From the NCBI GenBank assembly GCA_963699155.1, contig OY969414.1:192001-256000 (forward strand): a stretch of 64,000 bases of DNA. The letters run 5' to 3'. Positions 1 to 64,000 of the stretch are shown one piece after another. The DNA is from an uncultured Chlamydiales bacterium. Its GTDB lineage: Bacteria > Chlamydiota > Chlamydiia > Chlamydiales > JAAKFR01. The notes under the pieces are model-generated. The model was not told the DNA's origin. It saw only the letters and a list, made by a program, of their open reading frames with translations, and did no database searches. The number at the start of each line of letters is the position of its first letter. The stretch's first letter is position 1. A program made the translations under genes and the position numbers.

Positions 1-324
1 CATGAAGGGGTAGAAACCGAAGGTCTCCAAATAGTCCCCCTTCAATACCCCCTCTCCCACTACCCTTACGACACGATCTCCGATTTTCTCATCAAGATGG
101 AGCGCTACTCGACCCTATTTGCCGAACAGTACCGATACCGGCGTAAATCCTCGCCTGCAACAGCGCTCCTCCATGGAGCTTCTGCCTTCTTCAAAAGTTA
201 TATTTTGAAAAGAGGGTTTTTGGGCGGCTATGAGGGACTTCTTATCTCAGCCTATAATGGCCATACAGCCTTTTACAAATATCTGAAACTTTACCAGGCG
301 AATAAAAAGTGCTCCTCGCTCTGA
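1..324 (+). CDS. Glycosyltransferase family 2 (LPS, WaaE/KdtX-like), 3' part; truncated by window edge
   Basis: Frame is open from base 1 (HEGVETEGLQIVPLQYPLSHYPYDTISDFLIKMERYS...). C-terminal FFKSYILKRGFLGGYEGLLIS...KYLKL is typical of this GT2 subfamily. Confidence 0.75.
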   Translation, partial: HEGVETEGLQIVPLQYPLSHYPYDTISDFLIKMERYSTLFAEQYRYRRKSSPATALLHGASAFFKSYILKRGFLGGYEGLLISAYNGHTAFYKYLKLYQANKKCSSL

Positions 325-1046
325 TGTACCACAGGACTGGAGCTGGACCTGGAGTGGACAAGTATGCCAATTCCCAGGAGATGCTCCGCGATCACCTCAT
401 GTTTCTCAGGGAACATTATCCCATCGTTTTGCCTGGCGATCCTTTAGTGAAACGCAAACTCTCGGTCTGTCTGACTTTCGATGACGCCACTTTTGACTTC
501 TACCATTTTATCTACCCACTCCTTAAGGAATTGCAGATCAGAGTACTCTTAGGGGTCCCCGTCCATTACATTCTCGACAAAACGACCCTCCCTGTCGAAG
601 AGCGGCTCAGCGTCCCCTACTCTCTCATGATGCAAGAGGGTTTCTTTGACCAGAAGGTGCCCTTTTGCACCTGGCAGGAATTGGATGAGATGGTCAGCTC
701 AGGCCTCGTCGAGGTCGCCTCTCACTCCTATCTCCACTGCAACCTCACCTTTCCCTTCGTCGACCTCAACCGAGAGGTTGTCCTCTCCAAAGAAATCCTT
801 GAAAAGAGAGTTGCACAGCCCGTCTCCTCCTTTATCTACCCTTTTGGGAAAATGAGCCTCGCAGTTCACGAATATGTCTCTCAGCACTATCCTTACGCCT
901 TCCGGATCGGCTCCTCCCTCAATTTTGGCTGGGGCAACAACAGCAAGCCCCTCAACCGCGTCTCAGCAGACAACCTGAGCAGCACCGCCGCCCCCTTTAC
1001 ACTCTGGAGCCTGACAAAAGCCTTCACAAAAGCCCTATTAACTTAA
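309..1046 (+). CDS. Polysaccharide deacetylase (CE4/NodB family)
   Basis: Motifs LMYH, LTFDD, SHSYLH and FIYPFG; GTG start overlaps the upstream GT2 gene. Confidence 0.85.
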   Translation: MLLALMYHRTGAGPGVDKYANSQEMLRDHLMFLREHYPIVLPGDPLVKRKLSVCLTFDDATFDFYHFIYPLLKELQIRVLLGVPVHYILDKTTLPVEERLSVPYSLMMQEGFFDQKVPFCTWQELDEMVSSGLVEVASHSYLHCNLTFPFVDLNREVVLSKEILEKRVAQPVSSFIYPFGKMSLAVHEYVSQHYPYAFRIGSSLNFGWGNNSKPLNRVSADNLSSTAAPFTLWSLTKAFTKALLT

Positions 1047-1229
1047 TTAAACGCAAAGACACTAAGACGCGAAGTCTACGTCAAGATTCAACGCAAAGAC
1101 GCTAAGACGCAGAGGCGCAAAGAAAGAAGAGGCGCTTCGCGTACCCTCCTCTTTGTGTCTTCGTGTCTTCGCGTCTTAGCGTTGAATCTTGACGTAGACT
1201 TCGCGTCTTAGTGTCTTTGCGTTGAATTA
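1044..1229. mobile_element. Palindromic MITE/REP-like element built from 8-bp units (ACGCAAAG/ACACTAAG/ACGCGAAG)
   Basis: Arms 1044-1094 and 1179-1229 are reverse complements with one mismatch. TA at both ends. Sits between convergent stop codons. Confidence 0.75.
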
Positions 1230-1232
1230 TAT

Positions 1233-1352
1233 CTAGAAACGGGGGCCGGAGTAGCAGGAGGAGGTAATGTGCTGGCTGAGAATTTCCATCCATTTTGTCG
1301 AGAAGGAATTTTTTTCGAGGCGGATCTGGGTTTGGTGATTGAGGTCGAAGAT
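1233..1352 (-). pseudogene. Duplicated 3' fragment of the LRR gene at 2051-2509
   Basis: Encodes IFDLNHQTQIRLEKNSFSTKWMEILSQHITSSCYSGPRF, near-identical to the LRR protein C-terminus. Homology stops at 1352. Confidence 0.75.
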
Positions 1353-1567
1353 TCCTGAATAGGGTTGTTGGGGCTCCATAATAGCTTCAGGAAAGTTTTT
1401 GCCTATGAAGATATTAGCTGGCTCGGCAATTGCTGCCGTTGGGAGTGGCAGCGGCCTATTGAGGGCCGCGAGCGACCTTCGGCGCCTTTCCCCCGCGCCT
1501 GTGACCGAGGCTGAGCCAGCAGCCGAGTGTCGCAGCGACGGGCCTAATTGATCGATGTCCAACTAAG

Positions 1568-1589
1568 GCGGTGGGCTTTAGCCCACTGC
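1568..1589. repeat. Short REP-like palindrome GCGGTGGGCT-TT-AGCCCACTGC
   Basis: Near-perfect hairpin in intergenic DNA. Confidence 0.45.
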
Positions 1590-1731
1590 TGAGGGCGGAA
1601 GTATATCCCACTAAGACCTTCTTGTTTTGATCTTTGGTTGCTCTAAGCCTTTCCTTTGGTGAATCAAACTGTTACCTATGCTGGTGAACTGGACCCAAAA
1701 AAACAGAACAGAGTTTACACAGATCGCGGAG

Positions 1732-1856
1732 TAATGCCGTCAAGCTAGGACAAAAAACAGGATAAACAGGATCGTTAAGTGGCAGAATTGGCATGATATC
1801 CTATTCATCTTGCCGCTTGCGATCTTGCCCATCTTGTTCTTAAATTGACGGCATTA
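1732..1856. mobile_element. MITE-like element with 12-bp terminal inverted repeats
   Basis: TAATGCCGTCAA (1732-1743) and TTGACGGCATTA (1845-1856). TA ends; internal ACAGGAT and ATCTTG/ATCCT units; no transposase. Confidence 0.6.
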
Positions 1857-1864
1857 GCCCGCTC

Positions 1865-2170
1865 CCCTTTACACTCTGGAGCCTGACAAAAGCCCTATTA
1901 ACTTAATTAAACGCAAACGCTAAGACACGAAGACACAAAGAGGAGGGTACGCGAAGCGCCTCTTCTTTCTTTGCGCCTCTGCGTCTTAGCGTCTTTGCGT
2001 TGAATCTTGACGTAGACTTCGCGTCTTAGGGTCTTTGCGTTGAATTATATCTAGAAACGGGGGCCGGAGTAGCACGAGGAGGTAATATGCTGGCTGAGAA
2101 TTTCCTTCCATTTATTGGAGAAGGAATTTTTTTCGAGGCGGATCTGGGTTTGGTGGTCGAGGTCGAAGAT
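1865..2170 (+). repeat. Copy B of the direct duplication; its palindromic element (1904-2047) has a truncated left arm and an inverted core
   Basis: Matches 992-1352. Core AAGAGGAGGGTACGCGAAGCGCCTCTTCTTTC is the reverse complement of the copy A core. Confidence 0.9.
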
Positions 2171-2509
2171 CTCCGGAGGGAGATGGGTGAGCTTGTTGCC
2201 ATCGAGGACGAGTAGATTCAAATGGGTGAAGAGGCCGATGGAGTCGGGTAAGCTGGTTAACTGAAGGCCTGAGAGATCGAGAGTGGCTGCTTTGGCGGTA
2301 TAGTTTTCTAGGAATTTAGTTGCGGCAGTCTGGCGGAAGTCTTGCTCCTCTGAAGATTGATCGATCCATTTTCTGAGCCCGTGACGGAGTCTGTGAGCCA
2401 GCTGGTCTTCGAGAGAATTGAGCTGTTGGATCAAAGCCTTTTTTATTTCATTAAGAGTGGAAATAATCTCTGCCATAATAAATACCTTTGTTTGCAAAAA
2501 GTATATCAA
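2051..2509 (-). CDS. Short leucine-rich-repeat protein, IpaH/YopM-like N-cap, candidate effector (start may be 2476)
   Basis: W...RQTAATKF...TLDLSGLQLTSLPDSIG...LVLDGNKLTHLPPEI LRR consensus. Confidence 0.7.
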   Translation of the reverse strand: MIYFLQTKVFIMAEIISTLNEIKKALIQQLNSLEDQLAHRLRHGLRKWIDQSSEEQDFRQTAATKFLENYTAKAATLDLSGLQLTSLPDSIGLFTHLNLLVLDGNKLTHLPPEIFDLDHQTQIRLEKNSFSNKWKEILSQHITSSCYSGPRF

Positions 2510-2531
2510 ATTAAATCTTTAAAATAAAGGA

Positions 2532-3749
2532 TTATTTTAACAATTGAAGGATGGAGCGGAGGGAGGCGATAAAGGTGTCGATTTCATCTGGGGTATTGTA
2601 GAGGCCAAAGGAGATACGGGAGGAGGCAGAGAGGCCGAAACGGTCGTGGGCCGGCTGAGAACAGTGGTGCCCTGAGCGGATGGCGATGCCTCGGCAATCG
2701 AGGAGGGTGGCAAGATCGAGGGGATGGACCCCATCGATGGAGAAGCTGATGAGGGCTCCTTTCTGATCGGCTGTTCCGAGGATACGGAGGTCTGGGATCT
2801 GCTGGAGCTGCTGGGTAGCGTGATGGAGAAGCTCCTCCTCCCAGGCATGGATTGTCTCCATCCCGGCCTGAGAGAGGTAGTCGATGGCGGCGCCAAGGCC
2901 GATCACCTCGGCAATTGGGGGAGTTCCGGCTTCGAACTTGAGAGGCGTCTGCTGGTAGGTAGTTTTCTCGAGAGTGACTCTCTCAATCATATCTCCACCA
3001 CCCTCTAGAGGGGGTAATTTTTCAAGCCAGCTCTGCTTTCCGTAGAGAATACCGATTCCGGTGGGGCCGTAGAGCTTATGGCCAGAAAAGGCGTAAAAAT
3101 CGACATCGAGCTCTTGAACGTCGATCGGGAGATGGGGAGCGGCTTGGGCCCCATCGAGACAGACTAAGGCTCCTACCGCGTGGGCCGCTTCGATGATCGT
3201 TTTTACAGGGTTGATGGTCCCGAGAACATTGGAAATATGGGCGAGACTTACCAACTTCACTTTCTCATCGAGCAACTCGTAGAAGGCTTCGAGAATCAAC
3301 TCCCCTTGATCATTGACGGGAATGATGCGGAGGACCGCTCCCCGCTCTTCACAGAGCATCTGCCAGGGGACGATGTTAGAATGGTGCTCCACCTCCGAGA
3401 TCATGATCGCGTGACCTGGACGGATAAATTTCTCTCCAAAGGTATGCGCGAGTAGATTGATCGCAGAGGTTGTCCCACGCGTGAAAATGATCTCTTCCGG
3501 CTCGGCGGCGTGTATAAAGTGCTGCACCTTCTGGCGAACCCCACCATAGAGTTCAGTTGCCTCTCGGGCGAGTGTGTAGACCCCGCGATGCACTGTCCCA
3601 TAGTGGTGGGTGTAAAAATCGTGGATGGCATCGATCACAGAATGCGGCTTTTGGGCTGACGCAGCGGTGTCGAAGTAGATCAAGGGGTAGCCATGGATCT
3701 TTTTGCTGAGAACTGGGAAATCTTGGCGGAGGGCGAGACAGGTCTTCAT
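2532..3749 (-). CDS. sufS: Cysteine desulfurase SufS
   Basis: YFDTAASAQKP, FSGHKLYGPTGIG (PLP Lys), RSGHHCSQP (catalytic Cys); last gene of suf operon. Confidence 0.95.
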   Translation of the reverse strand: MKTCLALRQDFPVLSKKIHGYPLIYFDTAASAQKPHSVIDAIHDFYTHHYGTVHRGVYTLAREATELYGGVRQKVQHFIHAAEPEEIIFTRGTTSAINLLAHTFGEKFIRPGHAIMISEVEHHSNIVPWQMLCEERGAVLRIIPVNDQGELILEAFYELLDEKVKLVSLAHISNVLGTINPVKTIIEAAHAVGALVCLDGAQAAPHLPIDVQELDVDFYAFSGHKLYGPTGIGILYGKQSWLEKLPPLEGGGDMIERVTLEKTTYQQTPLKFEAGTPPIAEVIGLGAAIDYLSQAGMETIHAWEEELLHHATQQLQQIPDLRILGTADQKGALISFSIDGVHPLDLATLLDCRGIAIRSGHHCSQPAHDRFGLSASSRISFGLYNTPDEIDTFIASLRSILQLLK

Positions 3750-4933
3750 ACGATCAGCTGCAGAGCCTCTTTGCGGAAGTTGGTATCGGGAATCAGATCG
3801 ACCACATCACGGGTGAAACCGAGAAGAAGAAGTCTCTGAGCTACTGGGAGAGGTATACCCCGCGCCATCAGATAGAAAAGTTGCTCAGCGTCGAGCTGTC
3901 CCACAGTTGCTCCATGAGAGGCTTTGACATCGTCAGCGAGGATCTCCAAATTGGGTTTGCTATAAGCTGTTGCCCTTTCGCCTATAAGAAGGTTATTGTT
4001 CATTTGGTAAGCTTGAGTCTTTTGCGCTTGTCTGTGGACAAAGATCTTTCCCTCAAAACTTGACCTAGACATATCGCTGAGGACACCTTTGAATTTTTGC
4101 AGCGAGTTACCATTTGGCTCCTCATGATCGAGCTGCAGGTTGACATGATGTTGACGGTTACCCGAGAGTTTCCAGACACCATAGAGGTTGGCCTCCGCAT
4201 CTTCTCCGAGCAGTCTTACTCGATAATCTTCCCGCGAGGTGGCTGCTCCATTCGTGACTGAAATTGTCTTTAGACCACTATTTTTCTTCAGCGTGGCCCT
4301 GAGACTCCAGAGATGATGCCCTTTTTCAGAAAGAGCGCCTCCTTTCATCAGAGTAACTTGAGCACCCTCCTCCAAAGCACAATCAAAGAATCCATTCACC
4401 AAATGAGACTCAGCTGACTGCTCTTTTAGAAGGAGCTGAGCCATCGCCTGCTTGCCTGCAAAGAGGTGGATACGGGGAGAGTGGTGAACTTGTTTCTGAT
4501 CGACACTGACGAGATGGAGGATCGTGAGGGGCTCGGAGAGTAAAGCTTGCGGCGGCAGATAGAGGAAAAGTCCCTCACGATAGTAGGCTCCATTCAAGAG
4601 TGCGAAAGGATCACTCTCTTCTTTGGTCCATTTGTTGAGCCGCGCATTCAGAAAAGAGCCATAGGTGGCAAAAGCTTTGGATAGGGGAAGGGCGATCACC
4701 CCCTTGGGGGGCAGTGAAAGCAGCTCCACATAGGTGCCATTGACAAAAACCAGTGTCCCCTTTTGAGGAGAAAAGGGAATCGTTTCGAGAGTAGGCAGAG
4801 CGTAAGGATGGCTGTAGAGCTCTTTTAAGCGGACATAGCGGTAGTGTTCATTGCTTTTTCCAGGCAAGCCAACTTCCAAAAAGCGGTCCCAGGCCGCAGG
4901 ATGGAGGGCTTTGTCTACGAATTCAAGAGACAT
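3746..4933 (-). CDS. sufD: Fe-S cluster assembly protein SufD
   Basis: E-YRY N-terminal motif; [21 protein letters not shown]; operon position. Confidence 0.93.
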
Positions 4934-5658
4934 GAATAGCCTTTTTCTTCGAGCTGAACCGCTAAGGAGAAGTCACCCGACTGGACAATTTTCCCATCAG
5001 CAAAGATATGAACAAAATGGGGCTTCACATAATCGAGAAGGCGCTGGTAGTGGGTGATCAGGAGAAGCGCATTTTCATTGGTCATCAGTTTATTAATCCC
5101 GTGAGCCACGATACGCATCGCATCGATATCAAGCCCTGAATCGGTTTCATCCAAAATCGCAAGCTTCGGCTGAAGAACCGCCATCTGTAAGATCTCGTTT
5201 CGCTTTTTCTCTCCGCCTGAGAAGCCCTCATTTACCGAACGCTCTTTAAAGACACTTCTCATTTCGACGAGCCGCATTTTTTCATCTAAAAGAGCCTCAA
5301 ATTCGGCTTCAGAGAGGGTATTTATTCCTCGAGCCTTCTGAAGCGATGCGTGGGCATGAAAGAGAAATTGCTCATTCGTAACGCCTGCTATTTCAGGAGG
5401 GTATTGAAAGCCCATAAATAAGCCGAGAGCCGCTCTCTTTTCAGGCTCCATCTCGGCGATGTTTTCTCCACAAAAAAGGATCTCCCCCTCAGTCACCTCA
5501 TAGGCAGGATGGCCCGCGAGGATTTTAGCGAGAGTGGACTTTCCCGCTCCATTGGGGCCCATAATGGCATGGATCTCACCTGCTTTGAGTGTGAGATTGA
5601 CACCTTTGAGAATGGGAGTTCCCTCAACAGAGGCATGTAAATTTTGAATCACTAACAT
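4915..5658 (-). CDS. sufC: Fe-S cluster assembly ATPase SufC
   Basis: GPNGAGKST Walker [29 protein letters not shown]. Likely ATG at 5658 (MLVIQNL). Confidence 0.95.
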
Positions 5659-5662
5659 CTTA

Positions 5663-7108
5663 CTAACCGACAGAATTTTCAAGTTTTATAGTTAATAACT
5701 TTTTCGCCTCTTCAGCAAATTCTAGGGGCAATTCTTGGATCACCTCTTTGCAAAATCCATTCACTACCAAGTTAACAGCATCTTCTCTAGAAATGCCGCG
5801 TGCTTGAAAGTAGAAGAGCTGCTCTTCGTTGATTCTCGAAGTAGAGGCTTCATGCTCTACTTGAGACGAAGGATTATTCACTTCGATATAGGGGAAGGTG
5901 TTGGCGCTGCATCGATCTCCGACCAACATCGAATCACACTGAGTGTAATTGCGCGAGTTTTCAGCTCGAGGTGCCATTTTAACCAGGCCGCGGTAGCTGT
6001 TATGGGAATAATCAGCAGCAATCCCCTTAGAAACTATCGTGGAGCGGCTATTTTTTCCAACGTGGATCATCTTGGTTCCGGTATCAGCCTGCATATGGCC
6101 GTTGGTCAATGCGATGGAGTAAAATTCGCCGATCGATTCTTCCCCTTGGAGAAGACAACTTGGATATTTCCAAGTGATTGCAGCACCCACTTCGACCTGT
6201 GTCCAGCAGATTTTGGAGCGGTATCCAGCACATCTGCCCCGCTTCGTGACAAAGTTGAAAATGCCCCCTTTCCCTGTTTGGCGATCTCCTGCGTACCAAT
6301 TTTGAACGGTCGAATATTTGATTTCTGCTCTCTCATGGGCAATCAGTTCGACAACGGCAGCGTGTAGCTGGTTCGTGGAATAGGCTGGAGCTGTGCACCC
6401 CTCCAGATAGCTCACGTAGGAGCCCTCCTCAGCGATGATCAAGGTCCGCTCAAACTGTCCCGACTCCTTATCGTTGATGCGGAAGTAGGTAGATAGCTCC
6501 ATCGGACAGCGCACCCCTTTCGGTATATAGACGAAGGAGCCATCGGTAAAGACAGCCGAGTTGAGCGTGGCAAAGTAATTATCCCCGATGGGAACTACGG
6601 TTCCCAGATATTGCTCCAAGAGCTCAGGATACTTCTGAACCGCTTCCGAGATCGAGCAGAGGACGACACCCGCCTCTTCGATTTTTTTCTTAAAGGTTGT
6701 CCCGATAGAGACCGAATCAAAAACAAGGTCGACAGCCACATTGGCAAGCCTTTTCTGTTCATCTAAGGGGATTCCCAGCCTTTCGAAGGTCTTTAACACC
6801 TCAGGATCGGCCTCATCTAGACTTCCGAGAGTTGGCTTCTTCTTAGGGGCAGAATAGTAGGTGATATTTTGGTAGTCGATGGGAGGATAGCTGACATGGG
6901 CCCATTGAGGCTCTTCCGATTCGAGCCATCGATGGTAGGCTTTGAGGCGAAAGTCGAGTAGAAAAGGGGGTTCTTTCTTTTTCTCAGAAATGAGACGCAC
7001 CGTCTCTTCATTAAGCCCTTTTGGGATCGACTCTGTTTCTACCTCCGTGACAAAACCATACTGGTATTCAGCACGTTTTTTTAAAATTTCTTCTGTAGTT
7101 AAGGACAT
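5663..7108 (-). CDS. sufB: Fe-S cluster assembly protein SufB
   Basis: [41 protein letters not shown]. Confidence 0.96.
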
Positions 7109-7165
7109 AGAACTCTAATATCATAACTTTTTAGAAGGTTTTTTGTAAGACAAAAATCTACCATA

Positions 7166-8230
7166 ATGATAGAAAATTGGCTTATGCTGCGAAAATTATT
7201 CTTGTTATTGCTGATCACTCCTTTTTTAGTTTCCTGTTCTCGCCCCTCCACCTATCGCTACTGCATTGAAGGAGCTCAAGAATTTGTTTTAGATTCCTAC
7301 CAGATCAGTCAAGGAAAATTTTCGATTCTAGGTTTAGAAGGGGCCTCTGTTGCCCCTCTCGACCCGATGCTCCTCTGTGAATATGAAGACCAGATCGATG
7401 AAGATGACGTTCTCAAAATTGCGCTCTTCCACCCCAGCCGAAAGGACCTCGTAGAGGCGGTCTATTCTATTGGACAGTCGATCGGCTACAGGGTCGTCTG
7501 TGGAAATATCTACCTCCCCATCTTAGGCGCTGTTACCGTAAAAGGACTTACCCTCAATGAGGCCCGAAACTATATCCAGAGCCGTTATACAGCGGAAATC
7601 TCCCAGGTAGATGTCTTTATCGAATATGCTGAGCGGCTCCACAGTAAAGTGGAGTTGACAGGAGCGGTCAAAGTGCCAGAGATTCCGATCAATGGAAGAA
7701 TGCGTCTCTACGAAGTGCTTGCGTTAGCTGGTGTGCCCCCCGATTCTAACCTCTTTATGAGCTATGTCCTACGGGAAGGCTGCCTGCTCCCTGTCGATCT
7801 TTTCCAACTCATGCATGAAGGCGATATGTGCCAAAATATCGTCATGCGCCCCAATGATAAAATCTTTATCGCAGAACCTTGTGCAGCCACAATCACAGTT
7901 CTTGGCGAGGTGGGACTGTCGCAAGTGATCCCCGTTCCGAATGGAACCATCTCGCTGCGCGAAGCGATCGCTGCGGCTGGAGGCATCCCTTTCACGGGTG
8001 ATAAGCGGTGCATCCTTGTCATCCGTGGCAATATTGTAAGCCCCAAAGTCTATCGTCTCGCTTGGGAACATGTCACCTATCTGCCCAATCAAAGCCTCTT
8101 ACTCATGCCTGGAGACACAGTCTATATCTCTGAAAGACCGCTCACTCGCTGGAACCGCTTTATAGAACAGCTCTTGCCGAGCTCACTGCTGATCGATCTC
8201 GGAATCAGAACCCAGAGGGTATTGCGTTGA
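7166..8230 (+). CDS. Polysaccharide export lipoprotein (Wza/Poly_export + SLBB)
   Basis: Lipobox-like FLVSC; GNIYLPILGAVTVKGLT; SLBB repeats; C-terminal PLTRWNRFIEQLLPS resembles the Wza helix. Confidence 0.8.
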   Translation: MIENWLMLRKLFLLLLITPFLVSCSRPSTYRYCIEGAQEFVLDSYQISQGKFSILGLEGASVAPLDPMLLCEYEDQIDEDDVLKIALFHPSRKDLVEAVYSIGQSIGYRVVCGNIYLPILGAVTVKGLTLNEARNYIQSRYTAEISQVDVFIEYAERLHSKVELTGAVKVPEIPINGRMRLYEVLALAGVPPDSNLFMSYVLREGCLLPVDLFQLMHEGDMCQNIVMRPNDKIFIAEPCAATITVLGEVGLSQVIPVPNGTISLREAIAAAGGIPFTGDKRCILVIRGNIVSPKVYRLAWEHVTYLPNQSLLLMPGDTVYISERPLTRWNRFIEQLLPSSLLIDLGIRTQRVLR

Positions 8231-10074
8231 TCCATTTCTCACTTGGCGATCTGGGACGGATTTTAGCAAGAGGAAAGCTGCTGATCCTTCTCGCAGCCCT
8301 CCTCTGCGGGAGTATCGTCTTTCTTTATTTAGTGACGCGTCCAGTTCACTATACGGTAAGAGGGATCTTTAAGGGAAATCCCCCACAGTCGACCAATGCT
8401 CTCTTTAAAGCTCTCGAACTTCTAGGCAACGAGGAGAACCAGGGAAGCAATGAAGATCACCGCTCTCTCTTACGCAGCTATCCTGTCATCGAAAAAGTGG
8501 TGCTGACACATAACCTTCAGGCCACTCTCATCGAGCCAAAGATGGCGCGTCGCCTCCGTGAAGTCTGGTATACAGTGAAAACCTCACTCGCCTATCACAG
8601 ACTGAAGCAGGAGCGTCCTACCTCATCGATTTTGAGAAAAGAGATCCTGATCGCAGATGAGCTGGTGGTCCCCGACTTCACCCCTTCACTCTTCTGTAAC
8701 CAGCTCGATTATGGTGTTGAGATTGGCTCCAAATTCTCCATTCGCTTCACTTCCGCAACAGCTTACAAGGTGAAGTCAGAAGGGAAATGGATAGGCCATG
8801 GCTCTTTAGAGAGCCCTTTTATATGGGAAAAAGGCAGCTTTACTCTCTCAGGAAAAGGAAGAAAAGGCAAAACAGTTCTGCTCCATCTGATTCCGAGCCA
8901 AGAGGCGATTGCCAGTTTGCAAAAATCCCTCCAGATCATGCGGGACAAAGAAAATCAGGCATTGATCCACATTTCATATACCCATCGTGATCGCCGGCTC
9001 GCTGCACTCATTGTCAATGCGGTGATGGAGGAATTTCAAAATTATCTCACCCAGGATGGTAAGCGAAAGATTTCCAAACAGCTCACCTATCTGCACCAGC
9101 GCCAGGAAGAGATGATGGAGCAGCTCGAAACCCTGCTTCAGCAGCAAAAAGGCTATCTGGAAGCCCATCTTGACTCGGGTCTCATCCTCTCTCTCGATAA
9201 AGAGCTCGATTTTTTAGCGAATACCCAAGCAGAAAAGAGACACAAGCTGCTCGCCATCCAATCGGAAATCGACCATCTAGCACCGGGCGCCAATTTCCGT
9301 GAATTTGCCGGGCAGAAACTCCAAACCCATGCCCTTTCTGTCGAATCGGCACATGAGATGATTCAGTTTCATCAAAAGGAGCTCGATCAGCTCTCTCTTG
9401 ACAGTGAACGTTACGAAGAGTGCCTTTTGAAACTGGCAGAGCCAGGCTTTGATTGCTCTTCTTTAGCGAAAGTACTTTCAGACCCCTCTCTACAAAGCCG
9501 TTTTGAGAGGATGCACTCCCTCCACCATCGTCTGATCGATGAGAAAAATTGGTCTCTCAAAGAGAGGGAGCAGCTTAAGAGTGAGCTAGAGATCGAAAAA
9601 GCCTTCCTCAAAGAACATACTCATCTTCTTAAAGAGGGGGCTCTTCTCCATATCCAATCGATTCAAAACCGGATCGAAACCCTGCACCACGATCTCCTCT
9701 ATCTATTAGCCGATCGTTACCAGCAGGAAGAGCGAGCGCTGGCATCTCTCACAGCCCAGACCCAAGACTTTCCGGAAAAGTGGCTCAATGAACAGAAGAT
9801 GAATCTCACCAGTAAGCTCTCTAAAGAGATCATGGAGTCAATCACCAAGATGATCGAAGCCAAGAACTTAGGTTATAACCTCGACTACTTGATGGCCCAA
9901 GTCGTCAAACCCGCCATTCCCCCTATCCTTCCTGACTCTCCCTATTTGATGCTTGGAAGCTGCCTGGGGCTTTCTGTCGGGGCTTTTTCTATGATCATTG
10001 GATTAATTCTGTTCGCACTTTGGAAGGGGCCTTCCGCCTCTTTTGCCAATTTGGCGGAAAGAGGAAGAAGGTAG
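8227..10074 (+). CDS. Wzc/Wzz-like polysaccharide co-polymerase, N-terminal and periplasmic part
   Basis: Two TM helices flank a long coiled-coil region; IHISYTHRDRRLAALIVNAV; follows the wza-like gene. Confidence 0.7.
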   Translation: MIHFSLGDLGRILARGKLLILLAALLCGSIVFLYLVTRPVHYTVRGIFKGNPPQSTNALFKALELLGNEENQGSNEDHRSLLRSYPVIEKVVLTHNLQATLIEPKMARRLREVWYTVKTSLAYHRLKQERPTSSILRKEILIADELVVPDFTPSLFCNQLDYGVEIGSKFSIRFTSATAYKVKSEGKWIGHGSLESPFIWEKGSFTLSGKGRKGKTVLLHLIPSQEAIASLQKSLQIMRDKENQALIHISYTHRDRRLAALIVNAVMEEFQNYLTQDGKRKISKQLTYLHQRQEEMMEQLETLLQQQKGYLEAHLDSGLILSLDKELDFLANTQAEKRHKLLAIQSEIDHLAPGANFREFAGQKLQTHALSVESAHEMIQFHQKELDQLSLDSERYEECLLKLAEPGFDCSSLAKVLSDPSLQSRFERMHSLHHRLIDEKNWSLKEREQLKSELEIEKAFLKEHTHLLKEGALLHIQSIQNRIETLHHDLLYLLADRYQQEERALASLTAQTQDFPEKWLNEQKMNLTSKLSKEIMESITKMIEAKNLGYNLDYLMAQVVKPAIPPILPDSPYLMLGSCLGLSVGAFSMIIGLILFALWKGPSASFANLAERGRR

Positions 10075-10604
10075 TGCCACCCATCGATCCCATTCCTCTG
10101 CTTAGCCTGACACTTGCCGAAGGAGGCTCTGTCGTTTTGCTGACAGCCGGGCAGGAAGTGAGTTTCGCGAGCCCCCTGATCGAGTTTCTCAAGAGAAAAG
10201 GAGAAAAGCTCTTTGTGGTTGACCTCAGAGAGATGCGTGAGCCCCCCTTTGACGATCCAGCCTTTCTCACGAGCAGCGCTTTCGTCCATCAAATTCGAGC
10301 CCTGAAAGACAATTATGATCGCATTCTTATAGTGACTACAGGCCCCGCAGCTTGTTATCAAACCCAGGCTTTGATTCGAGTTGCCGATTCGATTGTCTAT
10401 GGAATTAGTGGAGAATCGCTGATGGAAGTGCACTCCCTTCCGGAGAAAACTATTTTTCTCATTCAACCCCACGAGCAGCGACCATTTCTCTCGTTGAAGG
10501 AGATTACTCCCCGCTTGGAGCAGCTCCTTCAGACGAAGAAGCTTTCTTCTTTTTCCTCGGCGCAGAACGCTTGGGACGCTCTTTTTCCTTCAAAGAGGTC
10601 TTAA
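10068..10604 (+). pseudogene. C-terminal degenerate kinase-like part of the Wzc-like gene in the -1 frame
   Basis: VVDLR...LKDNYDRILIVT...ADSIVYG resembles a Wzc/MinD-type C-terminus. Joins the upstream ORF if one base is added near 10068. Confidence 0.5.
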
Positions 10605-11601
10605 GGGCATCGGCAAGGGGAGATTTCATCGTTTCGAGGTAGACAAGCTCTCGCTCCCCTTTATCATTCTCCCCTCTCAAAAAGTAGAGCCTTCCGAGCA
10701 AATAATGGCTCTTCTCATGATCGAGGTCGATCGACAAGGTTTTGTGGAGCACTTCGATCGCTTTATATTCATCTTTGATATCGATATGGGCGATGGCGAG
10801 ATAGAATGAAGAATCGGCATCCTGGCTATTTCTCTTCAGCGCCTCATGGAAGCAGTTGATTGCCTTTTTCGACTTGTTGGCAGAGAGGTAACAGAGACCC
10901 AAGTTGTAATAACTATCAGAAACATCGGGACGCAGCTCCACCGCCTTTTCATAGGCTGCCATCGCTTCAGACCATTTTTTTTCATAGGAGTGGAAGAGGC
11001 CGAGTTTGATCCACCCTTTCCAGTAGGTCGGATTGATCTCCACCGTCTTTTTCAGACAGTCGATCGCACTACCAGTATCTCCCTTCTCCCCCAGCACGAG
11101 AGCCAGATTATAAGAAGCTTTGTAGTGGGAAGGGTCATTCTGGAGCGCCTGACGATAGTAGTTCTGTGCATCTTGGAATTGGCCTTCCTGGTCGTGGGCG
11201 CAACCAAGGCTAAAGAGACATTCGGCATCCCGTGGATGCTCTTTCAGATAGATCTGATATTGCTGGATCGCCTCTGAGCCCATCCCTTTCCGTTCAAAGG
11301 CAGCGCCTAAACAATAGTGGAGATAGCCATTCTCAGGATCGACCTCTAAGCCCTGCTCACACCAGCGCTGACCCCGCTCCACATTGCCCAGTTCCAAAGA
11401 GATAATGCCCAGATAGCAATAGGCTAGAGGCAGATTGGGATCAAACCTGAGAGCCTCCTGAAATTCCTCTTGCGCTTCCTCATATTTCCCATCGAGAAAC
11501 TTTCCCACCCCAGCACAGAAATACTCCTTGGCGAGGTTGGAATCTTCGGCAGGCAGCGAATTTCCCATACAGCAGCTCCTTTGGTTGGCTGCCACATTCA
11601 C
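10504..11601 (-). CDS. Tetratricopeptide repeat protein
   Basis: About nine consecutive TPR units (e.g. AYCYLG, YHYCLG, SYNLA, YYNLG); syntenic between suf and pbp2 as in Chlamydia. Confidence 0.9.
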   Translation of the reverse strand: MNVAANQRSCCMGNSLPAEDSNLAKEYFCAGVGKFLDGKYEEAQEEFQEALRFDPNLPLAYCYLGIISLELGNVERGQRWCEQGLEVDPENGYLHYCLGAAFERKGMGSEAIQQYQIYLKEHPRDAECLFSLGCAHDQEGQFQDAQNYYRQALQNDPSHYKASYNLALVLGEKGDTGSAIDCLKKTVEINPTYWKGWIKLGLFHSYEKKWSEAMAAYEKAVELRPDVSDSYYNLGLCYLSANKSKKAINCFHEALKRNSQDADSSFYLAIAHIDIKDEYKAIEVLHKTLSIDLDHEKSHYLLGRLYFLRGENDKGERELVYLETMKSPLADALKTSLKEKERPKRSAPRKKKKASSSEGAAPSGE

Positions 11602-11620
11602 GCAAGTTCGATGCCAAGCC

Positions 11621-12586
11621 TTATCTACCTACTAAATCGACAATGCCCCCTTTAAAGTAGCCGCTGATGAAACCCAAAATAGATACAGCTTCATGTTCAA
11701 AGAGTTTCTTATCTTTCTCAACATAAGCCCCTTCAACTAATCCATAAGCGAATTCAAGCTGCCTCTGGTCCTTCTTATACAGTTTATCAGCATATTGCCA
11801 GAGGGCAATGCGTCGGTCGTGATCTGAAAAGCCTTCTTTACGTTTTTGCATGAGCTTTTGACCTAGCGCTTGACCAGCTTCTCTTGTTTTAACCTCAGAT
11901 TGAAGAGCCCCCACATCGAGTTCTGGGAAAGAGGCCTGGTCCGGTGTCAGAGCAGTCCGTTCAAATTGCATTTTTCTCTTGGATAGCAAAGAAGAAAAAT
12001 CAGGAGTTAGAAACCCTTTTTGAGCCAGTTGTTCAACTTGAGTGCAATATTCCGATCCAAGTGCATTTTTGACAAAATCGATGGCATCATAAAGAGGAAC
12101 TCTTCCCATATTATAGAGCTCTTCTGCCAATTGGCAAACAGCCAGTTGATGCTCCTCTGTCGAATAGCCCTCTTTTTTATTTCTAATACCTACTTGATAA
12201 TGAGAGTCAGCCTCCACTTCCAGATCAAGTTCAGGATAACTCTGCACTAAGTAGGTTTTGAAGTCTGCCGGACTGTCAAACTTCTTCCCTTTGGAATGGT
12301 GCTGATCGCTAGCACGTACCTCTGCAGGTGTGGGTTCCAATTGAATGGGTTTCAACAGAAGCGCGCAAAGCGCGACTCCTGAAATAGCCGTGACTCCAAG
12401 CCCCGTCGCCGTTGTGGCAATGAAGGCAAGCTGTGAAAAGTGGTTCATCCCTGCTATACCGACCAGTGCTGTGATCGTGCCTACTGCGAGAAAGGTGATG
12501 GCACCCCATTGCAATCCTGCATTCAGCCGCTCACTTCTCTCCTCACTTGTTCGAGGAATGGAAAAATTATTACTTACTGATGACAT
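11621..12586 (-). CDS. Inc-like protein (bilobed hydrophobic N-terminus) with two copies of an ~100-aa repeat
   Basis: Two adjacent hydrophobic helices at about residues 25-78; repeats begin YPELD and FPELD; paralogue of 12608-14029. Confidence 0.65.
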   Translation of the reverse strand: MSSVSNNFSIPRTSEERSERLNAGLQWGAITFLAVGTITALVGIAGMNHFSQLAFIATTATGLGVTAISGVALCALLLKPIQLEPTPAEVRASDQHHSKGKKFDSPADFKTYLVQSYPELDLEVEADSHYQVGIRNKKEGYSTEEHQLAVCQLAEELYNMGRVPLYDAIDFVKNALGSEYCTQVEQLAQKGFLTPDFSSLLSKRKMQFERTALTPDQASFPELDVGALQSEVKTREAGQALGQKLMQKRKEGFSDHDRRIALWQYADKLYKKDQRQLEFAYGLVEGAYVEKDKKLFEHEAVSILGFISGYFKGGIVDLVGR

Positions 12587-12607
12587 ATTTGATTTAAACC
12601 TATAATA

Positions 12608-14029
12608 TTAAATTGCTTCATCCGAAGAGTGGACGCTCTCACTGTCGGAAAGACTTCCTGAAGAGGATCCATTTTCATCATCTTCAGAGGGTGTGCCTTC
12701 GCTGATCGGCCTTGCTTGCCATTCATGGTAAGTCGTTAACAAGGCAGCTGTACTCTTAAAAAACCCTCTTCTAATTAGCTGCTTATTTGTGAGCGAGTCT
12801 GCTAGCATAGCTCCATCATCTTGGTAACTGCTCCGCAAAAACCCTGCTATGAAGTCGAGGGGTTTCTTTTTTTCAAAGAGATGGTTAGCCAGTCGCCAAA
12901 GCGTACTTTTATTTTCCTCATCATGAATCCGTTCTGGAAGAGTTTCGGCTGCTGCTATTCCTGCTTCTACACTATCATCATTGGCGGCCTGCAGAAGTTC
13001 CTCAGCCAAAGCAGGAAAATACAAGTCCCTGTAAATGCTTGGACAGCGCTTAGCTGCCTCATAGAAATTGGCAGAGAGTAGGTTTTGATGAGTAGCCAAC
13101 TCTGAATTGAAAAGTGAAAGATCACCCTGATAGCTCTGCATCAATAAACCTGATAGAAAAAAGAAGAGGGGTCTACCGCTTTGATGAAGATAGTCAGCAA
13201 ATTGCAAAAGAGCGGCCCTCCGCTGTTCATCGGTAAAACAGGAACCTTTCGGGGTCTGAAGAAAAGTTTTGGCTGCTTCAGCTCCTGCTTCAACCGTGTT
13301 AACTCCTGAAGCGGCTAGGAGTTGTTGTGCATCCAATTCAGGAAAATAGTGGTCTGCATGCTCGGTAATGGTGTCTGGGTCAAGTCCACCTGCACGGAAA
13401 TCTTGTAACTCTTTTGCAAGCATGGCTGTTGCAAATGATGATGAAACGACTCCCTCTTTAGCCAACTCATCTACGGATTGACAGAAAGCAGGTCCAAAGG
13501 CATTCAGAAGCAACCCTTTAGCAAAACCTGTAGAGCTCTCACCTAAGGTGAAAAGCTCATCCGCGCATTGGGCTAATGCAATTGTTTGATCTTCCAGAGA
13601 GAACCCTTCTTTCCTTAATGCCTCATAGCCAGCGTGAATACCTGTTTCTAAAAGTTCTCGGCGTTCAAACTGAAAGAGGGAATCGATATCAAGCTCTGGA
13701 TAGCGTCCAGTGAAATAGGTTTTACGAAGCTCCCTAACACATTCGAAACGCGTAGCGGCACGGACCTCGGCTTGAGTCGCTTGAACCGGAGACCTTAAAG
13801 TGTGTCTGGCAAGGACTGCCCCAGAGAGGAGAGCAACGATCGTGCTGGCTGTTACTGAGGCATTATAGACGGTGGGGGGGAGGTAGTGGGCAGCGAAAAG
13901 GGCGGCAGTGGCTCCAATGACGCCAAGAACAAGCAAGGTGAGTGCTGAATATTGTACTTTTTGGTTAGCTTTGATGGCTCGCTCAGTAATAACTTGAGGA
14001 GCCTGATTATTATAAATTATAAATGCCAT
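12608..14029 (-). CDS. Inc-like protein with three copies of the same repeat and an acidic Ser-rich tail
   Basis: Bilobed hydrophobic segment; repeats YPELD, YFPELD, YFPALA; tail SEDDENGSSSGSLSDSES. Confidence 0.65.
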   Translation of the reverse strand: MAFIIYNNQAPQVITERAIKANQKVQYSALTLLVLGVIGATAALFAAHYLPPTVYNASVTASTIVALLSGAVLARHTLRSPVQATQAEVRAATRFECVRELRKTYFTGRYPELDIDSLFQFERRELLETGIHAGYEALRKEGFSLEDQTIALAQCADELFTLGESSTGFAKGLLLNAFGPAFCQSVDELAKEGVVSSSFATAMLAKELQDFRAGGLDPDTITEHADHYFPELDAQQLLAASGVNTVEAGAEAAKTFLQTPKGSCFTDEQRRAALLQFADYLHQSGRPLFFFLSGLLMQSYQGDLSLFNSELATHQNLLSANFYEAAKRCPSIYRDLYFPALAEELLQAANDDSVEAGIAAAETLPERIHDEENKSTLWRLANHLFEKKKPLDFIAGFLRSSYQDDGAMLADSLTNKQLIRRGFFKSTAALLTTYHEWQARPISEGTPSEDDENGSSSGSLSDSESVHSSDEAI

Positions 14030-14108
14030 ATTAGTTATAAATTAAAATTTTTATAGTATTATAATTAAATCTAAATTAAATTTATACAAAAATTTAATAT
14101 TAAGGACT

Positions 14109-17100
14109 TTAGATGGAGCGCTTTTTGATTTCGCGCCACTTTTTGATCACCTCGACGGCGAGAGGGGCGGCATCTCGGCCCCACTCCCCATAGCGGAGGT
14201 AGACGACGACGACGAGTTCAGGGAGCTGTAGGTCAGCTGTCTCGTAGGAGACGGCCCCAAACCAGACATGTTTGAGCTTCATACGGCCATTGAGGCCGTC
14301 GAGACCCATCCACTCGATCACCTCAGAGGTGCTTGTCTTGCCGATGATTTGGCGCATGAGCTCTGATGGATACTCTCTGATAAGCTGACGGGCAGTCCCT
14401 TTTTCACCCCAGATGACCTGCTTCATGCCAGTCAAGAGCATCTCCTGGATCTGAGAGGGAAGGAAGACTTTACGGCGGATCTCTGGTTTCGTGAAGTGAA
14501 TGTTATCGGCTGCCAATTGGGCCTTGACGACGTGGGGGGTGAGAATTCCGCCCCCATTCACGACCGCAGCGAGCATGATTGCCGTTTGGAGGGGTGTCCC
14601 TACGAGAGAGTGTTGGCCGATCGAGAGGGAGTAGAGGCCTGTCCGGTTATAGGAGATGTCTAGGGGGAGACGGCCCGCATACTCCCCAGGGAGGTCGATT
14701 CCTGTTTTCTCTCCGAAGCCGAGCTCGTTGGCTGCCTTGCAGAGATCCTCAGGGTCGTCGAGGATATCGCCTGAGAGAAGGGCGAAGTAGGGGTTACTGG
14801 AAGCGGCGATTGCTTTGATGAGATCGACCTCACCTACCCCCGAGTGGTCGGTTCGAGGCAAACGGCCTCCTCGATAGAACATGGGAATGACCTTCCCATC
14901 GAGGGTAAAACCGACATTCCATAGGTCGCCATTGCCCGGGATTTTGCGTTTGTCATCGACGATTGTCAGTGGGTTAAGAGTGGAAAGGGCCTCTCCCTGC
15001 TCCTTGAGGGTCAAATAGCGCTGCTTGAGAACAGCATAGGCAGGGACAATTTTAAAGATAGAGCCGATGGTCGTTGCCTGGCGATAGGCATGTGAACGGG
15101 AGAAGCCCATTCCGGTTGGGGGATAAAAGGCGGCTGCTAGATCACGCTCTAGATGGCCCCTCAGACCTGAATATTTTCCCAGCAAGGGTCGATCTAGCTG
15201 GTCAAAGGTGCGGAGTGTCATTAAGAAGGGGATTACGAGGCGTTTGTCGAGTGGGTCAGTGATCGCTCTCAAAAGGTGATAATGGTAGACCCAGTCGAGA
15301 CCTTGATGGGCTCCCGATTCGATCTCTTTTTTCCAATAGGCTAGCGCTGAAGAGTAGGGGTCTTCACCACCTTTTTCCCCTTTCAGTAGAAGGGCGATCA
15401 GAGGCCACTGATTTTGCTGCCAAAAGGCGTTAAAGCGCTCCTTCTGGACCATTTCGAGATATTCGATAAAGGGCCTAGCATATTTTTTGTTGGCCGCCTT
15501 TTCTTCAGCCCTTTTCTCAGCCAGATGCTCTTTAAAATGGGCTTCACGCCACCTCTTGAAGTCGTTTTCAAGATAGATCTCACGCGTCAATCGTTTGATC
15601 GATTCCGAGACAGAACTTAAGCGTGCCGCGGCCTCGCGATACTCGCTCAAGGTCATCTCTCCGAGAAGATCTGCCAACTGAGGATGAAATGCGGCGCCAT
15701 TGACGGCGAGACGATAGAGATCGGTGAGGAGCAGTTTTTCATAATTCATCGACAGAGTGGAAAAGTAAGGAGCTAACTCATTTTTGAGATGGTCCACCTC
15801 TTCTTTTACTGTTTCAAAGCGCTCCTTCAAAAACTCTTTCTGCTTCAAAGTGATCACACAGCCGATCGGCTCATTGTGAGAACCGCTATAGACCCAATCG
15901 AAAATTTGTGGGGCTGTCAATTGAAAGGTCCCTTCCTGAAATTGAGCTAGCAGGTGATCGACCCTCTTTTGCAACTCGAGGGCCTCTTTCAAGTGATTTT
16001 TCCGCTCCATCATTTCTCGAACTGGAGAGTGGTGGGGCAAGATAAAGCTCAAAAATGCATCCCAGCCCATTTCGATGCTATCGACAGAGTACTGATCCTT
16101 CACGAAACGGGGGCGCGAATAGGCAATTTTCATGTCCCAGACTCGCCCCAAATAGCTTTCTGTTTCGAGCCACTGATTGACATTTTTATTTTTTTGAACT
16201 GCTTCAGGATCATTTTCAGGGCGGATGAAATCGTTAGGATCAAAACCTGGAAAAGAGGCGAGCGCATAGACCTCCCCTGTTTTAGGGTCGAGAGCAACAA
16301 TGGCCCCTCCCTTAATCCAGGGCTGATTTTCTGGAATCAGAGCTCTTCTTTTGAGGGCGGAAGGTTGGTTGCTAAAAGGCTCAGTATCATATTCGGCGAG
16401 CAGCTGCTGGCAAAAAGCCTGCAATTCTGAAGAGAGTGAAAGAATGAGACGATTGCCAGGGATAGGGTTTTCGGAGCCGGGCAATTCTCGCAAAAAATTA
16501 CCTCTGATATCGGAGAGGTAGACATGTTTGCCACATAGCCCACGTAAGTTTTCATCGTAAGCCGCCTCAACTCCCATTTTGCCGACAGAATCATTGATTC
16601 GGTAGGCCTTCTTCTCGAGCTCCTCGAGACGTTCCCTCACCTGATCGATCGAGTGATACTCTCCCAAATCGAGCTGCTGCTCACCCTCTTCATAGCTAGC
16701 TAAAGTTTCTCTCAATGCCCCCATCTCTTCAGTGACGGCGTCATATTCCCTCCGACTGATAGGACCGATATAGCCCACCACCTCCCCACCGACGTTTCCA
16801 AGGGGATAACACCGTTTTGCCGCCACCTCGGCATGGACCCCTGGCCAATCCTTTGCCATCATCTTCAAACGAAAATATTGCTCTTCGGAGATATTCTCCT
16901 TGATGACACAGGGAACATTTCCGAGGATGGCCGCTTTGGAATGGATCAGATCTTCGAGCCATTGAGGTTCCAGATTGAGCTCCTCACCCAGATGTGAGGC
17001 CAGTGTTGTGATATAGCCATTACGTTCAAAAAATTTGACCCGTCTCCCCGTTTCATCCTCTTTCCAGACCCAGCGGGGCAGATCGCGGATCGGTCCATAA

Positions 17101-17342
17101 GAGATGGCGGCATTGTACTGAACTTTGTTGATAGCTAAAGGAACGCCAAAACGATCATAAATGGAGGCTCTTTCACTGCGCTCTAGAACGGTTCTTCTTT
17201 GCGGCCGTTTCGACTCCTCAACTTTCTTATCATGCTGCACCACGGCCAGTTGCCAAATACGAATCGCCACCAAAATGAGAACGACGAGGGTCCCATTTAA
17301 AATTTTATTCGCCTTTTCTGGCAGACTATTTGACTTTCTCAC
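14109..17342 (-). CDS. mrdA: Penicillin-binding protein 2, long chlamydial type
   Basis: N-terminal anchor, RASIYDRFG, RCYPLG dimerisation domain; transpeptidase motifs GSIFK, SSN, KTS. Confidence 0.88.
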   Translation of the reverse strand: MRKSNSLPEKANKILNGTLVVLILVAIRIWQLAVVQHDKKVEESKRPQRRTVLERSERASIYDRFGVPLAINKVQYNAAISYGPIRDLPRWVWKEDETGRRVKFFERNGYITTLASHLGEELNLEPQWLEDLIHSKAAILGNVPCVIKENISEEQYFRLKMMAKDWPGVHAEVAAKRCYPLGNVGGEVVGYIGPISRREYDAVTEEMGALRETLASYEEGEQQLDLGEYHSIDQVRERLEELEKKAYRINDSVGKMGVEAAYDENLRGLCGKHVYLSDIRGNFLRELPGSENPIPGNRLILSLSSELQAFCQQLLAEYDTEPFSNQPSALKRRALIPENQPWIKGGAIVALDPKTGEVYALASFPGFDPNDFIRPENDPEAVQKNKNVNQWLETESYLGRVWDMKIAYSRPRFVKDQYSVDSIEMGWDAFLSFILPHHSPVREMMERKNHLKEALELQKRVDHLLAQFQEGTFQLTAPQIFDWVYSGSHNEPIGCVITLKQKEFLKERFETVKEEVDHLKNELAPYFSTLSMNYEKLLLTDLYRLAVNGAAFHPQLADLLGEMTLSEYREAAARLSSVSESIKRLTREIYLENDFKRWREAHFKEHLAEKRAEEKAANKKYARPFIEYLEMVQKERFNAFWQQNQWPLIALLLKGEKGGEDPYSSALAYWKKEIESGAHQGLDWVYHYHLLRAITDPLDKRLVIPFLMTLRTFDQLDRPLLGKYSGLRGHLERDLAAAFYPPTGMGFSRSHAYRQATTIGSIFKIVPAYAVLKQRYLTLKEQGEALSTLNPLTIVDDKRKIPGNGDLWNVGFTLDGKVIPMFYRGGRLPRTDHSGVGEVDLIKAIAASSNPYFALLSGDILDDPEDLCKAANELGFGEKTGIDLPGEYAGRLPLDISYNRTGLYSLSIGQHSLVGTPLQTAIMLAAVVNGGGILTPHVVKAQLAADNIHFTKPEIRRKVFLPSQIQEMLLTGMKQVIWGEKGTARQLIREYPSELMRQIIGKTSTSEVIEWMGLDGLNGRMKLKHVWFGAVSYETADLQLPELVVVVYLRYGEWGRDAAPLAVEVIKKWREIKKRSI

Positions 17343-17433
17343 AAATTACTATCCATTGAGGAGCATATTCTCCGTATCACAGAGGGTAAAACCTTGCACA
17401 TAATTGGGTTCATTTTCTATATTTTTCTCACTT

Positions 17434-17504
17434 GCGCCTGTAGCTCAATGGTAGAGCCGTAGCCTTCCAAGCTACTTGTGTCAGTTCGATTCTGATCAGG
17501 CGCT
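17434..17504 (+). tRNA. tRNA-Gly(TCC)
   Basis: GCGCCTG/CAGGCGC acceptor stem, TAGCTCAATGGTAGAGC D arm, GTAGC-CTTCCAA-GCTAC anticodon arm, GTTCGATT T loop. Confidence 0.95.
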
Positions 17505-17529
17505 CATTTTAATTTTAACCAAGACCGAA

Positions 17530-17561
17530 ATCCTGGTGTAAAATCATTACAAAACCAGGAT
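17530..17561 (+). promoter_or_regulatory. Hairpin in the rpsB 5' leader, possible S2 autoregulatory element
   Basis: ATCCTGGT...ACCAGGAT with inner TGTAA/TTACA pairing, upstream of rpsB. Confidence 0.35.
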
Positions 17562-17591
17562 GCTCAGGTTTTAACCCAAGGCTTGGATTCT

Positions 17592-18413
17592 ATGCAGAAG
17601 GAAGTTTCCGTTAAAGATTTACTCGAAGCCGGCGCCCATTTTGGACACCAAAAAAGACGCTGGAACCCGAAGATGAAGCGATTTGTTTTCGACGTCCGCA
17701 ATGGTTTATACATCATTGATTTGGCTAAAACCCTCGAACAACTCCGTCAATCACAAGGTGTCGTCGAAGAGGTTGTGGCACAGCGCAAATCGGTCCTCTT
17801 TGTGGGAACGAAAAAGCAGGCCAAAGCGGTGATCCGAGAGGCCGCAGAAGCGTGTGGTGAGTTCTATGTCTGTGAAAGATGGCTCGGTGGAATGCTCACC
17901 AATATGACGACGATCCGTCAGTCGATTAAAACACTCGAGAAGATTGAAAGACGGGTGACAACAGGAGGGGATGGGCTCACCAAAAAAGAGCTTTCACTCC
18001 TGACGAAAGAACAGGAAAAACTGGAGAGAAACCTCTCTGGCATCCGCACCATGCGTAAGAACCCGGGCCTTCTCGTCGTCGTCGACCCTAGTCATGAGCA
18101 TATCGCCGTCGCTGAAGCGAAAAAACTGGGAATTCCTGTGATGGGACTTGTCGATACCAATTGCAATCCCGATCCGATCGACTATGTCATTCCATGCAAT
18201 GATGATGCTCTCAAAAGCGTGAAGTTGATCGTCCAATCGCTCGCTCAGACCATCATAGACAAGAAAAATGAGCTGAACTTCTCGATCGGTGAAGATGAAG
18301 AGGGTGAGAAACCAACATCCGAAAGAGGTCGTGGTAGAGACAAAGATGAAGAGAAACCAACTTCCGAACGAGGTCGTGGTAGAGACAAAGATAAAGAAGC
18401 AGTGGAGGTCTAA
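17592..18413 (+). CDS. rpsB: 30S ribosomal protein S2
   Basis: LLEAGAHFGHQ..RWNPKM, RWLGGMLTN, DTNCNPD, PCNDDA. Confidence 0.97.
   Translation: MQKEVSVKDLLEAGAHFGHQKRRWNPKMKRFVFDVRNGLYIIDLAKTLEQLRQSQGVVEEVVAQRKSVLFVGTKKQAKAVIREAAEACGEFYVCERWLGGMLTNMTTIRQSIKTLEKIERRVTTGGDGLTKKELSLLTKEQEKLERNLSGIRTMRKNPGLLVVVDPSHEHIAVAEAKKLGIPVMGLVDTNCNPDPIDYVIPCNDDALKSVKLIVQSLAQTIIDKKNELNFSIGEDEEGEKPTSERGRGRDKDEEKPTSERGRGRDKDKEAVEV
18306..18395 (+). repeat. Two-copy 45-bp tandem repeat in the rpsB 3' end
   Basis: GAGAAACCAACATCCGAAAGAGGTCGTGGTAGAGACAAAGATGAA followed by a near-identical copy; encodes EKPTSERGRGRDKD(E/K) twice. Confidence 0.9.
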
Positions 18414-19255
18414 TGGCTCAAGTAACCCCCCAACTCGTCAAAGAACTGCGCGAACGCACTGGCGTTGGCATGGCTAAATGCAAAGAGGCTTTAGATGCCT
18501 CTGGAGGCGACATCAATCTTGCGATTGAAAACTTGCGTAAAGCAGGGGTGGCTTCAGCTGTCAAGAAAGAGGGTCGCGAAACTAAAGAAGGGGTGATCAA
18601 AATCGCAGACGACAAAGAGAAGATCGCCCTGGTTGAAGTCAATACTGAGACCGACTTTGTTGCGAAGAACGAAAAGTTCCAAAAGTTCGCTCAAGACCTA
18701 GCGGAAACTGTTCTCAAAAGCGCTCCCAATAGTATTGGCGAGTTTATTCAGCAGAAATTTGACGGCAAACAGACCGTCGATGAATATCGCGCCTCGATTA
18801 TCCAGAGTCTTGGCGAAAACATCCAGATCAGACGGGTTGAGCTCTTTCCACGTAAGGCCAACGCCTCGCTCGCCGTCTATTCGCATGGCGGCGGTAAATT
18901 GGTCACGCTGGTCGAAATTTCAGGTAGCTCTGCAGAGAATGAGCTCGCGAAAGAGATCGCGATGCATGTCGCTGCCGAATCTCCTGAATATCTCAGTCAT
19001 GAAGAGATCCCCCCAAGAGTGATCGAACATGAAAAAGAGATCGCACGTGCCCAAATTCAAGGAAAACCTGCCAACATCGTTGAAAAAATCCTCGAGGGCA
19101 AGTTGAAGGCCTATTATGATCAAGTCTGCTTGGTCAACCAAAAGTTCATTAAAGACACGAATATAACCATCGCCGAACTTGTCACCAAGAAGGGAAAAGA
19201 GAGGGGCAAGCCATTGAAAGTCTCCTATTTTCTCCGTTGGAGAGTGGGCGAGTAA
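18413..19255 (+). CDS. tsf: Elongation factor Ts
   Basis: VKELRERTGVGMAKCKEAL; EVNTETDFVA. Confidence 0.97.
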   Translation: MAQVTPQLVKELRERTGVGMAKCKEALDASGGDINLAIENLRKAGVASAVKKEGRETKEGVIKIADDKEKIALVEVNTETDFVAKNEKFQKFAQDLAETVLKSAPNSIGEFIQQKFDGKQTVDEYRASIIQSLGENIQIRRVELFPRKANASLAVYSHGGGKLVTLVEISGSSAENELAKEIAMHVAAESPEYLSHEEIPPRVIEHEKEIARAQIQGKPANIVEKILEGKLKAYYDQVCLVNQKFIKDTNITIAELVTKKGKERGKPLKVSYFLRWRVGE

Positions 19256-19259
19256 AACT

Positions 19260-19979
19260 ATGCCCTCCGTTCGGCGCGTCCTTCTGAAAGTCTCCGGTGA
19301 AACCTTGATGGGAGAAGCTCCCTTTGGGGTCACTCCGGAGGCAGTTTCCTTAGTTGCCAACAAGATCCATGCACTCCATCAGCAGGAGTATGAGGTTGCT
19401 GTTGTGATTGGTGGTGGAAATATCTTTCGCGGCCTCCAGCAGGCGGCCTCATGGGGTATGGCACGCACGCCAGCTGATCAAGTGGGCATGCTCGCGACTT
19501 TGATGAACGGTATTGTCTTGAGCGCAGCCCTTCGCTCTGCTGGAAGCGATGTGCGCATGCTCACCGCGCTCGACTGCCCCACCGTTGCAGAGAAATATCG
19601 GTGGGAAAAAGCGATGCGCCATCTCCAAAAAGGCCGTATCCTCCTCTTCGTTGGAGGGACTGGCCACCCTTACTTCACTACCGATACCTGCGCTGCTCTT
19701 CGCGCTTGCGAAATCAAGGCTGACATCCTCCTCAAAGCGACGGCGCGCACCGATGCCATCTACGATCGCGATCCTCATAAAGTCTCAGACGCAAAAAAAT
19801 ATAGTCACCTCTCTTTTGACGAGATGCTCGATCAAAAACTCGGGATTATGGACCTCTCAGCGGTCACCATGTGCATGCAGGCCAATATCCCCATTAAAGT
19901 TTTCAATTTTTATTCTGTTCCGCTGGCTGACGCGATCACCGACGCCTCCATCGGAACATTGGTGACAAATGGAAAATGA
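19260..19979 (+). CDS. pyrH: UMP kinase
   Basis: RVLLKVSGE, GGGNIFRG, GTGHPYFTTD. Confidence 0.97.
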   Translation: MPSVRRVLLKVSGETLMGEAPFGVTPEAVSLVANKIHALHQQEYEVAVVIGGGNIFRGLQQAASWGMARTPADQVGMLATLMNGIVLSAALRSAGSDVRMLTALDCPTVAEKYRWEKAMRHLQKGRILLFVGGTGHPYFTTDTCAALRACEIKADILLKATARTDAIYDRDPHKVSDAKKYSHLSFDEMLDQKLGIMDLSAVTMCMQANIPIKVFNFYSVPLADAITDASIGTLVTNGK

Positions 19980-19994
19980 GCCCCGAAACGGCAC

Positions 19995-20040
19995 TTGCGA
20001 GTACAAAATAAACTCCGTGAAGGTTTTTGCGAGTACAAAA
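19995..20040 (+). repeat. 14-bp direct repeat TTGCGAGTACAAAA x2 in the pyrH-frr spacer
   Basis: Copies at 19995-20008 and 20027-20040. Confidence 0.8.
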
Positions 20041-20050
20041 GGAAAAAATT

Positions 20051-20605
20051 ATGGCTGATGTGATCAAAGAGACCGAAAAAAAGATGACAGGCGCCATCGA
20101 CCACCTCAAACATGAGTTGAAGGGGCTTCGAACAGGCCGAGCCAATCCCGCCATAGTGGAAAATGTCATGGTAGATGTTTATGGCACACAGATGCGGCTT
20201 CCTGAGCTGGCCTCCATCTCAGTTCCAGAACCGCGCCAACTGGTGATCTCTCCCTATGATGCAAAAAATGTCCATGCGATTGCCAAAGGCATTGAATCGG
20301 CTAATCTCAACCTCCGCGCCTTTGTCGACGGTCCCATCGTCCGTATCAAAATCCCCGAAATGGATCAGAATGTCCGCCAAGAGATGGTCAAACAGGCAAA
20401 GAAAAAAACTGAAGAGACCAAAGTGGCCATCCGCAATGCCCGTCGCGATGGCAACGAGGCAGTTAAAAAGCAAAAAAGTAGTAGCGAAATCCCCGAAGAT
20501 GTCATGAAAAAGCATGAGAAAAAAATTCAGGAGCTGACTGACAAATACTGCTCCCTCGCCGACAAAACCTGCGAAGAGAAGGAGCGTGAAATCACCACGA
20601 TTTAA
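20051..20605 (+). CDS. frr: Ribosome recycling factor
   Basis: LRTGRANP, VAIRNARRD; ATG at 20051. Confidence 0.96.
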   Translation: MADVIKETEKKMTGAIDHLKHELKGLRTGRANPAIVENVMVDVYGTQMRLPELASISVPEPRQLVISPYDAKNVHAIAKGIESANLNLRAFVDGPIVRIKIPEMDQNVRQEMVKQAKKKTEETKVAIRNARRDGNEAVKKQKSSSEIPEDVMKKHEKKIQELTDKYCSLADKTCEEKEREITTI

Positions 20606-20716
20606 CTCCACTCCCGCACGGCGAACCTCGCAAGAAAGTCGCTACAAATGAGGCGGAACCCGTCAAATGCGGATTGTAATAAAATCGCCAGCCTTGTAAC
20701 ATTTTACGACTTGACC

Positions 20717-20791
20717 GGCCCCATCGTCTAGCCTGGTCTAGGACACCGGATTTTCATTCCGATAACAGGGGTTCGAATCCCCTTGGGGTCA
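20717..20791 (+). tRNA. tRNA-Glu(TTC)
   Basis: GGCCCCA/TGGGGTC acceptor stem, anticodon loop TTTTCAT, GGTTCGAATCC T arm. Confidence 0.93.
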
Positions 20792-20832
20792 TCCATCCAA
20801 CCCGTTGGCATGCAAGTCAACTCGTTGGCTTA

Positions 20833-20906
20833 GAGTCTTTAGCTCAGTTGGTTAGAGCACCTCACTTTTAATGAGGGGGTCGATGGTTCGAGTCCATCAA
20901 GACCCA
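20833..20906 (+). tRNA. tRNA-Lys(TTT)
   Basis: TAGCTCAGTTGGTTAGAGC D arm, CCTCA-CTTTTAA-TGAGG anticodon arm, GGTTCGAGTCC T arm. One A.C mismatch in the acceptor stem. Confidence 0.92.
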
Positions 20907-21023
20907 TACATCTTATTCTATGCTATCTCTTATCTCAGTAGAGTAAGATTCTTGACCGTCATTTGGCTGTGTTGAGATATCTGCTGCTGTTCGCTCTCGA
21001 TCGGCTTTGTCGTCCATGATCCA

Positions 21024-22202
21024 CTAAGCTAACAGGGCTTCGAGCGATGGTGGTTGAAGTTCTCGGCTTTCCCTAATTTTTTGCCACTCTTGCATAAATT
21101 CTGACTGCTTGGCAGGACTCATGCCACCGATTTTAACTTCCAGCTGAGTTAGGTGAGGATTGGTTCTCAAGATATTTAGCAGGGATTCCGCATCTTTGTC
21201 TTCAAAACCAGGGCCTTTTAGATCTGTTAATTCGAGTCCTACCAAGCCAGGAATATGGGCTAAATGGGGTAATAGCGGAGCAATCGTGGAAGCGGAAAAA
21301 AGGCATTCGTCAAATTGTCCTATAGCCACATAGATTCCAATTTGTCTATTTTGATCTAAGGTACCTTGCGTTTTCTCTTTTTTCAATTCCTCAATCGCAA
21401 CATTTCCTGAGTACCGAATCGCCTCACCCAGCCCTTTGGCCAAAGAGTCAGATAGAGGGCTAAAGAAGTTATCATAACCGAAAATATTTTTAGTGATTAC
21501 AACGAGTCGATGGGCGTGAAAGCTAGCTGTGCCAAAATCAATAAATTGATCCTGCCAAGAAATATGCTCTATGAGAATCTTTGAAGCCAAGTAGTGAGGC
21601 AAAATTGTATTTTTCATCTCCTCACTCGGCCACTCCAAGTTTTCTAATACCGCATCAGTAAATCGAGGGAAATAACCACTCTCATTGATGGTGATAGAGA
21701 CAAGAGTTTCAAATTTGTCAGGAGATGAGTGTGCCTCCGCAAAAAGAGGCTGCAATGCCTGAGCTACCGCAGCTACTCCCTCTTTAGCATGAGCATTAAA
21801 ATTGCCGATGACCAGCTCCTTTAATCTAAGCAATATCAGCTTGTTTTTTTCGGTAGAGTCGTCTGCGAAAGGCCCATCCTTCACGGCAATTAAATCGTTA
21901 ACAAGCTCACGCTCCGTCATGAGGTCAATCTGCTTTTTTTCTTCTGGAACTTTGGTCTCTGGCTGAGATTTGAGCGATGAACAAAGGGAAGATAGGACAA
22001 CAAGTAAAAGGGAGCCCCCACTGGCCCCACTAAAAGCCACAATGCCCGCTATGCCCAGCCCAGCGAAATGAGAAGCCACTGCCCCTCCGGCAAAGAGCAA
22101 ACCGATGACGATAAGGGCTGCTTTTGTGAGCGGCTTTTGCAGACAAGGCCTATCTTCAGACTGAGCGACAGAAGAAGGTGTTGAAATTCCACAGCAGGAC
22201 AT
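21024..22202 (-). CDS. Inc-like hypothetical protein (bilobed hydrophobic N-terminus)
   Basis: Ser/Cys-rich N-terminus followed by AALIVIGLLFAGGAVASHFAGLGIAGIVAFSGASGGSLLLVVLSSLC. Confidence 0.6.
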   Translation of the reverse strand: MSCCGISTPSSVAQSEDRPCLQKPLTKAALIVIGLLFAGGAVASHFAGLGIAGIVAFSGASGGSLLLVVLSSLCSSLKSQPETKVPEEKKQIDLMTERELVNDLIAVKDGPFADDSTEKNKLILLRLKELVIGNFNAHAKEGVAAVAQALQPLFAEAHSSPDKFETLVSITINESGYFPRFTDAVLENLEWPSEEMKNTILPHYLASKILIEHISWQDQFIDFGTASFHAHRLVVITKNIFGYDNFFSPLSDSLAKGLGEAIRYSGNVAIEELKKEKTQGTLDQNRQIGIYVAIGQFDECLFSASTIAPLLPHLAHIPGLVGLELTDLKGPGFEDKDAESLLNILRTNPHLTQLEVKIGGMSPAKQSEFMQEWQKIRESRELQPPSLEALLA

Positions 22203-22510
22203 AAAACTCCCAGTTTAACTTTTCTAATCTTGCTTTAATGCTCTCTTCAAAGGGGCAGGATCAAGTTTCTCTCTAGGAAAGGCTTTTCCTTGGTTTTTTG
22301 TAAAAAAAAGCTGATTGATGCGAGGGAGCCGAAGATCTCACAGCTGTATCATATTGCTTGTCATCCAAGTCTACCCCATTGAATTATGAAGGCAAAAATG
22401 TAAAAAAACAGACTTTATAGGTCAAATTTTTTCCACCTCAAAAGCATGTCAAAAAAGTTTTGGCCAATATTTGAGGCGGTCAGTAAGATCACATTTTAAC
22501 TGATTGGATT

Positions 22511-23029
22511 ATGCCGGAACGCCCCTTAGATTGCTCGGAATGCAAAAAGCCTCTCTATGTCTGCTATACGGAAATTGTAGGCGACAAGATGACTCGCACC
22601 GTGATGTGTGCGGAGTGTCCCCATTTGGAGCGCAAACTCTATGGCACGATCCGCAAAGAGGGGATCAGCGAGGTGAGTGGAGAGGCCTCCTTGGCCTGTG
22701 GCAATTGTGGAACCACTCTGGAGGCTTTGAGAACAGGAAATCCGACCGGATGTGCCGTCTGCTATGATGTCTTTGCCGACGCGCTTATCGATCTACTGCT
22801 GCAGGAAAACCGGATTTCACGCCACCTCACCTCCAACAAAAAGAGTCAACCACTCCATATCGGGCGCATTCCAGGAGAAGTGACAGAAATCAGTCCCACC
22901 TTAAAGCTGATCGCCCTCAATGAAGCACTCGATGAAACCTTGGTCCGCGAAGATTACGAACAGGCAGCTTTACTCAGAGATCAGATCCGTGCGCTAAAAG
23001 AAAAAGCGGAAGGCAGAGGGGAAGGATGA
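22511..23029 (+). CDS. mcsA: McsA-type protein (CxxC motifs + UVR domain)
   Basis: Four CxxC motifs; C-terminal EDYEQAALLRDQI UVR motif; precedes mcsB. Confidence 0.88.
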   Translation: MPERPLDCSECKKPLYVCYTEIVGDKMTRTVMCAECPHLERKLYGTIRKEGISEVSGEASLACGNCGTTLEALRTGNPTGCAVCYDVFADALIDLLLQENRISRHLTSNKKSQPLHIGRIPGEVTEISPTLKLIALNEALDETLVREDYEQAALLRDQIRALKEKAEGRGEG

Positions 23030-24099
23030 AGAAAGAAAAAAATCCACCAATTCATCCCATTTTCCATCTGAAAAACCCTTGGGAGAAACATACCCACAAC
23101 GTCTGGCTGGCCTCTAATTTAGCCCTGACACGCAATGTGCAAAAATTTAAGTTTCCTCACAAACTCGATAAAGCGAGAGAAAGCCAAGTTGTCTCTTTGA
23201 TCTTTGAAAGCTTGGCCAAATCGTCCGACTTATCAAAGCCTGAGCTTTACCGCTCCGAGGATATTGGTCCCCTTCAAAAAGAGTTCCTCCTGGAACATTT
23301 TCTGATCGCTGATAGCTTCTATCAAGCCCACGCGGGTGAGGGCTTTGTCATCGATGAGTCGGGTGAATTTCTCGCTGTCCTCAACGTTCACGACCATCTC
23401 CAGCTCAATATCCTCGACACCCAGCAGGAGATCGAGAAGTCTTGGAACAAGCTAGCCAAAATCGAAACCCATCTGAGCAAAACGCTAGACTTTGGTTTCC
23501 AACCCCGTTTTGGATTTCTCTCCTCAAACCCCCGCCAAGCAGGCACGGCCCTCACTATCAGCCTCTATCTCCACATCCCTGCCATCATTCATACGGGAGA
23601 GCTCCCCGAGCTCCTCGAACGCGAGAAAGATGAGGAGGTAGATGCTGTCGGCCTCCAGGGAAAAACGACTGAGATGATCGGGGATATCTTGGTGGCTCAC
23701 AACACCTGCACGTTAGGTCTCACCGAAGAGTATATCCTCACCACAATGCGCATGTGGGCAACACGTGCTGTTGTCGCCGAGATTACGATCCGCAAAAAGT
23801 TGATGGAGCAGAATAATGAAAATCTCAAAAATAAGGTGGCGCGCGCCCTCGGCCTGCTGACCCACTCTTATCAGCTTGAAGCGATCGAGGCGCTCAACGC
23901 CGTCAGCCTAGTCAAATTGGGCATCGAAATCGGCTGGATCCTCGCCCCTCCCCAAATCAACATGACCCAGGTCCTTTTCAATTGCCGCAGAGCCCATCTG
24001 ATCGGCCAACTCGAATCCAAAGTCGAAATCCCCGAACTGCCCCGCAAAAGAGCCGAGTATCTCCACCAGATCGCAGGTCAACTCACCCTTGCAATCTAG
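23026..24099 (+). CDS. mcsB: Protein-arginine kinase (ATP:guanido phosphotransferase family)
   Basis: LTRNVQKFKFP, LLEHFL, VHDHLQL, FGFLSSNP..GTAL, LHIPA. Confidence 0.88.
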   Translation: MKKEKNPPIHPIFHLKNPWEKHTHNVWLASNLALTRNVQKFKFPHKLDKARESQVVSLIFESLAKSSDLSKPELYRSEDIGPLQKEFLLEHFLIADSFYQAHAGEGFVIDESGEFLAVLNVHDHLQLNILDTQQEIEKSWNKLAKIETHLSKTLDFGFQPRFGFLSSNPRQAGTALTISLYLHIPAIIHTGELPELLEREKDEEVDAVGLQGKTTEMIGDILVAHNTCTLGLTEEYILTTMRMWATRAVVAEITIRKKLMEQNNENLKNKVARALGLLTHSYQLEAIEALNAVSLVKLGIEIGWILAPPQINMTQVLFNCRRAHLIGQLESKVEIPELPRKRAEYLHQIAGQLTLAI

Positions 24100-24127
24100 G
24101 CACCCACTCCCTAAACTACTCACCGCC

Positions 24128-24200
24128 GCCTAAATAGCTCAGCTGGTAGAGCAGCGCATTCGTAATGCGAAGGTCGTCGGTTCGACTCCGGCTTTGGGCA
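24128..24200 (+). tRNA. tRNA-Thr(CGT)
   Basis: GCCTAAA/TTTGGGC acceptor stem, TAGCTCAGCTGGTAGAGC D arm, loop TTCGTAA, GGTTCGACTCC T arm. Confidence 0.93.
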
Positions 24201-24408
24201 ATACCCTTATAGGCAGGATAAAATCCTCTACAAGCCATCTTCATTATCCTAGCCTTGGATATGTCGCAGGATTCAAAAACGAAGAATATTCATTTTTTCG
24301 CTGCGTATTTTCCATGAGGATACCAGATGAATTTTCTAAGAAGAATAGCGATTAGACATTAAGAATCAAGGGATTATTGTTTAGAAAATTCGGTATTATC
24401 AGCAAGCT

Positions 24409-24840
24409 TTAGATAAGACGCATAAGGGCATGTTGTTCTGGATTGGCTGCATGAAGAAGCTCGTCAAATTTCTCGAAAGAAACGTTTGTTTTTCCTTTCT
24501 CATATTGAGCATATGCATTCGGGGATCTGCTACCTAAACGTTCGGCTGCTTGGCGAATAGTCGTTTGGCTTTTTTCTCTCTGACGTTTTAACAATAAGGA
24601 CAAGAGGACATTCTTTTGAGATGAAGCGATTCCAATCACTCCTTTTTTGTAATCATTTACACATACATCAAAATTTCTCTTTGTTATGCCTGGTAAATAG
24701 CTACAAGCCATCTCAAAAACTAGGTCTTCTATCATCATTAGAGCTTCTTCTTTTGTTTTTCCTTGAGTCATGGCATCCAAAGAAGGGACTTCTACTAGCC
24801 AAAGATTCTTGCTTTTCCAAATTTTACCTTCTAATTCCAT
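24409..24840 (-). CDS. hicB: HicB-family antitoxin with C-terminal Xre HTH
   Basis: WLVEVPSLDAMTQGKTKEEALMMIED HicB motif; TIRQAAERLG...YAQYEKG HTH. Confidence 0.85.
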   Translation of the reverse strand: MELEGKIWKSKNLWLVEVPSLDAMTQGKTKEEALMMIEDLVFEMACSYLPGITKRNFDVCVNDYKKGVIGIASSQKNVLLSLLLKRQREKSQTTIRQAAERLGSRSPNAYAQYEKGKTNVSFEKFDELLHAANPEQHALMRLI

Positions 24841-24842
24841 AA

Positions 24843-25040
24843 CTACTCACCTTCCTCATCTTCAGGAGGATTATTTTTTGCCTTCTTGATGATTTTTTTT
24901 GCGAGAGACTCTCCTATTTCTTGGTGGCGGGGAACAAACTCACAGATCTTCCCATTTGTCCACACATCGTGATTTCCACCATGCCTATCAAACCACCAGT
25001 CAAGTTCCGATAACTTCTTCTCGAGGTCTCGCCTTTTTAT
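24843..25040 (-). CDS. hicA: HicA-family mRNase toxin, not in ORF track; starts with ATA
   Basis: Hand translation: (I/M)KRRDLEKKLSELDWWFDRHGGNHDVWTNGKICEFVPRHQEIGESLAKKIIKKAKNNPPEDEEGE*. GxH and VPRH motifs; directly upstream of hicB. Confidence 0.85.
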   Translation of the reverse strand: MKRRDLEKKLSELDWWFDRHGGNHDVWTNGKICEFVPRHQEIGESLAKKIIKKAKNNPPEDEEGE

Positions 25041-25057
25041 ATTCTCGGTTATCTTCT

Positions 25058-25086
25058 ATTGTACATAAATTAATGTACAAAATCAA
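25058..25086 (-). promoter_or_regulatory. Sigma66/sigma70-type promoter of hicAB overlapped by a palindromic operator
   Basis: Minus strand TTGATT-N17-TACAAT. Inverted repeat TTGTACAT-N6-ATGTACAA (25059-25080) covers the spacer and -10. Confidence 0.7.
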
Positions 25087-25281
25087 GGACTATTTGGTCT
25101 ACTTTAAAAGTTTTGGTATCAACTGCGAGAGAATATTAAGATTTTTTAAATATTTTTCTACAGGCCTACTTTGGTGGCCCATGGAATAAGGCGCTTTGAA
25201 GGTCTTTGGCGAGCTTTTCAATAACGTTTGAACCCCACCCACTTTCTTCTTGCTTCTCTGCAATTTCACGTCCGGGCAATA

Positions 25282-27318
25282 TTATTTTTTTTCTTTCTTG
25301 TCTGTGAAGCTTTTGTCGTTGATTTCGACAGAAAAGCCTAGCTCAAAGAGGGGCTTTACGATAAGGACTTTCATTTGTTCTCTCAGATAGGATTCCTTCT
25401 TAACTGCCTTCCCACTTGTGGGAATGATGTTTTCAATGATCATGCGAAGGTGGGTATCCCAACGGGGGAGCGCGCTCATTGAGGAGAGAAGTTGATGGCG
25501 AATGTAGAGCGTAAAGTTAAATAATTGCTTATAGGAATAAGTAAGTTCGGAGACGCACTCCACCTTTAGATTGCCATCTGCATTCAAGGTATACTCGAAA
25601 AGAAAGTCATCTAACTTATCCTCTTTTTTCTCTACCTCTTTTGACTTTTCTTCTAATGGTTCTACGCGAACAAATTTATGTGAGTTGAAAAAGCCTTTGA
25701 TCTCGTTTAGAGGGTCCATATAGAGATCCTGTGAAAAGGCGCGGAGCAGATAAACTAAATTGTCACATGCCGCTTGATTCGCCTCGTTTTTTTCAAGACT
25801 CTCAATCTCCAGCTTCTTCAACCGATTAAGGAGCGTTTCCACTGCCAAGGGGCCAGAATCATCGGCAATCTCGCCTGAATTGCCGAGGATCATTTTCCAG
25901 GACGCTATGACAGCCTGTTGAAAAGGCTCCCGATTTTCTATGGGAAAACGGTCGAGAATCTTGGTCAGAATCCATGTAAAATCGGTCGTTTCAATTTCGA
26001 ATTTAGTCTTTGAATCACTTTCGCGTGAAGTAGGAATGTCGGGTCTACTCTCATCATTACTTTTGATATGAAAAGATTGCCGCAAGAGATTGTGTGCAAG
26101 TGTATTTAAGTTGATGAATGTGGAGGATGTCAAGGCTAGAGGATCATGTACTCCCCGAAGAGGACGAGCTAGAAGGTCTGCAGCCGATTTTTGCATCGCC
26201 AACCGCATCAGAGGGAGACCAGCAAGCTCACACACCTCCTCTACCAAGGATGAGTTATATTTTTCGACATACTCTTTGAGTGCATGTTTTTGTTTATCTT
26301 TCTGTTTTTTCTCTGAGCAAAACCAAATTTTTTCAAGGCAAACTAATATATCCTGAGGCAATTTTGCAATCGACGAACTATACGCCTCTTCTCTCGCAGC
26401 CAATTGAGCTTTATGATCCTCAGAGAGGTTTCCGCTCTTATATCGCATAGTGGGAATATGGGTAATGCTAGGAGGGCGCGAAGAGCTGGCACTCAAAGAA
26501 GGACGTCTTAAAGGAGCAGTGGACTGAGATTGGGAAGCAGCAGAAGTGATTCTTGAGGATTGAACAATCAATGAATTAGATCGTTTTCGGGTATGGCCAA
26601 CATTAGTGGTTGGAGCAGCTGGCTCGGGTTGAGTGGCCAAATCAAGTTGTGGAAGAGGATTTGGAAGGCTTTTGCGTTCTTCGCCCCTTCTCGGAGAGGT
26701 CCCCCGTGAAGAGCTAGGAGCCCCAGGCCCAGATTGTTCAGGCAGCGAAGGCGCGGGCTGTTCCAGTTGTGGAGATGTGAGTTGTGTAGGCTGTGGTGGT
26801 GGTGGTTCCTCAAATTGTGGAGGGGCGGGCTGTTCCAGTTGAGGCGATGCGGATTGTTCCAGATGTGGAAGCTGTTTGGCTAACTCCTCTTTTCTTTCAG
26901 CAACACTACTTGATTGACGAGGGAGTGCGACGTTGCCATGAAAAGTAGAGTATCCACCTTTTAAATTTTCAAGCGCTCCGATGAGTTTAATGCACTGTTC
27001 AAACAGCCTCTCGCCGCTTTTCTTTCTTTCAACCATTTTTTCAATTGCGCAATTTGCAACGAAAAGTTTCTTAAGTTCTTTTGAATCACTGATTCCCTCC
27101 GTCGACAAGGGTTGTTTGGCTGAGCGAATCATCTCTATCAGAGCTGTCAGAAACTCCTGCTTGCGCCCGATTTTTTCTTCAAGTTGCTCCCTCTTGATTT
27201 CTACAGCTTCTAATGTGAATCCTGACGCATGCGCTCTCACTTTGAGAAATCTCTTTTCCTCAGTAAGCTCAACACCGAAATAATCTTTGATTATTGCAGA
27301 AATATTTAAAATACTCAT
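25282..27318 (-). CDS. Hypothetical protein with Pro/Gln/Ser-rich low-complexity linker, candidate secreted effector
   Basis: 678-aa ORF; imperfect 8-aa repeats (PQLEQPAP/PQFEEPPP); no Sec signal. Confidence 0.6.
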   Translation of the reverse strand: MSILNISAIIKDYFGVELTEEKRFLKVRAHASGFTLEAVEIKREQLEEKIGRKQEFLTALIEMIRSAKQPLSTEGISDSKELKKLFVANCAIEKMVERKKSGERLFEQCIKLIGALENLKGGYSTFHGNVALPRQSSSVAERKEELAKQLPHLEQSASPQLEQPAPPQFEEPPPPQPTQLTSPQLEQPAPSLPEQSGPGAPSSSRGTSPRRGEERKSLPNPLPQLDLATQPEPAAPTTNVGHTRKRSNSLIVQSSRITSAASQSQSTAPLRRPSLSASSSRPPSITHIPTMRYKSGNLSEDHKAQLAAREEAYSSSIAKLPQDILVCLEKIWFCSEKKQKDKQKHALKEYVEKYNSSLVEEVCELAGLPLMRLAMQKSAADLLARPLRGVHDPLALTSSTFINLNTLAHNLLRQSFHIKSNDESRPDIPTSRESDSKTKFEIETTDFTWILTKILDRFPIENREPFQQAVIASWKMILGNSGEIADDSGPLAVETLLNRLKKLEIESLEKNEANQAACDNLVYLLRAFSQDLYMDPLNEIKGFFNSHKFVRVEPLEEKSKEVEKKEDKLDDFLFEYTLNADGNLKVECVSELTYSYKQLFNFTLYIRHQLLSSMSALPRWDTHLRMIIENIIPTSGKAVKKESYLREQMKVLIVKPLFELGFSVEINDKSFTDKKEKK

Positions 27319-27418
27319 AGAGCACCATTTAGTTTTTAAGAAGTCTAATATTAATCCCTAAAAAATTCCCCAAAAAAAAGGATTTGTCTTAAGCTGTTTC
27401 AAAAATAAGGAGCTACCC

Positions 27419-27925
27419 GTGAGATTTCTACCATTTCTCTTATCGACCTTCATCATTCTCAGCCAACCATTGGCAGCTATGTCCATTGGGAAAAAGGGTG
27501 AGCCCTATCTCGAAAATAACATTCAATGGCAGCAGGTGGAGTATGTGAATAGCGACGCTGGATTCTTAGCAGCTCTCCCAGGAACTCCCTCCTCTGGCCT
27601 TTCCAACGGCTATGTCTTTTCGGGAAGTCACTATGAGAAGGACTATTACGAGATCAACGCCAGCCTCAGTCAGAGATACACTCCTCCAGCGACGGAGCGA
27701 GAGTTTATCCGACAGGTAGAAGAGGCCTTCAAAGATGAGGCCACAGTAACTCCCGTCTCTCTGAAACAGGGTCAGGTCAGATACTGTGCCGATATCCACT
27801 ATACGAAAGAGAGTAAAAAGGTGCGCCTTTTCTGCAGCCGAAACTGCCTCTACTGGGCAATTATAGAGGGCGATAACCTCACTCTTGCTCCCTCATTCTT
27901 TAATTCCGTCCAGATTACAAAGTAA
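27419..27925 (+). CDS. Exported hypothetical protein
   Basis: Signal peptide MRFLPFLLSTFIILSQPLAA; AAGGAG RBS before the GTG start. Confidence 0.7.
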   Translation: MRFLPFLLSTFIILSQPLAAMSIGKKGEPYLENNIQWQQVEYVNSDAGFLAALPGTPSSGLSNGYVFSGSHYEKDYYEINASLSQRYTPPATEREFIRQVEEAFKDEATVTPVSLKQGQVRYCADIHYTKESKKVRLFCSRNCLYWAIIEGDNLTLAPSFFNSVQITK

Positions 27926-27928
27926 AAT

Positions 27929-28837
27929 ATGCACAGCTTCTTTTTAGCTCTATGTTTGACTTTCCAACTGGCTTTAGGCGCCAGCTGCACAAGCAGCTTG
28001 GTCGATCCCTCAGGTGCGCCCTCCTGCGCCCTCCTGGAGGCACTGAAGAGTTTTGGCATTAGCCATGATGGAAGCTGGAACACTATTCAAGAGGCTACAG
28101 AGAAGGCATGGCTTTCGCATGGGAGAAATGTCGATCTCCAGGAGATTTCGGCTATACCTGATATCGACTTGAGAAAAACCTACACGCTCTTTACCGAGCT
28201 CGACATGACTCAAACGATTCCGCCCGAGAGCTCCTGTTTTACCTATGCGGCTGTGCATGGCTCCTGGGCCCAGATTGTCAGAGAGCGCCTCTGGTTTCTT
28301 AAGGAGTTATGGGATCAGGGCGTGCGTTTTTCGATCTTGGTTTTTTGGACTGGGGATCGCATTTTAGATCCTCATGTAGAATCGGAAAAAGCCCTTCTGG
28401 ATCCCTCTTGCAGCCCCTATCCCTTCCGTAAAGAGTGGAAATGGTCTGGTGCTCTTCCACAAAATGAAACACAAATGATGCAGCTTGTCTTTGATCAACT
28501 CGATCTTCCTGAGGCATGGCGCTCTCTGCCACTGATGATTGCAGATGCCCCCCAGCCCGCCGGTCTCAACCGACCCCATACAGAACATACGATTACAGCC
28601 TGGTTGGCCCTAAAGCCCCTTACCGGCTCGATTCTGGCCATCAGCAATCAGCCCTTTATCTGCCGCCAAGATGCGGTTGTCCGTCCTCTGCTGCCTCCTC
28701 CCTTTTCGATGGAAAGCGCCGGGCCTGGATTTCCACTCCAGAAACTAGAAAAGGAAAAGCGGGGAACAGCGATTTTGCTCGCCGAGCTGGCTTATCGCAT
28801 CAAACTCTACTGCCAGTCGCTCTCTTCTGTTAAATGA
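27929..28837 (+). CDS. Exported hypothetical protein, possibly YdcF/DUF218-like
   Basis: Signal peptide; AAVHGS..RERL, VFWTGDR, NETQMM, RPHTEHT and AISNQPF pattern. Confidence 0.5.
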   Translation: MHSFFLALCLTFQLALGASCTSSLVDPSGAPSCALLEALKSFGISHDGSWNTIQEATEKAWLSHGRNVDLQEISAIPDIDLRKTYTLFTELDMTQTIPPESSCFTYAAVHGSWAQIVRERLWFLKELWDQGVRFSILVFWTGDRILDPHVESEKALLDPSCSPYPFRKEWKWSGALPQNETQMMQLVFDQLDLPEAWRSLPLMIADAPQPAGLNRPHTEHTITAWLALKPLTGSILAISNQPFICRQDAVVRPLLPPPFSMESAGPGFPLQKLEKEKRGTAILLAELAYRIKLYCQSLSSVK

Positions 28838-28916
28838 AGACAAAAAAATAGATCCAGTACAATGGCAATCATGAAATTGCTCTGAAGAGTATTGCTGCTC
28901 TCCCTGCTCGCACTTT

Positions 28917-30461
28917 TTACCCCTCTCCTTTGTGGATAATAAATACATCCTCAACGCCGCTCTCCCCCAAACCAGCATTTTTACCTATGTCGGTGTTGTT
29001 TCCTAACCTGGGGAAAATAAACAGGTCCATCACCGTTACAATCTTTTCATTGAAGATGTTAGGATCTTTACACCGAATATCCTCTTTAGCGTCACGAAAG
29101 AGAATCTCTTCGATAGGGGTAAGAGATAGATCGTTGAACCTTTCATAAGGGATTTGCAAGGCAGTGTGTCGTGGAAATTCGTACAGCTGAATCCAGGGCT
29201 TCCCTTCCAGACACCAGTTTTGGGCAAGATTATAGTAGCGATAATTGCCCGGGATCTTTGAATTGTTTAAAAGGATGATCGTGCTCCCCTTGGGAATCTC
29301 GAGCGCTTCTTTTGAAAGCTTGCTAAACCCCCCATCGCGCTTTATCAGATGTTTCACGGTTACTTGTTCTGGAGAACAATCAATATTAAATAGATGCATG
29401 ATTGCCTGAATGGCAGGTAAATTAGCGCTAAAATCGGTTTGAAATACTTCTGTATTGCTCATATCTGCCAAGAGAATCCCTCGATTTCTGTTGACTTCCA
29501 ATGGGATCTTCGCCATCGACTTTATCACAAGTCCATTCGGATAGACTTTATCGCCTTGTTGACCTTCATCGGAATTCCTGCGATAGCGGTTCACAGGCAA
29601 AATTTTGCTCCTCTGTTGCAATGAGTCTATCTCCTCCTTTAGAGTGAGTCCCCTCACAACGACACTCATACGCTTGCCTTTTGCAGATCCAGGAGAGTGA
29701 ATTCCATCCATATCGATGGGTGCGAAAGGAGAATTTGGCACTAAGGTTGCTGCTCCAGGATATTGGGGAGGATTTTGGGGGCCGGAATAAATGGCAGGTT
29801 CTACATAAAAATTGCATGCCACTTCTTTGGGATAGAGGGTAAGAATAAATCGATCTTCAGAATGTTCATCTTGGATGATCGTGCCCGAAATGGTGCCCTG
29901 AGCCATACTCCAATCGATCAATGTTACATCTTGAACGAGATAATATTCTGGAATTGGAAGAGGGTGATTTTTCAAAAAGTCATATTGTTCAATGAATTGA
30001 TCCTGATGATATTTATTTGAATCAAAATTCATGATCAAACTCACATTCCTCGAAAAACCACCTTGAATGGTGATGCCCAAGCATTTCTCAGCAATACTTC
30101 TCACCCTCTCGGCATGTTTGTCTAAGATCAATTTACCCGCTAAGTCTGCATAAATTGGATTATCATATTCATCAAAACCAAGGGGTTCTCTATATTTTGT
30201 TGCCGCGGGAGTGATCTCATGAGTAGGAAAATTTAATTCACCCGAATTGGTACTCAAGGCCATATTTTCATTCACATCATGGATGACTGAGCGGGCAAGG
30301 TCATACTTATCTTGAGTCATGTAAAAAAAGAGCTTCATGTTGCCAAATTCTGCCATACAGATCTGTGATGATCCTAGACGACCTGGAATGATAGACTCAC
30401 TATCAGCAGATAAGAATGAACAACAGAAAAAAGCCAAATAGGTAAAGATAAATTGCATCAT
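28917..30461 (-). CDS. Uncharacterised exported BGC protein, paralogue 1 of 4 (2OG-Fe(II) oxygenase-like motifs)
   Basis: Signal peptide MMQFIFTYLAFFCCSFLSA; YHQD, TLIDW, GKRMSVVVRG, PWI, LTPIEEILFR shared with the other three. Confidence 0.75.
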   Translation of the reverse strand: MMQFIFTYLAFFCCSFLSADSESIIPGRLGSSQICMAEFGNMKLFFYMTQDKYDLARSVIHDVNENMALSTNSGELNFPTHEITPAATKYREPLGFDEYDNPIYADLAGKLILDKHAERVRSIAEKCLGITIQGGFSRNVSLIMNFDSNKYHQDQFIEQYDFLKNHPLPIPEYYLVQDVTLIDWSMAQGTISGTIIQDEHSEDRFILTLYPKEVACNFYVEPAIYSGPQNPPQYPGAATLVPNSPFAPIDMDGIHSPGSAKGKRMSVVVRGLTLKEEIDSLQQRSKILPVNRYRRNSDEGQQGDKVYPNGLVIKSMAKIPLEVNRNRGILLADMSNTEVFQTDFSANLPAIQAIMHLFNIDCSPEQVTVKHLIKRDGGFSKLSKEALEIPKGSTIILLNNSKIPGNYRYYNLAQNWCLEGKPWIQLYEFPRHTALQIPYERFNDLSLTPIEEILFRDAKEDIRCKDPNIFNEKIVTVMDLFIFPRLGNNTDIGKNAGLGESGVEDVFIIHKGEG

Positions 30462-30468
30462 AAGAAAC

Positions 30469-33171
30469 CTATGAAGTGCGATTAATAAGTTCATCTACAT
30501 CGCGGTTCAAAGAGGAGATGGCTCTATTCCACCGCGCTTCTTTATCCTGTATCCATTGAGCATATCGCTGCATCTCTTGTTGGCAAAGGGTGATTTGGTG
30601 AACCAAACTGGGACTTGCTGGACCCCCACCATATTTCAAACTCTGGGTAATCTCATGGATCAGGGCCTGATCATCTTGGAAACTTGAGGGATTGATGTAT
30701 TGAGCTAATGAGACAAAAGCATCTTCTTGCATCAGATGCGCTTTTCGGATCATCTCACCTACAGCTAAATGTGCCTCTCTAAAAGAGAATGATTCTTGTA
30801 TTCTCATTTGATTGGCCACAAAGGTGGCTATCGTTAACCCTTTTCTGCTCGCTGCAACCATGTTCTTTGGAATAGCTTGTGCATGAATGATTACAAGCAT
30901 CATTAAATCTATAACATCTAAACACTCTTGCGTCACCCATTCCAAGGTGTCATAACTCGCAGAAGATACTTCTATCGAATTTCCCATAGGTACTTTATGC
31001 ATTTTTGCATATGTCGTATGAAGATTGGTGATCACATCCATTGTTTTCGTCTTGACAATTTCCAAGAGATAGGGATTTTTCTTTTGTGGCATCATGGAAG
31101 AGGAGCCGCAGAGATCATCGGGTAATTCAAAAAAATGGCTCTCTTGCATTGTCCATAACTGATAATCTTGCGCCATTCTACTAAGCGTCGTACACAAATG
31201 GGCCAAAATCCCCTTGTAGCGTAATGCAAAATCCCGATTGACAATTGCATCAAAGGCATTTTCAAAAACAGTTTCGAAACCTAAAAGAGAAGCCACATAA
31301 CGAGAATCTATAGAGATATCTGTTCCACAACCTGCACCAGCACCCAAAGGGGAATAGTTCAAATGCTTTTCCACTTGGGTTAGATCCTCTAAATTTCTCA
31401 AGATGGATTGAAGCATCGCAAGTAGATAAAAGGCATAATTCCCTGGCATGGCTGGCTGGTGCTGGCTATAGATGGGCAGAGGTATTTGATCTGATTTTTT
31501 GGCTTGAGTAAGTAAAGCCTCAACCAAGCGAATCATGCTCCAAAATATCTTCTGAAAGGATTCTCTTGACAAGAGATAAAAGAGGGCAGCATTGATATCA
31601 TTTCTCGAGCGAGCAATATGATTATTTCCCGCAATTTCGATGCCCAATTTTCCCCTTAAATGAGCCTCATAGGCGTAGTAAGTACCGCGAGAAAAATCCA
31701 GTTGGTCAAAGAAGTGGGGGAGATCTGTCTCAAAGGCACGTATCGCCTTAAGCAACAAAATGGCACTCTCAGGATGGAGTATCTGTTGTTTGTGTAGCAT
31801 TAAGATGTGAGCCATATCGATAGATGCAATACGCCTTAGCTCTTCATAACTAAAAGCCTCACTTTTCGATTTTTTAAGGAGTTGTTGCAAGAGGGGATGG
31901 GGCCCCTCTGATAACCTTCCTCGACTTGCAGATGGACTTTTAGGCTCTATCTTGACGTAGAAATGCTGCATGGCCTGATCGGCAGCTTGTTGAGATAAGA
32001 AAGAGTTAGGGGCTCGGGTAATCAAACAGCCAAATCGATCACGAAAATCGTGATGAACCGTGATATGATCTCCCACCTTTTTATTCAAATGGACTTCAAT
32101 AACCTCGCTGCTTTTCTTTAGGACGCTTTCAGAAACAAGATCGACAATTTGCCCACTCTGTTCAGCTAGGAAAAAGCGGATCGATGCACCTTGATACTTT
32201 AATGATGGAAGGTCGACTTTTTCCCCCGCATAAAGCTTCAGAATCGTTTCATAGATATCGACTTGGCAAGCGTAGCTGATGAGTTGAGGGATCATTCCAC
32301 CGGCTAGGCGAGGGTTGATCTCTATCAAAAGGAGATCTGACTCATGGAGTTTAAATTCAATATGAACGGGTCCAAAGCTAAACTGGAAAAATTTCAAAAC
32401 ACTTTTCAGGGAACCTTCTATTTTAAGCTGTAAATCTTGAGGGATCAGTGCAGGAAAATCGTGGCCTGTTTCTATAAAATATGCGGTATCAGTCGTATGC
32501 TTTCCTGTGATGCCAAGGAAGTGATATTCATTTCCACGGACGACTATTTCCGCCGAATATTCGGCGCCTGGGATATATCTTTGAATTAAGACACCTTGTT
32601 CTGCTTTCCCCCCACGCTCATTCGTCGTGATAGCTAGTAATTGTTCCACATGCTGCACTAATTCACCCAAGTGAGCGCAACGCTTCACTCCTATACTTCC
32701 TGTTCCTGCAACCGGCTTTACAACTAAGGGAAAGGTAAATTCATGACGCTGTCGAATAAGATGGTCAAGATTCTCTACAAACCAAGTTTTTGGGATCAAG
32801 AAGGGAGTCTTAGCCAGTTTCTCATAAAACACTTTCTTGTTTCTACAATCTGAAATTGCACTCACAAGATTGCCAGGAAGGCCTAAATCTTTGGCTACTG
32901 CAGCCGTCATCTCAATGAAATATTCAGAAGTAGAAAAAAGGGCTACCAAGGATGGTGAATACATTTTCAAAGTCTCTGATAGGGCCCTGAGGTCTTGTGT
33001 GTCTACGAGAATAATCTCAGCGTTCACTCTTGATAAAAATGAATATCGCTCGGGGTTAGATGTCAAAAAAAGAGCTCTGTAGCCTAATTGAAGGGCTTTC
33101 TCTAGGAAGAGCAACCCAGTACCAGTGGTATTACTTTCGATGAAGCCAATAATCTTTTTTGTCACTTGCAA
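30469..33171 (-). CDS. ATP-grasp ligase - argininosuccinate lyase-like fusion
   Basis: N-terminal IESNTTGTG, VVKPVAGTGSIGV, EINPRLAGG; C-terminal ARSRND and GSSSMMPQKKNP fumarase/ASL signature. Confidence 0.88.
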   Translation of the reverse strand: MQVTKKIIGFIESNTTGTGLLFLEKALQLGYRALFLTSNPERYSFLSRVNAEIILVDTQDLRALSETLKMYSPSLVALFSTSEYFIEMTAAVAKDLGLPGNLVSAISDCRNKKVFYEKLAKTPFLIPKTWFVENLDHLIRQRHEFTFPLVVKPVAGTGSIGVKRCAHLGELVQHVEQLLAITTNERGGKAEQGVLIQRYIPGAEYSAEIVVRGNEYHFLGITGKHTTDTAYFIETGHDFPALIPQDLQLKIEGSLKSVLKFFQFSFGPVHIEFKLHESDLLLIEINPRLAGGMIPQLISYACQVDIYETILKLYAGEKVDLPSLKYQGASIRFFLAEQSGQIVDLVSESVLKKSSEVIEVHLNKKVGDHITVHHDFRDRFGCLITRAPNSFLSQQAADQAMQHFYVKIEPKSPSASRGRLSEGPHPLLQQLLKKSKSEAFSYEELRRIASIDMAHILMLHKQQILHPESAILLLKAIRAFETDLPHFFDQLDFSRGTYYAYEAHLRGKLGIEIAGNNHIARSRNDINAALFYLLSRESFQKIFWSMIRLVEALLTQAKKSDQIPLPIYSQHQPAMPGNYAFYLLAMLQSILRNLEDLTQVEKHLNYSPLGAGAGCGTDISIDSRYVASLLGFETVFENAFDAIVNRDFALRYKGILAHLCTTLSRMAQDYQLWTMQESHFFELPDDLCGSSSMMPQKKNPYLLEIVKTKTMDVITNLHTTYAKMHKVPMGNSIEVSSASYDTLEWVTQECLDVIDLMMLVIIHAQAIPKNMVAASRKGLTIATFVANQMRIQESFSFREAHLAVGEMIRKAHLMQEDAFVSLAQYINPSSFQDDQALIHEITQSLKYGGGPASPSLVHQITLCQQEMQRYAQWIQDKEARWNRAISSLNRDVDELINRTS

Positions 33172-34214
33172 GACCCTAATACATGATCTAAAGATGATCT
33201 ATTCCAATCCAAATAGGCCCAGTCAAATGAGCCTTGGTTAATCTCCTTAAGTGAAGAAACTTTGATAGGGCTATCTACTCGCTGCATAAAGCCTTGAGTT
33301 CTCATCCACTCATCATTATAGATTGTAGAGGTGTAACGATATCCTTTATCAGGTGAGATAAAGACAACTTTCTTCTTAGGGTATTGCTTGGCAATCCACT
33401 GAGCCACTTGATAGCAGGCTCCAGTGGTCGGCCCTACATATGATCCAAAAACGGAATAGAATTCTTGTGTCAGATGGAAAGCTTGCGAGGCCGATACCCA
33501 ATGAATTTGATCGAATAGAGAGTGGATCAAATTTTTGGGCAAAATAGAGTTTCCAAGCCCTCTCAGGGCTCTTTTTCTATTTTGTAATCCAAAAAGAATA
33601 CTTCCAAAAGTATCGACACCGATAAGAGGGATAGAGGGATTATATTTTCTGAGATGCATCATCGTCCCGCACGAAGAACTTCCCGAACCGACAGAAGCGA
33701 TTAAAATCAACTCCTCACCTAAACTCTGGATGAGTTGCTCAGCAAAATCAGAATAAGCATAGAGATGATCAGGGTTATCATACTGTTGGGGCCAAAAGGC
33801 ATGGGGATGTTGAGATAAAAACTCTTTGAGGGCGTTTAAACGAGCAACCTGATGAGCTCCCTGTGGATCCTCAACGATTTGGACTTCACATTTTAAATGC
33901 TTGAGCTGTAGAAAGAGATCCTGATCAATGACAGGATCGCTCACGATATAACAAGATAGCCCCAATTCTACACACATCAATGACAAACCGAGAGCATAAG
34001 TGCCGCTTGAGGTCTCGACAACTATATCCCCTTTTTTTATCAGCTTTTCTCGTACAGCTTTCTCAAGCACATATTTTGCCGGTAAGAGTTTCATCAGAGG
34101 GAATGAAGCAATAATGAGATTTTTCCCAACTTGAACCAATGTTGGAAGGCGAATCGAATCTGAATGACTGTTAAAAACATCCTTGTGAATATCACAGCAT
34201 GTAGAAATACTCAT
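33162..34214 (-). CDS. PLP-dependent cysteine synthase/SbnA-like beta-replacement enzyme
   Basis: FPLMKLLPA (PLP Lys), ETSSGT, QQYDNP, VGSGSS, GLGNS. Confidence 0.85.
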   Translation of the reverse strand: MSISTCCDIHKDVFNSHSDSIRLPTLVQVGKNLIIASFPLMKLLPAKYVLEKAVREKLIKKGDIVVETSSGTYALGLSLMCVELGLSCYIVSDPVIDQDLFLQLKHLKCEVQIVEDPQGAHQVARLNALKEFLSQHPHAFWPQQYDNPDHLYAYSDFAEQLIQSLGEELILIASVGSGSSSCGTMMHLRKYNPSIPLIGVDTFGSILFGLQNRKRALRGLGNSILPKNLIHSLFDQIHWVSASQAFHLTQEFYSVFGSYVGPTTGACYQVAQWIAKQYPKKKVVFISPDKGYRYTSTIYNDEWMRTQGFMQRVDSPIKVSSLKEINQGSFDWAYLDWNRSSLDHVLGSCK

Positions 34215-35157
34215 AGAGGTGGCCCATATTATCCAAAACTTTTTTCAAATTGCTTAATTGATGATGGAAAGTGTTCGACTGCATATCAATCATAAATCCC
34301 AAATAGGTACCGCTATGGGCTACAATGATCCCTGGCAAACTTAACTCATCCACAAGCTCCAGAAAGATGTCTAAAAGAGATTTTGGGTTAAATTGTTGAT
34401 TAAGTTTGCTGCTTTGAGTGGCAACATGTCCTAAAAGGGCAATATCATTTTTACGAATCGCTGCCTCAACCATATCGTGAAGATTATCATACTCTTCTTT
34501 CATCTTCTGAGTATATGTGCGCTTGATCTGATTATATTGAACAGTATCCACCTCTCCACCCTCGTCAACTGCTACAATCAAAATTCCCCGAAGGTGCCCC
34601 AATGATTTTTTCAGCCTCACTTCTCGATAATAGTAGGAGACAATACCTGGATGCATCACCCCATCTGAAGGCTCTATCCCTCTCATCATCTCTTCGATCA
34701 TCTCTGGTGTCAAATTCAGAGCAAAGACCTCACTCAAAACTTTAGCCGAAGCAACTAGATCGGCTGAAGAGCTGCCCAAACCTTTTCCGATAGGAAAATG
34801 AGTCTGAATCGAAAGGATACCCCCTCTTTGCAAGTCATGTTCTTCGAAAATTTTATTCACTAACAGCTGTGATTTGTACTTTGCTCGATTGGAGACTTGT
34901 ATACCATTAATCATTGGATCGAAGACAAAGTTTACTTCAGAATAAACATTAATCGGAGATGTCACAAGAAAGGCTCTCTCATCCGTTCCAATACCTTGTA
35001 AAAATTCCCCGAAAACACCATTACAGCTGGCTTTGAAAATTTTTATATCCGTGACATCTTCAAAAACTAGACTACCCCGATCCACATGATTTCCTATCAG
35101 CTTAGCATCATCAAAAAAATCGAAAGGTAGCTTATTAATTTTTAGTTTTGCAAACAA
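34192..35157 (-). CDS. GHMP kinase, PduX/L-threonine kinase-like
   Basis: GVFGEFLQG, PIGKGLGSSSAD, IEPSDG, AHSGT. Confidence 0.85.
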   Translation of the reverse strand: MFAKLKINKLPFDFFDDAKLIGNHVDRGSLVFEDVTDIKIFKASCNGVFGEFLQGIGTDERAFLVTSPINVYSEVNFVFDPMINGIQVSNRAKYKSQLLVNKIFEEHDLQRGGILSIQTHFPIGKGLGSSSADLVASAKVLSEVFALNLTPEMIEEMMRGIEPSDGVMHPGIVSYYYREVRLKKSLGHLRGILIVAVDEGGEVDTVQYNQIKRTYTQKMKEEYDNLHDMVEAAIRKNDIALLGHVATQSSKLNQQFNPKSLLDIFLELVDELSLPGIIVAHSGTYLGFMIDMQSNTFHHQLSNLKKVLDNMGHLYEYFYML

Positions 35158-35219
35158 CGGTTTTAAATATCCGCCAAATGGTTGTGAGGAAAAATTTGGT
35201 TTGTTAGACTTGGTTCATT

Positions 35220-36686
35220 ATGAAAAATTTTAGAACCTTTTCTTTGACTCTTTTTATACCCTTTTTTGGCTGTTTGAGTCAGATGGGTTTTACACAAAAT
35301 CAAAGTTCTACTCTCCCTGGGAGAATAGGAACAAAAGAGATTTATTACACGCAACTTGGAAAAGCCAAGATCTTCTTTTATATGACTCCTGAGAAACATG
35401 CTTTAGCTCGTCAGCTTGTAAATGATGTGAACGAAAAGATGGTCCTAACGATGGATGTGACCTCTCCTCCCTGCCCTATCAATGAGGTCTCAGCGATGAC
35501 GACCAAATTTCCTGATCCTATCTCTTACAACCAAGAGGGGAACCCTATCTATGCCGACCCTATAGGACACGAATTATTTAAACAATATGCCGATAAAGTA
35601 AAAATGATCGCAGAAAACTGCTTTGGGATTGCTATCGCAGGGGTTTCTCGCGATATGAGCCTCATCGCAAACCATGATGCCTTAAAAATGCATCAAGATC
35701 ATTTTACACACCAATATGACTATTTGAGCCAACTTCCCCTTCCCATTCCTCGGTATTATCTATTCCAAGACCTGACATTGATCGATTGGCAGATGGCACA
35801 GGGGACCTTTTCAGCAACTATGGTTCAAGATGGTCAGCAAGGGGATCGCTTTTTGATGTTGTTGCTACCCACTGAAGTTGTCGGTACAGTCTACACCGAA
35901 CCGATGGTCTATAATGGACCAAATAGTGCGCCTACCTATCCTGGAGCTATTACACTTCCCCCACACACAGTGATCGCACCGATTGAATTAGACGCTAACT
36001 GGACTGTGGGCTCATGGAAAGGAAAAAGGATCAGTACCAGCATGCGTGGTGTGGTTAAGGAAGAAGAGATCGACAAACTATGTAAGAGGGCAATCTATCT
36101 TCCTGTGGACCGCCCGAAGCTGGTACATGATGGTAAAGGAAGAGAGATCTATCAATATCCCAACGGCTCCTGGTTGGGCCATTTTTCTGTTTCACTTCCC
36201 TTATGGGAAAAGAGTTCTGTCTTACGGCTGCCTGATCAAGACAACACGACGGTTTTTAAAAGAGAAGGTTTAGCCAATCGGAATCCTTATGCCTCACTAC
36301 TAGAAGAGTTGGGCATCAACGGGAATCTCACTCAAGCGTTCCACCTTATTAAACGAGATTCCGGTTTGAGTCGATTTGAAAAAATGAATTTAGCCATACC
36401 CGAGAGTGCTCAAGTCGTATTGATCAATCGTTCTCGACTACCTGCAGGCTATCTGCCTTATACCCTATCCGAAGATTGTACACAGGAGGGAAAACCCTGG
36501 ATCCATATGTGTTATTTTCCTATGAATATGGCGATGGTGCTTTCTGGAGCAAGTTTAAAGAAAATGGCACTCACACCCGTTGAAGAGATCCTTTTTAGAG
36601 ATCATAAACTCGATGAGTTGTGTGATGTAGAATCTAAACTCGTTCCCAAACTCATCTCCGAAATAGATATTTTGGTGGTGGAGTAG
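35220..36686 (+). CDS. Uncharacterised exported BGC protein, paralogue 2 of 4
   Basis: Signal peptide; MHQD...TLIDW...PPHTV...GKRISTSMRG. Confidence 0.78.
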   Translation: MKNFRTFSLTLFIPFFGCLSQMGFTQNQSSTLPGRIGTKEIYYTQLGKAKIFFYMTPEKHALARQLVNDVNEKMVLTMDVTSPPCPINEVSAMTTKFPDPISYNQEGNPIYADPIGHELFKQYADKVKMIAENCFGIAIAGVSRDMSLIANHDALKMHQDHFTHQYDYLSQLPLPIPRYYLFQDLTLIDWQMAQGTFSATMVQDGQQGDRFLMLLLPTEVVGTVYTEPMVYNGPNSAPTYPGAITLPPHTVIAPIELDANWTVGSWKGKRISTSMRGVVKEEEIDKLCKRAIYLPVDRPKLVHDGKGREIYQYPNGSWLGHFSVSLPLWEKSSVLRLPDQDNTTVFKREGLANRNPYASLLEELGINGNLTQAFHLIKRDSGLSRFEKMNLAIPESAQVVLINRSRLPAGYLPYTLSEDCTQEGKPWIHMCYFPMNMAMVLSGASLKKMALTPVEEILFRDHKLDELCDVESKLVPKLISEIDILVVE

Positions 36687-37444
36687 CTTACATCGATACA
36701 AAAAAGATCGACTACTTGAGGCGTTGGGCTGATATAAACAAGTCCGATGGCATGTCCTTCAGGCCCATTGAGAGGAACAAAATGACAGGTTCTCTCTTTT
36801 GCAATTGTCAATCGATTCTCTTCCCATACAACATTTTGCAAGAAATCGATACCATTTCCAAGTCCCATTCCTAAACTTTTGATGGTAGATTCTTTGCGTA
36901 CCCAGCACTGAAAAAATTCCCGCCGTTTCGCCTCTTCGCTCTTCTGTTCATAGATCGATTTTTTTTCATCAGGTGAAAAGTAGTGTTGGATAAGTGGTCG
37001 AAAGTCGATATCCCTGATCTCTTCGATATCGACACCCACATTAACCTCTAGCGACAATGCAATACTCAGATAATTGCAGGTATGTGAAAGGTTGAAATAG
37101 ATTCCCCACTTGGGCCCAAGTTGGGGTTTGCCATAGGGTGTATAGTGGAAGTTAAGGGATTGAGGTGATACAGATAAATATCTACCAAGTAGCTGTCTCA
37201 AACTCCCCCTACAAAAGATATATCTCCATTGATCTTCTGGCTTGACGAATTCCCTTCCCCGCTTTTTCTCATCGGGAGATAAATAGCCCCATAAGCAGCT
37301 TTCGACTCGAATATGCGAAGAAGGAATAGGGAAGAGAAAAACAGCAATTTGATTGGGCAACAATCTCTTTGGGAAATCGTCTCTACTTAGTAACCCATTT
37401 TCCATAAGATTAAGCAGATGGGCAATAAAATAGAAAAAATACAA
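36602..37444 (-). CDS. Sfp-type 4'-phosphopantetheinyl transferase (start uncertain)
   Basis: YGKP, FNLSHT, VGVDIE, WVRKES. Confidence 0.92.
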   Translation of the reverse strand: MYFFYFIAHLLNLMENGLLSRDDFPKRLLPNQIAVFLFPIPSSHIRVESCLWGYLSPDEKKRGREFVKPEDQWRYIFCRGSLRQLLGRYLSVSPQSLNFHYTPYGKPQLGPKWGIYFNLSHTCNYLSIALSLEVNVGVDIEEIRDIDFRPLIQHYFSPDEKKSIYEQKSEEAKRREFFQCWVRKESTIKSLGMGLGNGIDFLQNVVWEENRLTIAKERTCHFVPLNGPEGHAIGLVYISPTPQVVDLFCIDVSYSTTKISISEMSLGTSLDSTSHNSSSL

Positions 37445-37938
37445 TCGATCCTCATCCCTCGTTGCAGGGAGGCATGGAGACAGTAGGCGGGATCTTTTTT
37501 CAGTTGTTTGACCAACATGAGGCTACCTAATTCTGAAAAAAACCAGCAAAAAGAGACTCCTATGACAGTTGCAGTCCAAAAATCCCCCTGAATCCAATTG
37601 CAGAGGATACCTAAGAGGGCAAAAGCTCCTTCTGTGGCAGCCGCTTCCCTCTGAAATGATGTTTTAGAAGGCCACCCATAACTTTCAGCGATCTGTTCAG
37701 CGAAAGGAGAGACCCAATTTGCGATGAATGCAACAAAACCTCTCACTCCAATATTCCAGGTTAAGAATGATTTCAAAAAGGCTTCACACAATGGGGAAGA
37801 ATGGACAATGACCTTATACCCACAACTGATCAAAGTAATGGCCAGGAAAATCAACGTATAATGATTGATGAGGTAACCCAAAAGCGAGTTCGATTGTGTG
37901 ACTGCTGCATCTTTTGGGTTTTCGTAATGTGTCTCCAT
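37387..37938 (-). CDS. Membrane protein, DUF6790-like
   Basis: Several TM segments; IAESYGWP..SFQRE motif. Confidence 0.55.
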   Translation of the reverse strand: METHYENPKDAAVTQSNSLLGYLINHYTLIFLAITLISCGYKVIVHSSPLCEAFLKSFLTWNIGVRGFVAFIANWVSPFAEQIAESYGWPSKTSFQREAAATEGAFALLGILCNWIQGDFWTATVIGVSFCWFFSELGSLMLVKQLKKDPAYCLHASLQRGMRIDCIFSILLPICLILWKMGY

Positions 37939-37969
37939 ATAAAGAATCTCAGCGTTTAATATGAGGATC

Positions 37970-37997
37970 TTGCCAAAATGATATTTTTACATATACT
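37970..37997 (+). promoter_or_regulatory. Possible sigma66 promoter of the KS-peptidase-NRPS operon
   Basis: TTGCCA-N16-TATACT, ending 8 nt before the ATG at 38006. Confidence 0.35.
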
Positions 37998-38005
37998 TTT
38001 TTCCT

Positions 38006-40039
38006 ATGGCAACGCAAGAGAGCCTTAACTCCATTGCAGTTATTGGGATGTCAGGTGAATTTCCCCATTCATCCACGCTCTCCTCCTTCTGGGAGAATAT
38101 AAAAGCAGGCAGAGAGCTGATCTCATTTTTCACTGATGAAGAATGTTTGGCATCTGGAGTCCCTCTCTTCTCAGTCAAAGATTCCCGTTACATCAAAGCA
38201 AAAGGGTTTTTGGAGGATGCGGATTGCTTTGATGCAGACTTTTTCGGGTATAGTAGAAGGGAGGCAGAACTCCTCGATCCTCAACAACGACGATTGTTGG
38301 AATGGGCTTGGATTGCGCTTGAGAATGCTGGATATGATCCAGATCAATACGAGGGCTCGATTGGAGTATTTGCTTGCTCAAGCCTCAGCAGTTATTTCTA
38401 CTTTAATCTTTACCCCTATCTTTATGGGTCTTCCAGTCAACTTCAAGATGAGATGTTAATGGTGTTAGGCAATGAGAAGGATTTTGTCGCCACACGCATT
38501 TCCTACAAAATGAATTTGAAGGGCCCGAGCAAGTCAATACAAACCGCATGTTCATCATCGCTTGTAGCCGTGCATGATGCATGCCAAAGCCTTTTGAACT
38601 ATGAATGCGACATGGCAATAGCCGGGGGTGCGTCCATTACATTTCCACAGAAAGCGGGCTACACCTATTCTAAAGAAGGAATCATGTCTCCAGATGGTCA
38701 TTGCAGGGCTTTCGATCATTTAGCTGCTGGGACACTCGTGGGCAATGGTGGAGGAATAGTTGTCTTAAAAAGGCTTCAAGATGCCCTTGAAGATGGAGAT
38801 ACCATCATCGCTACGATTAAAGGTTCATATACCAATAATGATGGCGCAGAAAAAATTGGATATACTGCCCCAAGCATCAAAGGTCAATCTCATGCAATTA
38901 TAGGGGCACAATTAGCGGCTCAGGTTTCTCCCGAAACGATCACTTATGTCGAATGCCATGGTACCGCCACGCAGCTTGGGGATCCGATCGAAATCGTTGC
39001 GCTCACATCGGCCTTTCGAAAGAGCACTGAAAAAAAACAATTTTGCGCGATTGGCTCTGTGAAAACAAATATGGGTCATCTGGATGCTGCTGCAGGAGTA
39101 GCGGGTCTGATCAAAATTGTTTTGTCCCTACAGGCACGTCAGATCCCACCCAGCTTGCACTTCACACAACCCAATCCTAAGATCGATTTTGCCAACAGCC
39201 CTTTCTATGTGAATAGAGAGTTGACACCCTGGAACTCGCAGAATGCTCCCTTGAGGGCAGGGGTTAGTTCCTTTGGTATGGGAGGAACGAATGCACATGT
39301 GATTTTAGAGGAAGCCCCACTGCAACGGCCACAGCCCTCCACCTATTCTTCTTTTCTTTTGCCATTCTCGGCAAAAGATAAAAGGAGCTTGCAACATCTT
39401 CTGAGGCAATTTCTTAAGAAATTGCCAACGTTGATTTACCCGTTGGCTGATATTGCCTTTACGCTTCAGATAGGACGTAAAAGGTTCGACGAGAGAGCGG
39501 TATTTATCTGCTCTACAAAGGAAGAAGCAGCTGCACAGATCAACCTCTTTCTGGAACAAGTTATCCCCCCTCCGCTTCCCATGAAGAGTCCCTGGTATGA
39601 GGCTGCAGAAACCTGGTTAAACGGTGGGGCTATCTCTTGGAAAAACTACTACAAACAAGAAAAAAGAAGGAGAGTACCCCTTCCCACCTATCCCTTTGCT
39701 AAAACCCATTATTTTATTTCGCCCAAGCCTATAGGAGCTCTACCACAACAGAATCATGTTACTCAATCAAACATAAGCTCTTCTCAAGACATTGAAAAGC
39801 GCATGATCGAGATCTGGGAAAAAGCTCTCAAATCCTATGGAATTACTCCACAGGCTAATTTTTTTGATCTGGGTGGAGATTCCTTACTAGCTCTTGAAAT
39901 TACAGATCAAATCCGTCAGATTTTTCTTGTTGAAGTAGGCTTGAGAGATCTTTTTGACAATCCCACAGTGGATCACCTCTCATTGTTGATCAAGGAATTG
40001 ATGGATCGTGCGCTCCTCCAGCCTCTTCATTCTGCTTAA
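38006..40039 (+). CDS. Stand-alone type I PKS module KS-ACP with no AT
   Basis: DPQQR, QTACSSS (Cys), HGTAT, KTNMGHL, SSFGMGGTNAH, LPTYPF linker, GGDSL carrier; no GHSxG. Confidence 0.92.
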   Translation: MATQESLNSIAVIGMSGEFPHSSTLSSFWENIKAGRELISFFTDEECLASGVPLFSVKDSRYIKAKGFLEDADCFDADFFGYSRREAELLDPQQRRLLEWAWIALENAGYDPDQYEGSIGVFACSSLSSYFYFNLYPYLYGSSSQLQDEMLMVLGNEKDFVATRISYKMNLKGPSKSIQTACSSSLVAVHDACQSLLNYECDMAIAGGASITFPQKAGYTYSKEGIMSPDGHCRAFDHLAAGTLVGNGGGIVVLKRLQDALEDGDTIIATIKGSYTNNDGAEKIGYTAPSIKGQSHAIIGAQLAAQVSPETITYVECHGTATQLGDPIEIVALTSAFRKSTEKKQFCAIGSVKTNMGHLDAAAGVAGLIKIVLSLQARQIPPSLHFTQPNPKIDFANSPFYVNRELTPWNSQNAPLRAGVSSFGMGGTNAHVILEEAPLQRPQPSTYSSFLLPFSAKDKRSLQHLLRQFLKKLPTLIYPLADIAFTLQIGRKRFDERAVFICSTKEEAAAQINLFLEQVIPPPLPMKSPWYEAAETWLNGGAISWKNYYKQEKRRRVPLPTYPFAKTHYFISPKPIGALPQQNHVTQSNISSSQDIEKRMIEIWEKALKSYGITPQANFFDLGGDSLLALEITDQIRQIFLVEVGLRDLFDNPTVDHLSLLIKELMDRALLQPLHSA

Positions 40040-41426
40040 TCTTCTTTTATTTCTGCCCCCCCTCTCCTCTCATGAGATTTCTCAGAAAATCTCTCGGCTG
40101 ATGAAAAAATACCAGATCCCTGGGGTTGCTTATGCTGAAATCAGAAATCGTAAATTATATTCAATCCACTGTTATGGCTTTAGCGATGTCCAAAAAGGTC
40201 TTCCTGTCACAGAATCCTCGATTTTCCAGGTGGGTTCTCTTTCAAAGATGCTGACCGCCTGTGGCATCATGCTCCTCATAGAACAGGGCAAACTCGATTT
40301 GGATGCTCCCATTGAGAACTATCTCCAACGCTGGCATTTACCTCCCTCAGCTTTTGATCACGAAGAAGTGACCCTAAAACGGATTTTGAATCACACGGCA
40401 GGACTTTCGGTTCCTAGTTATTACGGCTATTCTTCCTTTGACCACCTACCCGATCTGATCACTTCATTAAATGGAATTAAAGGATCCCACCCCAGACTTC
40501 AACTCAAAACCCTTCCAGGAGAAGAATTCCATTACTCTGGCGGTGGATATTCCCTTCTACAACTAGCCGTAGAAGATGTGACAAGATCTTCTTTCGATGT
40601 TTTCATGAAGCAACAGCTTCTATTACCTTTAGGGATGGTCAATAGTGCTTTCAGCTTACCGCAACATCATTCAGTGCAGTTATGTCAATCCTATGGTTTG
40701 TTTGGTCAAGAGCTCTCTCCGCTCTATTTTACCGAAGCTGCAGCAGCCGGTCTCTACTCCACGATTTCTGATCTTGCCCAATTCGCTGCTTATTTTCTTT
40801 CTCTCTACATTTCTCAAACTCCAGCTATTCTGTCTCCCTCGAGCCTTAAAAGGATGATAGAAGCTCAGGAAACAGCGTATGCCCTAGGATGCGATATTGA
40901 ATTTTTCGAAACTTCTCCTGCTTCGCGCATGGTCTATCATACTGGAGCCAATCCAGGATGGAGAGCCGGTATCTACTTACTACCCGATCTAGGCGATGGT
41001 GTCGTGATTCTCACGAATAGCGACCAAGGCCTTACACTGATTGAAGAAATCGCGGGAGAGTGGATCTTCTCACATGTAGGATTTCCCCCGCAATTTTACA
41101 AGAATCTTCAGAACAGTCGTCTTTTCCTATTTCTTACTCTTCTTCTTCTTGGTCTCTCGTGGTTACTTTATCTGATCCTTCCCACGTTTACCGCTCGCAT
41201 CAGAAAGGGACTTTGGATTTTCATCGCGCTTTTCGGCTTACTTTGGTGGGGAATCTTTTATACACCCTGGATCTACTACTACCCTTCGGGAGGAGGAAAA
41301 TGGCTCCTTGCCACTTTGATGCCTCCTGAATTTAAATTCTTAACATTTACAGTATCCGCATGCTCTCTCAGTAGTATTTTTGCACTGTTGATTTCAAAAA
41401 CAAAAACAAGGATGGTATTACCATGA
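40008..41426 (+). CDS. Membrane-anchored serine peptidase (S12/beta-lactamase fold), ClbP/XcnG/ZmaM-like
   Basis: Signal peptide; SLSK, LNHTAG, YSG, HTGANPG; three C-terminal TM helices. Confidence 0.8.
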   Translation: MRSSSLFILLNLLLFLPPLSSHEISQKISRLMKKYQIPGVAYAEIRNRKLYSIHCYGFSDVQKGLPVTESSIFQVGSLSKMLTACGIMLLIEQGKLDLDAPIENYLQRWHLPPSAFDHEEVTLKRILNHTAGLSVPSYYGYSSFDHLPDLITSLNGIKGSHPRLQLKTLPGEEFHYSGGGYSLLQLAVEDVTRSSFDVFMKQQLLLPLGMVNSAFSLPQHHSVQLCQSYGLFGQELSPLYFTEAAAAGLYSTISDLAQFAAYFLSLYISQTPAILSPSSLKRMIEAQETAYALGCDIEFFETSPASRMVYHTGANPGWRAGIYLLPDLGDGVVILTNSDQGLTLIEEIAGEWIFSHVGFPPQFYKNLQNSRLFLFLTLLLLGLSWLLYLILPTFTARIRKGLWIFIALFGLLWWGIFYTPWIYYYPSGGGKWLLATLMPPEFKFLTFTVSACSLSSIFALLISKTKTRMVLP

Positions 41427-42853
41427 GTCGAGCCGTTGTAACACCAAGAGTTGAAAGTTCCGAATCCTTTCGTATTCTATATCAACTTATGCAGCATAAA
41501 CCTTCGAATACACAAAATAAAAGGGCCCGTGAGATTGCGGATGCTGCGATCAAGGTTCTTATCTGCACCATCGCTTACAGCGCAACCTTCACAACCATGG
41601 AGATGGCGCGAAAAAACTTTGATGATCAATTCCGACAGGATCTCGTAGCCTATGGAGAGGCCTTTACGACAGGCACGATGGTCGCCTGGTCTTCATTAAG
41701 TGTCTACAAAGATTTAATAAAAACAGCACCCATTACTATTCCACGAAGCAATGATCAATGCTCTCGTACTGCTCATTGGACCAATGTCTTTTCTCTGGGT
41801 TTACTCTCTGCTTTACCTTCAATGTATGTGGGCTATTATTACCAAGATACTCTCTTTCTTGCCTTCTATCCTCCAATCATCTTTTCTACTTTTTCCATGC
41901 TCTCGATCCATGAGCTTTTTAAAAAGATATTTAAAGACAAATCCCTTTCAGAAATGATTTCAGGTCAGTCTCAAACAGTTTCAAATCAGGCTGCATTAGC
42001 TATTGCCAAACACAATTTTTGTAAAATTCTTCGCAGAAGTTTTCGAGAGATATCTAAGGAGGATGCAATAGCATTATACAACTCCCTTAATGAGACACAA
42101 ACCGGTACAGAACTAGCTAAAGGAAAAACTGCTATAAGGAAGCTTTTTCAACAAGGCGTCGCCACTCTCACCCCAATCACAGCCCAAAGCCAACAGCTTT
42201 CATATGGCAAGCAGCTTGTCAAAACCATTGCAACATCTGCTGCCTTGATTGCTCCTGTCATGGATACCTACTTACTCTACAAAGGGTTCAGAATTATTTC
42301 TGACAAGTGGCTTCCCTTGCCATTTCTTACCCTATTATCAATAGGTCCTGAGATCTACCTTCAAACAAAACTCAACCAAAAATCTTGGACCCGAACCTAT
42401 GAAAATTTATTTACCCTAAAAGCAGCTGATTTGCAGTGTCCGAAAACTATAGGAAGTTTCATCGGCAAATCGGTAAAATGGGTGATGATCAGCAGCATCA
42501 CCTTGCTCGGACTCGCTGCAGATGTCACCCTTGTTCGTGATCATATAGGCTTGGACGCAGTTTTACCTGCGACTTTTTCCTTACTCTATTTGAGTGTGAT
42601 GGGCACTTTAGTTTTTAATTCTCTTGTCGAACTTGCAAACGATCTGGAAGAGTATTTCGAAAATAGGAAACGTTCCGCACAGCAGATCGAAGCCGATGAA
42701 TTTTGTGAGCGTCTTGAATTTGTTGAGGAATATATTCGTGAAATGCCTTTACGAATTTTTTCAATATTTTTGGACTCCCTTTCTCTAGCTCCGGCTCAAT
42801 TGCAGCAACTAGACCCTAAACAGTTCGAAGGAAGTTCTAAAAAACAAGATTAG
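41423..42853 (+). CDS. Uncharacterised multi-pass membrane protein, paralogue A
   Basis: ATGA overlap with the peptidase stop; about 8 hydrophobic segments; shares RKNFDD..VAY, HW..LGL.S.LP, P.MD, DVT..RD with 52332-53864. Confidence 0.7.
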   Translation: MSRAVVTPRVESSESFRILYQLMQHKPSNTQNKRAREIADAAIKVLICTIAYSATFTTMEMARKNFDDQFRQDLVAYGEAFTTGTMVAWSSLSVYKDLIKTAPITIPRSNDQCSRTAHWTNVFSLGLLSALPSMYVGYYYQDTLFLAFYPPIIFSTFSMLSIHELFKKIFKDKSLSEMISGQSQTVSNQAALAIAKHNFCKILRRSFREISKEDAIALYNSLNETQTGTELAKGKTAIRKLFQQGVATLTPITAQSQQLSYGKQLVKTIATSAALIAPVMDTYLLYKGFRIISDKWLPLPFLTLLSIGPEIYLQTKLNQKSWTRTYENLFTLKAADLQCPKTIGSFIGKSVKWVMISSITLLGLAADVTLVRDHIGLDAVLPATFSLLYLSVMGTLVFNSLVELANDLEEYFENRKRSAQQIEADEFCERLEFVEEYIREMPLRIFSIFLDSLSLAPAQLQQLDPKQFEGSSKKQD

Positions 42854-42856
42854 GGC

Positions 42857-45800
42857 ATGAACGATTCTAATCTTTTTATCGATGATATTCTTAGGAAAAG
42901 AGCCCTTAAGACTCCTCAAGAAACTGCATACCGTTTTTTATTGGATGGTGAATCCCTTGAGGTTTCAATCTCATATCACGATTTGGATAAAAAAGCTCAA
43001 ACCGTCGCTAGTGCTCTAAAACACAAATTAACAAAGGGGCCCCAAACTGCACTAGCCCTGCTTCTCTTCCCTTCTGGCCTAGAGTTTATCTCTGCCTTTT
43101 TTGGATCTCTCTATGCAGGGGTGATTGCAGTCCCCCTGTCGATCCCCAAAGCTAATCGAACATCGGATCGCCTTTCCTCAATTTTTAAAGAGAGCTCATT
43201 TTCCTTGATCCTCTCTGATCAAGCAACCTACAAAGAGCTAAGGCGCCACCCATTTTTTTCCTCTTTACCAGATGACATTTGGGTGCTGACAGACCAACTA
43301 GAGGGCAATTTCTCATTCGAAAAACGAGATCGACAACCCATTGCTTTTTTGCAATATACTTCAGGTTCCACAACCCTTCCTAAAGGGGTTATCATTACTC
43401 ATGACAATATCATTGCTAATCAAAAAATGATCCAGGAAGCCTTTGGACATGATGCTTCGACGGTTTTTGTAGGCTGGCTTCCTCTTTTTCACGATATGGG
43501 GCTGGTCGGTAATATTTTACAGCCGATGTATCTTGGGATCCCTTCAACCCTCATCTCTCCCGTTGCTTTTCTACAAAAGCCGATCCGATGGTTGAGGGCC
43601 ATTTCAAAATATCGGGCAACTACGAGTGGCGCCCCCAATTTTGCCTATGATCTCTGTGTCCAAAAGATCAAGGACCATGAGATCCATGATTTAGATCTGA
43701 GCTGTTGGAAAGTTGCCTTTAATGGAGCAGAACCCATCCATCTCAAAACTTTAGAACGGTTTGTATCACACTTTGGCTCTTGTGGCTTTCGTAAAAATGC
43801 ATTTTATCCTTGCTATGGAATGGCTGAAGCAACTGTCTTTATTTCAGGAAATGCCCCAAAACAAAGCTGGGAGTCAATTCAAGTCGATCGTCAGGCTTTA
43901 GAGCAACAACATCGAGCTCTTCCTTCAACCTCCTCTCAATCTCTCTTTTTTGTGAGCGTGGGGAAGAGCTGGCAAAACGAGAAGATCAGCATCGTCCATC
44001 CCGAAAAATGGGTGCCATGTTCTCCATTTGAGGTGGGAGAAATATGGGTACAAGGACCTCATGTGGGTATCGGTTATTGGAATCAACCAGAAGCCACCAC
44101 AAAAGCTTTCCATAATCGGCTTGCCAGTGACGAAGGGTTCTTTCTGCGCACAGGTGATCTCGGCTTTCTAGACCAGTCGGGCACTCTCTTTATCACAGGA
44201 CGGTTGAAAGACCTGATGATCATCAGAGGTAGAAACATCTACCCCCAGGATGTAGAGTTCTTAGTTGAAAAAAGTGATCCAGCCTTACGTCCGCATGGTT
44301 CTGCTGCATTTTCGATCACCCAAGATGAGCAGGAGTGTTTGATCATTGTTTCAGAAATTGAAAGGGAGCACATACGCTACTTTGAGCCCGAAATTGTAAG
44401 AGGGAATATCCGTCAGACACTTAGCCAGGAACTCCAGATCATTCCCACTTCGCTTGTTTTTATTAAGCCTGGCACGCTCCCCAGAACTTCTAGTGGAAAG
44501 GTGCAGCGCACCCTATGTAAGAAGCTCTTCTTAGAAAATAAACTTGAAACCCTAGCTCAGGTAAAGGGAGGGTTTTCTACTCAAAATCCTTCAGTCCCTA
44601 TAGTCGCTGAGCTGAAAGAGCGCGTTGCGACCACTCTTCATCTTCTGCCCCAACAGATAGAGCCCCATACAATCCTCTCCTCATATGGATTAGATTCTTT
44701 AGGCGCCATCGAGATACAAGCCTTTCTTCAAGAACGTTGGTCTTTCCCCTTGGGATTTGAAGAATTGCTCGGAGAGATTACCCTCGAACAATTGACCAGC
44801 CGGATTCTTGCCTACACTCCCTCTGCAGCGACCCTTTCCTCTTCAAGAGCAACCCTCTCTTCTCTTTCCTATCAACAGCAAGGGATTTGGGTCGATATGA
44901 AGCTATTTCAAAATCCTCCCGTTTACCATCTTGCAAAAGTCGTTGAAATCACCTCACCTGTAAATGCCTTCAGGCTCAAAGAGTCCCTTGCCGAGCTTGC
45001 ACAACGCCATGAGCTCCTGCGGGCTCAATTTTCTAGTCAAGAGAGCTCCTTTAAGATCCTCCCTCAAATTTCTCTGCCGTTTTTTGAAATAGCTATTCCT
45101 GAAAAAGATCTTACTGAGTTTTTTCAAAGAACCTTGCTGCAGCCTTTTCAAATGGATGACGAGGTTCTTTTTGCTGCCTGGTTAATAAAAACTGAAACTG
45201 ATCGCCACCTTTTATTTCTCAAAGCTCACCATTTGATAGCTGATTTATGGTCTTTAGGCATCTTCCTCGAAGAGTTGATTGCACTTTATGACCAGTTACA
45301 GCTTCCTCCCATACAATTCTCCTATAGAGATTATATCAACTTTCAGAGAGAAAGTTTACTAAACGCGCATCATCAGCAATCGATAGAGTTTTGGAAACTG
45401 CACTATGCGCCCTCAACCCTACTCACAACTGATTTCCCGAAACAAGCTGTGCCTACCTTTGAAGGGGGACATCTCTATTTTAACCTCCCCAATCAACTGT
45501 CCCATGCACTTAAATCTTTTTCACATCTCCACAACACCACACCTTTTGTGGTCTTATTGTCAGCTTATTTTGTCTTGCTTTGGGAAAGAGCTGGTGGAAA
45601 ACATTGGTGTGTCGGCACTACAAGTAGTTATCGGCCCGATCACCGTTTACACTCCTGTTTTGGCCTATTTGCGAACCTTCTTCCCATTTGCAGCTCACTT
45701 TCCCCCTATCTTTCCTTTGAACAACATGTTCACAAAGTCAAAAAAGTCATTCTAGATTCTTTTCACTATCAAGTGCCTTTTTATCAACTAATTGAGCAAC

Positions 45801-48800
45801 TGCCTCAAGTACGAGAAAAAGGTTCCTCCCAGTTATTTCAAACAATGTTTGTCTATCAGAGTGTCCCTACCCTTTCTGACGAATTTCAAGACTTGATCAT
45901 TCCTACATCATCTTCCACCCCCTCCTTTCAAAAAGGAAGTCTCTGTTTCCAGCCTCAGTCCTGGCTGCCTCCAACCTCTGCCTTTGATCTTTCCCTGTTT
46001 ATGAATGAAAGCAGGGGACAATTTCATGGATATTTCGAATACTCCTCAGAACTCTTCTCCGCTTCAACTCTCCATTCTATGAAGGATCAATTTTTAGATA
46101 TTTTAGAAAGGTCTCTTCAACACCCCCAAGCCCATCTGTCAGCTCTTTCTAAGTTTCCTACTCCCCCTATCTTTAGCGAATTTCATCTATCCCTGATCGA
46201 TCTATTTGAAGCTCAAGCTCGTCGTTCACCTGACAAATTGGCCTTGGTAGAACAAGAAAAGGTTTTGACCTATTCTGGCCTGGATGTTCTCTCAAACCAA
46301 TTCGCAAAGGTATTAATCAAAAGAGGGGCGACTCCGGATAGTGTCATCGGCGTGAAAATGGAGCATGCCATTGAAGTTGTCATCACGATTTTGGCCATTC
46401 TGAAGGTGGGTGCGGCATTTTTGCCGATTCATCCTAAAACTCCTGACAATCGCCTTAAATCGATTGTAAACGATAGCCACTGCTCTCACATTGTTATCTC
46501 ACCTAATGCCCTTCCTTTGCCATTTCCCTGCATCCCCTGTGCTGACTGGGAAAATGAGAGTAAGGCACCATTTAGATCCCTAGCAGAGTATGACTCCATT
46601 GCCTATTTGATCTACACTTCTGGGTCCACAGGGCAGCCTAAAGGGGTCTGCGTTTCCCATCAATCTTTAGTCAATTATCTCTTTGCTATACGCGAAGTTT
46701 ATACACTCAAAGGCTCTTTACATTTTCCCCTCTACTCGCCCCTCTCTTTTGATCTGACCCTAACTTCTCTCTTCTTTCCTCTGCTTTTTGGCCATACGAT
46801 ACATATTTATGAAGAGCAAGAAGAGATCGGCTCTACTCTCTTCAAAATTTTCAACCATCCTCTCATCACTCATGTCAAGCTCACTCCCTCCCACTTAAAG
46901 CTTCTCGAACACTTCGAAATCTCTTGCCCACACCTTTCACAATTGATTGTGGGTGGTGAGCAGCTCCCCGCTTCTTTAGTCTTGAAAACGTGTGATCTCT
47001 TTAAACACCCTCTTACTGTTATCAATGAGTATGGACCTACAGAGACAACTATTGGATGCATCTCCTATATTTTCACCTCCCCAACCAGCACCACTCAACT
47101 GCCTATCCTGCCGATCGGTACACCTTTGACTAATACTTGGACCTATCTCTTCAATGATTACTTGCAATTTCTTCCCCTCAATACAATTGGAGAGCTCTAT
47201 TTAGGCGGCATCGATGTCTCTTATGGCTATTGGAATCAACCAGATCTCACAGCCGAAAAATTTATTCCTGACGTTCTTGTTGCAGGCAAAAGAGTCTACA
47301 AAAGCGCCGATCTTGCCTTACAACTCGACCCCTCAACCTACATATGTCTGGGCCGGAATGATAGGCAGGTAAAAGTTCGAGGATTTCGTATCGAACTGCA
47401 AGAGATCGAGGAATGCCTGCTTCAACATCCTGACATCCGGGAGACTGTGGTTCTGCTCCATACTAAAGAAGAGCACTCTTTCATCTGCGCCTATTTTACC
47501 CAAAAAAATCAAGGGATAGAGATCGACTTAGTCGATTTACGCCATTTTATGAGCCACCATCTCCCTCATTATATGGCTCCTTCCGTACTGATCCCTTGTC
47601 TCCATATCCCTATTAATACCAATGGAAAGGTTGATACAAAAACCCTTCCTGATCCGGAACAATGGCTTCTACCTGAGGATGGAATTATCCTAACAAGCTT
47701 ACAGAAGCAACTGAGGCAAATATGGGGCCGCGTTCTTGTTTTACAACCTGATAAGATCAGCCTCTCTCGCTCCTTTTTTGAGCTTGGTGGGGATTCAATC
47801 AAAGCGATTCAGTTAGTCTCTCTCTGTAGAGCCGAAAATCTATTGATTACCACTTCTGATCTCTTCCAAAACCCCACACTCGTTCAGTTGGCTTACCTTC
47901 TCGAAACCCAAAATTCTCAAAATCGCTTGATCTCTTCTGAAGAAGAAAATGAGGAACCATGCCCCCTCACGCCTATCCAACGCTGGTTTTTTACCTATTT
48001 TCCTTCCCCTACACATCACTTTAATCAATCTCTTCTTCTCAAAAGAAGTGGCGGTTTCAACCCTGAGTTTATCTCGCGCTCTTTTCGTGCCATTTGTGAG
48101 CAACATGATACTTTACGCATGTTTTTCCCCAACAATAACTCCTCTTTCGTTCGACCCAGTGTGGAGCTCTCTTTTCGATTGTTAACTTTTGATCTGACAC
48201 TGGCCCCTCAGTGGGAAAGTGAGATGCAAAGAGAAATGGGTTCTTTACAGACTCAACTGGATTTCACACATGGTCCTCTGCTAATTCTGGGCCTGTTTGA
48301 TACTCCCCACGAAAGCTACCTTTTCATCACGATTCACCATCTTCTAATCGATGGAGTGTCATGGAAAATCCTCTTAGAAGATTTTGACCGCTCCTACCGA
48401 CAGCAAGTCGACGGATTACCAATCAAACTAGCAGCTCAAACGACTTCATACGCATCGTGGGCTAGAAAGAGTATTCAAAATCAATCTCCCCTGCTACCGG
48501 CTAAAAGTTTTCCGGTAGCGCATCAAATTCGTACACAAGTTACTTTAACCAATCAGGAAACAGCCAAGTTGTTGCAAAAAAAGATCCCTGGGATCTTATT
48601 GACGGCTCTCTACTCAGCCTTTGCTAAGTTGGGTCATTTTTCTCTACAACTCCATCTTGAAGGGCATGGACGTGAACATGAAAGAAATGGTCCCGATCTC
48701 TCAAGAACCATTGGTTGGTTTACCACGCTCAATCCTGTTGAACTAAAAGTAGAATCACCTCTCTCTCTTCCCCATCTAATCAGAAGCGTCAAAGAGTGTT

Positions 48801-51800
48801 TGCTTTTGAGGTTTAGTCCGACCACTTACCCAGAAATCTGCTTTAATTATCTTGGTGAGTTCTCTTCTCGTGAATATGCCTCCTTCACATTTAGCCCCAT
48901 TTTGACAGGTACTATCGATCCTAAGGCCTCCATTCCCTACTCGTTGCAATGCAATCTCTTTATACTTGATAAGCAGCTTCACGTAGAAATGATCTTCGAT
49001 GATGAAAAATATCCCAATGAAACGCGAACGCCCCTCTTGCACCACTTTCGAAGTGACTTACTGGCTTTGATAGAATACCTCAATCATGAAACTCCTGAAG
49101 AGATTCCTACAGACTTTGGTCTGAACTTGCTGGCTTGGGAAGAGTGGCAACTCTTGCGCAGGCATCCTCAGATTATAGAAAAAATTCTTCCCCTAAGTCC
49201 TATGCAGGAGGGATTGATCTATCACATCGCTAAAGAACCCTCTTCAAGAGCCTATCACGAGCAGCTGATCCTTGAATTGACCGGAAAGATAAAACATGAT
49301 GAATTGCAAAAATGTGGAGAATATCTACTTGAGACTTATGAATCCTTGCGAGCCGCTTTTTTCTATCAGGGCCTTTCTTCTCCTAAGCAAGTGATCTTTA
49401 AACAAAGGCCTTTGCTCATCCATTTTTCAGATTTGAGTGAGCAATCCTCTTCTCTAGATGGTTATCTTAGGGAAGATAAAAGTAGAGGGTTTGACATTGC
49501 TCGCGACACTTTGTTCAGAATGGCTCTTTTTGATAAAGGGAGCGATCGATCTATTCTAGTTTGGAGTTTCCATCATCTCATCTTAGATGGATGGAGCTTA
49601 TCTAATCTCTTTAGGGCTTTCCTCGACCATTTCCAAGGTTTATCTGCGCATGGTACTTCACTTTCTACTTACACAGATTGGCTCAATCAACAAGACAAAA
49701 AGCAAGCCACCCTCTATTGGACAAATCTGCTACAGCAATTCGACTCTCCTGTTTCTCTGCCGAAAATTGTTTCGACAGAGCCTGTTTGTAGCGCCAAATC
49801 CCTCGTTTCTTTCTCTAGCATTCAGATAGAGAATCTGCACAAATTAGCTACCAAACAGAGCGTCACTATGAACAGCCTTTTCCAAGCGATCTGGTGCGTG
49901 CTGCTCAACTGCTTTTCGCAAAAATCAGATCTTCTCTTTGGAACGGTCATCTCAGGAAGAAACCCCAACATTGAGGGTATTGAAAAGATGGTGGGACTAT
50001 TTATCCAGACCATCCCTCTACGCATACGTCTCAACGATTACCGCCATTTTACAGAACTTGCACAGGGGATCCAAAAACAGCTGGTCCAAAGCGAGCCGAA
50101 TAGCTTTTTGTCTCTTTCTGAGATTCAATCCCTCACTCCCTTAAGAAACCATTTAATCGATCATCTTTTCGTATTTGAAAACTATCCCTTTTCAGGGCAA
50201 GCCCACCGGTTAGTAGAAGAGCGTCAACTCCCATTTCATCTGGTTTCAGCCGAACTGATAGAAGAGACCCACTATCCTTTAATCCTCAGTATCATCCCCG
50301 ATTCACCCTTCACTTTAGAGATTCAATATCATCGCAATCTCTTTGAAGAAGGGATGATCTTAGCACTGGGAAATTACTTCTCCCTTCTCATCGATAAAGT
50401 CTGTGGCAATCCTCTCATTCCTCTCGATGAAATCTCTCTCATCTCCTCTTCTGACAGGCAACTCTCAAACGAAATTCCCTATCCCAAAGAAAAAACATTG
50501 GTAGATCTCTTTGAAGAGCAGGCTAAGCGGACTCCTGAGAAAGTGGCTATCGTATCCGGATCACATCAATTAACTTATCGTTTACTGGATCAGAGGACAG
50601 ATCTATTGGCCTCTTATCTTGCTCAATTAGGGATAGGTCTGGAAAAGGGGGTTGGCATTTTACTCCCTCGCAGCATCGAAATGGTTATGGCATGGTTAGC
50701 AGTTTTAAAGTCGGGTGGGTTTTATATCCCTCTAGATCCCTCCTATTCTCACTCTCGTATCAACTCGATTTGTGAAGAAACGCACCTCCAATACATTTTA
50801 ACAACGGCATCTCTGGCTTCGACACACGGTATCCAAAAACAAGCAATTTGCTTAGATCAAGTATGGGAAGAGATCGCAAAAACAACTTTGATACCCTGTT
50901 CTAAACCCGATTCTAGTAACCTAGCTTACGTTCTCTATACGTCAGGTTCTACAGGTAAACCTAAAGGGATAGCGATGCCCCATTCAGCAGTGGGCAATCA
51001 CTTCCACTGGTTTGTCCGCCACTTTCAAGTGAATCCGCAAGACCAGATGCTCCAATTAACCACCTTCACCTTTGATGTAGCTCTGTGCGAGCTCTATGCC
51101 CTTTTTGCTGGTGCCACTCTTGTTTTAGCACCTCCTGAAGCACAACACCATCCAGAAGCACTTTTAAGAGTGATTGAAGAGGAGCGGATTTCAATTGTAC
51201 AACTCGTACCCAGCTTGCTTGAGGTGCTCTTAAAAACGGATGACTTTACGAAATTACAATCTGTAAGACATCTCTTATGTGGAGCAGACATCTTAAAACA
51301 AACACATCTCAAACAATGGTTCCAAAAATGCTCTATCCCTCTCACAAACCTATATGGCTTATCCGAAACTTGCATCGATGCCACTTTTTACCCCTGTTCA
51401 AAAGAGAGTGCATCCCAAGTAATCCCTATCGGAAAGCCTCTCGACAATCTTGAAATTTTTGTCTGTGATGAGCAAGGAGCTTTGCTTCCTCCAGAGATAT
51501 CTGGAGAGCTCTATGTAGGAGGAAACAGTTTAGCAAGGGGCTATTATCTCCACCCTGAATGGACAGCTGAAAGATTTCTCCCTCACCCATGTAAAGTGGG
51601 AGAGATTCTCTACCGCACAGGAGATCTGGCTGTGCACAAAAGCGATGGTCAACTCTACTACTTAGGTCGAAAGGATTTGCAAATTAAAATTCGGGGCTTT
51701 CGTATTGAATTGGAAGAGATTGAGAAAATTCTCTCCTCTTATCCTGATATGGAACGCGTGATCGTCAGAACAGTCGGTGAAGGCTCTCAGCGCGCATTGT

Positions 51801-52339
51801 GTGCCTATTTTTCTGGAGCTTCCGTCCACATACAGCCTCTTAAAATATTTCTGGAAGAGAGAGTGCCACACTACATGGTTCCTAGCTTCTTTGTTAAACT
51901 GGATCAATTCCCCCTCATAGCACATGGCAAAATCGACATCACGGCGCTTCCTAATCCCTTACATGATCATGTTAAAGTCGATCTGGTTCACCCCCAAAAT
52001 GAGCTACAGAGGCAGATCTCTCTTATTTGGAAAGAAGTCCTCCAATTGGATCTTGAAAAAAACCTCTCTATAGATTATAACTTTTTTGATTTGGGAGGAA
52101 ATTCAATGATCTTGATGCAAATGTTGTATCAACTGAATAAGCAGCTGCAACGCTCCCTTTCTTTTGAAAAGATATTTCAATATCCAACGATTCGTTCGCT
52201 GTCTGAATTTTTGAACAGCTCAGAGAAGGAACCCCTAGATTTTCAAAACATCGCCCAACGCATTCACCAACAGCGTTTGAGAAGAGCCAAGGAAAAAAAC
52301 AATAATCTCTATGGCTATACTCAGGAATATCATGAGTAG
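42857..52339 (+). CDS. NRPS: FAAL-ACP-C-A(Asn)-PCP-E-C-A-PCP
   Basis: FAAL motifs LQYTSGST, WLPLFHDMGL, CYGMAEAT; GLDSL; C domain HHLIADLWS; E domain HHLLIDGVSW, EGHGRE, RTIGWFT; second C domain PLSPMQEG...HHLILDGWS; GGDSI and GGNSM carriers; no TE. Confidence 0.95.
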   Translation: MNDSNLFIDDILRKRALKTPQETAYRFLLDGESLEVSISYHDLDKKAQTVASALKHKLTKGPQTALALLLFPSGLEFISAFFGSLYAGVIAVPLSIPKANRTSDRLSSIFKESSFSLILSDQATYKELRRHPFFSSLPDDIWVLTDQLEGNFSFEKRDRQPIAFLQYTSGSTTLPKGVIITHDNIIANQKMIQEAFGHDASTVFVGWLPLFHDMGLVGNILQPMYLGIPSTLISPVAFLQKPIRWLRAISKYRATTSGAPNFAYDLCVQKIKDHEIHDLDLSCWKVAFNGAEPIHLKTLERFVSHFGSCGFRKNAFYPCYGMAEATVFISGNAPKQSWESIQVDRQALEQQHRALPSTSSQSLFFVSVGKSWQNEKISIVHPEKWVPCSPFEVGEIWVQGPHVGIGYWNQPEATTKAFHNRLASDEGFFLRTGDLGFLDQSGTLFITGRLKDLMIIRGRNIYPQDVEFLVEKSDPALRPHGSAAFSITQDEQECLIIVSEIEREHIRYFEPEIVRGNIRQTLSQELQIIPTSLVFIKPGTLPRTSSGKVQRTLCKKLFLENKLETLAQVKGGFSTQNPSVPIVAELKERVATTLHLLPQQIEPHTILSSYGLDSLGAIEIQAFLQERWSFPLGFEELLGEITLEQLTSRILAYTPSAATLSSSRATLSSLSYQQQGIWVDMKLFQNPPVYHLAKVVEITSPVNAFRLKESLAELAQRHELLRAQFSSQESSFKILPQISLPFFEIAIPEKDLTEFFQRTLLQPFQMDDEVLFAAWLIKTETDRHLLFLKAHHLIADLWSLGIFLEELIALYDQLQLPPIQFSYRDYINFQRESLLNAHHQQSIEFWKLHYAPSTLLTTDFPKQAVPTFEGGHLYFNLPNQLSHALKSFSHLHNTTPFVVLLSAYFVLLWERAGGKHWCVGTTSSYRPDHRLHSCFGLFANLLPICSSLSPYLSFEQHVHKVKKVILDSFHYQVPFYQLIEQLPQVREKGSSQLFQTMFVYQSVPTLSDEFQDLIIPTSSSTPSFQKGSLCFQPQSWLPPTSAFDLSLFMNESRGQFHGYFEYSSELFSASTLHSMKDQFLDILERSLQHPQAHLSALSKFPTPPIFSEFHLSLIDLFEAQARRSPDKLALVEQEKVLTYSGLDVLSNQFAKVLIKRGATPDSVIGVKMEHAIEVVITILAILKVGAAFLPIHPKTPDNRLKSIVNDSHCSHIVISPNALPLPFPCIPCADWENESKAPFRSLAEYDSIAYLIYTSGSTGQPKGVCVSHQSLVNYLFAIREVYTLKGSLHFPLYSPLSFDLTLTSLFFPLLFGHTIHIYEEQEEIGSTLFKIFNHPLITHVKLTPSHLKLLEHFEISCPHLSQLIVGGEQLPASLVLKTCDLFKHPLTVINEYGPTETTIGCISYIFTSPTSTTQLPILPIGTPLTNTWTYLFNDYLQFLPLNTIGELYLGGIDVSYGYWNQPDLTAEKFIPDVLVAGKRVYKSADLALQLDPSTYICLGRNDRQVKVRGFRIELQEIEECLLQHPDIRETVVLLHTKEEHSFICAYFTQKNQGIEIDLVDLRHFMSHHLPHYMAPSVLIPCLHIPINTNGKVDTKTLPDPEQWLLPEDGIILTSLQKQLRQIWGRVLVLQPDKISLSRSFFELGGDSIKAIQLVSLCRAENLLITTSDLFQNPTLVQLAYLLETQNSQNRLISSEEENEEPCPLTPIQRWFFTYFPSPTHHFNQSLLLKRSGGFNPEFISRSFRAICEQHDTLRMFFPNNNSSFVRPSVELSFRLLTFDLTLAPQWESEMQREMGSLQTQLDFTHGPLLILGLFDTPHESYLFITIHHLLIDGVSWKILLEDFDRSYRQQVDGLPIKLAAQTTSYASWARKSIQNQSPLLPAKSFPVAHQIRTQVTLTNQETAKLLQKKIPGILLTALYSAFAKLGHFSLQLHLEGHGREHERNGPDLSRTIGWFTTLNPVELKVESPLSLPHLIRSVKECLLLRFSPTTYPEICFNYLGEFSSREYASFTFSPILTGTIDPKASIPYSLQCNLFILDKQLHVEMIFDDEKYPNETRTPLLHHFRSDLLALIEYLNHETPEEIPTDFGLNLLAWEEWQLLRRHPQIIEKILPLSPMQEGLIYHIAKEPSSRAYHEQLILELTGKIKHDELQKCGEYLLETYESLRAAFFYQGLSSPKQVIFKQRPLLIHFSDLSEQSSSLDGYLREDKSRGFDIARDTLFRMALFDKGSDRSILVWSFHHLILDGWSLSNLFRAFLDHFQGLSAHGTSLSTYTDWLNQQDKKQATLYWTNLLQQFDSPVSLPKIVSTEPVCSAKSLVSFSSIQIENLHKLATKQSVTMNSLFQAIWCVLLNCFSQKSDLLFGTVISGRNPNIEGIEKMVGLFIQTIPLRIRLNDYRHFTELAQGIQKQLVQSEPNSFLSLSEIQSLTPLRNHLIDHLFVFENYPFSGQAHRLVEERQLPFHLVSAELIEETHYPLILSIIPDSPFTLEIQYHRNLFEEGMILALGNYFSLLIDKVCGNPLIPLDEISLISSSDRQLSNEIPYPKEKTLVDLFEEQAKRTPEKVAIVSGSHQLTYRLLDQRTDLLASYLAQLGIGLEKGVGILLPRSIEMVMAWLAVLKSGGFYIPLDPSYSHSRINSICEETHLQYILTTASLASTHGIQKQAICLDQVWEEIAKTTLIPCSKPDSSNLAYVLYTSGSTGKPKGIAMPHSAVGNHFHWFVRHFQVNPQDQMLQLTTFTFDVALCELYALFAGATLVLAPPEAQHHPEALLRVIEEERISIVQLVPSLLEVLLKTDDFTKLQSVRHLLCGADILKQTHLKQWFQKCSIPLTNLYGLSETCIDATFYPCSKESASQVIPIGKPLDNLEIFVCDEQGALLPPEISGELYVGGNSLARGYYLHPEWTAERFLPHPCKVGEILYRTGDLAVHKSDGQLYYLGRKDLQIKIRGFRIELEEIEKILSSYPDMERVIVRTVGEGSQRALCAYFSGASVHIQPLKIFLEERVPHYMVPSFFVKLDQFPLIAHGKIDITALPNPLHDHVKVDLVHPQNELQRQISLIWKEVLQLDLEKNLSIDYNFFDLGGNSMILMQMLYQLNKQLQRSLSFEKIFQYPTIRSLSEFLNSSEKEPLDFQNIAQRIHQQRLRRAKEKNNNLYGYTQEYHE

Positions 52340-53864
52340 AAGTGTAGCTGCGCCAAGCCTCTTATCCCGAGAGCAAGAAGGGCTCGTCACCTATCACCCG
52401 CAAATTCTTGTTGAAAGAGAATTGAGGGATATCCTTTATGGCGCTCCCCCTAAAATTCAAAGCACAACGGCTTGTAAAGTAACACATACTGTCCTCAAAT
52501 TGATGGCTGCAGCAGCTTGTTATGCGGCAACTTTTGCTAATTTAGAATCGTCCCGTAGGAACTTTGATGACCCTATTTTCCGAGAGATCGTTGCCTATGC
52601 TGACTCCTTTGCTTGGGGGACCGTTTCAGTATGGTCTGCATGGGGCATTTATAGGGATATGATTGAAAAAGGCACCATCCACATGAGGGCAAGAACCAAA
52701 TGTTTGATGGTCACACACTGGATAGGTGTTGTCTTTCTTGGGCTTGTTTCGATGCTTCCCACTACTTATACCACCTATCATTATAATGAAAGTCTCTTCT
52801 GGACGATTTATACTCCTCTGATACTTTCTTTCTTTTCAATGGTAGCCATCCATGAGACCTTCGACGCTGTTTTCGTCCATCATAATTTCGCCAGTCGTCT
52901 ATTTTGTCCTCGAAGACCTAAAGTAGAATTATCGCTAGCACAACATAACCTGCATAAAATCTTTGACTATTCAAGTAGAGCACTCTCAGACGAAAGAGAC
53001 TTTATATTTGAAAGTGGACTTTTAGCTTTAAATGATGGCTCCAAAAAAGATGCTAGACTTATGCAAGAGGCTCTTCTCAAACTGATGGAGCGCGGTCTGT
53101 CGCACCGAGAAGATATACAGGAAGAACGTTCAAAAAAATGTCCCTTAATTAGAAGTATCCTCAAAGCAGTTGCAATTCCAATCACTTTAGCAACTCCTAT
53201 TATGGATGGAATTTTTATTAATGCGGGATATCGAGAAATTCGCCCAGAGACATGGCCTCTCCCCTTCATTATCGCACTCGCAGTGGTTCCCTCTTTTTAT
53301 CTGCTTGTTAAAATGGACAGGGACTTTGCTGGCCAAGCTTATGATGGCGTCACGAGTTGCGCATGCAGAAATTTCTCTGCACGTGAGTGGGCAACTTGGA
53401 TTGTGACCTTGCTGCTGACTACTTGTGGATTATCAACAGATGTCACCTTTGCGCGCGATTTTGTTGGCTTTGATAATTTTGGCCGCGCAGCGATCTCTGC
53501 TCTCTTTCTTTGTGTCATCGGAGTTGTCTTGATTACCACCATACAGGAGATGGCTGAAGAGGTTACCGATTTTTTTCAAAAAAGAAAAAGAAACGTCCAA
53601 GAAATTCAATATGATGTACTTGTCGAGAAGGTTGATGCTTTATCCATCTTCTTTAAATATACACGATCGGCAAACTTTTTAGCGGCGATGCAAGTCATGG
53701 GGTTTGGTGATCATAGCACACGAGATCTCAGCACATGGCAGATCACTCACCGTGATCTGCAACAGATGCTAACTGACTTGACACACTCGATACAACCTCC
53801 TGAAGAAGTCATGAGCGATGGCGAGTATGTTCCCTTGGATGAAACTGAACCCAATTTTAAATAA
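52332..53864 (+). CDS. Uncharacterised multi-pass membrane protein, paralogue B
   Basis: ATG at 52332 overlaps the NRPS stop; begins MSRSV (paralogue A begins MSRAV); shared motifs. Confidence 0.7.
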   Translation: MSRSVAAPSLLSREQEGLVTYHPQILVERELRDILYGAPPKIQSTTACKVTHTVLKLMAAAACYAATFANLESSRRNFDDPIFREIVAYADSFAWGTVSVWSAWGIYRDMIEKGTIHMRARTKCLMVTHWIGVVFLGLVSMLPTTYTTYHYNESLFWTIYTPLILSFFSMVAIHETFDAVFVHHNFASRLFCPRRPKVELSLAQHNLHKIFDYSSRALSDERDFIFESGLLALNDGSKKDARLMQEALLKLMERGLSHREDIQEERSKKCPLIRSILKAVAIPITLATPIMDGIFINAGYREIRPETWPLPFIIALAVVPSFYLLVKMDRDFAGQAYDGVTSCACRNFSAREWATWIVTLLLTTCGLSTDVTFARDFVGFDNFGRAAISALFLCVIGVVLITTIQEMAEEVTDFFQKRKRNVQEIQYDVLVEKVDALSIFFKYTRSANFLAAMQVMGFGDHSTRDLSTWQITHRDLQQMLTDLTHSIQPPEEVMSDGEYVPLDETEPNFK

Positions 53865-53919
53865 CAGCGGAACGCTAGTACTCAACTGCAAAAGTCTTTG
53901 GCATTTTGGCAGCCGGGTA

Positions 53920-54651
53920 CTAGTTTAAAGGTTTCTCCATTTCCAAAATCCATGTCTCTCCTGAAACTGGGTCATGATCTACTCTAGAGAATTTAAATCC
54001 TGCTTTTTGATAGCTTTTGATCGCACGGATATTATCTGCATTCGGATCGATCACGATTTTTTGAGCCTGGTATTTTTCAAACAAGAGACGCGTGAATTTC
54101 CGTAGAATTTCGGTCCCATATCCCTTCCCCAGGTACTCTTCTTCCCCAATAAAGAGATCAATACCAAAAGTTCCTGGGGGAGATCCTGTGAAGTAGTCTA
54201 CCTCCTCCTTTTCAAGTAGATCTCGGGCATGCACATCCCAAAATTGAATATGCCCAATGGGTTTACCCTCATCGAGGATTACGAAAGGATAGTCAATTCC
54301 ATTGCCTTCTATTTTTTTGAGAATGAATTCTTTAGGTTGATAGCCATCTAAAAACCAGATATTTTTTACATGCTCTCTCTCAGCCCATTCATAATAAAGC
54401 GGAACATCTTCCAAGGTAAATTCTTTAAACGTAATATTCATCTCTTTCTGGTGACCTCCTAGTGTAAGTTTTTGTCCCCTGCTTGTAAGGGTTGAACCTC
54501 TCTTTGCCATCTGAACAAGTTTGTCGTGAAAAGCTGGTTCAGGGACTACGACCCTTCTGAGCAATGAGGCCCTAGGATTAATAGAGAACAGACGGAAAGA
54601 GAGCGCTTGCAGCGGCCGAGGGAGGAACTTTAAAGAAGTGATAGATGCCAT
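53920..54651 (-). CDS. GNAT N-acetyltransferase, AAC(6')-like; core starts at 54441, possible 70-aa N-terminal extension from 54651
   Basis: GIDLFIGEEEYLGKGYG, IDPNADNIRAIKSYQKAGF; in-frame ATG 14 nt after the amidinotransferase stop. Confidence 0.8.
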   Translation of the reverse strand: MASITSLKFLPRPLQALSFRLFSINPRASLLRRVVVPEPAFHDKLVQMAKRGSTLTSRGQKLTLGGHQKEMNITFKEFTLEDVPLYYEWAEREHVKNIWFLDGYQPKEFILKKIEGNGIDYPFVILDEGKPIGHIQFWDVHARDLLEKEEVDYFTGSPPGTFGIDLFIGEEEYLGKGYGTEILRKFTRLLFEKYQAQKIVIDPNADNIRAIKSYQKAGFKFSRVDHDPVSGETWILEMEKPLN

Positions 54652-54664
54652 AAACGTGTCGTTA

Positions 54665-55777
54665 TTAAAAGTAACTCTGTAATTCTCCTCTTCTTCGAAT
54701 ATCGAGTGTGGCACAGTGAATCCCTCCACCAAAAGAGTAAAAATGGCGGAAAGAGCAGGGGATCGGTTGAAAGCCATTCTTTTTAAGCAGTCGGATGGTT
54801 GGTTCTTCATGTTTCTCAACGACTACCCTTTTCTCATCGAGCATAAAGATATTCATCGAGACCCAAGAGCTACTGATATACATCGGATGATCACTGGGTA
54901 GGGTGGAGGGCGGGGCATACATCACATTCCATGACTTGAAAAGGGGTGGAATCACTGGCACCCTTTCTGGATGAATCAGTAGGTGGCCTGGAGCCAGTGG
55001 CATGAAAGTGGCATCCACATGCATGGGATGGGAATCATTAAACTTCAATTTGTGGATTTTAAATTGTGATCCGATCTCTCTTTGGAGCCAATCGATTCCA
55101 AAATCGTTAGTGACATTGCTTTTTTGTACAAAGATATCTCGGCCGCATCTGATGAAGTCGGCCGCATCAAAAGTTGGCTCAAATTCAGTAATGGAGTAAT
55201 CCTCCCACTCGCCCTCACCTGTCTCTCTGTAGTCTTCGTTATAGAGCGCATCGGAAAGTTGAGGTTTAGGTGCGCTGGTCCACTTTGCACCTCGATGAAA
55301 ATACTCCTTCAACAAGGATCGATAGGCATGCATTTCAAAATAACGGGAACGCCAGGCTAATGGGGATTCGATGATTTCATTTCCAATCACCAACAAAAGA
55401 TCGCGTGGCATAGCCTGATAGAGACCTCCTGGACTGCTCCATTCAGGAGTGGAAAAGGGGCGGGCGTGATCGACTTTCTCAGGCCTACGGACCTTGATGC
55501 CTTCGGCTTCCAAAATGGCTACGAATTGGTCTAGTTCTTTGTTGGCTTCCTTAATAAGCTCAGGTGGGAATGATTTTCCCTGATACTGTCGGAAAAAATG
55601 CTCTTTAGAAGTGGGAACGGTTGCTTTGACAACAGAATCATAGAGGGGAATGGTGGCACCATCGACATTGCCCACAATGACCTCTTCAAGAGGATCCCAT
55701 TCGTTAAAGGAGTTGACTATGGGCAAGTCGACCGTTTGATCTTTTTCAATTTCACGTTCTAATAGACTAAAAAGCAT
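54665..55777 (-). CDS. Amidinotransferase (L-Arg amidino donor; AGAT/StrB1/SxtG/CyrA family)
   Basis: VNSFNEWDPLEEVIVG, MPRD, FDAAD, MHVDAT, GGGIHCATLD (catalytic Cys). Confidence 0.93.
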   Translation of the reverse strand: MLFSLLEREIEKDQTVDLPIVNSFNEWDPLEEVIVGNVDGATIPLYDSVVKATVPTSKEHFFRQYQGKSFPPELIKEANKELDQFVAILEAEGIKVRRPEKVDHARPFSTPEWSSPGGLYQAMPRDLLLVIGNEIIESPLAWRSRYFEMHAYRSLLKEYFHRGAKWTSAPKPQLSDALYNEDYRETGEGEWEDYSITEFEPTFDAADFIRCGRDIFVQKSNVTNDFGIDWLQREIGSQFKIHKLKFNDSHPMHVDATFMPLAPGHLLIHPERVPVIPPLFKSWNVMYAPPSTLPSDHPMYISSSWVSMNIFMLDEKRVVVEKHEEPTIRLLKKNGFQPIPCSFRHFYSFGGGIHCATLDIRRRGELQSYF

Positions 55778-57212
55778 GGAAGACCTCTTTCCCTTGTGGA
55801 GAAAATGCAAAAATTGTGAGTTTGGAACAGATTTTCCTCCTCAGAGCTGGTTTTGAAGCACCTTCGATATCGATTTTATGGGGTCTATAGATAATTTCTT
55901 CAATCGGTGTGAGCGAGAGAGAATTAAATGTTTCACTCGGAATCAACATCGCCCTGGAGGAGGGAAGGTGGTAGAGATGAATCCAAGGTAAACCATTTTG
56001 GGTACAGTCTTGAGAGAGATTATAATAACCATATTCCTCCGGAACCTCAGATTCGTTTATGCAAATGACCAAACTATCCGGAGGGATATCGAGCATGGCA
56101 TGGGAAAGAGAAGTAAACCCAGCACCCCGTTTTACAAGATGTCTCACAAGGGGATGAAAGGAAGAAGGAACATTAAATAAGCCTCTTAAAGCCTTAATAG
56201 TTGCACCGTTTGCCTGAGATGAAAGATGAAAAATCTCGATGCCTTCTCTTTCTTTAAATGAAAGAACCTGCTTGGAGTCGGTATCGAGTAGAAAGCCGTC
56301 TGGAACCTCTTTGACAACTATTCCATTAGGATAGTGATAGCTTTCATTGTCAATCGGAATGGGCCTGCTAAATGAGAGGGAGTGGCATCTTTTTTCTAAA
56401 TTATGAATTTCTTCAGCGGGTGTAAGCCCCCTCACAACTACGCTTGTGCGTTTCCCTCTTCCTAAACTCGGGGAGACAGAGCTTTTATAATTTATAGGTG
56501 CTACGATGGTGTGTGGAGGGAGGGTGGTGGGATAGTCAGGTGGTGTGTAAGCCTCTTGAGTAACTGCTGGCTCTGCAAAAAAGATGCCTACGACCTCTTT
56601 TGGAAAGAGGGGGATCATGAATCGATCCTCAGATTCAGGATCTTGATAAATGGTGGAAGAAAAAGTCTCTTCTCCCATGTGCCAATCCATCATCGTCAGA
56701 TCTTGGGTAATATAGTATTGTTGGCCATCGGATGGATTCTGTTCGAGGAACTTATATAACTCTGTCACATCATCTAGGTGGAACCTGTTTACATCGAAGT
56801 TAATGACAAAATTTTGTCCCGAAAAGGGATGGATAAATTCCACTTCAAGAAAATGCTCAGCCAATTCTTTTAAATTGTTGGTGTAGTTTTTAAAAAGAGC
56901 CGTTCCTTTCTGATCAACAAATACCGGATTTGCGTTGATATCTTCTCCGATCGGTGTGCGAAATAGGGTGGCGAAGGGAATAATTTCCGGACCTGGAAAA
57001 TATTCAGTGTCGTAGATGATCCCTAGCATCATCTGATTTTCAAGAGCCTCTACAAACTGCCGCGAAATACGCTCCTTCTCAGGAATCATGTAAAAAAAGA
57101 GTTTCGTTTTGCCAAGTTTGACTTCATAAATTTGAGCGTTATCCTTTCTTCCAGGCAGTGGAGTAAAACTCGAAAGCAGAAAAAGGAAGGTGAGAAGGGT
57201 TATCGATTTCAT
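55767..57212 (-). CDS. Uncharacterised exported BGC protein, paralogue 3 of 4
   Basis: Signal peptide; FHLD...TMMDW...PPHTI...GKRTSVVVRG. Confidence 0.78.
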   Translation of the reverse strand: MKSITLLTFLFLLSSFTPLPGRKDNAQIYEVKLGKTKLFFYMIPEKERISRQFVEALENQMMLGIIYDTEYFPGPEIIPFATLFRTPIGEDINANPVFVDQKGTALFKNYTNNLKELAEHFLEVEFIHPFSGQNFVINFDVNRFHLDDVTELYKFLEQNPSDGQQYYITQDLTMMDWHMGEETFSSTIYQDPESEDRFMIPLFPKEVVGIFFAEPAVTQEAYTPPDYPTTLPPHTIVAPINYKSSVSPSLGRGKRTSVVVRGLTPAEEIHNLEKRCHSLSFSRPIPIDNESYHYPNGIVVKEVPDGFLLDTDSKQVLSFKEREGIEIFHLSSQANGATIKALRGLFNVPSSFHPLVRHLVKRGAGFTSLSHAMLDIPPDSLVICINESEVPEEYGYYNLSQDCTQNGLPWIHLYHLPSSRAMLIPSETFNSLSLTPIEEIIYRPHKIDIEGASKPALRRKICSKLTIFAFSPQGKEVFHAF

Positions 57213-58609
57213 AGGTTATATGAAAAAATTAAAAAGTCTAATTGGATATTCATGTTTGAGATGAGTTGTTCTTGTTTACAGGATTCGTTTTGAAACAATA
57301 TTTCCTCAACAGGAATTAAGGCTAAGTGTGTGAGCATCTCTGCAGATACTTTCATGATCCGATCAGGAGGTAAAAGATAGAGATGAATCCACGGTAAAGG
57401 AGAATCTGTACAAAACTCTGAGATTGCATAGTGATTATGTCCTGTAGGTAGATGGGAACGATTGATAATCAAGACTTCAGAGTCGGAAGGGATAGCTGCA
57501 AAAACAGACTTTAACTCACTGAATCCAGAGTCCTGTTTTATCAGATGAAAGACTGATTTCAATTCACCTTTTAAGCCAAAAAGTTCTTTAAGAATAGGTA
57601 GGAATTGAGAGTGGCCAGGTGAGCTTTCGAGGATCGTCAGGCTCTCTTTGTCATCATGCTTAATGCATCCTCCAATAGGTATAATAGGTGGCTGGGTATC
57701 AAGTTCTTTAATCACAATGCCGTTTGGATAGGTATATGTGTGAAGGTGGGGGCTATTGGCAGAGATTACAGGTCGGTTGAGAGGTAAAGGAGTCGCCCCC
57801 TGAGCAAGGGAATCGATATCACTTGCCGGGACAATCCCTTTGATCATCGCATGTAAACTTTTGCCCTTCCAAGAGCCTGAAGAGCGGCTGCTCGAGTAAT
57901 CCATTGGGGGAATAATGGTTTGTAAAGGCGGGATCCCGACTCGAGACTTTGCAATGATCGGTGTTAATGAGGCGATCAAACAGATCTCTTGGGGTCCTAC
58001 AGGTAAGAGCCAGCGGTCTTTTGATTCCTCATCTTGAATCATGAAGGCCGAGAACGTGCCTGGCGCCATTTCCCAGTCGGCAAGCGCGATTTCTTCGAAC
58101 AAGAGATAAGGAGTATGAGTGGCAGAAAGTCCATTAAGGAAAACTATCTGTTCATGAAAATTCTCTGGTTGAATCGTGAGCGCATCCTGATTGACATTCA
58201 ACGCAAGATAGCGCGAGAGACATTCCACTTTAAGATGGAGCTCTTTTTCGGTAAGACGAGCAAGTTGTGATCCATATTCATTTAAAACTGCATTTCCTAT
58301 TGGATCGGGATAAATCATTCTTCCCAGTGAATCATGAATCTCTGTGTCATCATCAAGCACATGCTTGATAAGAGGAGAATATTTAGAGGCTACAGGGAGG
58401 ATCTTTCTCTCTTTAGTTGTCAGCATGAAATGATTGTGATTCAGGCTGTAAATGAGGTCACGAGTGATCTTTTCCTTTTCAGCTGAATGATAAAAGTAGA
58501 ATTGCGTATCCCCAAACTGTGCAAAATAGATCTGCCCACTCTTGTCATGCTCTTTTGAAAATGCAGTGCATAGAAAGAAAGTTGTACAGAACAACAAACG
58601 ATAAATCAT
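57209..58609 (-). CDS. Uncharacterised exported BGC protein, paralogue 4 of 4 (putative metal ligands degenerate)
   Basis: Signal peptide; ALADW.MAPGTFS, YPNG, HLIKQDSG, PWIHLY, PVEEILF conserved, but HxD is replaced by QPE. Confidence 0.75.
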   Translation of the reverse strand: MIYRLLFCTTFFLCTAFSKEHDKSGQIYFAQFGDTQFYFYHSAEKEKITRDLIYSLNHNHFMLTTKERKILPVASKYSPLIKHVLDDDTEIHDSLGRMIYPDPIGNAVLNEYGSQLARLTEKELHLKVECLSRYLALNVNQDALTIQPENFHEQIVFLNGLSATHTPYLLFEEIALADWEMAPGTFSAFMIQDEESKDRWLLPVGPQEICLIASLTPIIAKSRVGIPPLQTIIPPMDYSSSRSSGSWKGKSLHAMIKGIVPASDIDSLAQGATPLPLNRPVISANSPHLHTYTYPNGIVIKELDTQPPIIPIGGCIKHDDKESLTILESSPGHSQFLPILKELFGLKGELKSVFHLIKQDSGFSELKSVFAAIPSDSEVLIINRSHLPTGHNHYAISEFCTDSPLPWIHLYLLPPDRIMKVSAEMLTHLALIPVEEILFQNESCKQEQLISNMNIQLDFLIFSYNL

Positions 58610-58725
58610 GAAAAAAGTGATAGCACAGCTGCCGATTTAAAAGAAGTTACGCGAAAAAAATTTTTCTTTGCAGATATTCCCTTGATTGACACAATTTGCC
58701 CTAATTTTTGGGACCTAGGCTTTGT

Positions 58726-61700
58726 GTGAGCCAAGCAACGAAACAACAATACTATCCACTCTCTTCCGCTCAAAAAAGACTATTTATTCTCAATGAGCTC
58801 TCACCTGAGAGCCTAGTCTATAATATTCCCTTAGCCATCAAAATTGAGGGCAATCTCGATCTGAACAAACTAGAAAAGTCTTTCCATACGATTGTTCAAA
58901 GGCACGATGCTCTCCAAACAACGTTTGAGATAGTCGATGGGATACCCATGCAACTCATTCACGAGAATATCGCATGGAAGCTCGAACATAAACGGGATCC
59001 TCAGTTTGATCTCAAACGTGCATTGCCAAATTGGATAAAACCCTTCAATTTAGTTCTGGGGCCACTTTTCCGCATCGAACTGGTAGAAGTCGCAATGGAT
59101 CTTTATTATCTGTTTCTCGATTTTCACCACATCATCACAGATGCTCGATCGCTCACTATTTTGATCGAAGAATTTTCTCTCTTATATTCTGGATTTCCCC
59201 TGCCGTCTCTGCAAATGAATTACCGAGATTACGCCCTCTGGCAACATGAACTTCTTGCTTCAGATCTTCTACAAAAACAAAAAAAATATTGGTTAGATCA
59301 ACTTTCTCAAGATCTATCTACATTAAACTTTCCTGCCGATTATCCCCAACTTGCTCCAGCTAGTTTAAAGGGGGAAAGACTCTATTTTTTCCTCGATGTG
59401 CAGACTACTTCTCGCCTGCGACAATTTGCAAAAGAGCAGCGCCTCTCTTTATACATGCTCCTTTTGACTATATATGGAACCTTACTGCATCGATATACGG
59501 GAGAAACAGAGGTCATCATTGGCTCCTCTATTGAAGGTCGATCAAAAGCTGAATTAAGAAATGTGATGGGCGTTTTTATTAACGCACTCCCCATTAAATT
59601 AGCTATCCCTTCTCTTAAGAGATTTAACACCCTCCTTCATGAAGTCAAAGAAACCTGTCTAGAGGCTTATCAAAATCAGCTTTTTCCTTACGAAGAATTG
59701 ACAAACCTCTTAGTCAAAGATAGGAGTAGAGGTCAAAATCCGATCTTTCAAACCCTTTTCGATTTTCATAAGGGGAGCCGTTCAAAGATCAACTTAAAAG
59801 AGCTCTCACTTGAGTCTATCCCCATCTACCCCTCTGCCTCAAAGCTAGATCTCTCTCTGGAAGCCATCGAAAACGAAACTACCATTGAGCTCTTTTTTGA
59901 ATATAAGAGTGATCTTTATTCCCAGCAGACGATTCAACGGTTAGTCAATGGTTTTGTGAATATTGCCCTTTCAGTCATCCAAAATCCCGCTTGCACCATA
60001 GGTTCGGCTCCACTATTCTCCAAAGCAGACCAAGCTTCTCTCTTATCACTTTTTGATCATCCCAACCCAAAAATTCCCTTTCATAACTCATTCCAAGAGC
60101 TATTCAAAAAGCAAGTCGCTCTCTATCCTGACAGAATAGCTGCGGAAGATGATACTCAACAGTTGACCTATGCCGGGCTCGAGCTTGTCACTACAAGATT
60201 ATCGAATCAACTCAGACATCAGGGGGTTGTTCCTGGGGATGTTGTAGCGACATGTATGGAACGTTCGGTCGATCTCTTACTCTGCATCTTAGCCATTTTT
60301 AAAGCAGGTTGTGCTTATGTCCCTATCGATCCTGATTACCCTTTAGAACGCTCTCAAGATATTTTGAAAGAGAGCGGTGCCAAAATAGTTCTCTCCAACC
60401 TTCCTTCGCCTCTTGCCGAAACTTTTAAAATAGAGTGGTGCTATCTACAGACACTTCTTTCTTCTCCTGCTAGAGCGCTTTCTGATTTAGATGTGCCATC
60501 GGAAATGCTCGCCTATATTATTTTTACTTCAGGAAGTACCGGGAAACCCAAAGGAGCGATGCTCTGCCACAATGGGATGATCAATCATATCTATTCAAAA
60601 ATCGCTCTCCTAGGGCTTTCTGAACAAGATGTGATCGCACAAACCTCTTCTCAAACATTTGATGTTTCTTTATGGCAATTTTTAACTGGGTTACTTGTTG
60701 GTGCTAAAGTTGTTGTTTTCAATAGAGATGAGGCTTGGGTTCCCGATCTTTTACTACAAGCATTGGATCGGAAGAGAATCACCGTTTTCGAAACAGTTCC
60801 TTCCCATATGCATCTCATTTTGGATGTCATTGATAAAGCGAAACATTCCATGAGCTCTCTCCGTTTCCTCATTCTAAATGGAGAAGCCCTTCCTTTAAAA
60901 ATGTGTGCAAAGTGGCGGGGGGATTACCCCGAAATCCCGATCATCAACGCCTATGGGCCCACAGAATGTTCCGATGATACCTGCCACTACATCGTTACAG
61001 GGCAAGAAGGAGGTGACAGGGAAACCCCACCTGTCGGATCGATGATCGATAACCTCAAGAGTTATGTACTGAATTCTTCCTTGGACCTCATGCCCCCTAA
61101 TATGCCTGGTGAATTTTATATCGGAGGCATTGGGCTAGGAAGGGGATATGTTGGCCGGGGTGATCTAACCGCAGAAATATTTATTCCTTCTCCTTTCAGC
61201 GATCGAGGAGAACGGTTGTACCGGACGAAAGATCTCGCTAAGTATTTCATGGATGGAAATATCGACTATCTTGGAAGGGTTGATAGGCAAGTTAAAGTTC
61301 AAGGTGTCCGAATCGAATTAGAGGAGATAGAGAATGTTTTAAAACAACATTCCTCCATTCAACAGGCTGTCGTCCTAGCAAAAAAAGAGGCTACACGTAG
61401 CACCTTTCTTGTGGCTTATCTCATTTTAGAACAGAAAGAGGAAAACCCTAAAAACTTTTCAACGGAATTGCGTTCATACCTCTCGCAAAAACTGCCCCCT
61501 GCAATGATTCCAAGCCATTTTGTTTATTTGGAGAGCTTTCCTCTAAATCCAAGTGGCAAGATCAACTCCAAACAACTCCCGGAACCCGATTTATATATAG
61601 AGGAAAACAGAGTTATCGCTCCGCCTCAAACCGATATAGAAATAGCTATTGCAAGCATATGGAAACAGCTCTTAAAAATACCTCATGTGGGCAGGGAAGA

Positions 61701-64000
61701 TCATTTCTTTGAGAAAGGGGGAAACTCACTTCTCGCCATCCAGTACGCAAGCCATCTCCTTAGTACCTTCTCCGTTGTAATGCGCTTGCATGAGATCTTT
61801 ACACAACCTATTTTGGCAGATCAAGCTGCCTCTATTGAAATCCTATTGAAGAGTCAGGCTCAAACGGGAAAAACTGATCTTGGCCTTCCCCCTCTTTTGC
61901 AGGATTTTTCTTCAAGAAATGATCCCTTCCCGCTCACCCATGTACAACACGCCTACTGGTTAGGAAGAAGCGGCATTTTTGAATTGGGAGAGGTCAGCGT
62001 ACATGTCTATAGTGAATATGAAAAGCGCGGCCTCGATCTTAAATTGCTAGAAGTGGGACTGAACAGATTAATTCTTCGTCATGAAATGTTGAGGGCCATA
62101 TTTCCTGGTGATGGTACGCAGCAAATTCTTAAAGAAGTTCCCTATTATCAAATTCCCTATACAGACCTTTCTATTGTTTCTGAGCAGGAGATGCAGAAAT
62201 GGATCATTTCAAAAAGAGAGCTCCGTTCGCATGAAGTATTCTCAGCCGACGCATGGCCTCTTTTTTCCATAGAAGCGGCTGTTTTACCAGATCGTAAAAT
62301 CCGCCTTTTTCTCAGCTTTGATGCTTTGATTTTAGATGGATGGAGCCTCAACACATTCATTTTAGAATGGAAACTGCTCTATGACAGTAAAAATGAAGCT
62401 CATCTAGATCCATTGGAGTTGTCATTTAGAGACTATGTGCTCACCCTTGATAAGCTCAAAACAACAGAGCTCTATCTAAGGGACAAAGAATATTGGCTTG
62501 CAAGAATAGAGGACTTTCCATTGGCTCCTCCACTTCCATTGGTCAATCAAGTCAAAGCACCTATAGAACAGAAATTTACTCGTTGCACTGAAACCATCTC
62601 TAAAGAGTATTGGGGAGCTTGCCAGAAGCTTTTAAAGATCTACAATCTCTCCCCCACAGGTTTTGTTGCAGCCGTTTTTGCTGAGGTTTTAGATAAATAC
62701 TCAGATGAGCATCGCTTTACCCTAAATTTGACATTATTTGATCGACTCCCTTTGCATCCTCAAATCAATGATATCTTAGGTGATTTTACATCCATCACTT
62801 TAATCGAGGTTAATCGTTGTCAACAGCTCCAAGAGCCATTTTTAAAAAGAGCTCAAACCCTCCAAAAGCAGCTTTGGGATGATTTAGATCATCACTTATA
62901 CAGTGGCATTGAATTCTTAAGGGAAATCAATAAACGGCATCCTGAGTTGTCTCCAGGTTCATTAATGCCGGTTGTACTAACCTCCATATTAGGGGTGGAG
63001 GATAATGATTATGATGTAGAGCAGTTTCTTGGAAAGGCAATCTTTGGCATTTCCCAAACTCCACAAGTCTGGTTAGATTATAAGGCCTATGAGGTCGAAG
63101 GGAGTCTGGTGGTAGAATGGGATTATGTCGAGGGGTTATTCCCTCCCGGATTTATTGACTCCATGCATCAAAGTTATTGTCTTCTTTTAAAGTTGCTTGC
63201 GACTGATCTCAAAACATGGCCTCTCTCATCTTTTCCTCTTCTGGATGAGGGAGATCGGACAAGACGCGAGCTTTACAATAGAACCAGCTCTTCATTGTCC
63301 AGAGCTCTTCTTGACGAGTTGATTACTGATCATTCTTTCTCCCAGCATCTTGCTCTCATCACATCTGAGAAGGGAATTTCTTATAAACATCTGTTGAAGC
63401 AGACCTATCATATAGCCCACTATTTGTCTGCTCAGAGGGTACAGGCCGACCAGCTGATTGCGATCGTGATGGAAAAAGGTGTGGAGCAGGTGATCGCTTG
63501 TCTTGGTATCCTCCAATCTGGAGCGGCATACCTTCCGATCGATCCTGAAATGCCTCTGATCAAAATGGAAGAGCAGCTGCGCAACGGAGAAGTCGAATAT
63601 ATACTCACTCAAGAAAAGTGGATCGAAAAGATACAATCGCTCTCACAGTCAAGAAAAGTCACGACGATAGACCAATTTTCAGACTATCCTTCCTATCGAT
63701 TACCTGTTCCCTCACGCAAACCTGAAGACTTAGCTTATGTGATTTTTACCTCTGGCTCTACAGGTAAGCCAAAAGGGGTTATGATCGAGCATCAAGCTGT
63801 GGTGAATACACTTCTTGATATCAACGATAGGTTTGGAGTGAGTGCTTCTGATAGAATCTTATCATTATCCAGCTTGAGCTTTGACCTATCTGTATACGAT
63901 ATTTTTGCTCCTCTACTTGCAGGTGGCGCTACTGTCTTTCCAGATCCACAACGGATCAAAGATCCTGCTCATTGGATTGAGTTGATCGACATGTTTCAAG
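58726..64000 (+). CDS. NRPS C-A-PCP-Cy-A(Cys)..., runs off the window; not in ORF track
   Basis: GTG start in frame 1: YPLSSAQKRL, HHIITDA, FTSGSTGKPKG, NAYGPTECSDD, GGNSLLA, then Cy motifs FPLTHVQHAYWLGR, FDALILDGWS, PVVLTS, SQTPQVWLD, then A domain SFDLSVYDIF. Confidence 0.93.
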   Translation, partial: MSQATKQQYYPLSSAQKRLFILNELSPESLVYNIPLAIKIEGNLDLNKLEKSFHTIVQRHDALQTTFEIVDGIPMQLIHENIAWKLEHKRDPQFDLKRALPNWIKPFNLVLGPLFRIELVEVAMDLYYLFLDFHHIITDARSLTILIEEFSLLYSGFPLPSLQMNYRDYALWQHELLASDLLQKQKKYWLDQLSQDLSTLNFPADYPQLAPASLKGERLYFFLDVQTTSRLRQFAKEQRLSLYMLLLTIYGTLLHRYTGETEVIIGSSIEGRSKAELRNVMGVFINALPIKLAIPSLKRFNTLLHEVKETCLEAYQNQLFPYEELTNLLVKDRSRGQNPIFQTLFDFHKGSRSKINLKELSLESIPIYPSASKLDLSLEAIENETTIELFFEYKSDLYSQQTIQRLVNGFVNIALSVIQNPACTIGSAPLFSKADQASLLSLFDHPNPKIPFHNSFQELFKKQVALYPDRIAAEDDTQQLTYAGLELVTTRLSNQLRHQGVVPGDVVATCMERSVDLLLCILAIFKAGCAYVPIDPDYPLERSQDILKESGAKIVLSNLPSPLAETFKIEWCYLQTLLSSPARALSDLDVPSEMLAYIIFTSGSTGKPKGAMLCHNGMINHIYSKIALLGLSEQDVIAQTSSQTFDVSLWQFLTGLLVGAKVVVFNRDEAWVPDLLLQALDRKRITVFETVPSHMHLILDVIDKAKHSMSSLRFLILNGEALPLKMCAKWRGDYPEIPIINAYGPTECSDDTCHYIVTGQEGGDRETPPVGSMIDNLKSYVLNSSLDLMPPNMPGEFYIGGIGLGRGYVGRGDLTAEIFIPSPFSDRGERLYRTKDLAKYFMDGNIDYLGRVDRQVKVQGVRIELEEIENVLKQHSSIQQAVVLAKKEATRSTFLVAYLILEQKEENPKNFSTELRSYLSQKLPPAMIPSHFVYLESFPLNPSGKINSKQLPEPDLYIEENRVIAPPQTDIEIAIASIWKQLLKIPHVGREDHFFEKGGNSLLAIQYASHLLSTFSVVMRLHEIFTQPILADQAASIEILLKSQAQTGKTDLGLPPLLQDFSSRNDPFPLTHVQHAYWLGRSGIFELGEVSVHVYSEYEKRGLDLKLLEVGLNRLILRHEMLRAIFPGDGTQQILKEVPYYQIPYTDLSIVSEQEMQKWIISKRELRSHEVFSADAWPLFSIEAAVLPDRKIRLFLSFDALILDGWSLNTFILEWKLLYDSKNEAHLDPLELSFRDYVLTLDKLKTTELYLRDKEYWLARIEDFPLAPPLPLVNQVKAPIEQKFTRCTETISKEYWGACQKLLKIYNLSPTGFVAAVFAEVLDKYSDEHRFTLNLTLFDRLPLHPQINDILGDFTSITLIEVNRCQQLQEPFLKRAQTLQKQLWDDLDHHLYSGIEFLREINKRHPELSPGSLMPVVLTSILGVEDNDYDVEQFLGKAIFGISQTPQVWLDYKAYEVEGSLVVEWDYVEGLFPPGFIDSMHQSYCLLLKLLATDLKTWPLSSFPLLDEGDRTRRELYNRTSSSLSRALLDELITDHSFSQHLALITSEKGISYKHLLKQTYHIAHYLSAQRVQADQLIAIVMEKGVEQVIACLGILQSGAAYLPIDPEMPLIKMEEQLRNGEVEYILTQEKWIEKIQSLSQSRKVTTIDQFSDYPSYRLPVPSRKPEDLAYVIFTSGSTGKPKGVMIEHQAVVNTLLDINDRFGVSASDRILSLSSLSFDLSVYDIFAPLLAGGATVFPDPQRIKDPAHWIELIDMFQ

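Follow-up and report, generated by a model that had tools for sequence, protein, structure and literature searches.

Four genes in a 64,000-nucleotide stretch of contig OY969414.1 from an uncultured Chlamydiales bacterium (the window) belong to a rare, unannotated family within one NRPS/PKS cluster, and the encoded proteins are probably exported and, as modelled, look like paired Fe/2OG oxygenases. As the best explanation we favour, with slightly better than even confidence, exported two-domain Fe/2OG-oxygenase dimers that tailor the NRPS/PKS product. The initial annotation had proposed a family of extracytoplasmic tailoring oxygenases. This interpretation is supported by the predicted fold, the order of the residues and the NRPS/PKS context, and none of its refuting conditions that were examined was borne out; metal and 2OG binding, export, dimer composition, substrate and reaction are inferred.

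All four open reading frames of the initial annotation are present (Table 1), and their paralogy was borne out by end-to-end alignment to P1 (28-40% identity) and by family HMM scores with E 1e-145 to 1e-199, which are far above chance. They are the only copies of the family in the 2.4 Mb genome. The likely start of P1 is that of the database gene call P0019 with 514 aa. The stop codon of P4 and the start codon of P3 overlap in ATGA, and strand and adjacency of the reading frames would agree with the proposed distribution over three transcription units.

Table 1. Features of the cluster and of the modelled protein P0002 (positions in the window).
Feature	Position	Strand	Description
Paralogue 1 (P1, P0001)	28917..30494	-	525 aa, clade A; site H-D-N-R-S-R; likely start 30461
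Building-block genes: GHMP kinase, SbnA-like PLP enzyme, ATP-grasp/argininosuccinate-lyase fusion	30469..35157	-	upstream of P1, same strand
Paralogue 2 (P2, P0002)	35220..36686	+	488 aa, clade B; full site H158 D160 H249 R270 S272 R276; modelled protein
N-terminal DSBH domain of P0002 (residues 30-296)	35307..36107	+	Fe/2OG-oxygenase-like fold, model
HxD codons (H158-Q-D160) of P0002	35691..35699	+	three-residue strand of model
Distal His codon (H249) of P0002	35964..35966	+	next-to-last barrel strand, model
R-x5-R codons (R270-I-S-T-S-M-R276) of P0002	36027..36047	+	start of last barrel strand, model
C-terminal DSBH/cupin-like domain of P0002 (residues 297-488)	36108..36683	+	model; no metal triad; K378, N403 invariant
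Phosphopantetheinyl transferase	36602..37444	-	
KS-ACP polyketide module	38006..40039	+	
ClbP-like S12 peptidase	40008..41426	+	signal-like N-terminus, beta-lactamase fold, three C-terminal membrane helices
NRPS, 3160 aa	42857..52339	+	first domains: acyl-AMP-ligase-like, carrier
GNAT acetyltransferase, AAC(6')-like	53920..54819	-	candidate self-resistance gene
Amidinotransferase	54665..55810	-	directly downstream of P3; matches SxtG (E 1e-123), HsvA, AGAT
Paralogue 3 (P3, P0003)	55767..57212	-	481 aa, clade A; full site
Paralogue 4 (P4, P0004)	57209..58609	-	466 aa, clade B; six site residues all replaced (QEQSHK)
Further NRPS (C-A-T-C-A...)	58708..63999	+	extends past window end

The sequence motifs described as common to the paralogues were recovered in part: YPNG and PWI are found in 4/4 proteins, but FFYM, DRF, HLIKRD.G and LTP.EEILFR are exact in only two or three and changed in the others, e.g., to FYFYH, DRW and LIPVEEILFQ in P4 and to HLVKRGAG in P3. 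The predicted site motifs were found as described. P2 and P3 carry the HxD...H triad (HQD/HLD and PPHT) followed by KRISTSMR/KRTSVVVR, and P1 keeps HQD and an Arg motif (KRMSVVVR) but shows Asn where the distal His would stand. In P4 the corresponding positions read Q.E, Gln and KSLHAMIK, so that none of the three triad residues is left. The missing distal His of P1 and the loss of all ligands in P4 count against an oxygenase.

Across the family, which comprises 66 representatives among 1.84 billion proteins and is absent from 60/60 genomes of relatives examined, all six site residues are kept in 45 of the 65 full-length members, five are kept in 2, and several are lost jointly in 18. These losses are independent, as the tree requires at least 6-7 separate events, and in the single-copy clades (C, D and actinobacterial) the site is almost always intact. 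Four residues, W190, G268, K378 and N403, are invariant (65/65). Searches against Pfam gave a meaningful match for 0 of 65 members with E up to 5, NCBIfam had no match for the four window copies, and a PDB profile search returned a single unrelated match (E 0.14). Likewise, hhalign found no match to AlkB, to YbiX, to an alignment of 14 chlamydial PF13640 sequences or to an alignment of 120 AlkB sequences. No sequence method used links the family to 2OG oxygenases, which counts against the oxygenase reading.

The link comes from structure prediction. The AlphaFold (AF2) model of whole P2 reached pLDDT 90.2 and pTM 0.88, and the model of its N-domain pLDDT 95.3. As anticipated in the initial annotation the predicted structures contain a DSBH: with the whole model Foldseek found Tpa1 and OGFOD1 as best matches (E 4.5e-7), and with the N-domain AlkB/ALKBH3, Tpa1 and P3H1 were among the best matches, together with some virus-capsid jelly rolls. 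The best 50 VIA rows of the N-domain are all Fe/2OG oxygenases with Z 7.5-10.4, where unmatched models typically give Z 7-8, so that values of about 10 are only moderately above background, a point that, like the jelly rolls, counts against the oxygenase reading. ALKBH3 comes first (Z 10.4, rmsd 3.3, 175 aligned), followed by AlkB (Z 10.2, rmsd 3.8, 179 aligned). In the model, both the order of HxD, the distal His and the basic residue of the last strand and the strands on which they lie are as expected, RxSxxxR opening the last strand, and these are the residues that are kept or lost jointly across the family. The C-terminal domain, previously called unknown, is predicted to be a second, triad-less DSBH as in Tpa1/OGFOD1. 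Its structural matches are 2rg4, C-P4H and cupins (Z 7.4-9.6), and it has no conserved His pair (H375 in 28/65 members).

Among known enzymes AlkB/ALKBH2-3 (PF13532) match the N-domain best, with a Foldseek E of 3.9e-4 and TM 0.41-0.55. E. coli AlkB has HQD131-133, H187 and R204-x5-R210, and the family likewise has HQD, a distal His and R-x5-R on the predicted last strand. The spacing of R270/R276 in P2 equals that of R204/R210 in AlkB, and the VIA alignment ends with N-domain model position 249 at AlkB 212, which would place R276 at R210 and R270 at R204 if the strand is ungapped. However, HxD and His are 91 residues apart in the family and 56 in AlkB, neither HMM nor hhalign gave a match, and in contrast to AlkB, an enzyme of DNA repair, the family has a second, C-terminal barrel and a putative signal peptide and lies in a biosynthetic cluster. 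The eukaryotic ribosomal-protein prolyl hydroxylases Tpa1/OGFOD1/Ofd1 combine a catalytic N-terminal DSBH with a triad-less C-terminal DSBH, as in the family model. For enzymes of this type VIA aligns 286-316 residues of the P2 model (Z 9.3 and 8.5), but the two domains are oriented differently (rmsd 14-18 A when both are included). They share neither sequence similarity nor a Pfam match with the family, which is bacterial, cluster-linked and putatively exported.

The location of the genes in a biosynthetic cluster is not restricted to the window. Of the 11 foreign contigs that offer 5 kb or more of surrounding sequence, 9 have NRPS/PKS genes at most 10 kb from the homologues, which answers the question of co-occurrence raised in the initial annotation, and this linkage spans MAGs of Chlamydiae and Verrucomicrobia and one actinobacterium. 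At one of two actinobacterial loci an NRPS was not found within 10 kb; the actinobacterial members form a core of three genes together with those for a radical SAM enzyme and an ATP-grasp ligase. GNAT genes occur in the window and at loci L009, L010 and L013, and genes for NpmA-like 16S rRNA methyltransferases at L009 and L010.

All four paralogues start with a hydrophobic N-terminus, which is followed by a conserved LPGR that opens the putative mature part. Signal peptides were assessed solely from hydropathy, with a crude rule by which 46 of 60 members with complete N-terminus, including the four window proteins, have a hydrophobic start, against 9 of 33 other ORFs of the window. These starts have a charged n-region and A-x-A-like ends immediately ahead of LPGR, a strict lipobox occurs in 1/46, and by the same rule the N-termini of most non-actinobacterial members are Sec-like. 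A natural fusion to an arginine/agmatine-deiminase-type domain (L037) also begins with a hydrophobic peptide. The hydrophobic start is absent from six members with short N-termini and from the actinobacterial clade, and the apparent lack of a signal peptide in the latter speaks against export being common to the whole family. Moreover, the supply of 2OG, Fe(II) and reductant in the bacterial periplasm is not a given, which counts against periplasmic oxygenases.

The idea of export and a prodrug gains weight from the ClbP-like peptidase in the same cluster. This S12 peptidase has its beta-lactamase fold at residues 25-341 and membrane helices at 372-390, 401-419 and 444-462, which we take to be the architecture of ClbP, and its signal-like start and three C-terminal helices recall ClbP-type pathways (colibactin, xenocoumacin and related). 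A periplasmic oxygenase partner is not known from such prodrug pathways, and a literature search gave no report that links a dioxygenase to ClbP-type prodrug activation in the periplasm.

The family contains two ancient clades, A and B. An A member and a B member are found on one and the same contig in L008 and, two times over, in the window; this is probably also the case for two metagenome contigs whose recorded lengths are equal. The P3+P4 complex prediction scored 0.83 against 0.00 for the best of 3 controls, a level that 116 of 157 solved complexes but also 2 of 215 mismatched pairs attained. Near relatives of a true partner pass as well, so the score fits a heterodimer or a family homodimer alike. 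The runs had at least 71% of contacts in common with partner pLDDT of at least 76. For the proposed active/inactive heteromers this means that the recurrent A/B pairs and the passed prediction are in favour, but the prediction cannot separate heterodimer from homodimer.

In the explanation that we favour, the N-terminal DSBH would bear an AlkB-like Fe(II)/2-oxoglutarate site formed by HxD, the distal His and R-x-S-x3-R, and the C-terminal DSBH would lack metal ligands, following the domain plan of Tpa1/OGFOD1. After export via Sec-type signal peptides the proteins would form pseudo-symmetric dimers, with the conserved C-domain motif of one chain (LTPxEE, K378 region) packed against the GSxKGK loop of the other, immediately ahead of the putative 2OG-binding Arg. 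P2 and P3 would be the catalytic subunits, and the impaired P1 and dead P4 would be clade partners retained for the dimer, giving A/B heterodimers of P3/P4 and probably P1/P2. Their substrate may be an exported cationic, guanidino-bearing NRPS/PKS product, oxidised, most likely by hydroxylation, in the compartment where the ClbP-like peptidase would take off the prodrug cap. More tentatively, and with clearly less confidence, we suggest that the last steps towards a ribosome-directed antibiotic of prodrug type may take place outside the cytoplasm of an obligate intracellular bacterium. Once the compound has been exported and its cap removed, it would be oxidised with host-derived 2-oxoglutarate by A/B heterodimers in the periplasm, each made of a live Fe/2OG subunit and a dead paralogue that gives part of its partner's site in trans. 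If true, both the compartment and the quaternary logic would be new for tailoring by 2OG oxygenases.

The joint losses of site residues also have to be considered in the light of exported binding, chaperone or immunity proteins, whose barrels would hold the antibiotic or prodrug in the periplasm without oxidation. The 18 members without the ligand set, P4 among them, retain the fold and the invariant residues, the most conserved residues fall outside the putative metal site, and cupin/DSBH folds, with cupins among the C-domain matches, often are binding modules. However, the complete site in 45 of 65 members, its near-constant retention in single-copy clades and the all-or-nothing losses, as expected of a working active site, make such a role unlikely. 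Somewhat less likely still, the same periplasmic oxygenases could serve self-resistance by inactivating active drug that re-enters the producer. The compartment would then be common to oxygenases and prodrug peptidase, and the resistance-type neighbours (GNAT, NpmA-like methyltransferases) would fit. On the other side, nothing separates this role from tailoring, and the actinobacterial members are of cytoplasmic type and sit in a biosynthetic-looking core.

A similarly low probability is given to ordinary cytoplasmic or membrane-anchored tailoring oxygenases, whose hydrophobic N-terminus would either stay uncleaved as an anchor or result from a wrongly called gene start. The cytoplasmic origin of 2OG, the crudeness of the hydropathy rule and the members without hydrophobic start would be in line with this, but the prevalence of hydrophobic starts, their charged n-regions, the A-x-A-like ends directly ahead of LPGR and the near absence of a strict lipobox speak against it. 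Very improbable, finally, are secreted hydroxylases of host or bacterial proteins, comparable to Tpa1/OGFOD1 acting on a ribosomal protein, with only incidental linkage to the cluster. In favour are that these two are the top whole-model Foldseek matches, that the host organism comes from an intracellular lineage and that homologous loci occur in Chlamydiae MAGs; against it, the genes share operons with biosynthetic ones and the NRPS/PKS linkage extends over MAGs of Chlamydiae and Verrucomicrobia and one actinobacterium.

PiuC/YbiX and prolyl-4-hydroxylase-type enzymes (PF13640, including collagen P4H, which acts outside the cytosol) match the predicted DSBH with Z 8.4-10.1. There was no profile match between the family and the chlamydial PF13640 alignment, and no PF13640 gene was found in the genome of the window. 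Most of the chlamydial PF13640 proteins (n=14) have hydrophobic N-termini, as judged by eye.

Computation supports the overall reading of the initial annotation, in which four exported paralogues (P1 to P4, or P0001 to P0004) represent an undescribed family of extracytoplasmic tailoring oxygenases, perhaps acting as active/inactive heteromers. The family is tied to NRPS/PKS clusters, has repeatedly been turned into pseudoenzymes and is probably exported and dimeric. All four open reading frames are present as proposed, and their paralogy is borne out by 28-40% identity over the whole length and by family HMM E-values of 1e-145 to 1e-199. No other copies occur in the 2.4 Mb single-contig genome. 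The sequence motifs said to be shared are real, but P3 or P4 deviates from several of them. For each paralogue, the states of HxD, the distal His and RxSxxxR were described correctly. The stop codon of P4 and the start codon of P3 overlap (ATGA), and a promoter/terminator scan found sites no more numerous than in shuffles. The four are ancient paralogues; in a maximum-likelihood tree each of them stands closer to proteins from elsewhere than to the other window copies.

Coordinates of the family genes and associated features in the window and at other loci
Feature	Position	Strand	Remarks
P1 (P0001)	28917-30494	-	525 aa; 514 aa from start 30461, as in the database gene call
P2 (P0002)	35220-36686	+	488 aa
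P3 (P0003)	55767-57212	-	481 aa
P4 (P0004)	57209-58609	-	466 aa
GHMP kinase, SbnA-like PLP enzyme, ATP-grasp/argininosuccinate-lyase-like fusion	30469-35157	-	Fusion: NF002563, 761 bits
S12 peptidase, beta-lactamase fold	40008-41426	+	Signal-like start, three C-terminal membrane helices
Two paralogous membrane proteins flanking the 3160-aa NRPS	41423-42853, 52311-53864	+	28% identity, E 3e-66
Amidinotransferase	54665-55810	-	PDB: SxtG E 1e-123, HsvA, AGAT; missed by Pfam at E 1e-3
UVR-motif protein, then ATP:guanido phosphotransferase	22511-24099	+	Resembles McsA/McsB pair
516-aa ORF of similar length to the flanking membrane proteins	L013:6280-7830		No Pfam match
Family protein/PAD_porph fusion	L037:8007-10613		
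NpmA-like 16S rRNA (A1408) methyltransferases	L009:17218-17931, L010:18033-18788		
Actinobacterial three-gene core	L016:9572-13354, L017:9485-13334		

The family is rare and escapes the usual annotation. Pfam and NCBIfam gave zero matches for the four window proteins, and at a Pfam threshold as loose as E 5 none of 65 full-length members matched a 2OG family. A word-index search returned 29 family clusters among 5.8 billion and an exhaustive profile search 66 representatives among 1.84 billion proteins; the genomes of 60 relatives from the same genus, family or order contained no copy. The sole match of a PDB profile search was nlh1 (E 0.14). Comparisons by hhalign were negative as well. They covered single sequences of AlkB and YbiX from E. 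coli, a set of 14 chlamydial PF13640 proteins and a set of 120 AlkB sequences, the last a poor profile since none of its sequences is less than 77% identical to the query. The ESM Atlas gave clusters without names at a top score of 0.87. In the literature nothing was found on this protein family, and subscription journals and supplements may hold more. Passages of PMC9666466 mention NRPS homologues common to one MAG found here and a cultured chlamydia, and those of PMC13229535 and PMC10132079 NRPS clusters in general terms only. With neither Pfam nor NCBIfam recognising the family, its genes will be overlooked as tailoring enzymes in cluster mining.

From an alignment of 30 sequences, AlphaFold modelled P0002 at pLDDT 90.2 and pTM 0.88, with disorder limited to the first 28 residues. 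When the whole model was compared with the PDB by Foldseek, the prolyl hydroxylases Tpa1 and OGFOD1, which like the model have two barrels, ranked first (E 4.5e-7 to 1e-5), followed by bicupins. VIA-align splits the model into two domains. The first, residues ~32-283, aligns at Z ~10 with 2OG oxygenases such as PiuC, AlkB and ALKBH3. The second, residues ~298-488, reaches Z 7.4-9.6 with 2rg4, collagen and transmembrane P4H, BcmC, pirin and cupins. The C-terminal domain, previously listed as unknown, is a second double-stranded beta-helix. Refolded alone with 65 sequences, the N-domain reached pLDDT 95.3, and all 50 rows listed by VIA are Fe/2OG oxygenases (Z 10.4 to 7.5, 153-196 residues aligned). 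Its top Foldseek matches are ALKBH3, ALKBH2, AlkB, P3H1 and Tpa1 (E ~4e-4, TM up to 0.55), with picornavirus jelly rolls mixed into the list. Since models without a true match typically reach Z 7-8 in VIA, the evidence for the fold is the uniformity and coverage of the hit list, not the height of Z. These models support the view that the family is a new branch of the Fe/2OG-oxygenase fold, very divergent and built on a two-barrel plan like that of Tpa1/OGFOD1.

In the N-domain model the candidate site residues occupy the strand positions expected in this fold for the facial triad and for the base that binds 2OG. H158-Q-D160 forms a three-residue strand, and the distal H249 belongs to the penultimate strand of the barrel. 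The last strand begins with R270, and R276 follows six residues on. E. coli AlkB (K-12 record) carries HQD at 131-133, H187 and R204-x5-R210. The VIA alignment ends with model residue 249 on AlkB 212; provided that the last strand has no gaps, R276 would pair with AlkB R210 and R270 with R204. The geometry of the metal site and the activity of the proteins are inferred, as are their localisation, choice of partner and substrate.

All six site residues (H, D, H, R, S, R, including S272) are kept in 45 of the 65 full-length members. Five are kept in two members, among them P0001 with Asn in place of the distal His, and 18 have lost several at once, P0004 retaining none. According to the maximum-likelihood tree this degenerate state arose at least 6-7 times independently. 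Nine of the 18 fall in the two ancient clades A and B, eight in a separate clade near the root of the drawing and one in clade C. Members of clade D and of the actinobacterial clade, which like clade C occur as single copies per locus, are intact or one residue short. Every one of the 65 members has W190, G268, K378 and N403, and D189, D209, Y313, E455/E456 and R460 are nearly invariant. The recurrent loss of the set as a whole is an argument for a single functional unit of six residues, and for some other role that maintains the dead copies.

Members of clades A and B co-occur. Of these two supported clades, A (13 rows) includes P1 and P3 and B (15 rows) P2 and P4, so that the window holds a B-A tandem (P4-P3) besides P1 (A) and P2 (B). 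At locus L008 a B gene is likewise followed in tandem by an A gene, and P0011 (A)/P0012 (B) and P0016 (A)/P0022 (B) probably co-occur as well, as the recorded contigs are of equal size within each pair. The complex prediction for mature P3 and P4 scored 0.83, against 0.00 for the best of three controls, and passed. Among solved complexes 116 of 157 attain that mark, among mismatched pairs 2 of 215. At least 71% of the contacts were common to the runs, with partner pLDDT of at least 76. The predicted interface is pseudo-symmetric, C-domain against C-domain, and the LTPxEE and K361/K358 regions of one chain contact the GSxKGK loop of the other, just before the 2OG-binding Arg. Such an interface role would account for residues of these three regions being invariant even in dead copies. 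The prediction fits an active/dead heterodimer or a family-wide homodimer alike and cannot separate the two. Joint loss of the ligands with predicted dimer-interface residues fixed makes the family a clean natural system for the study of pseudoenzyme partners. A second active/dead pairing system may exist among the members of 694-757 aa, of which P0036, P0038 and P0039 are intact and P0049, P0055, P0058, P0062 and P0068 degenerate. These long members carry an unannotated N-terminal extension of ~280-310 residues; Pfam gave no match to the 280-aa extension.

A charged and then hydrophobic N-terminus was found in all four window proteins and in 46 of the 60 members with a complete N-terminus, by a crude rule that 9 of the 33 other window ORFs also pass. 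The hydrophobic stretch ends shortly ahead of a conserved LPGR. A lipoprotein reading was rejected, as a strict lipobox occurs in one of 46 N-termini. A clade of ~540-aa proteins, including the Glycomyces and Saccharothrix copies, has instead a soluble 108-aa extension without Pfam match; the copies at the actinobacterial loci L016 and L017 show a QQFF(R/H)H motif in it and lack a signal peptide. The S12 peptidase of the window cluster, with a homologue in L013, has a layout that we take to be the plan of the prodrug peptidase ClbP, and a ClbP-like peptidase gives the pathway an extracytoplasmic step. If the family is active and exported, oxidative tailoring of the nonribosomal product could follow export, beside prodrug activation, which would alter how such clusters are read and reconstituted.

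The cluster extends from ~28.9 kb to past the window end and also holds a PPTase, DUF6790, a KS-ACP module, a GNAT and two NRPS genes, one of 3160 aa. An rRNA or other RNA in the ORF-poor window end was rejected, since Rfam gave no match and a long NRPS ORF accounts for the stretch. The GHMP kinase, SbnA-like and ATP-grasp-lyase genes may provide a diaminopropionate-type route in which the lyase replaces SbnB. The membrane proteins flanking the 3160-aa NRPS, each with 3-4 hydrophobic helices and neither with a Pfam or NCBIfam family, may be the exporter. The TTG start of the amidinotransferase overlaps the end of P3, and translation more likely begins at an internal Met 11 codons further on.

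Eleven foreign contigs offer at least 5 kb of context, and 9 of them have NRPS/PKS genes within 10 kb of the family gene; the exceptions are L015, where the match is at the contig end, and L017. A PAD_porph deiminase follows the family gene in L009, L010 and L013, and in L037 a natural fusion joins a family protein (~1-467) to such a domain (476-868) behind one signal-like N-terminus. Universal coupling to this enzyme was rejected, as PF04371 matches nothing in the window's genome. Lysine 2,3-aminomutase is carried by L012, L014, L036 and L038, and the common core of L016 and L017 consists of the family gene, a radical SAM enzyme and a D-Ala-D-Ala-ligase-like ATP-grasp. The NpmA-type methyltransferases in related clusters hint at products that target the small ribosomal subunit. 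Together, the amidinotransferase/deiminase, beta-lysine, diaminopropionate-type, GNAT and 16S A1408 methyltransferase genes point to uncharacterised cationic, guanidino-bearing peptide antibiotics from chlamydiae and relatives, on which the family would act.

G+C is 0.46-0.52 in window positions 1-24000 against 0.40-0.47 across the cluster (24000-64000), and this shift, with the absence of the family from the 60 relatives, fits horizontal acquisition. Genes for PF13640 prolyl-hydroxylase-like proteins occur in 13 of 151 genomes of the phylum (L020-L033). Most of the 14 proteins have hydrophobic, signal-like N-termini by eye, so exported 2OG-oxygenase-like proteins may be a wider chlamydial theme.
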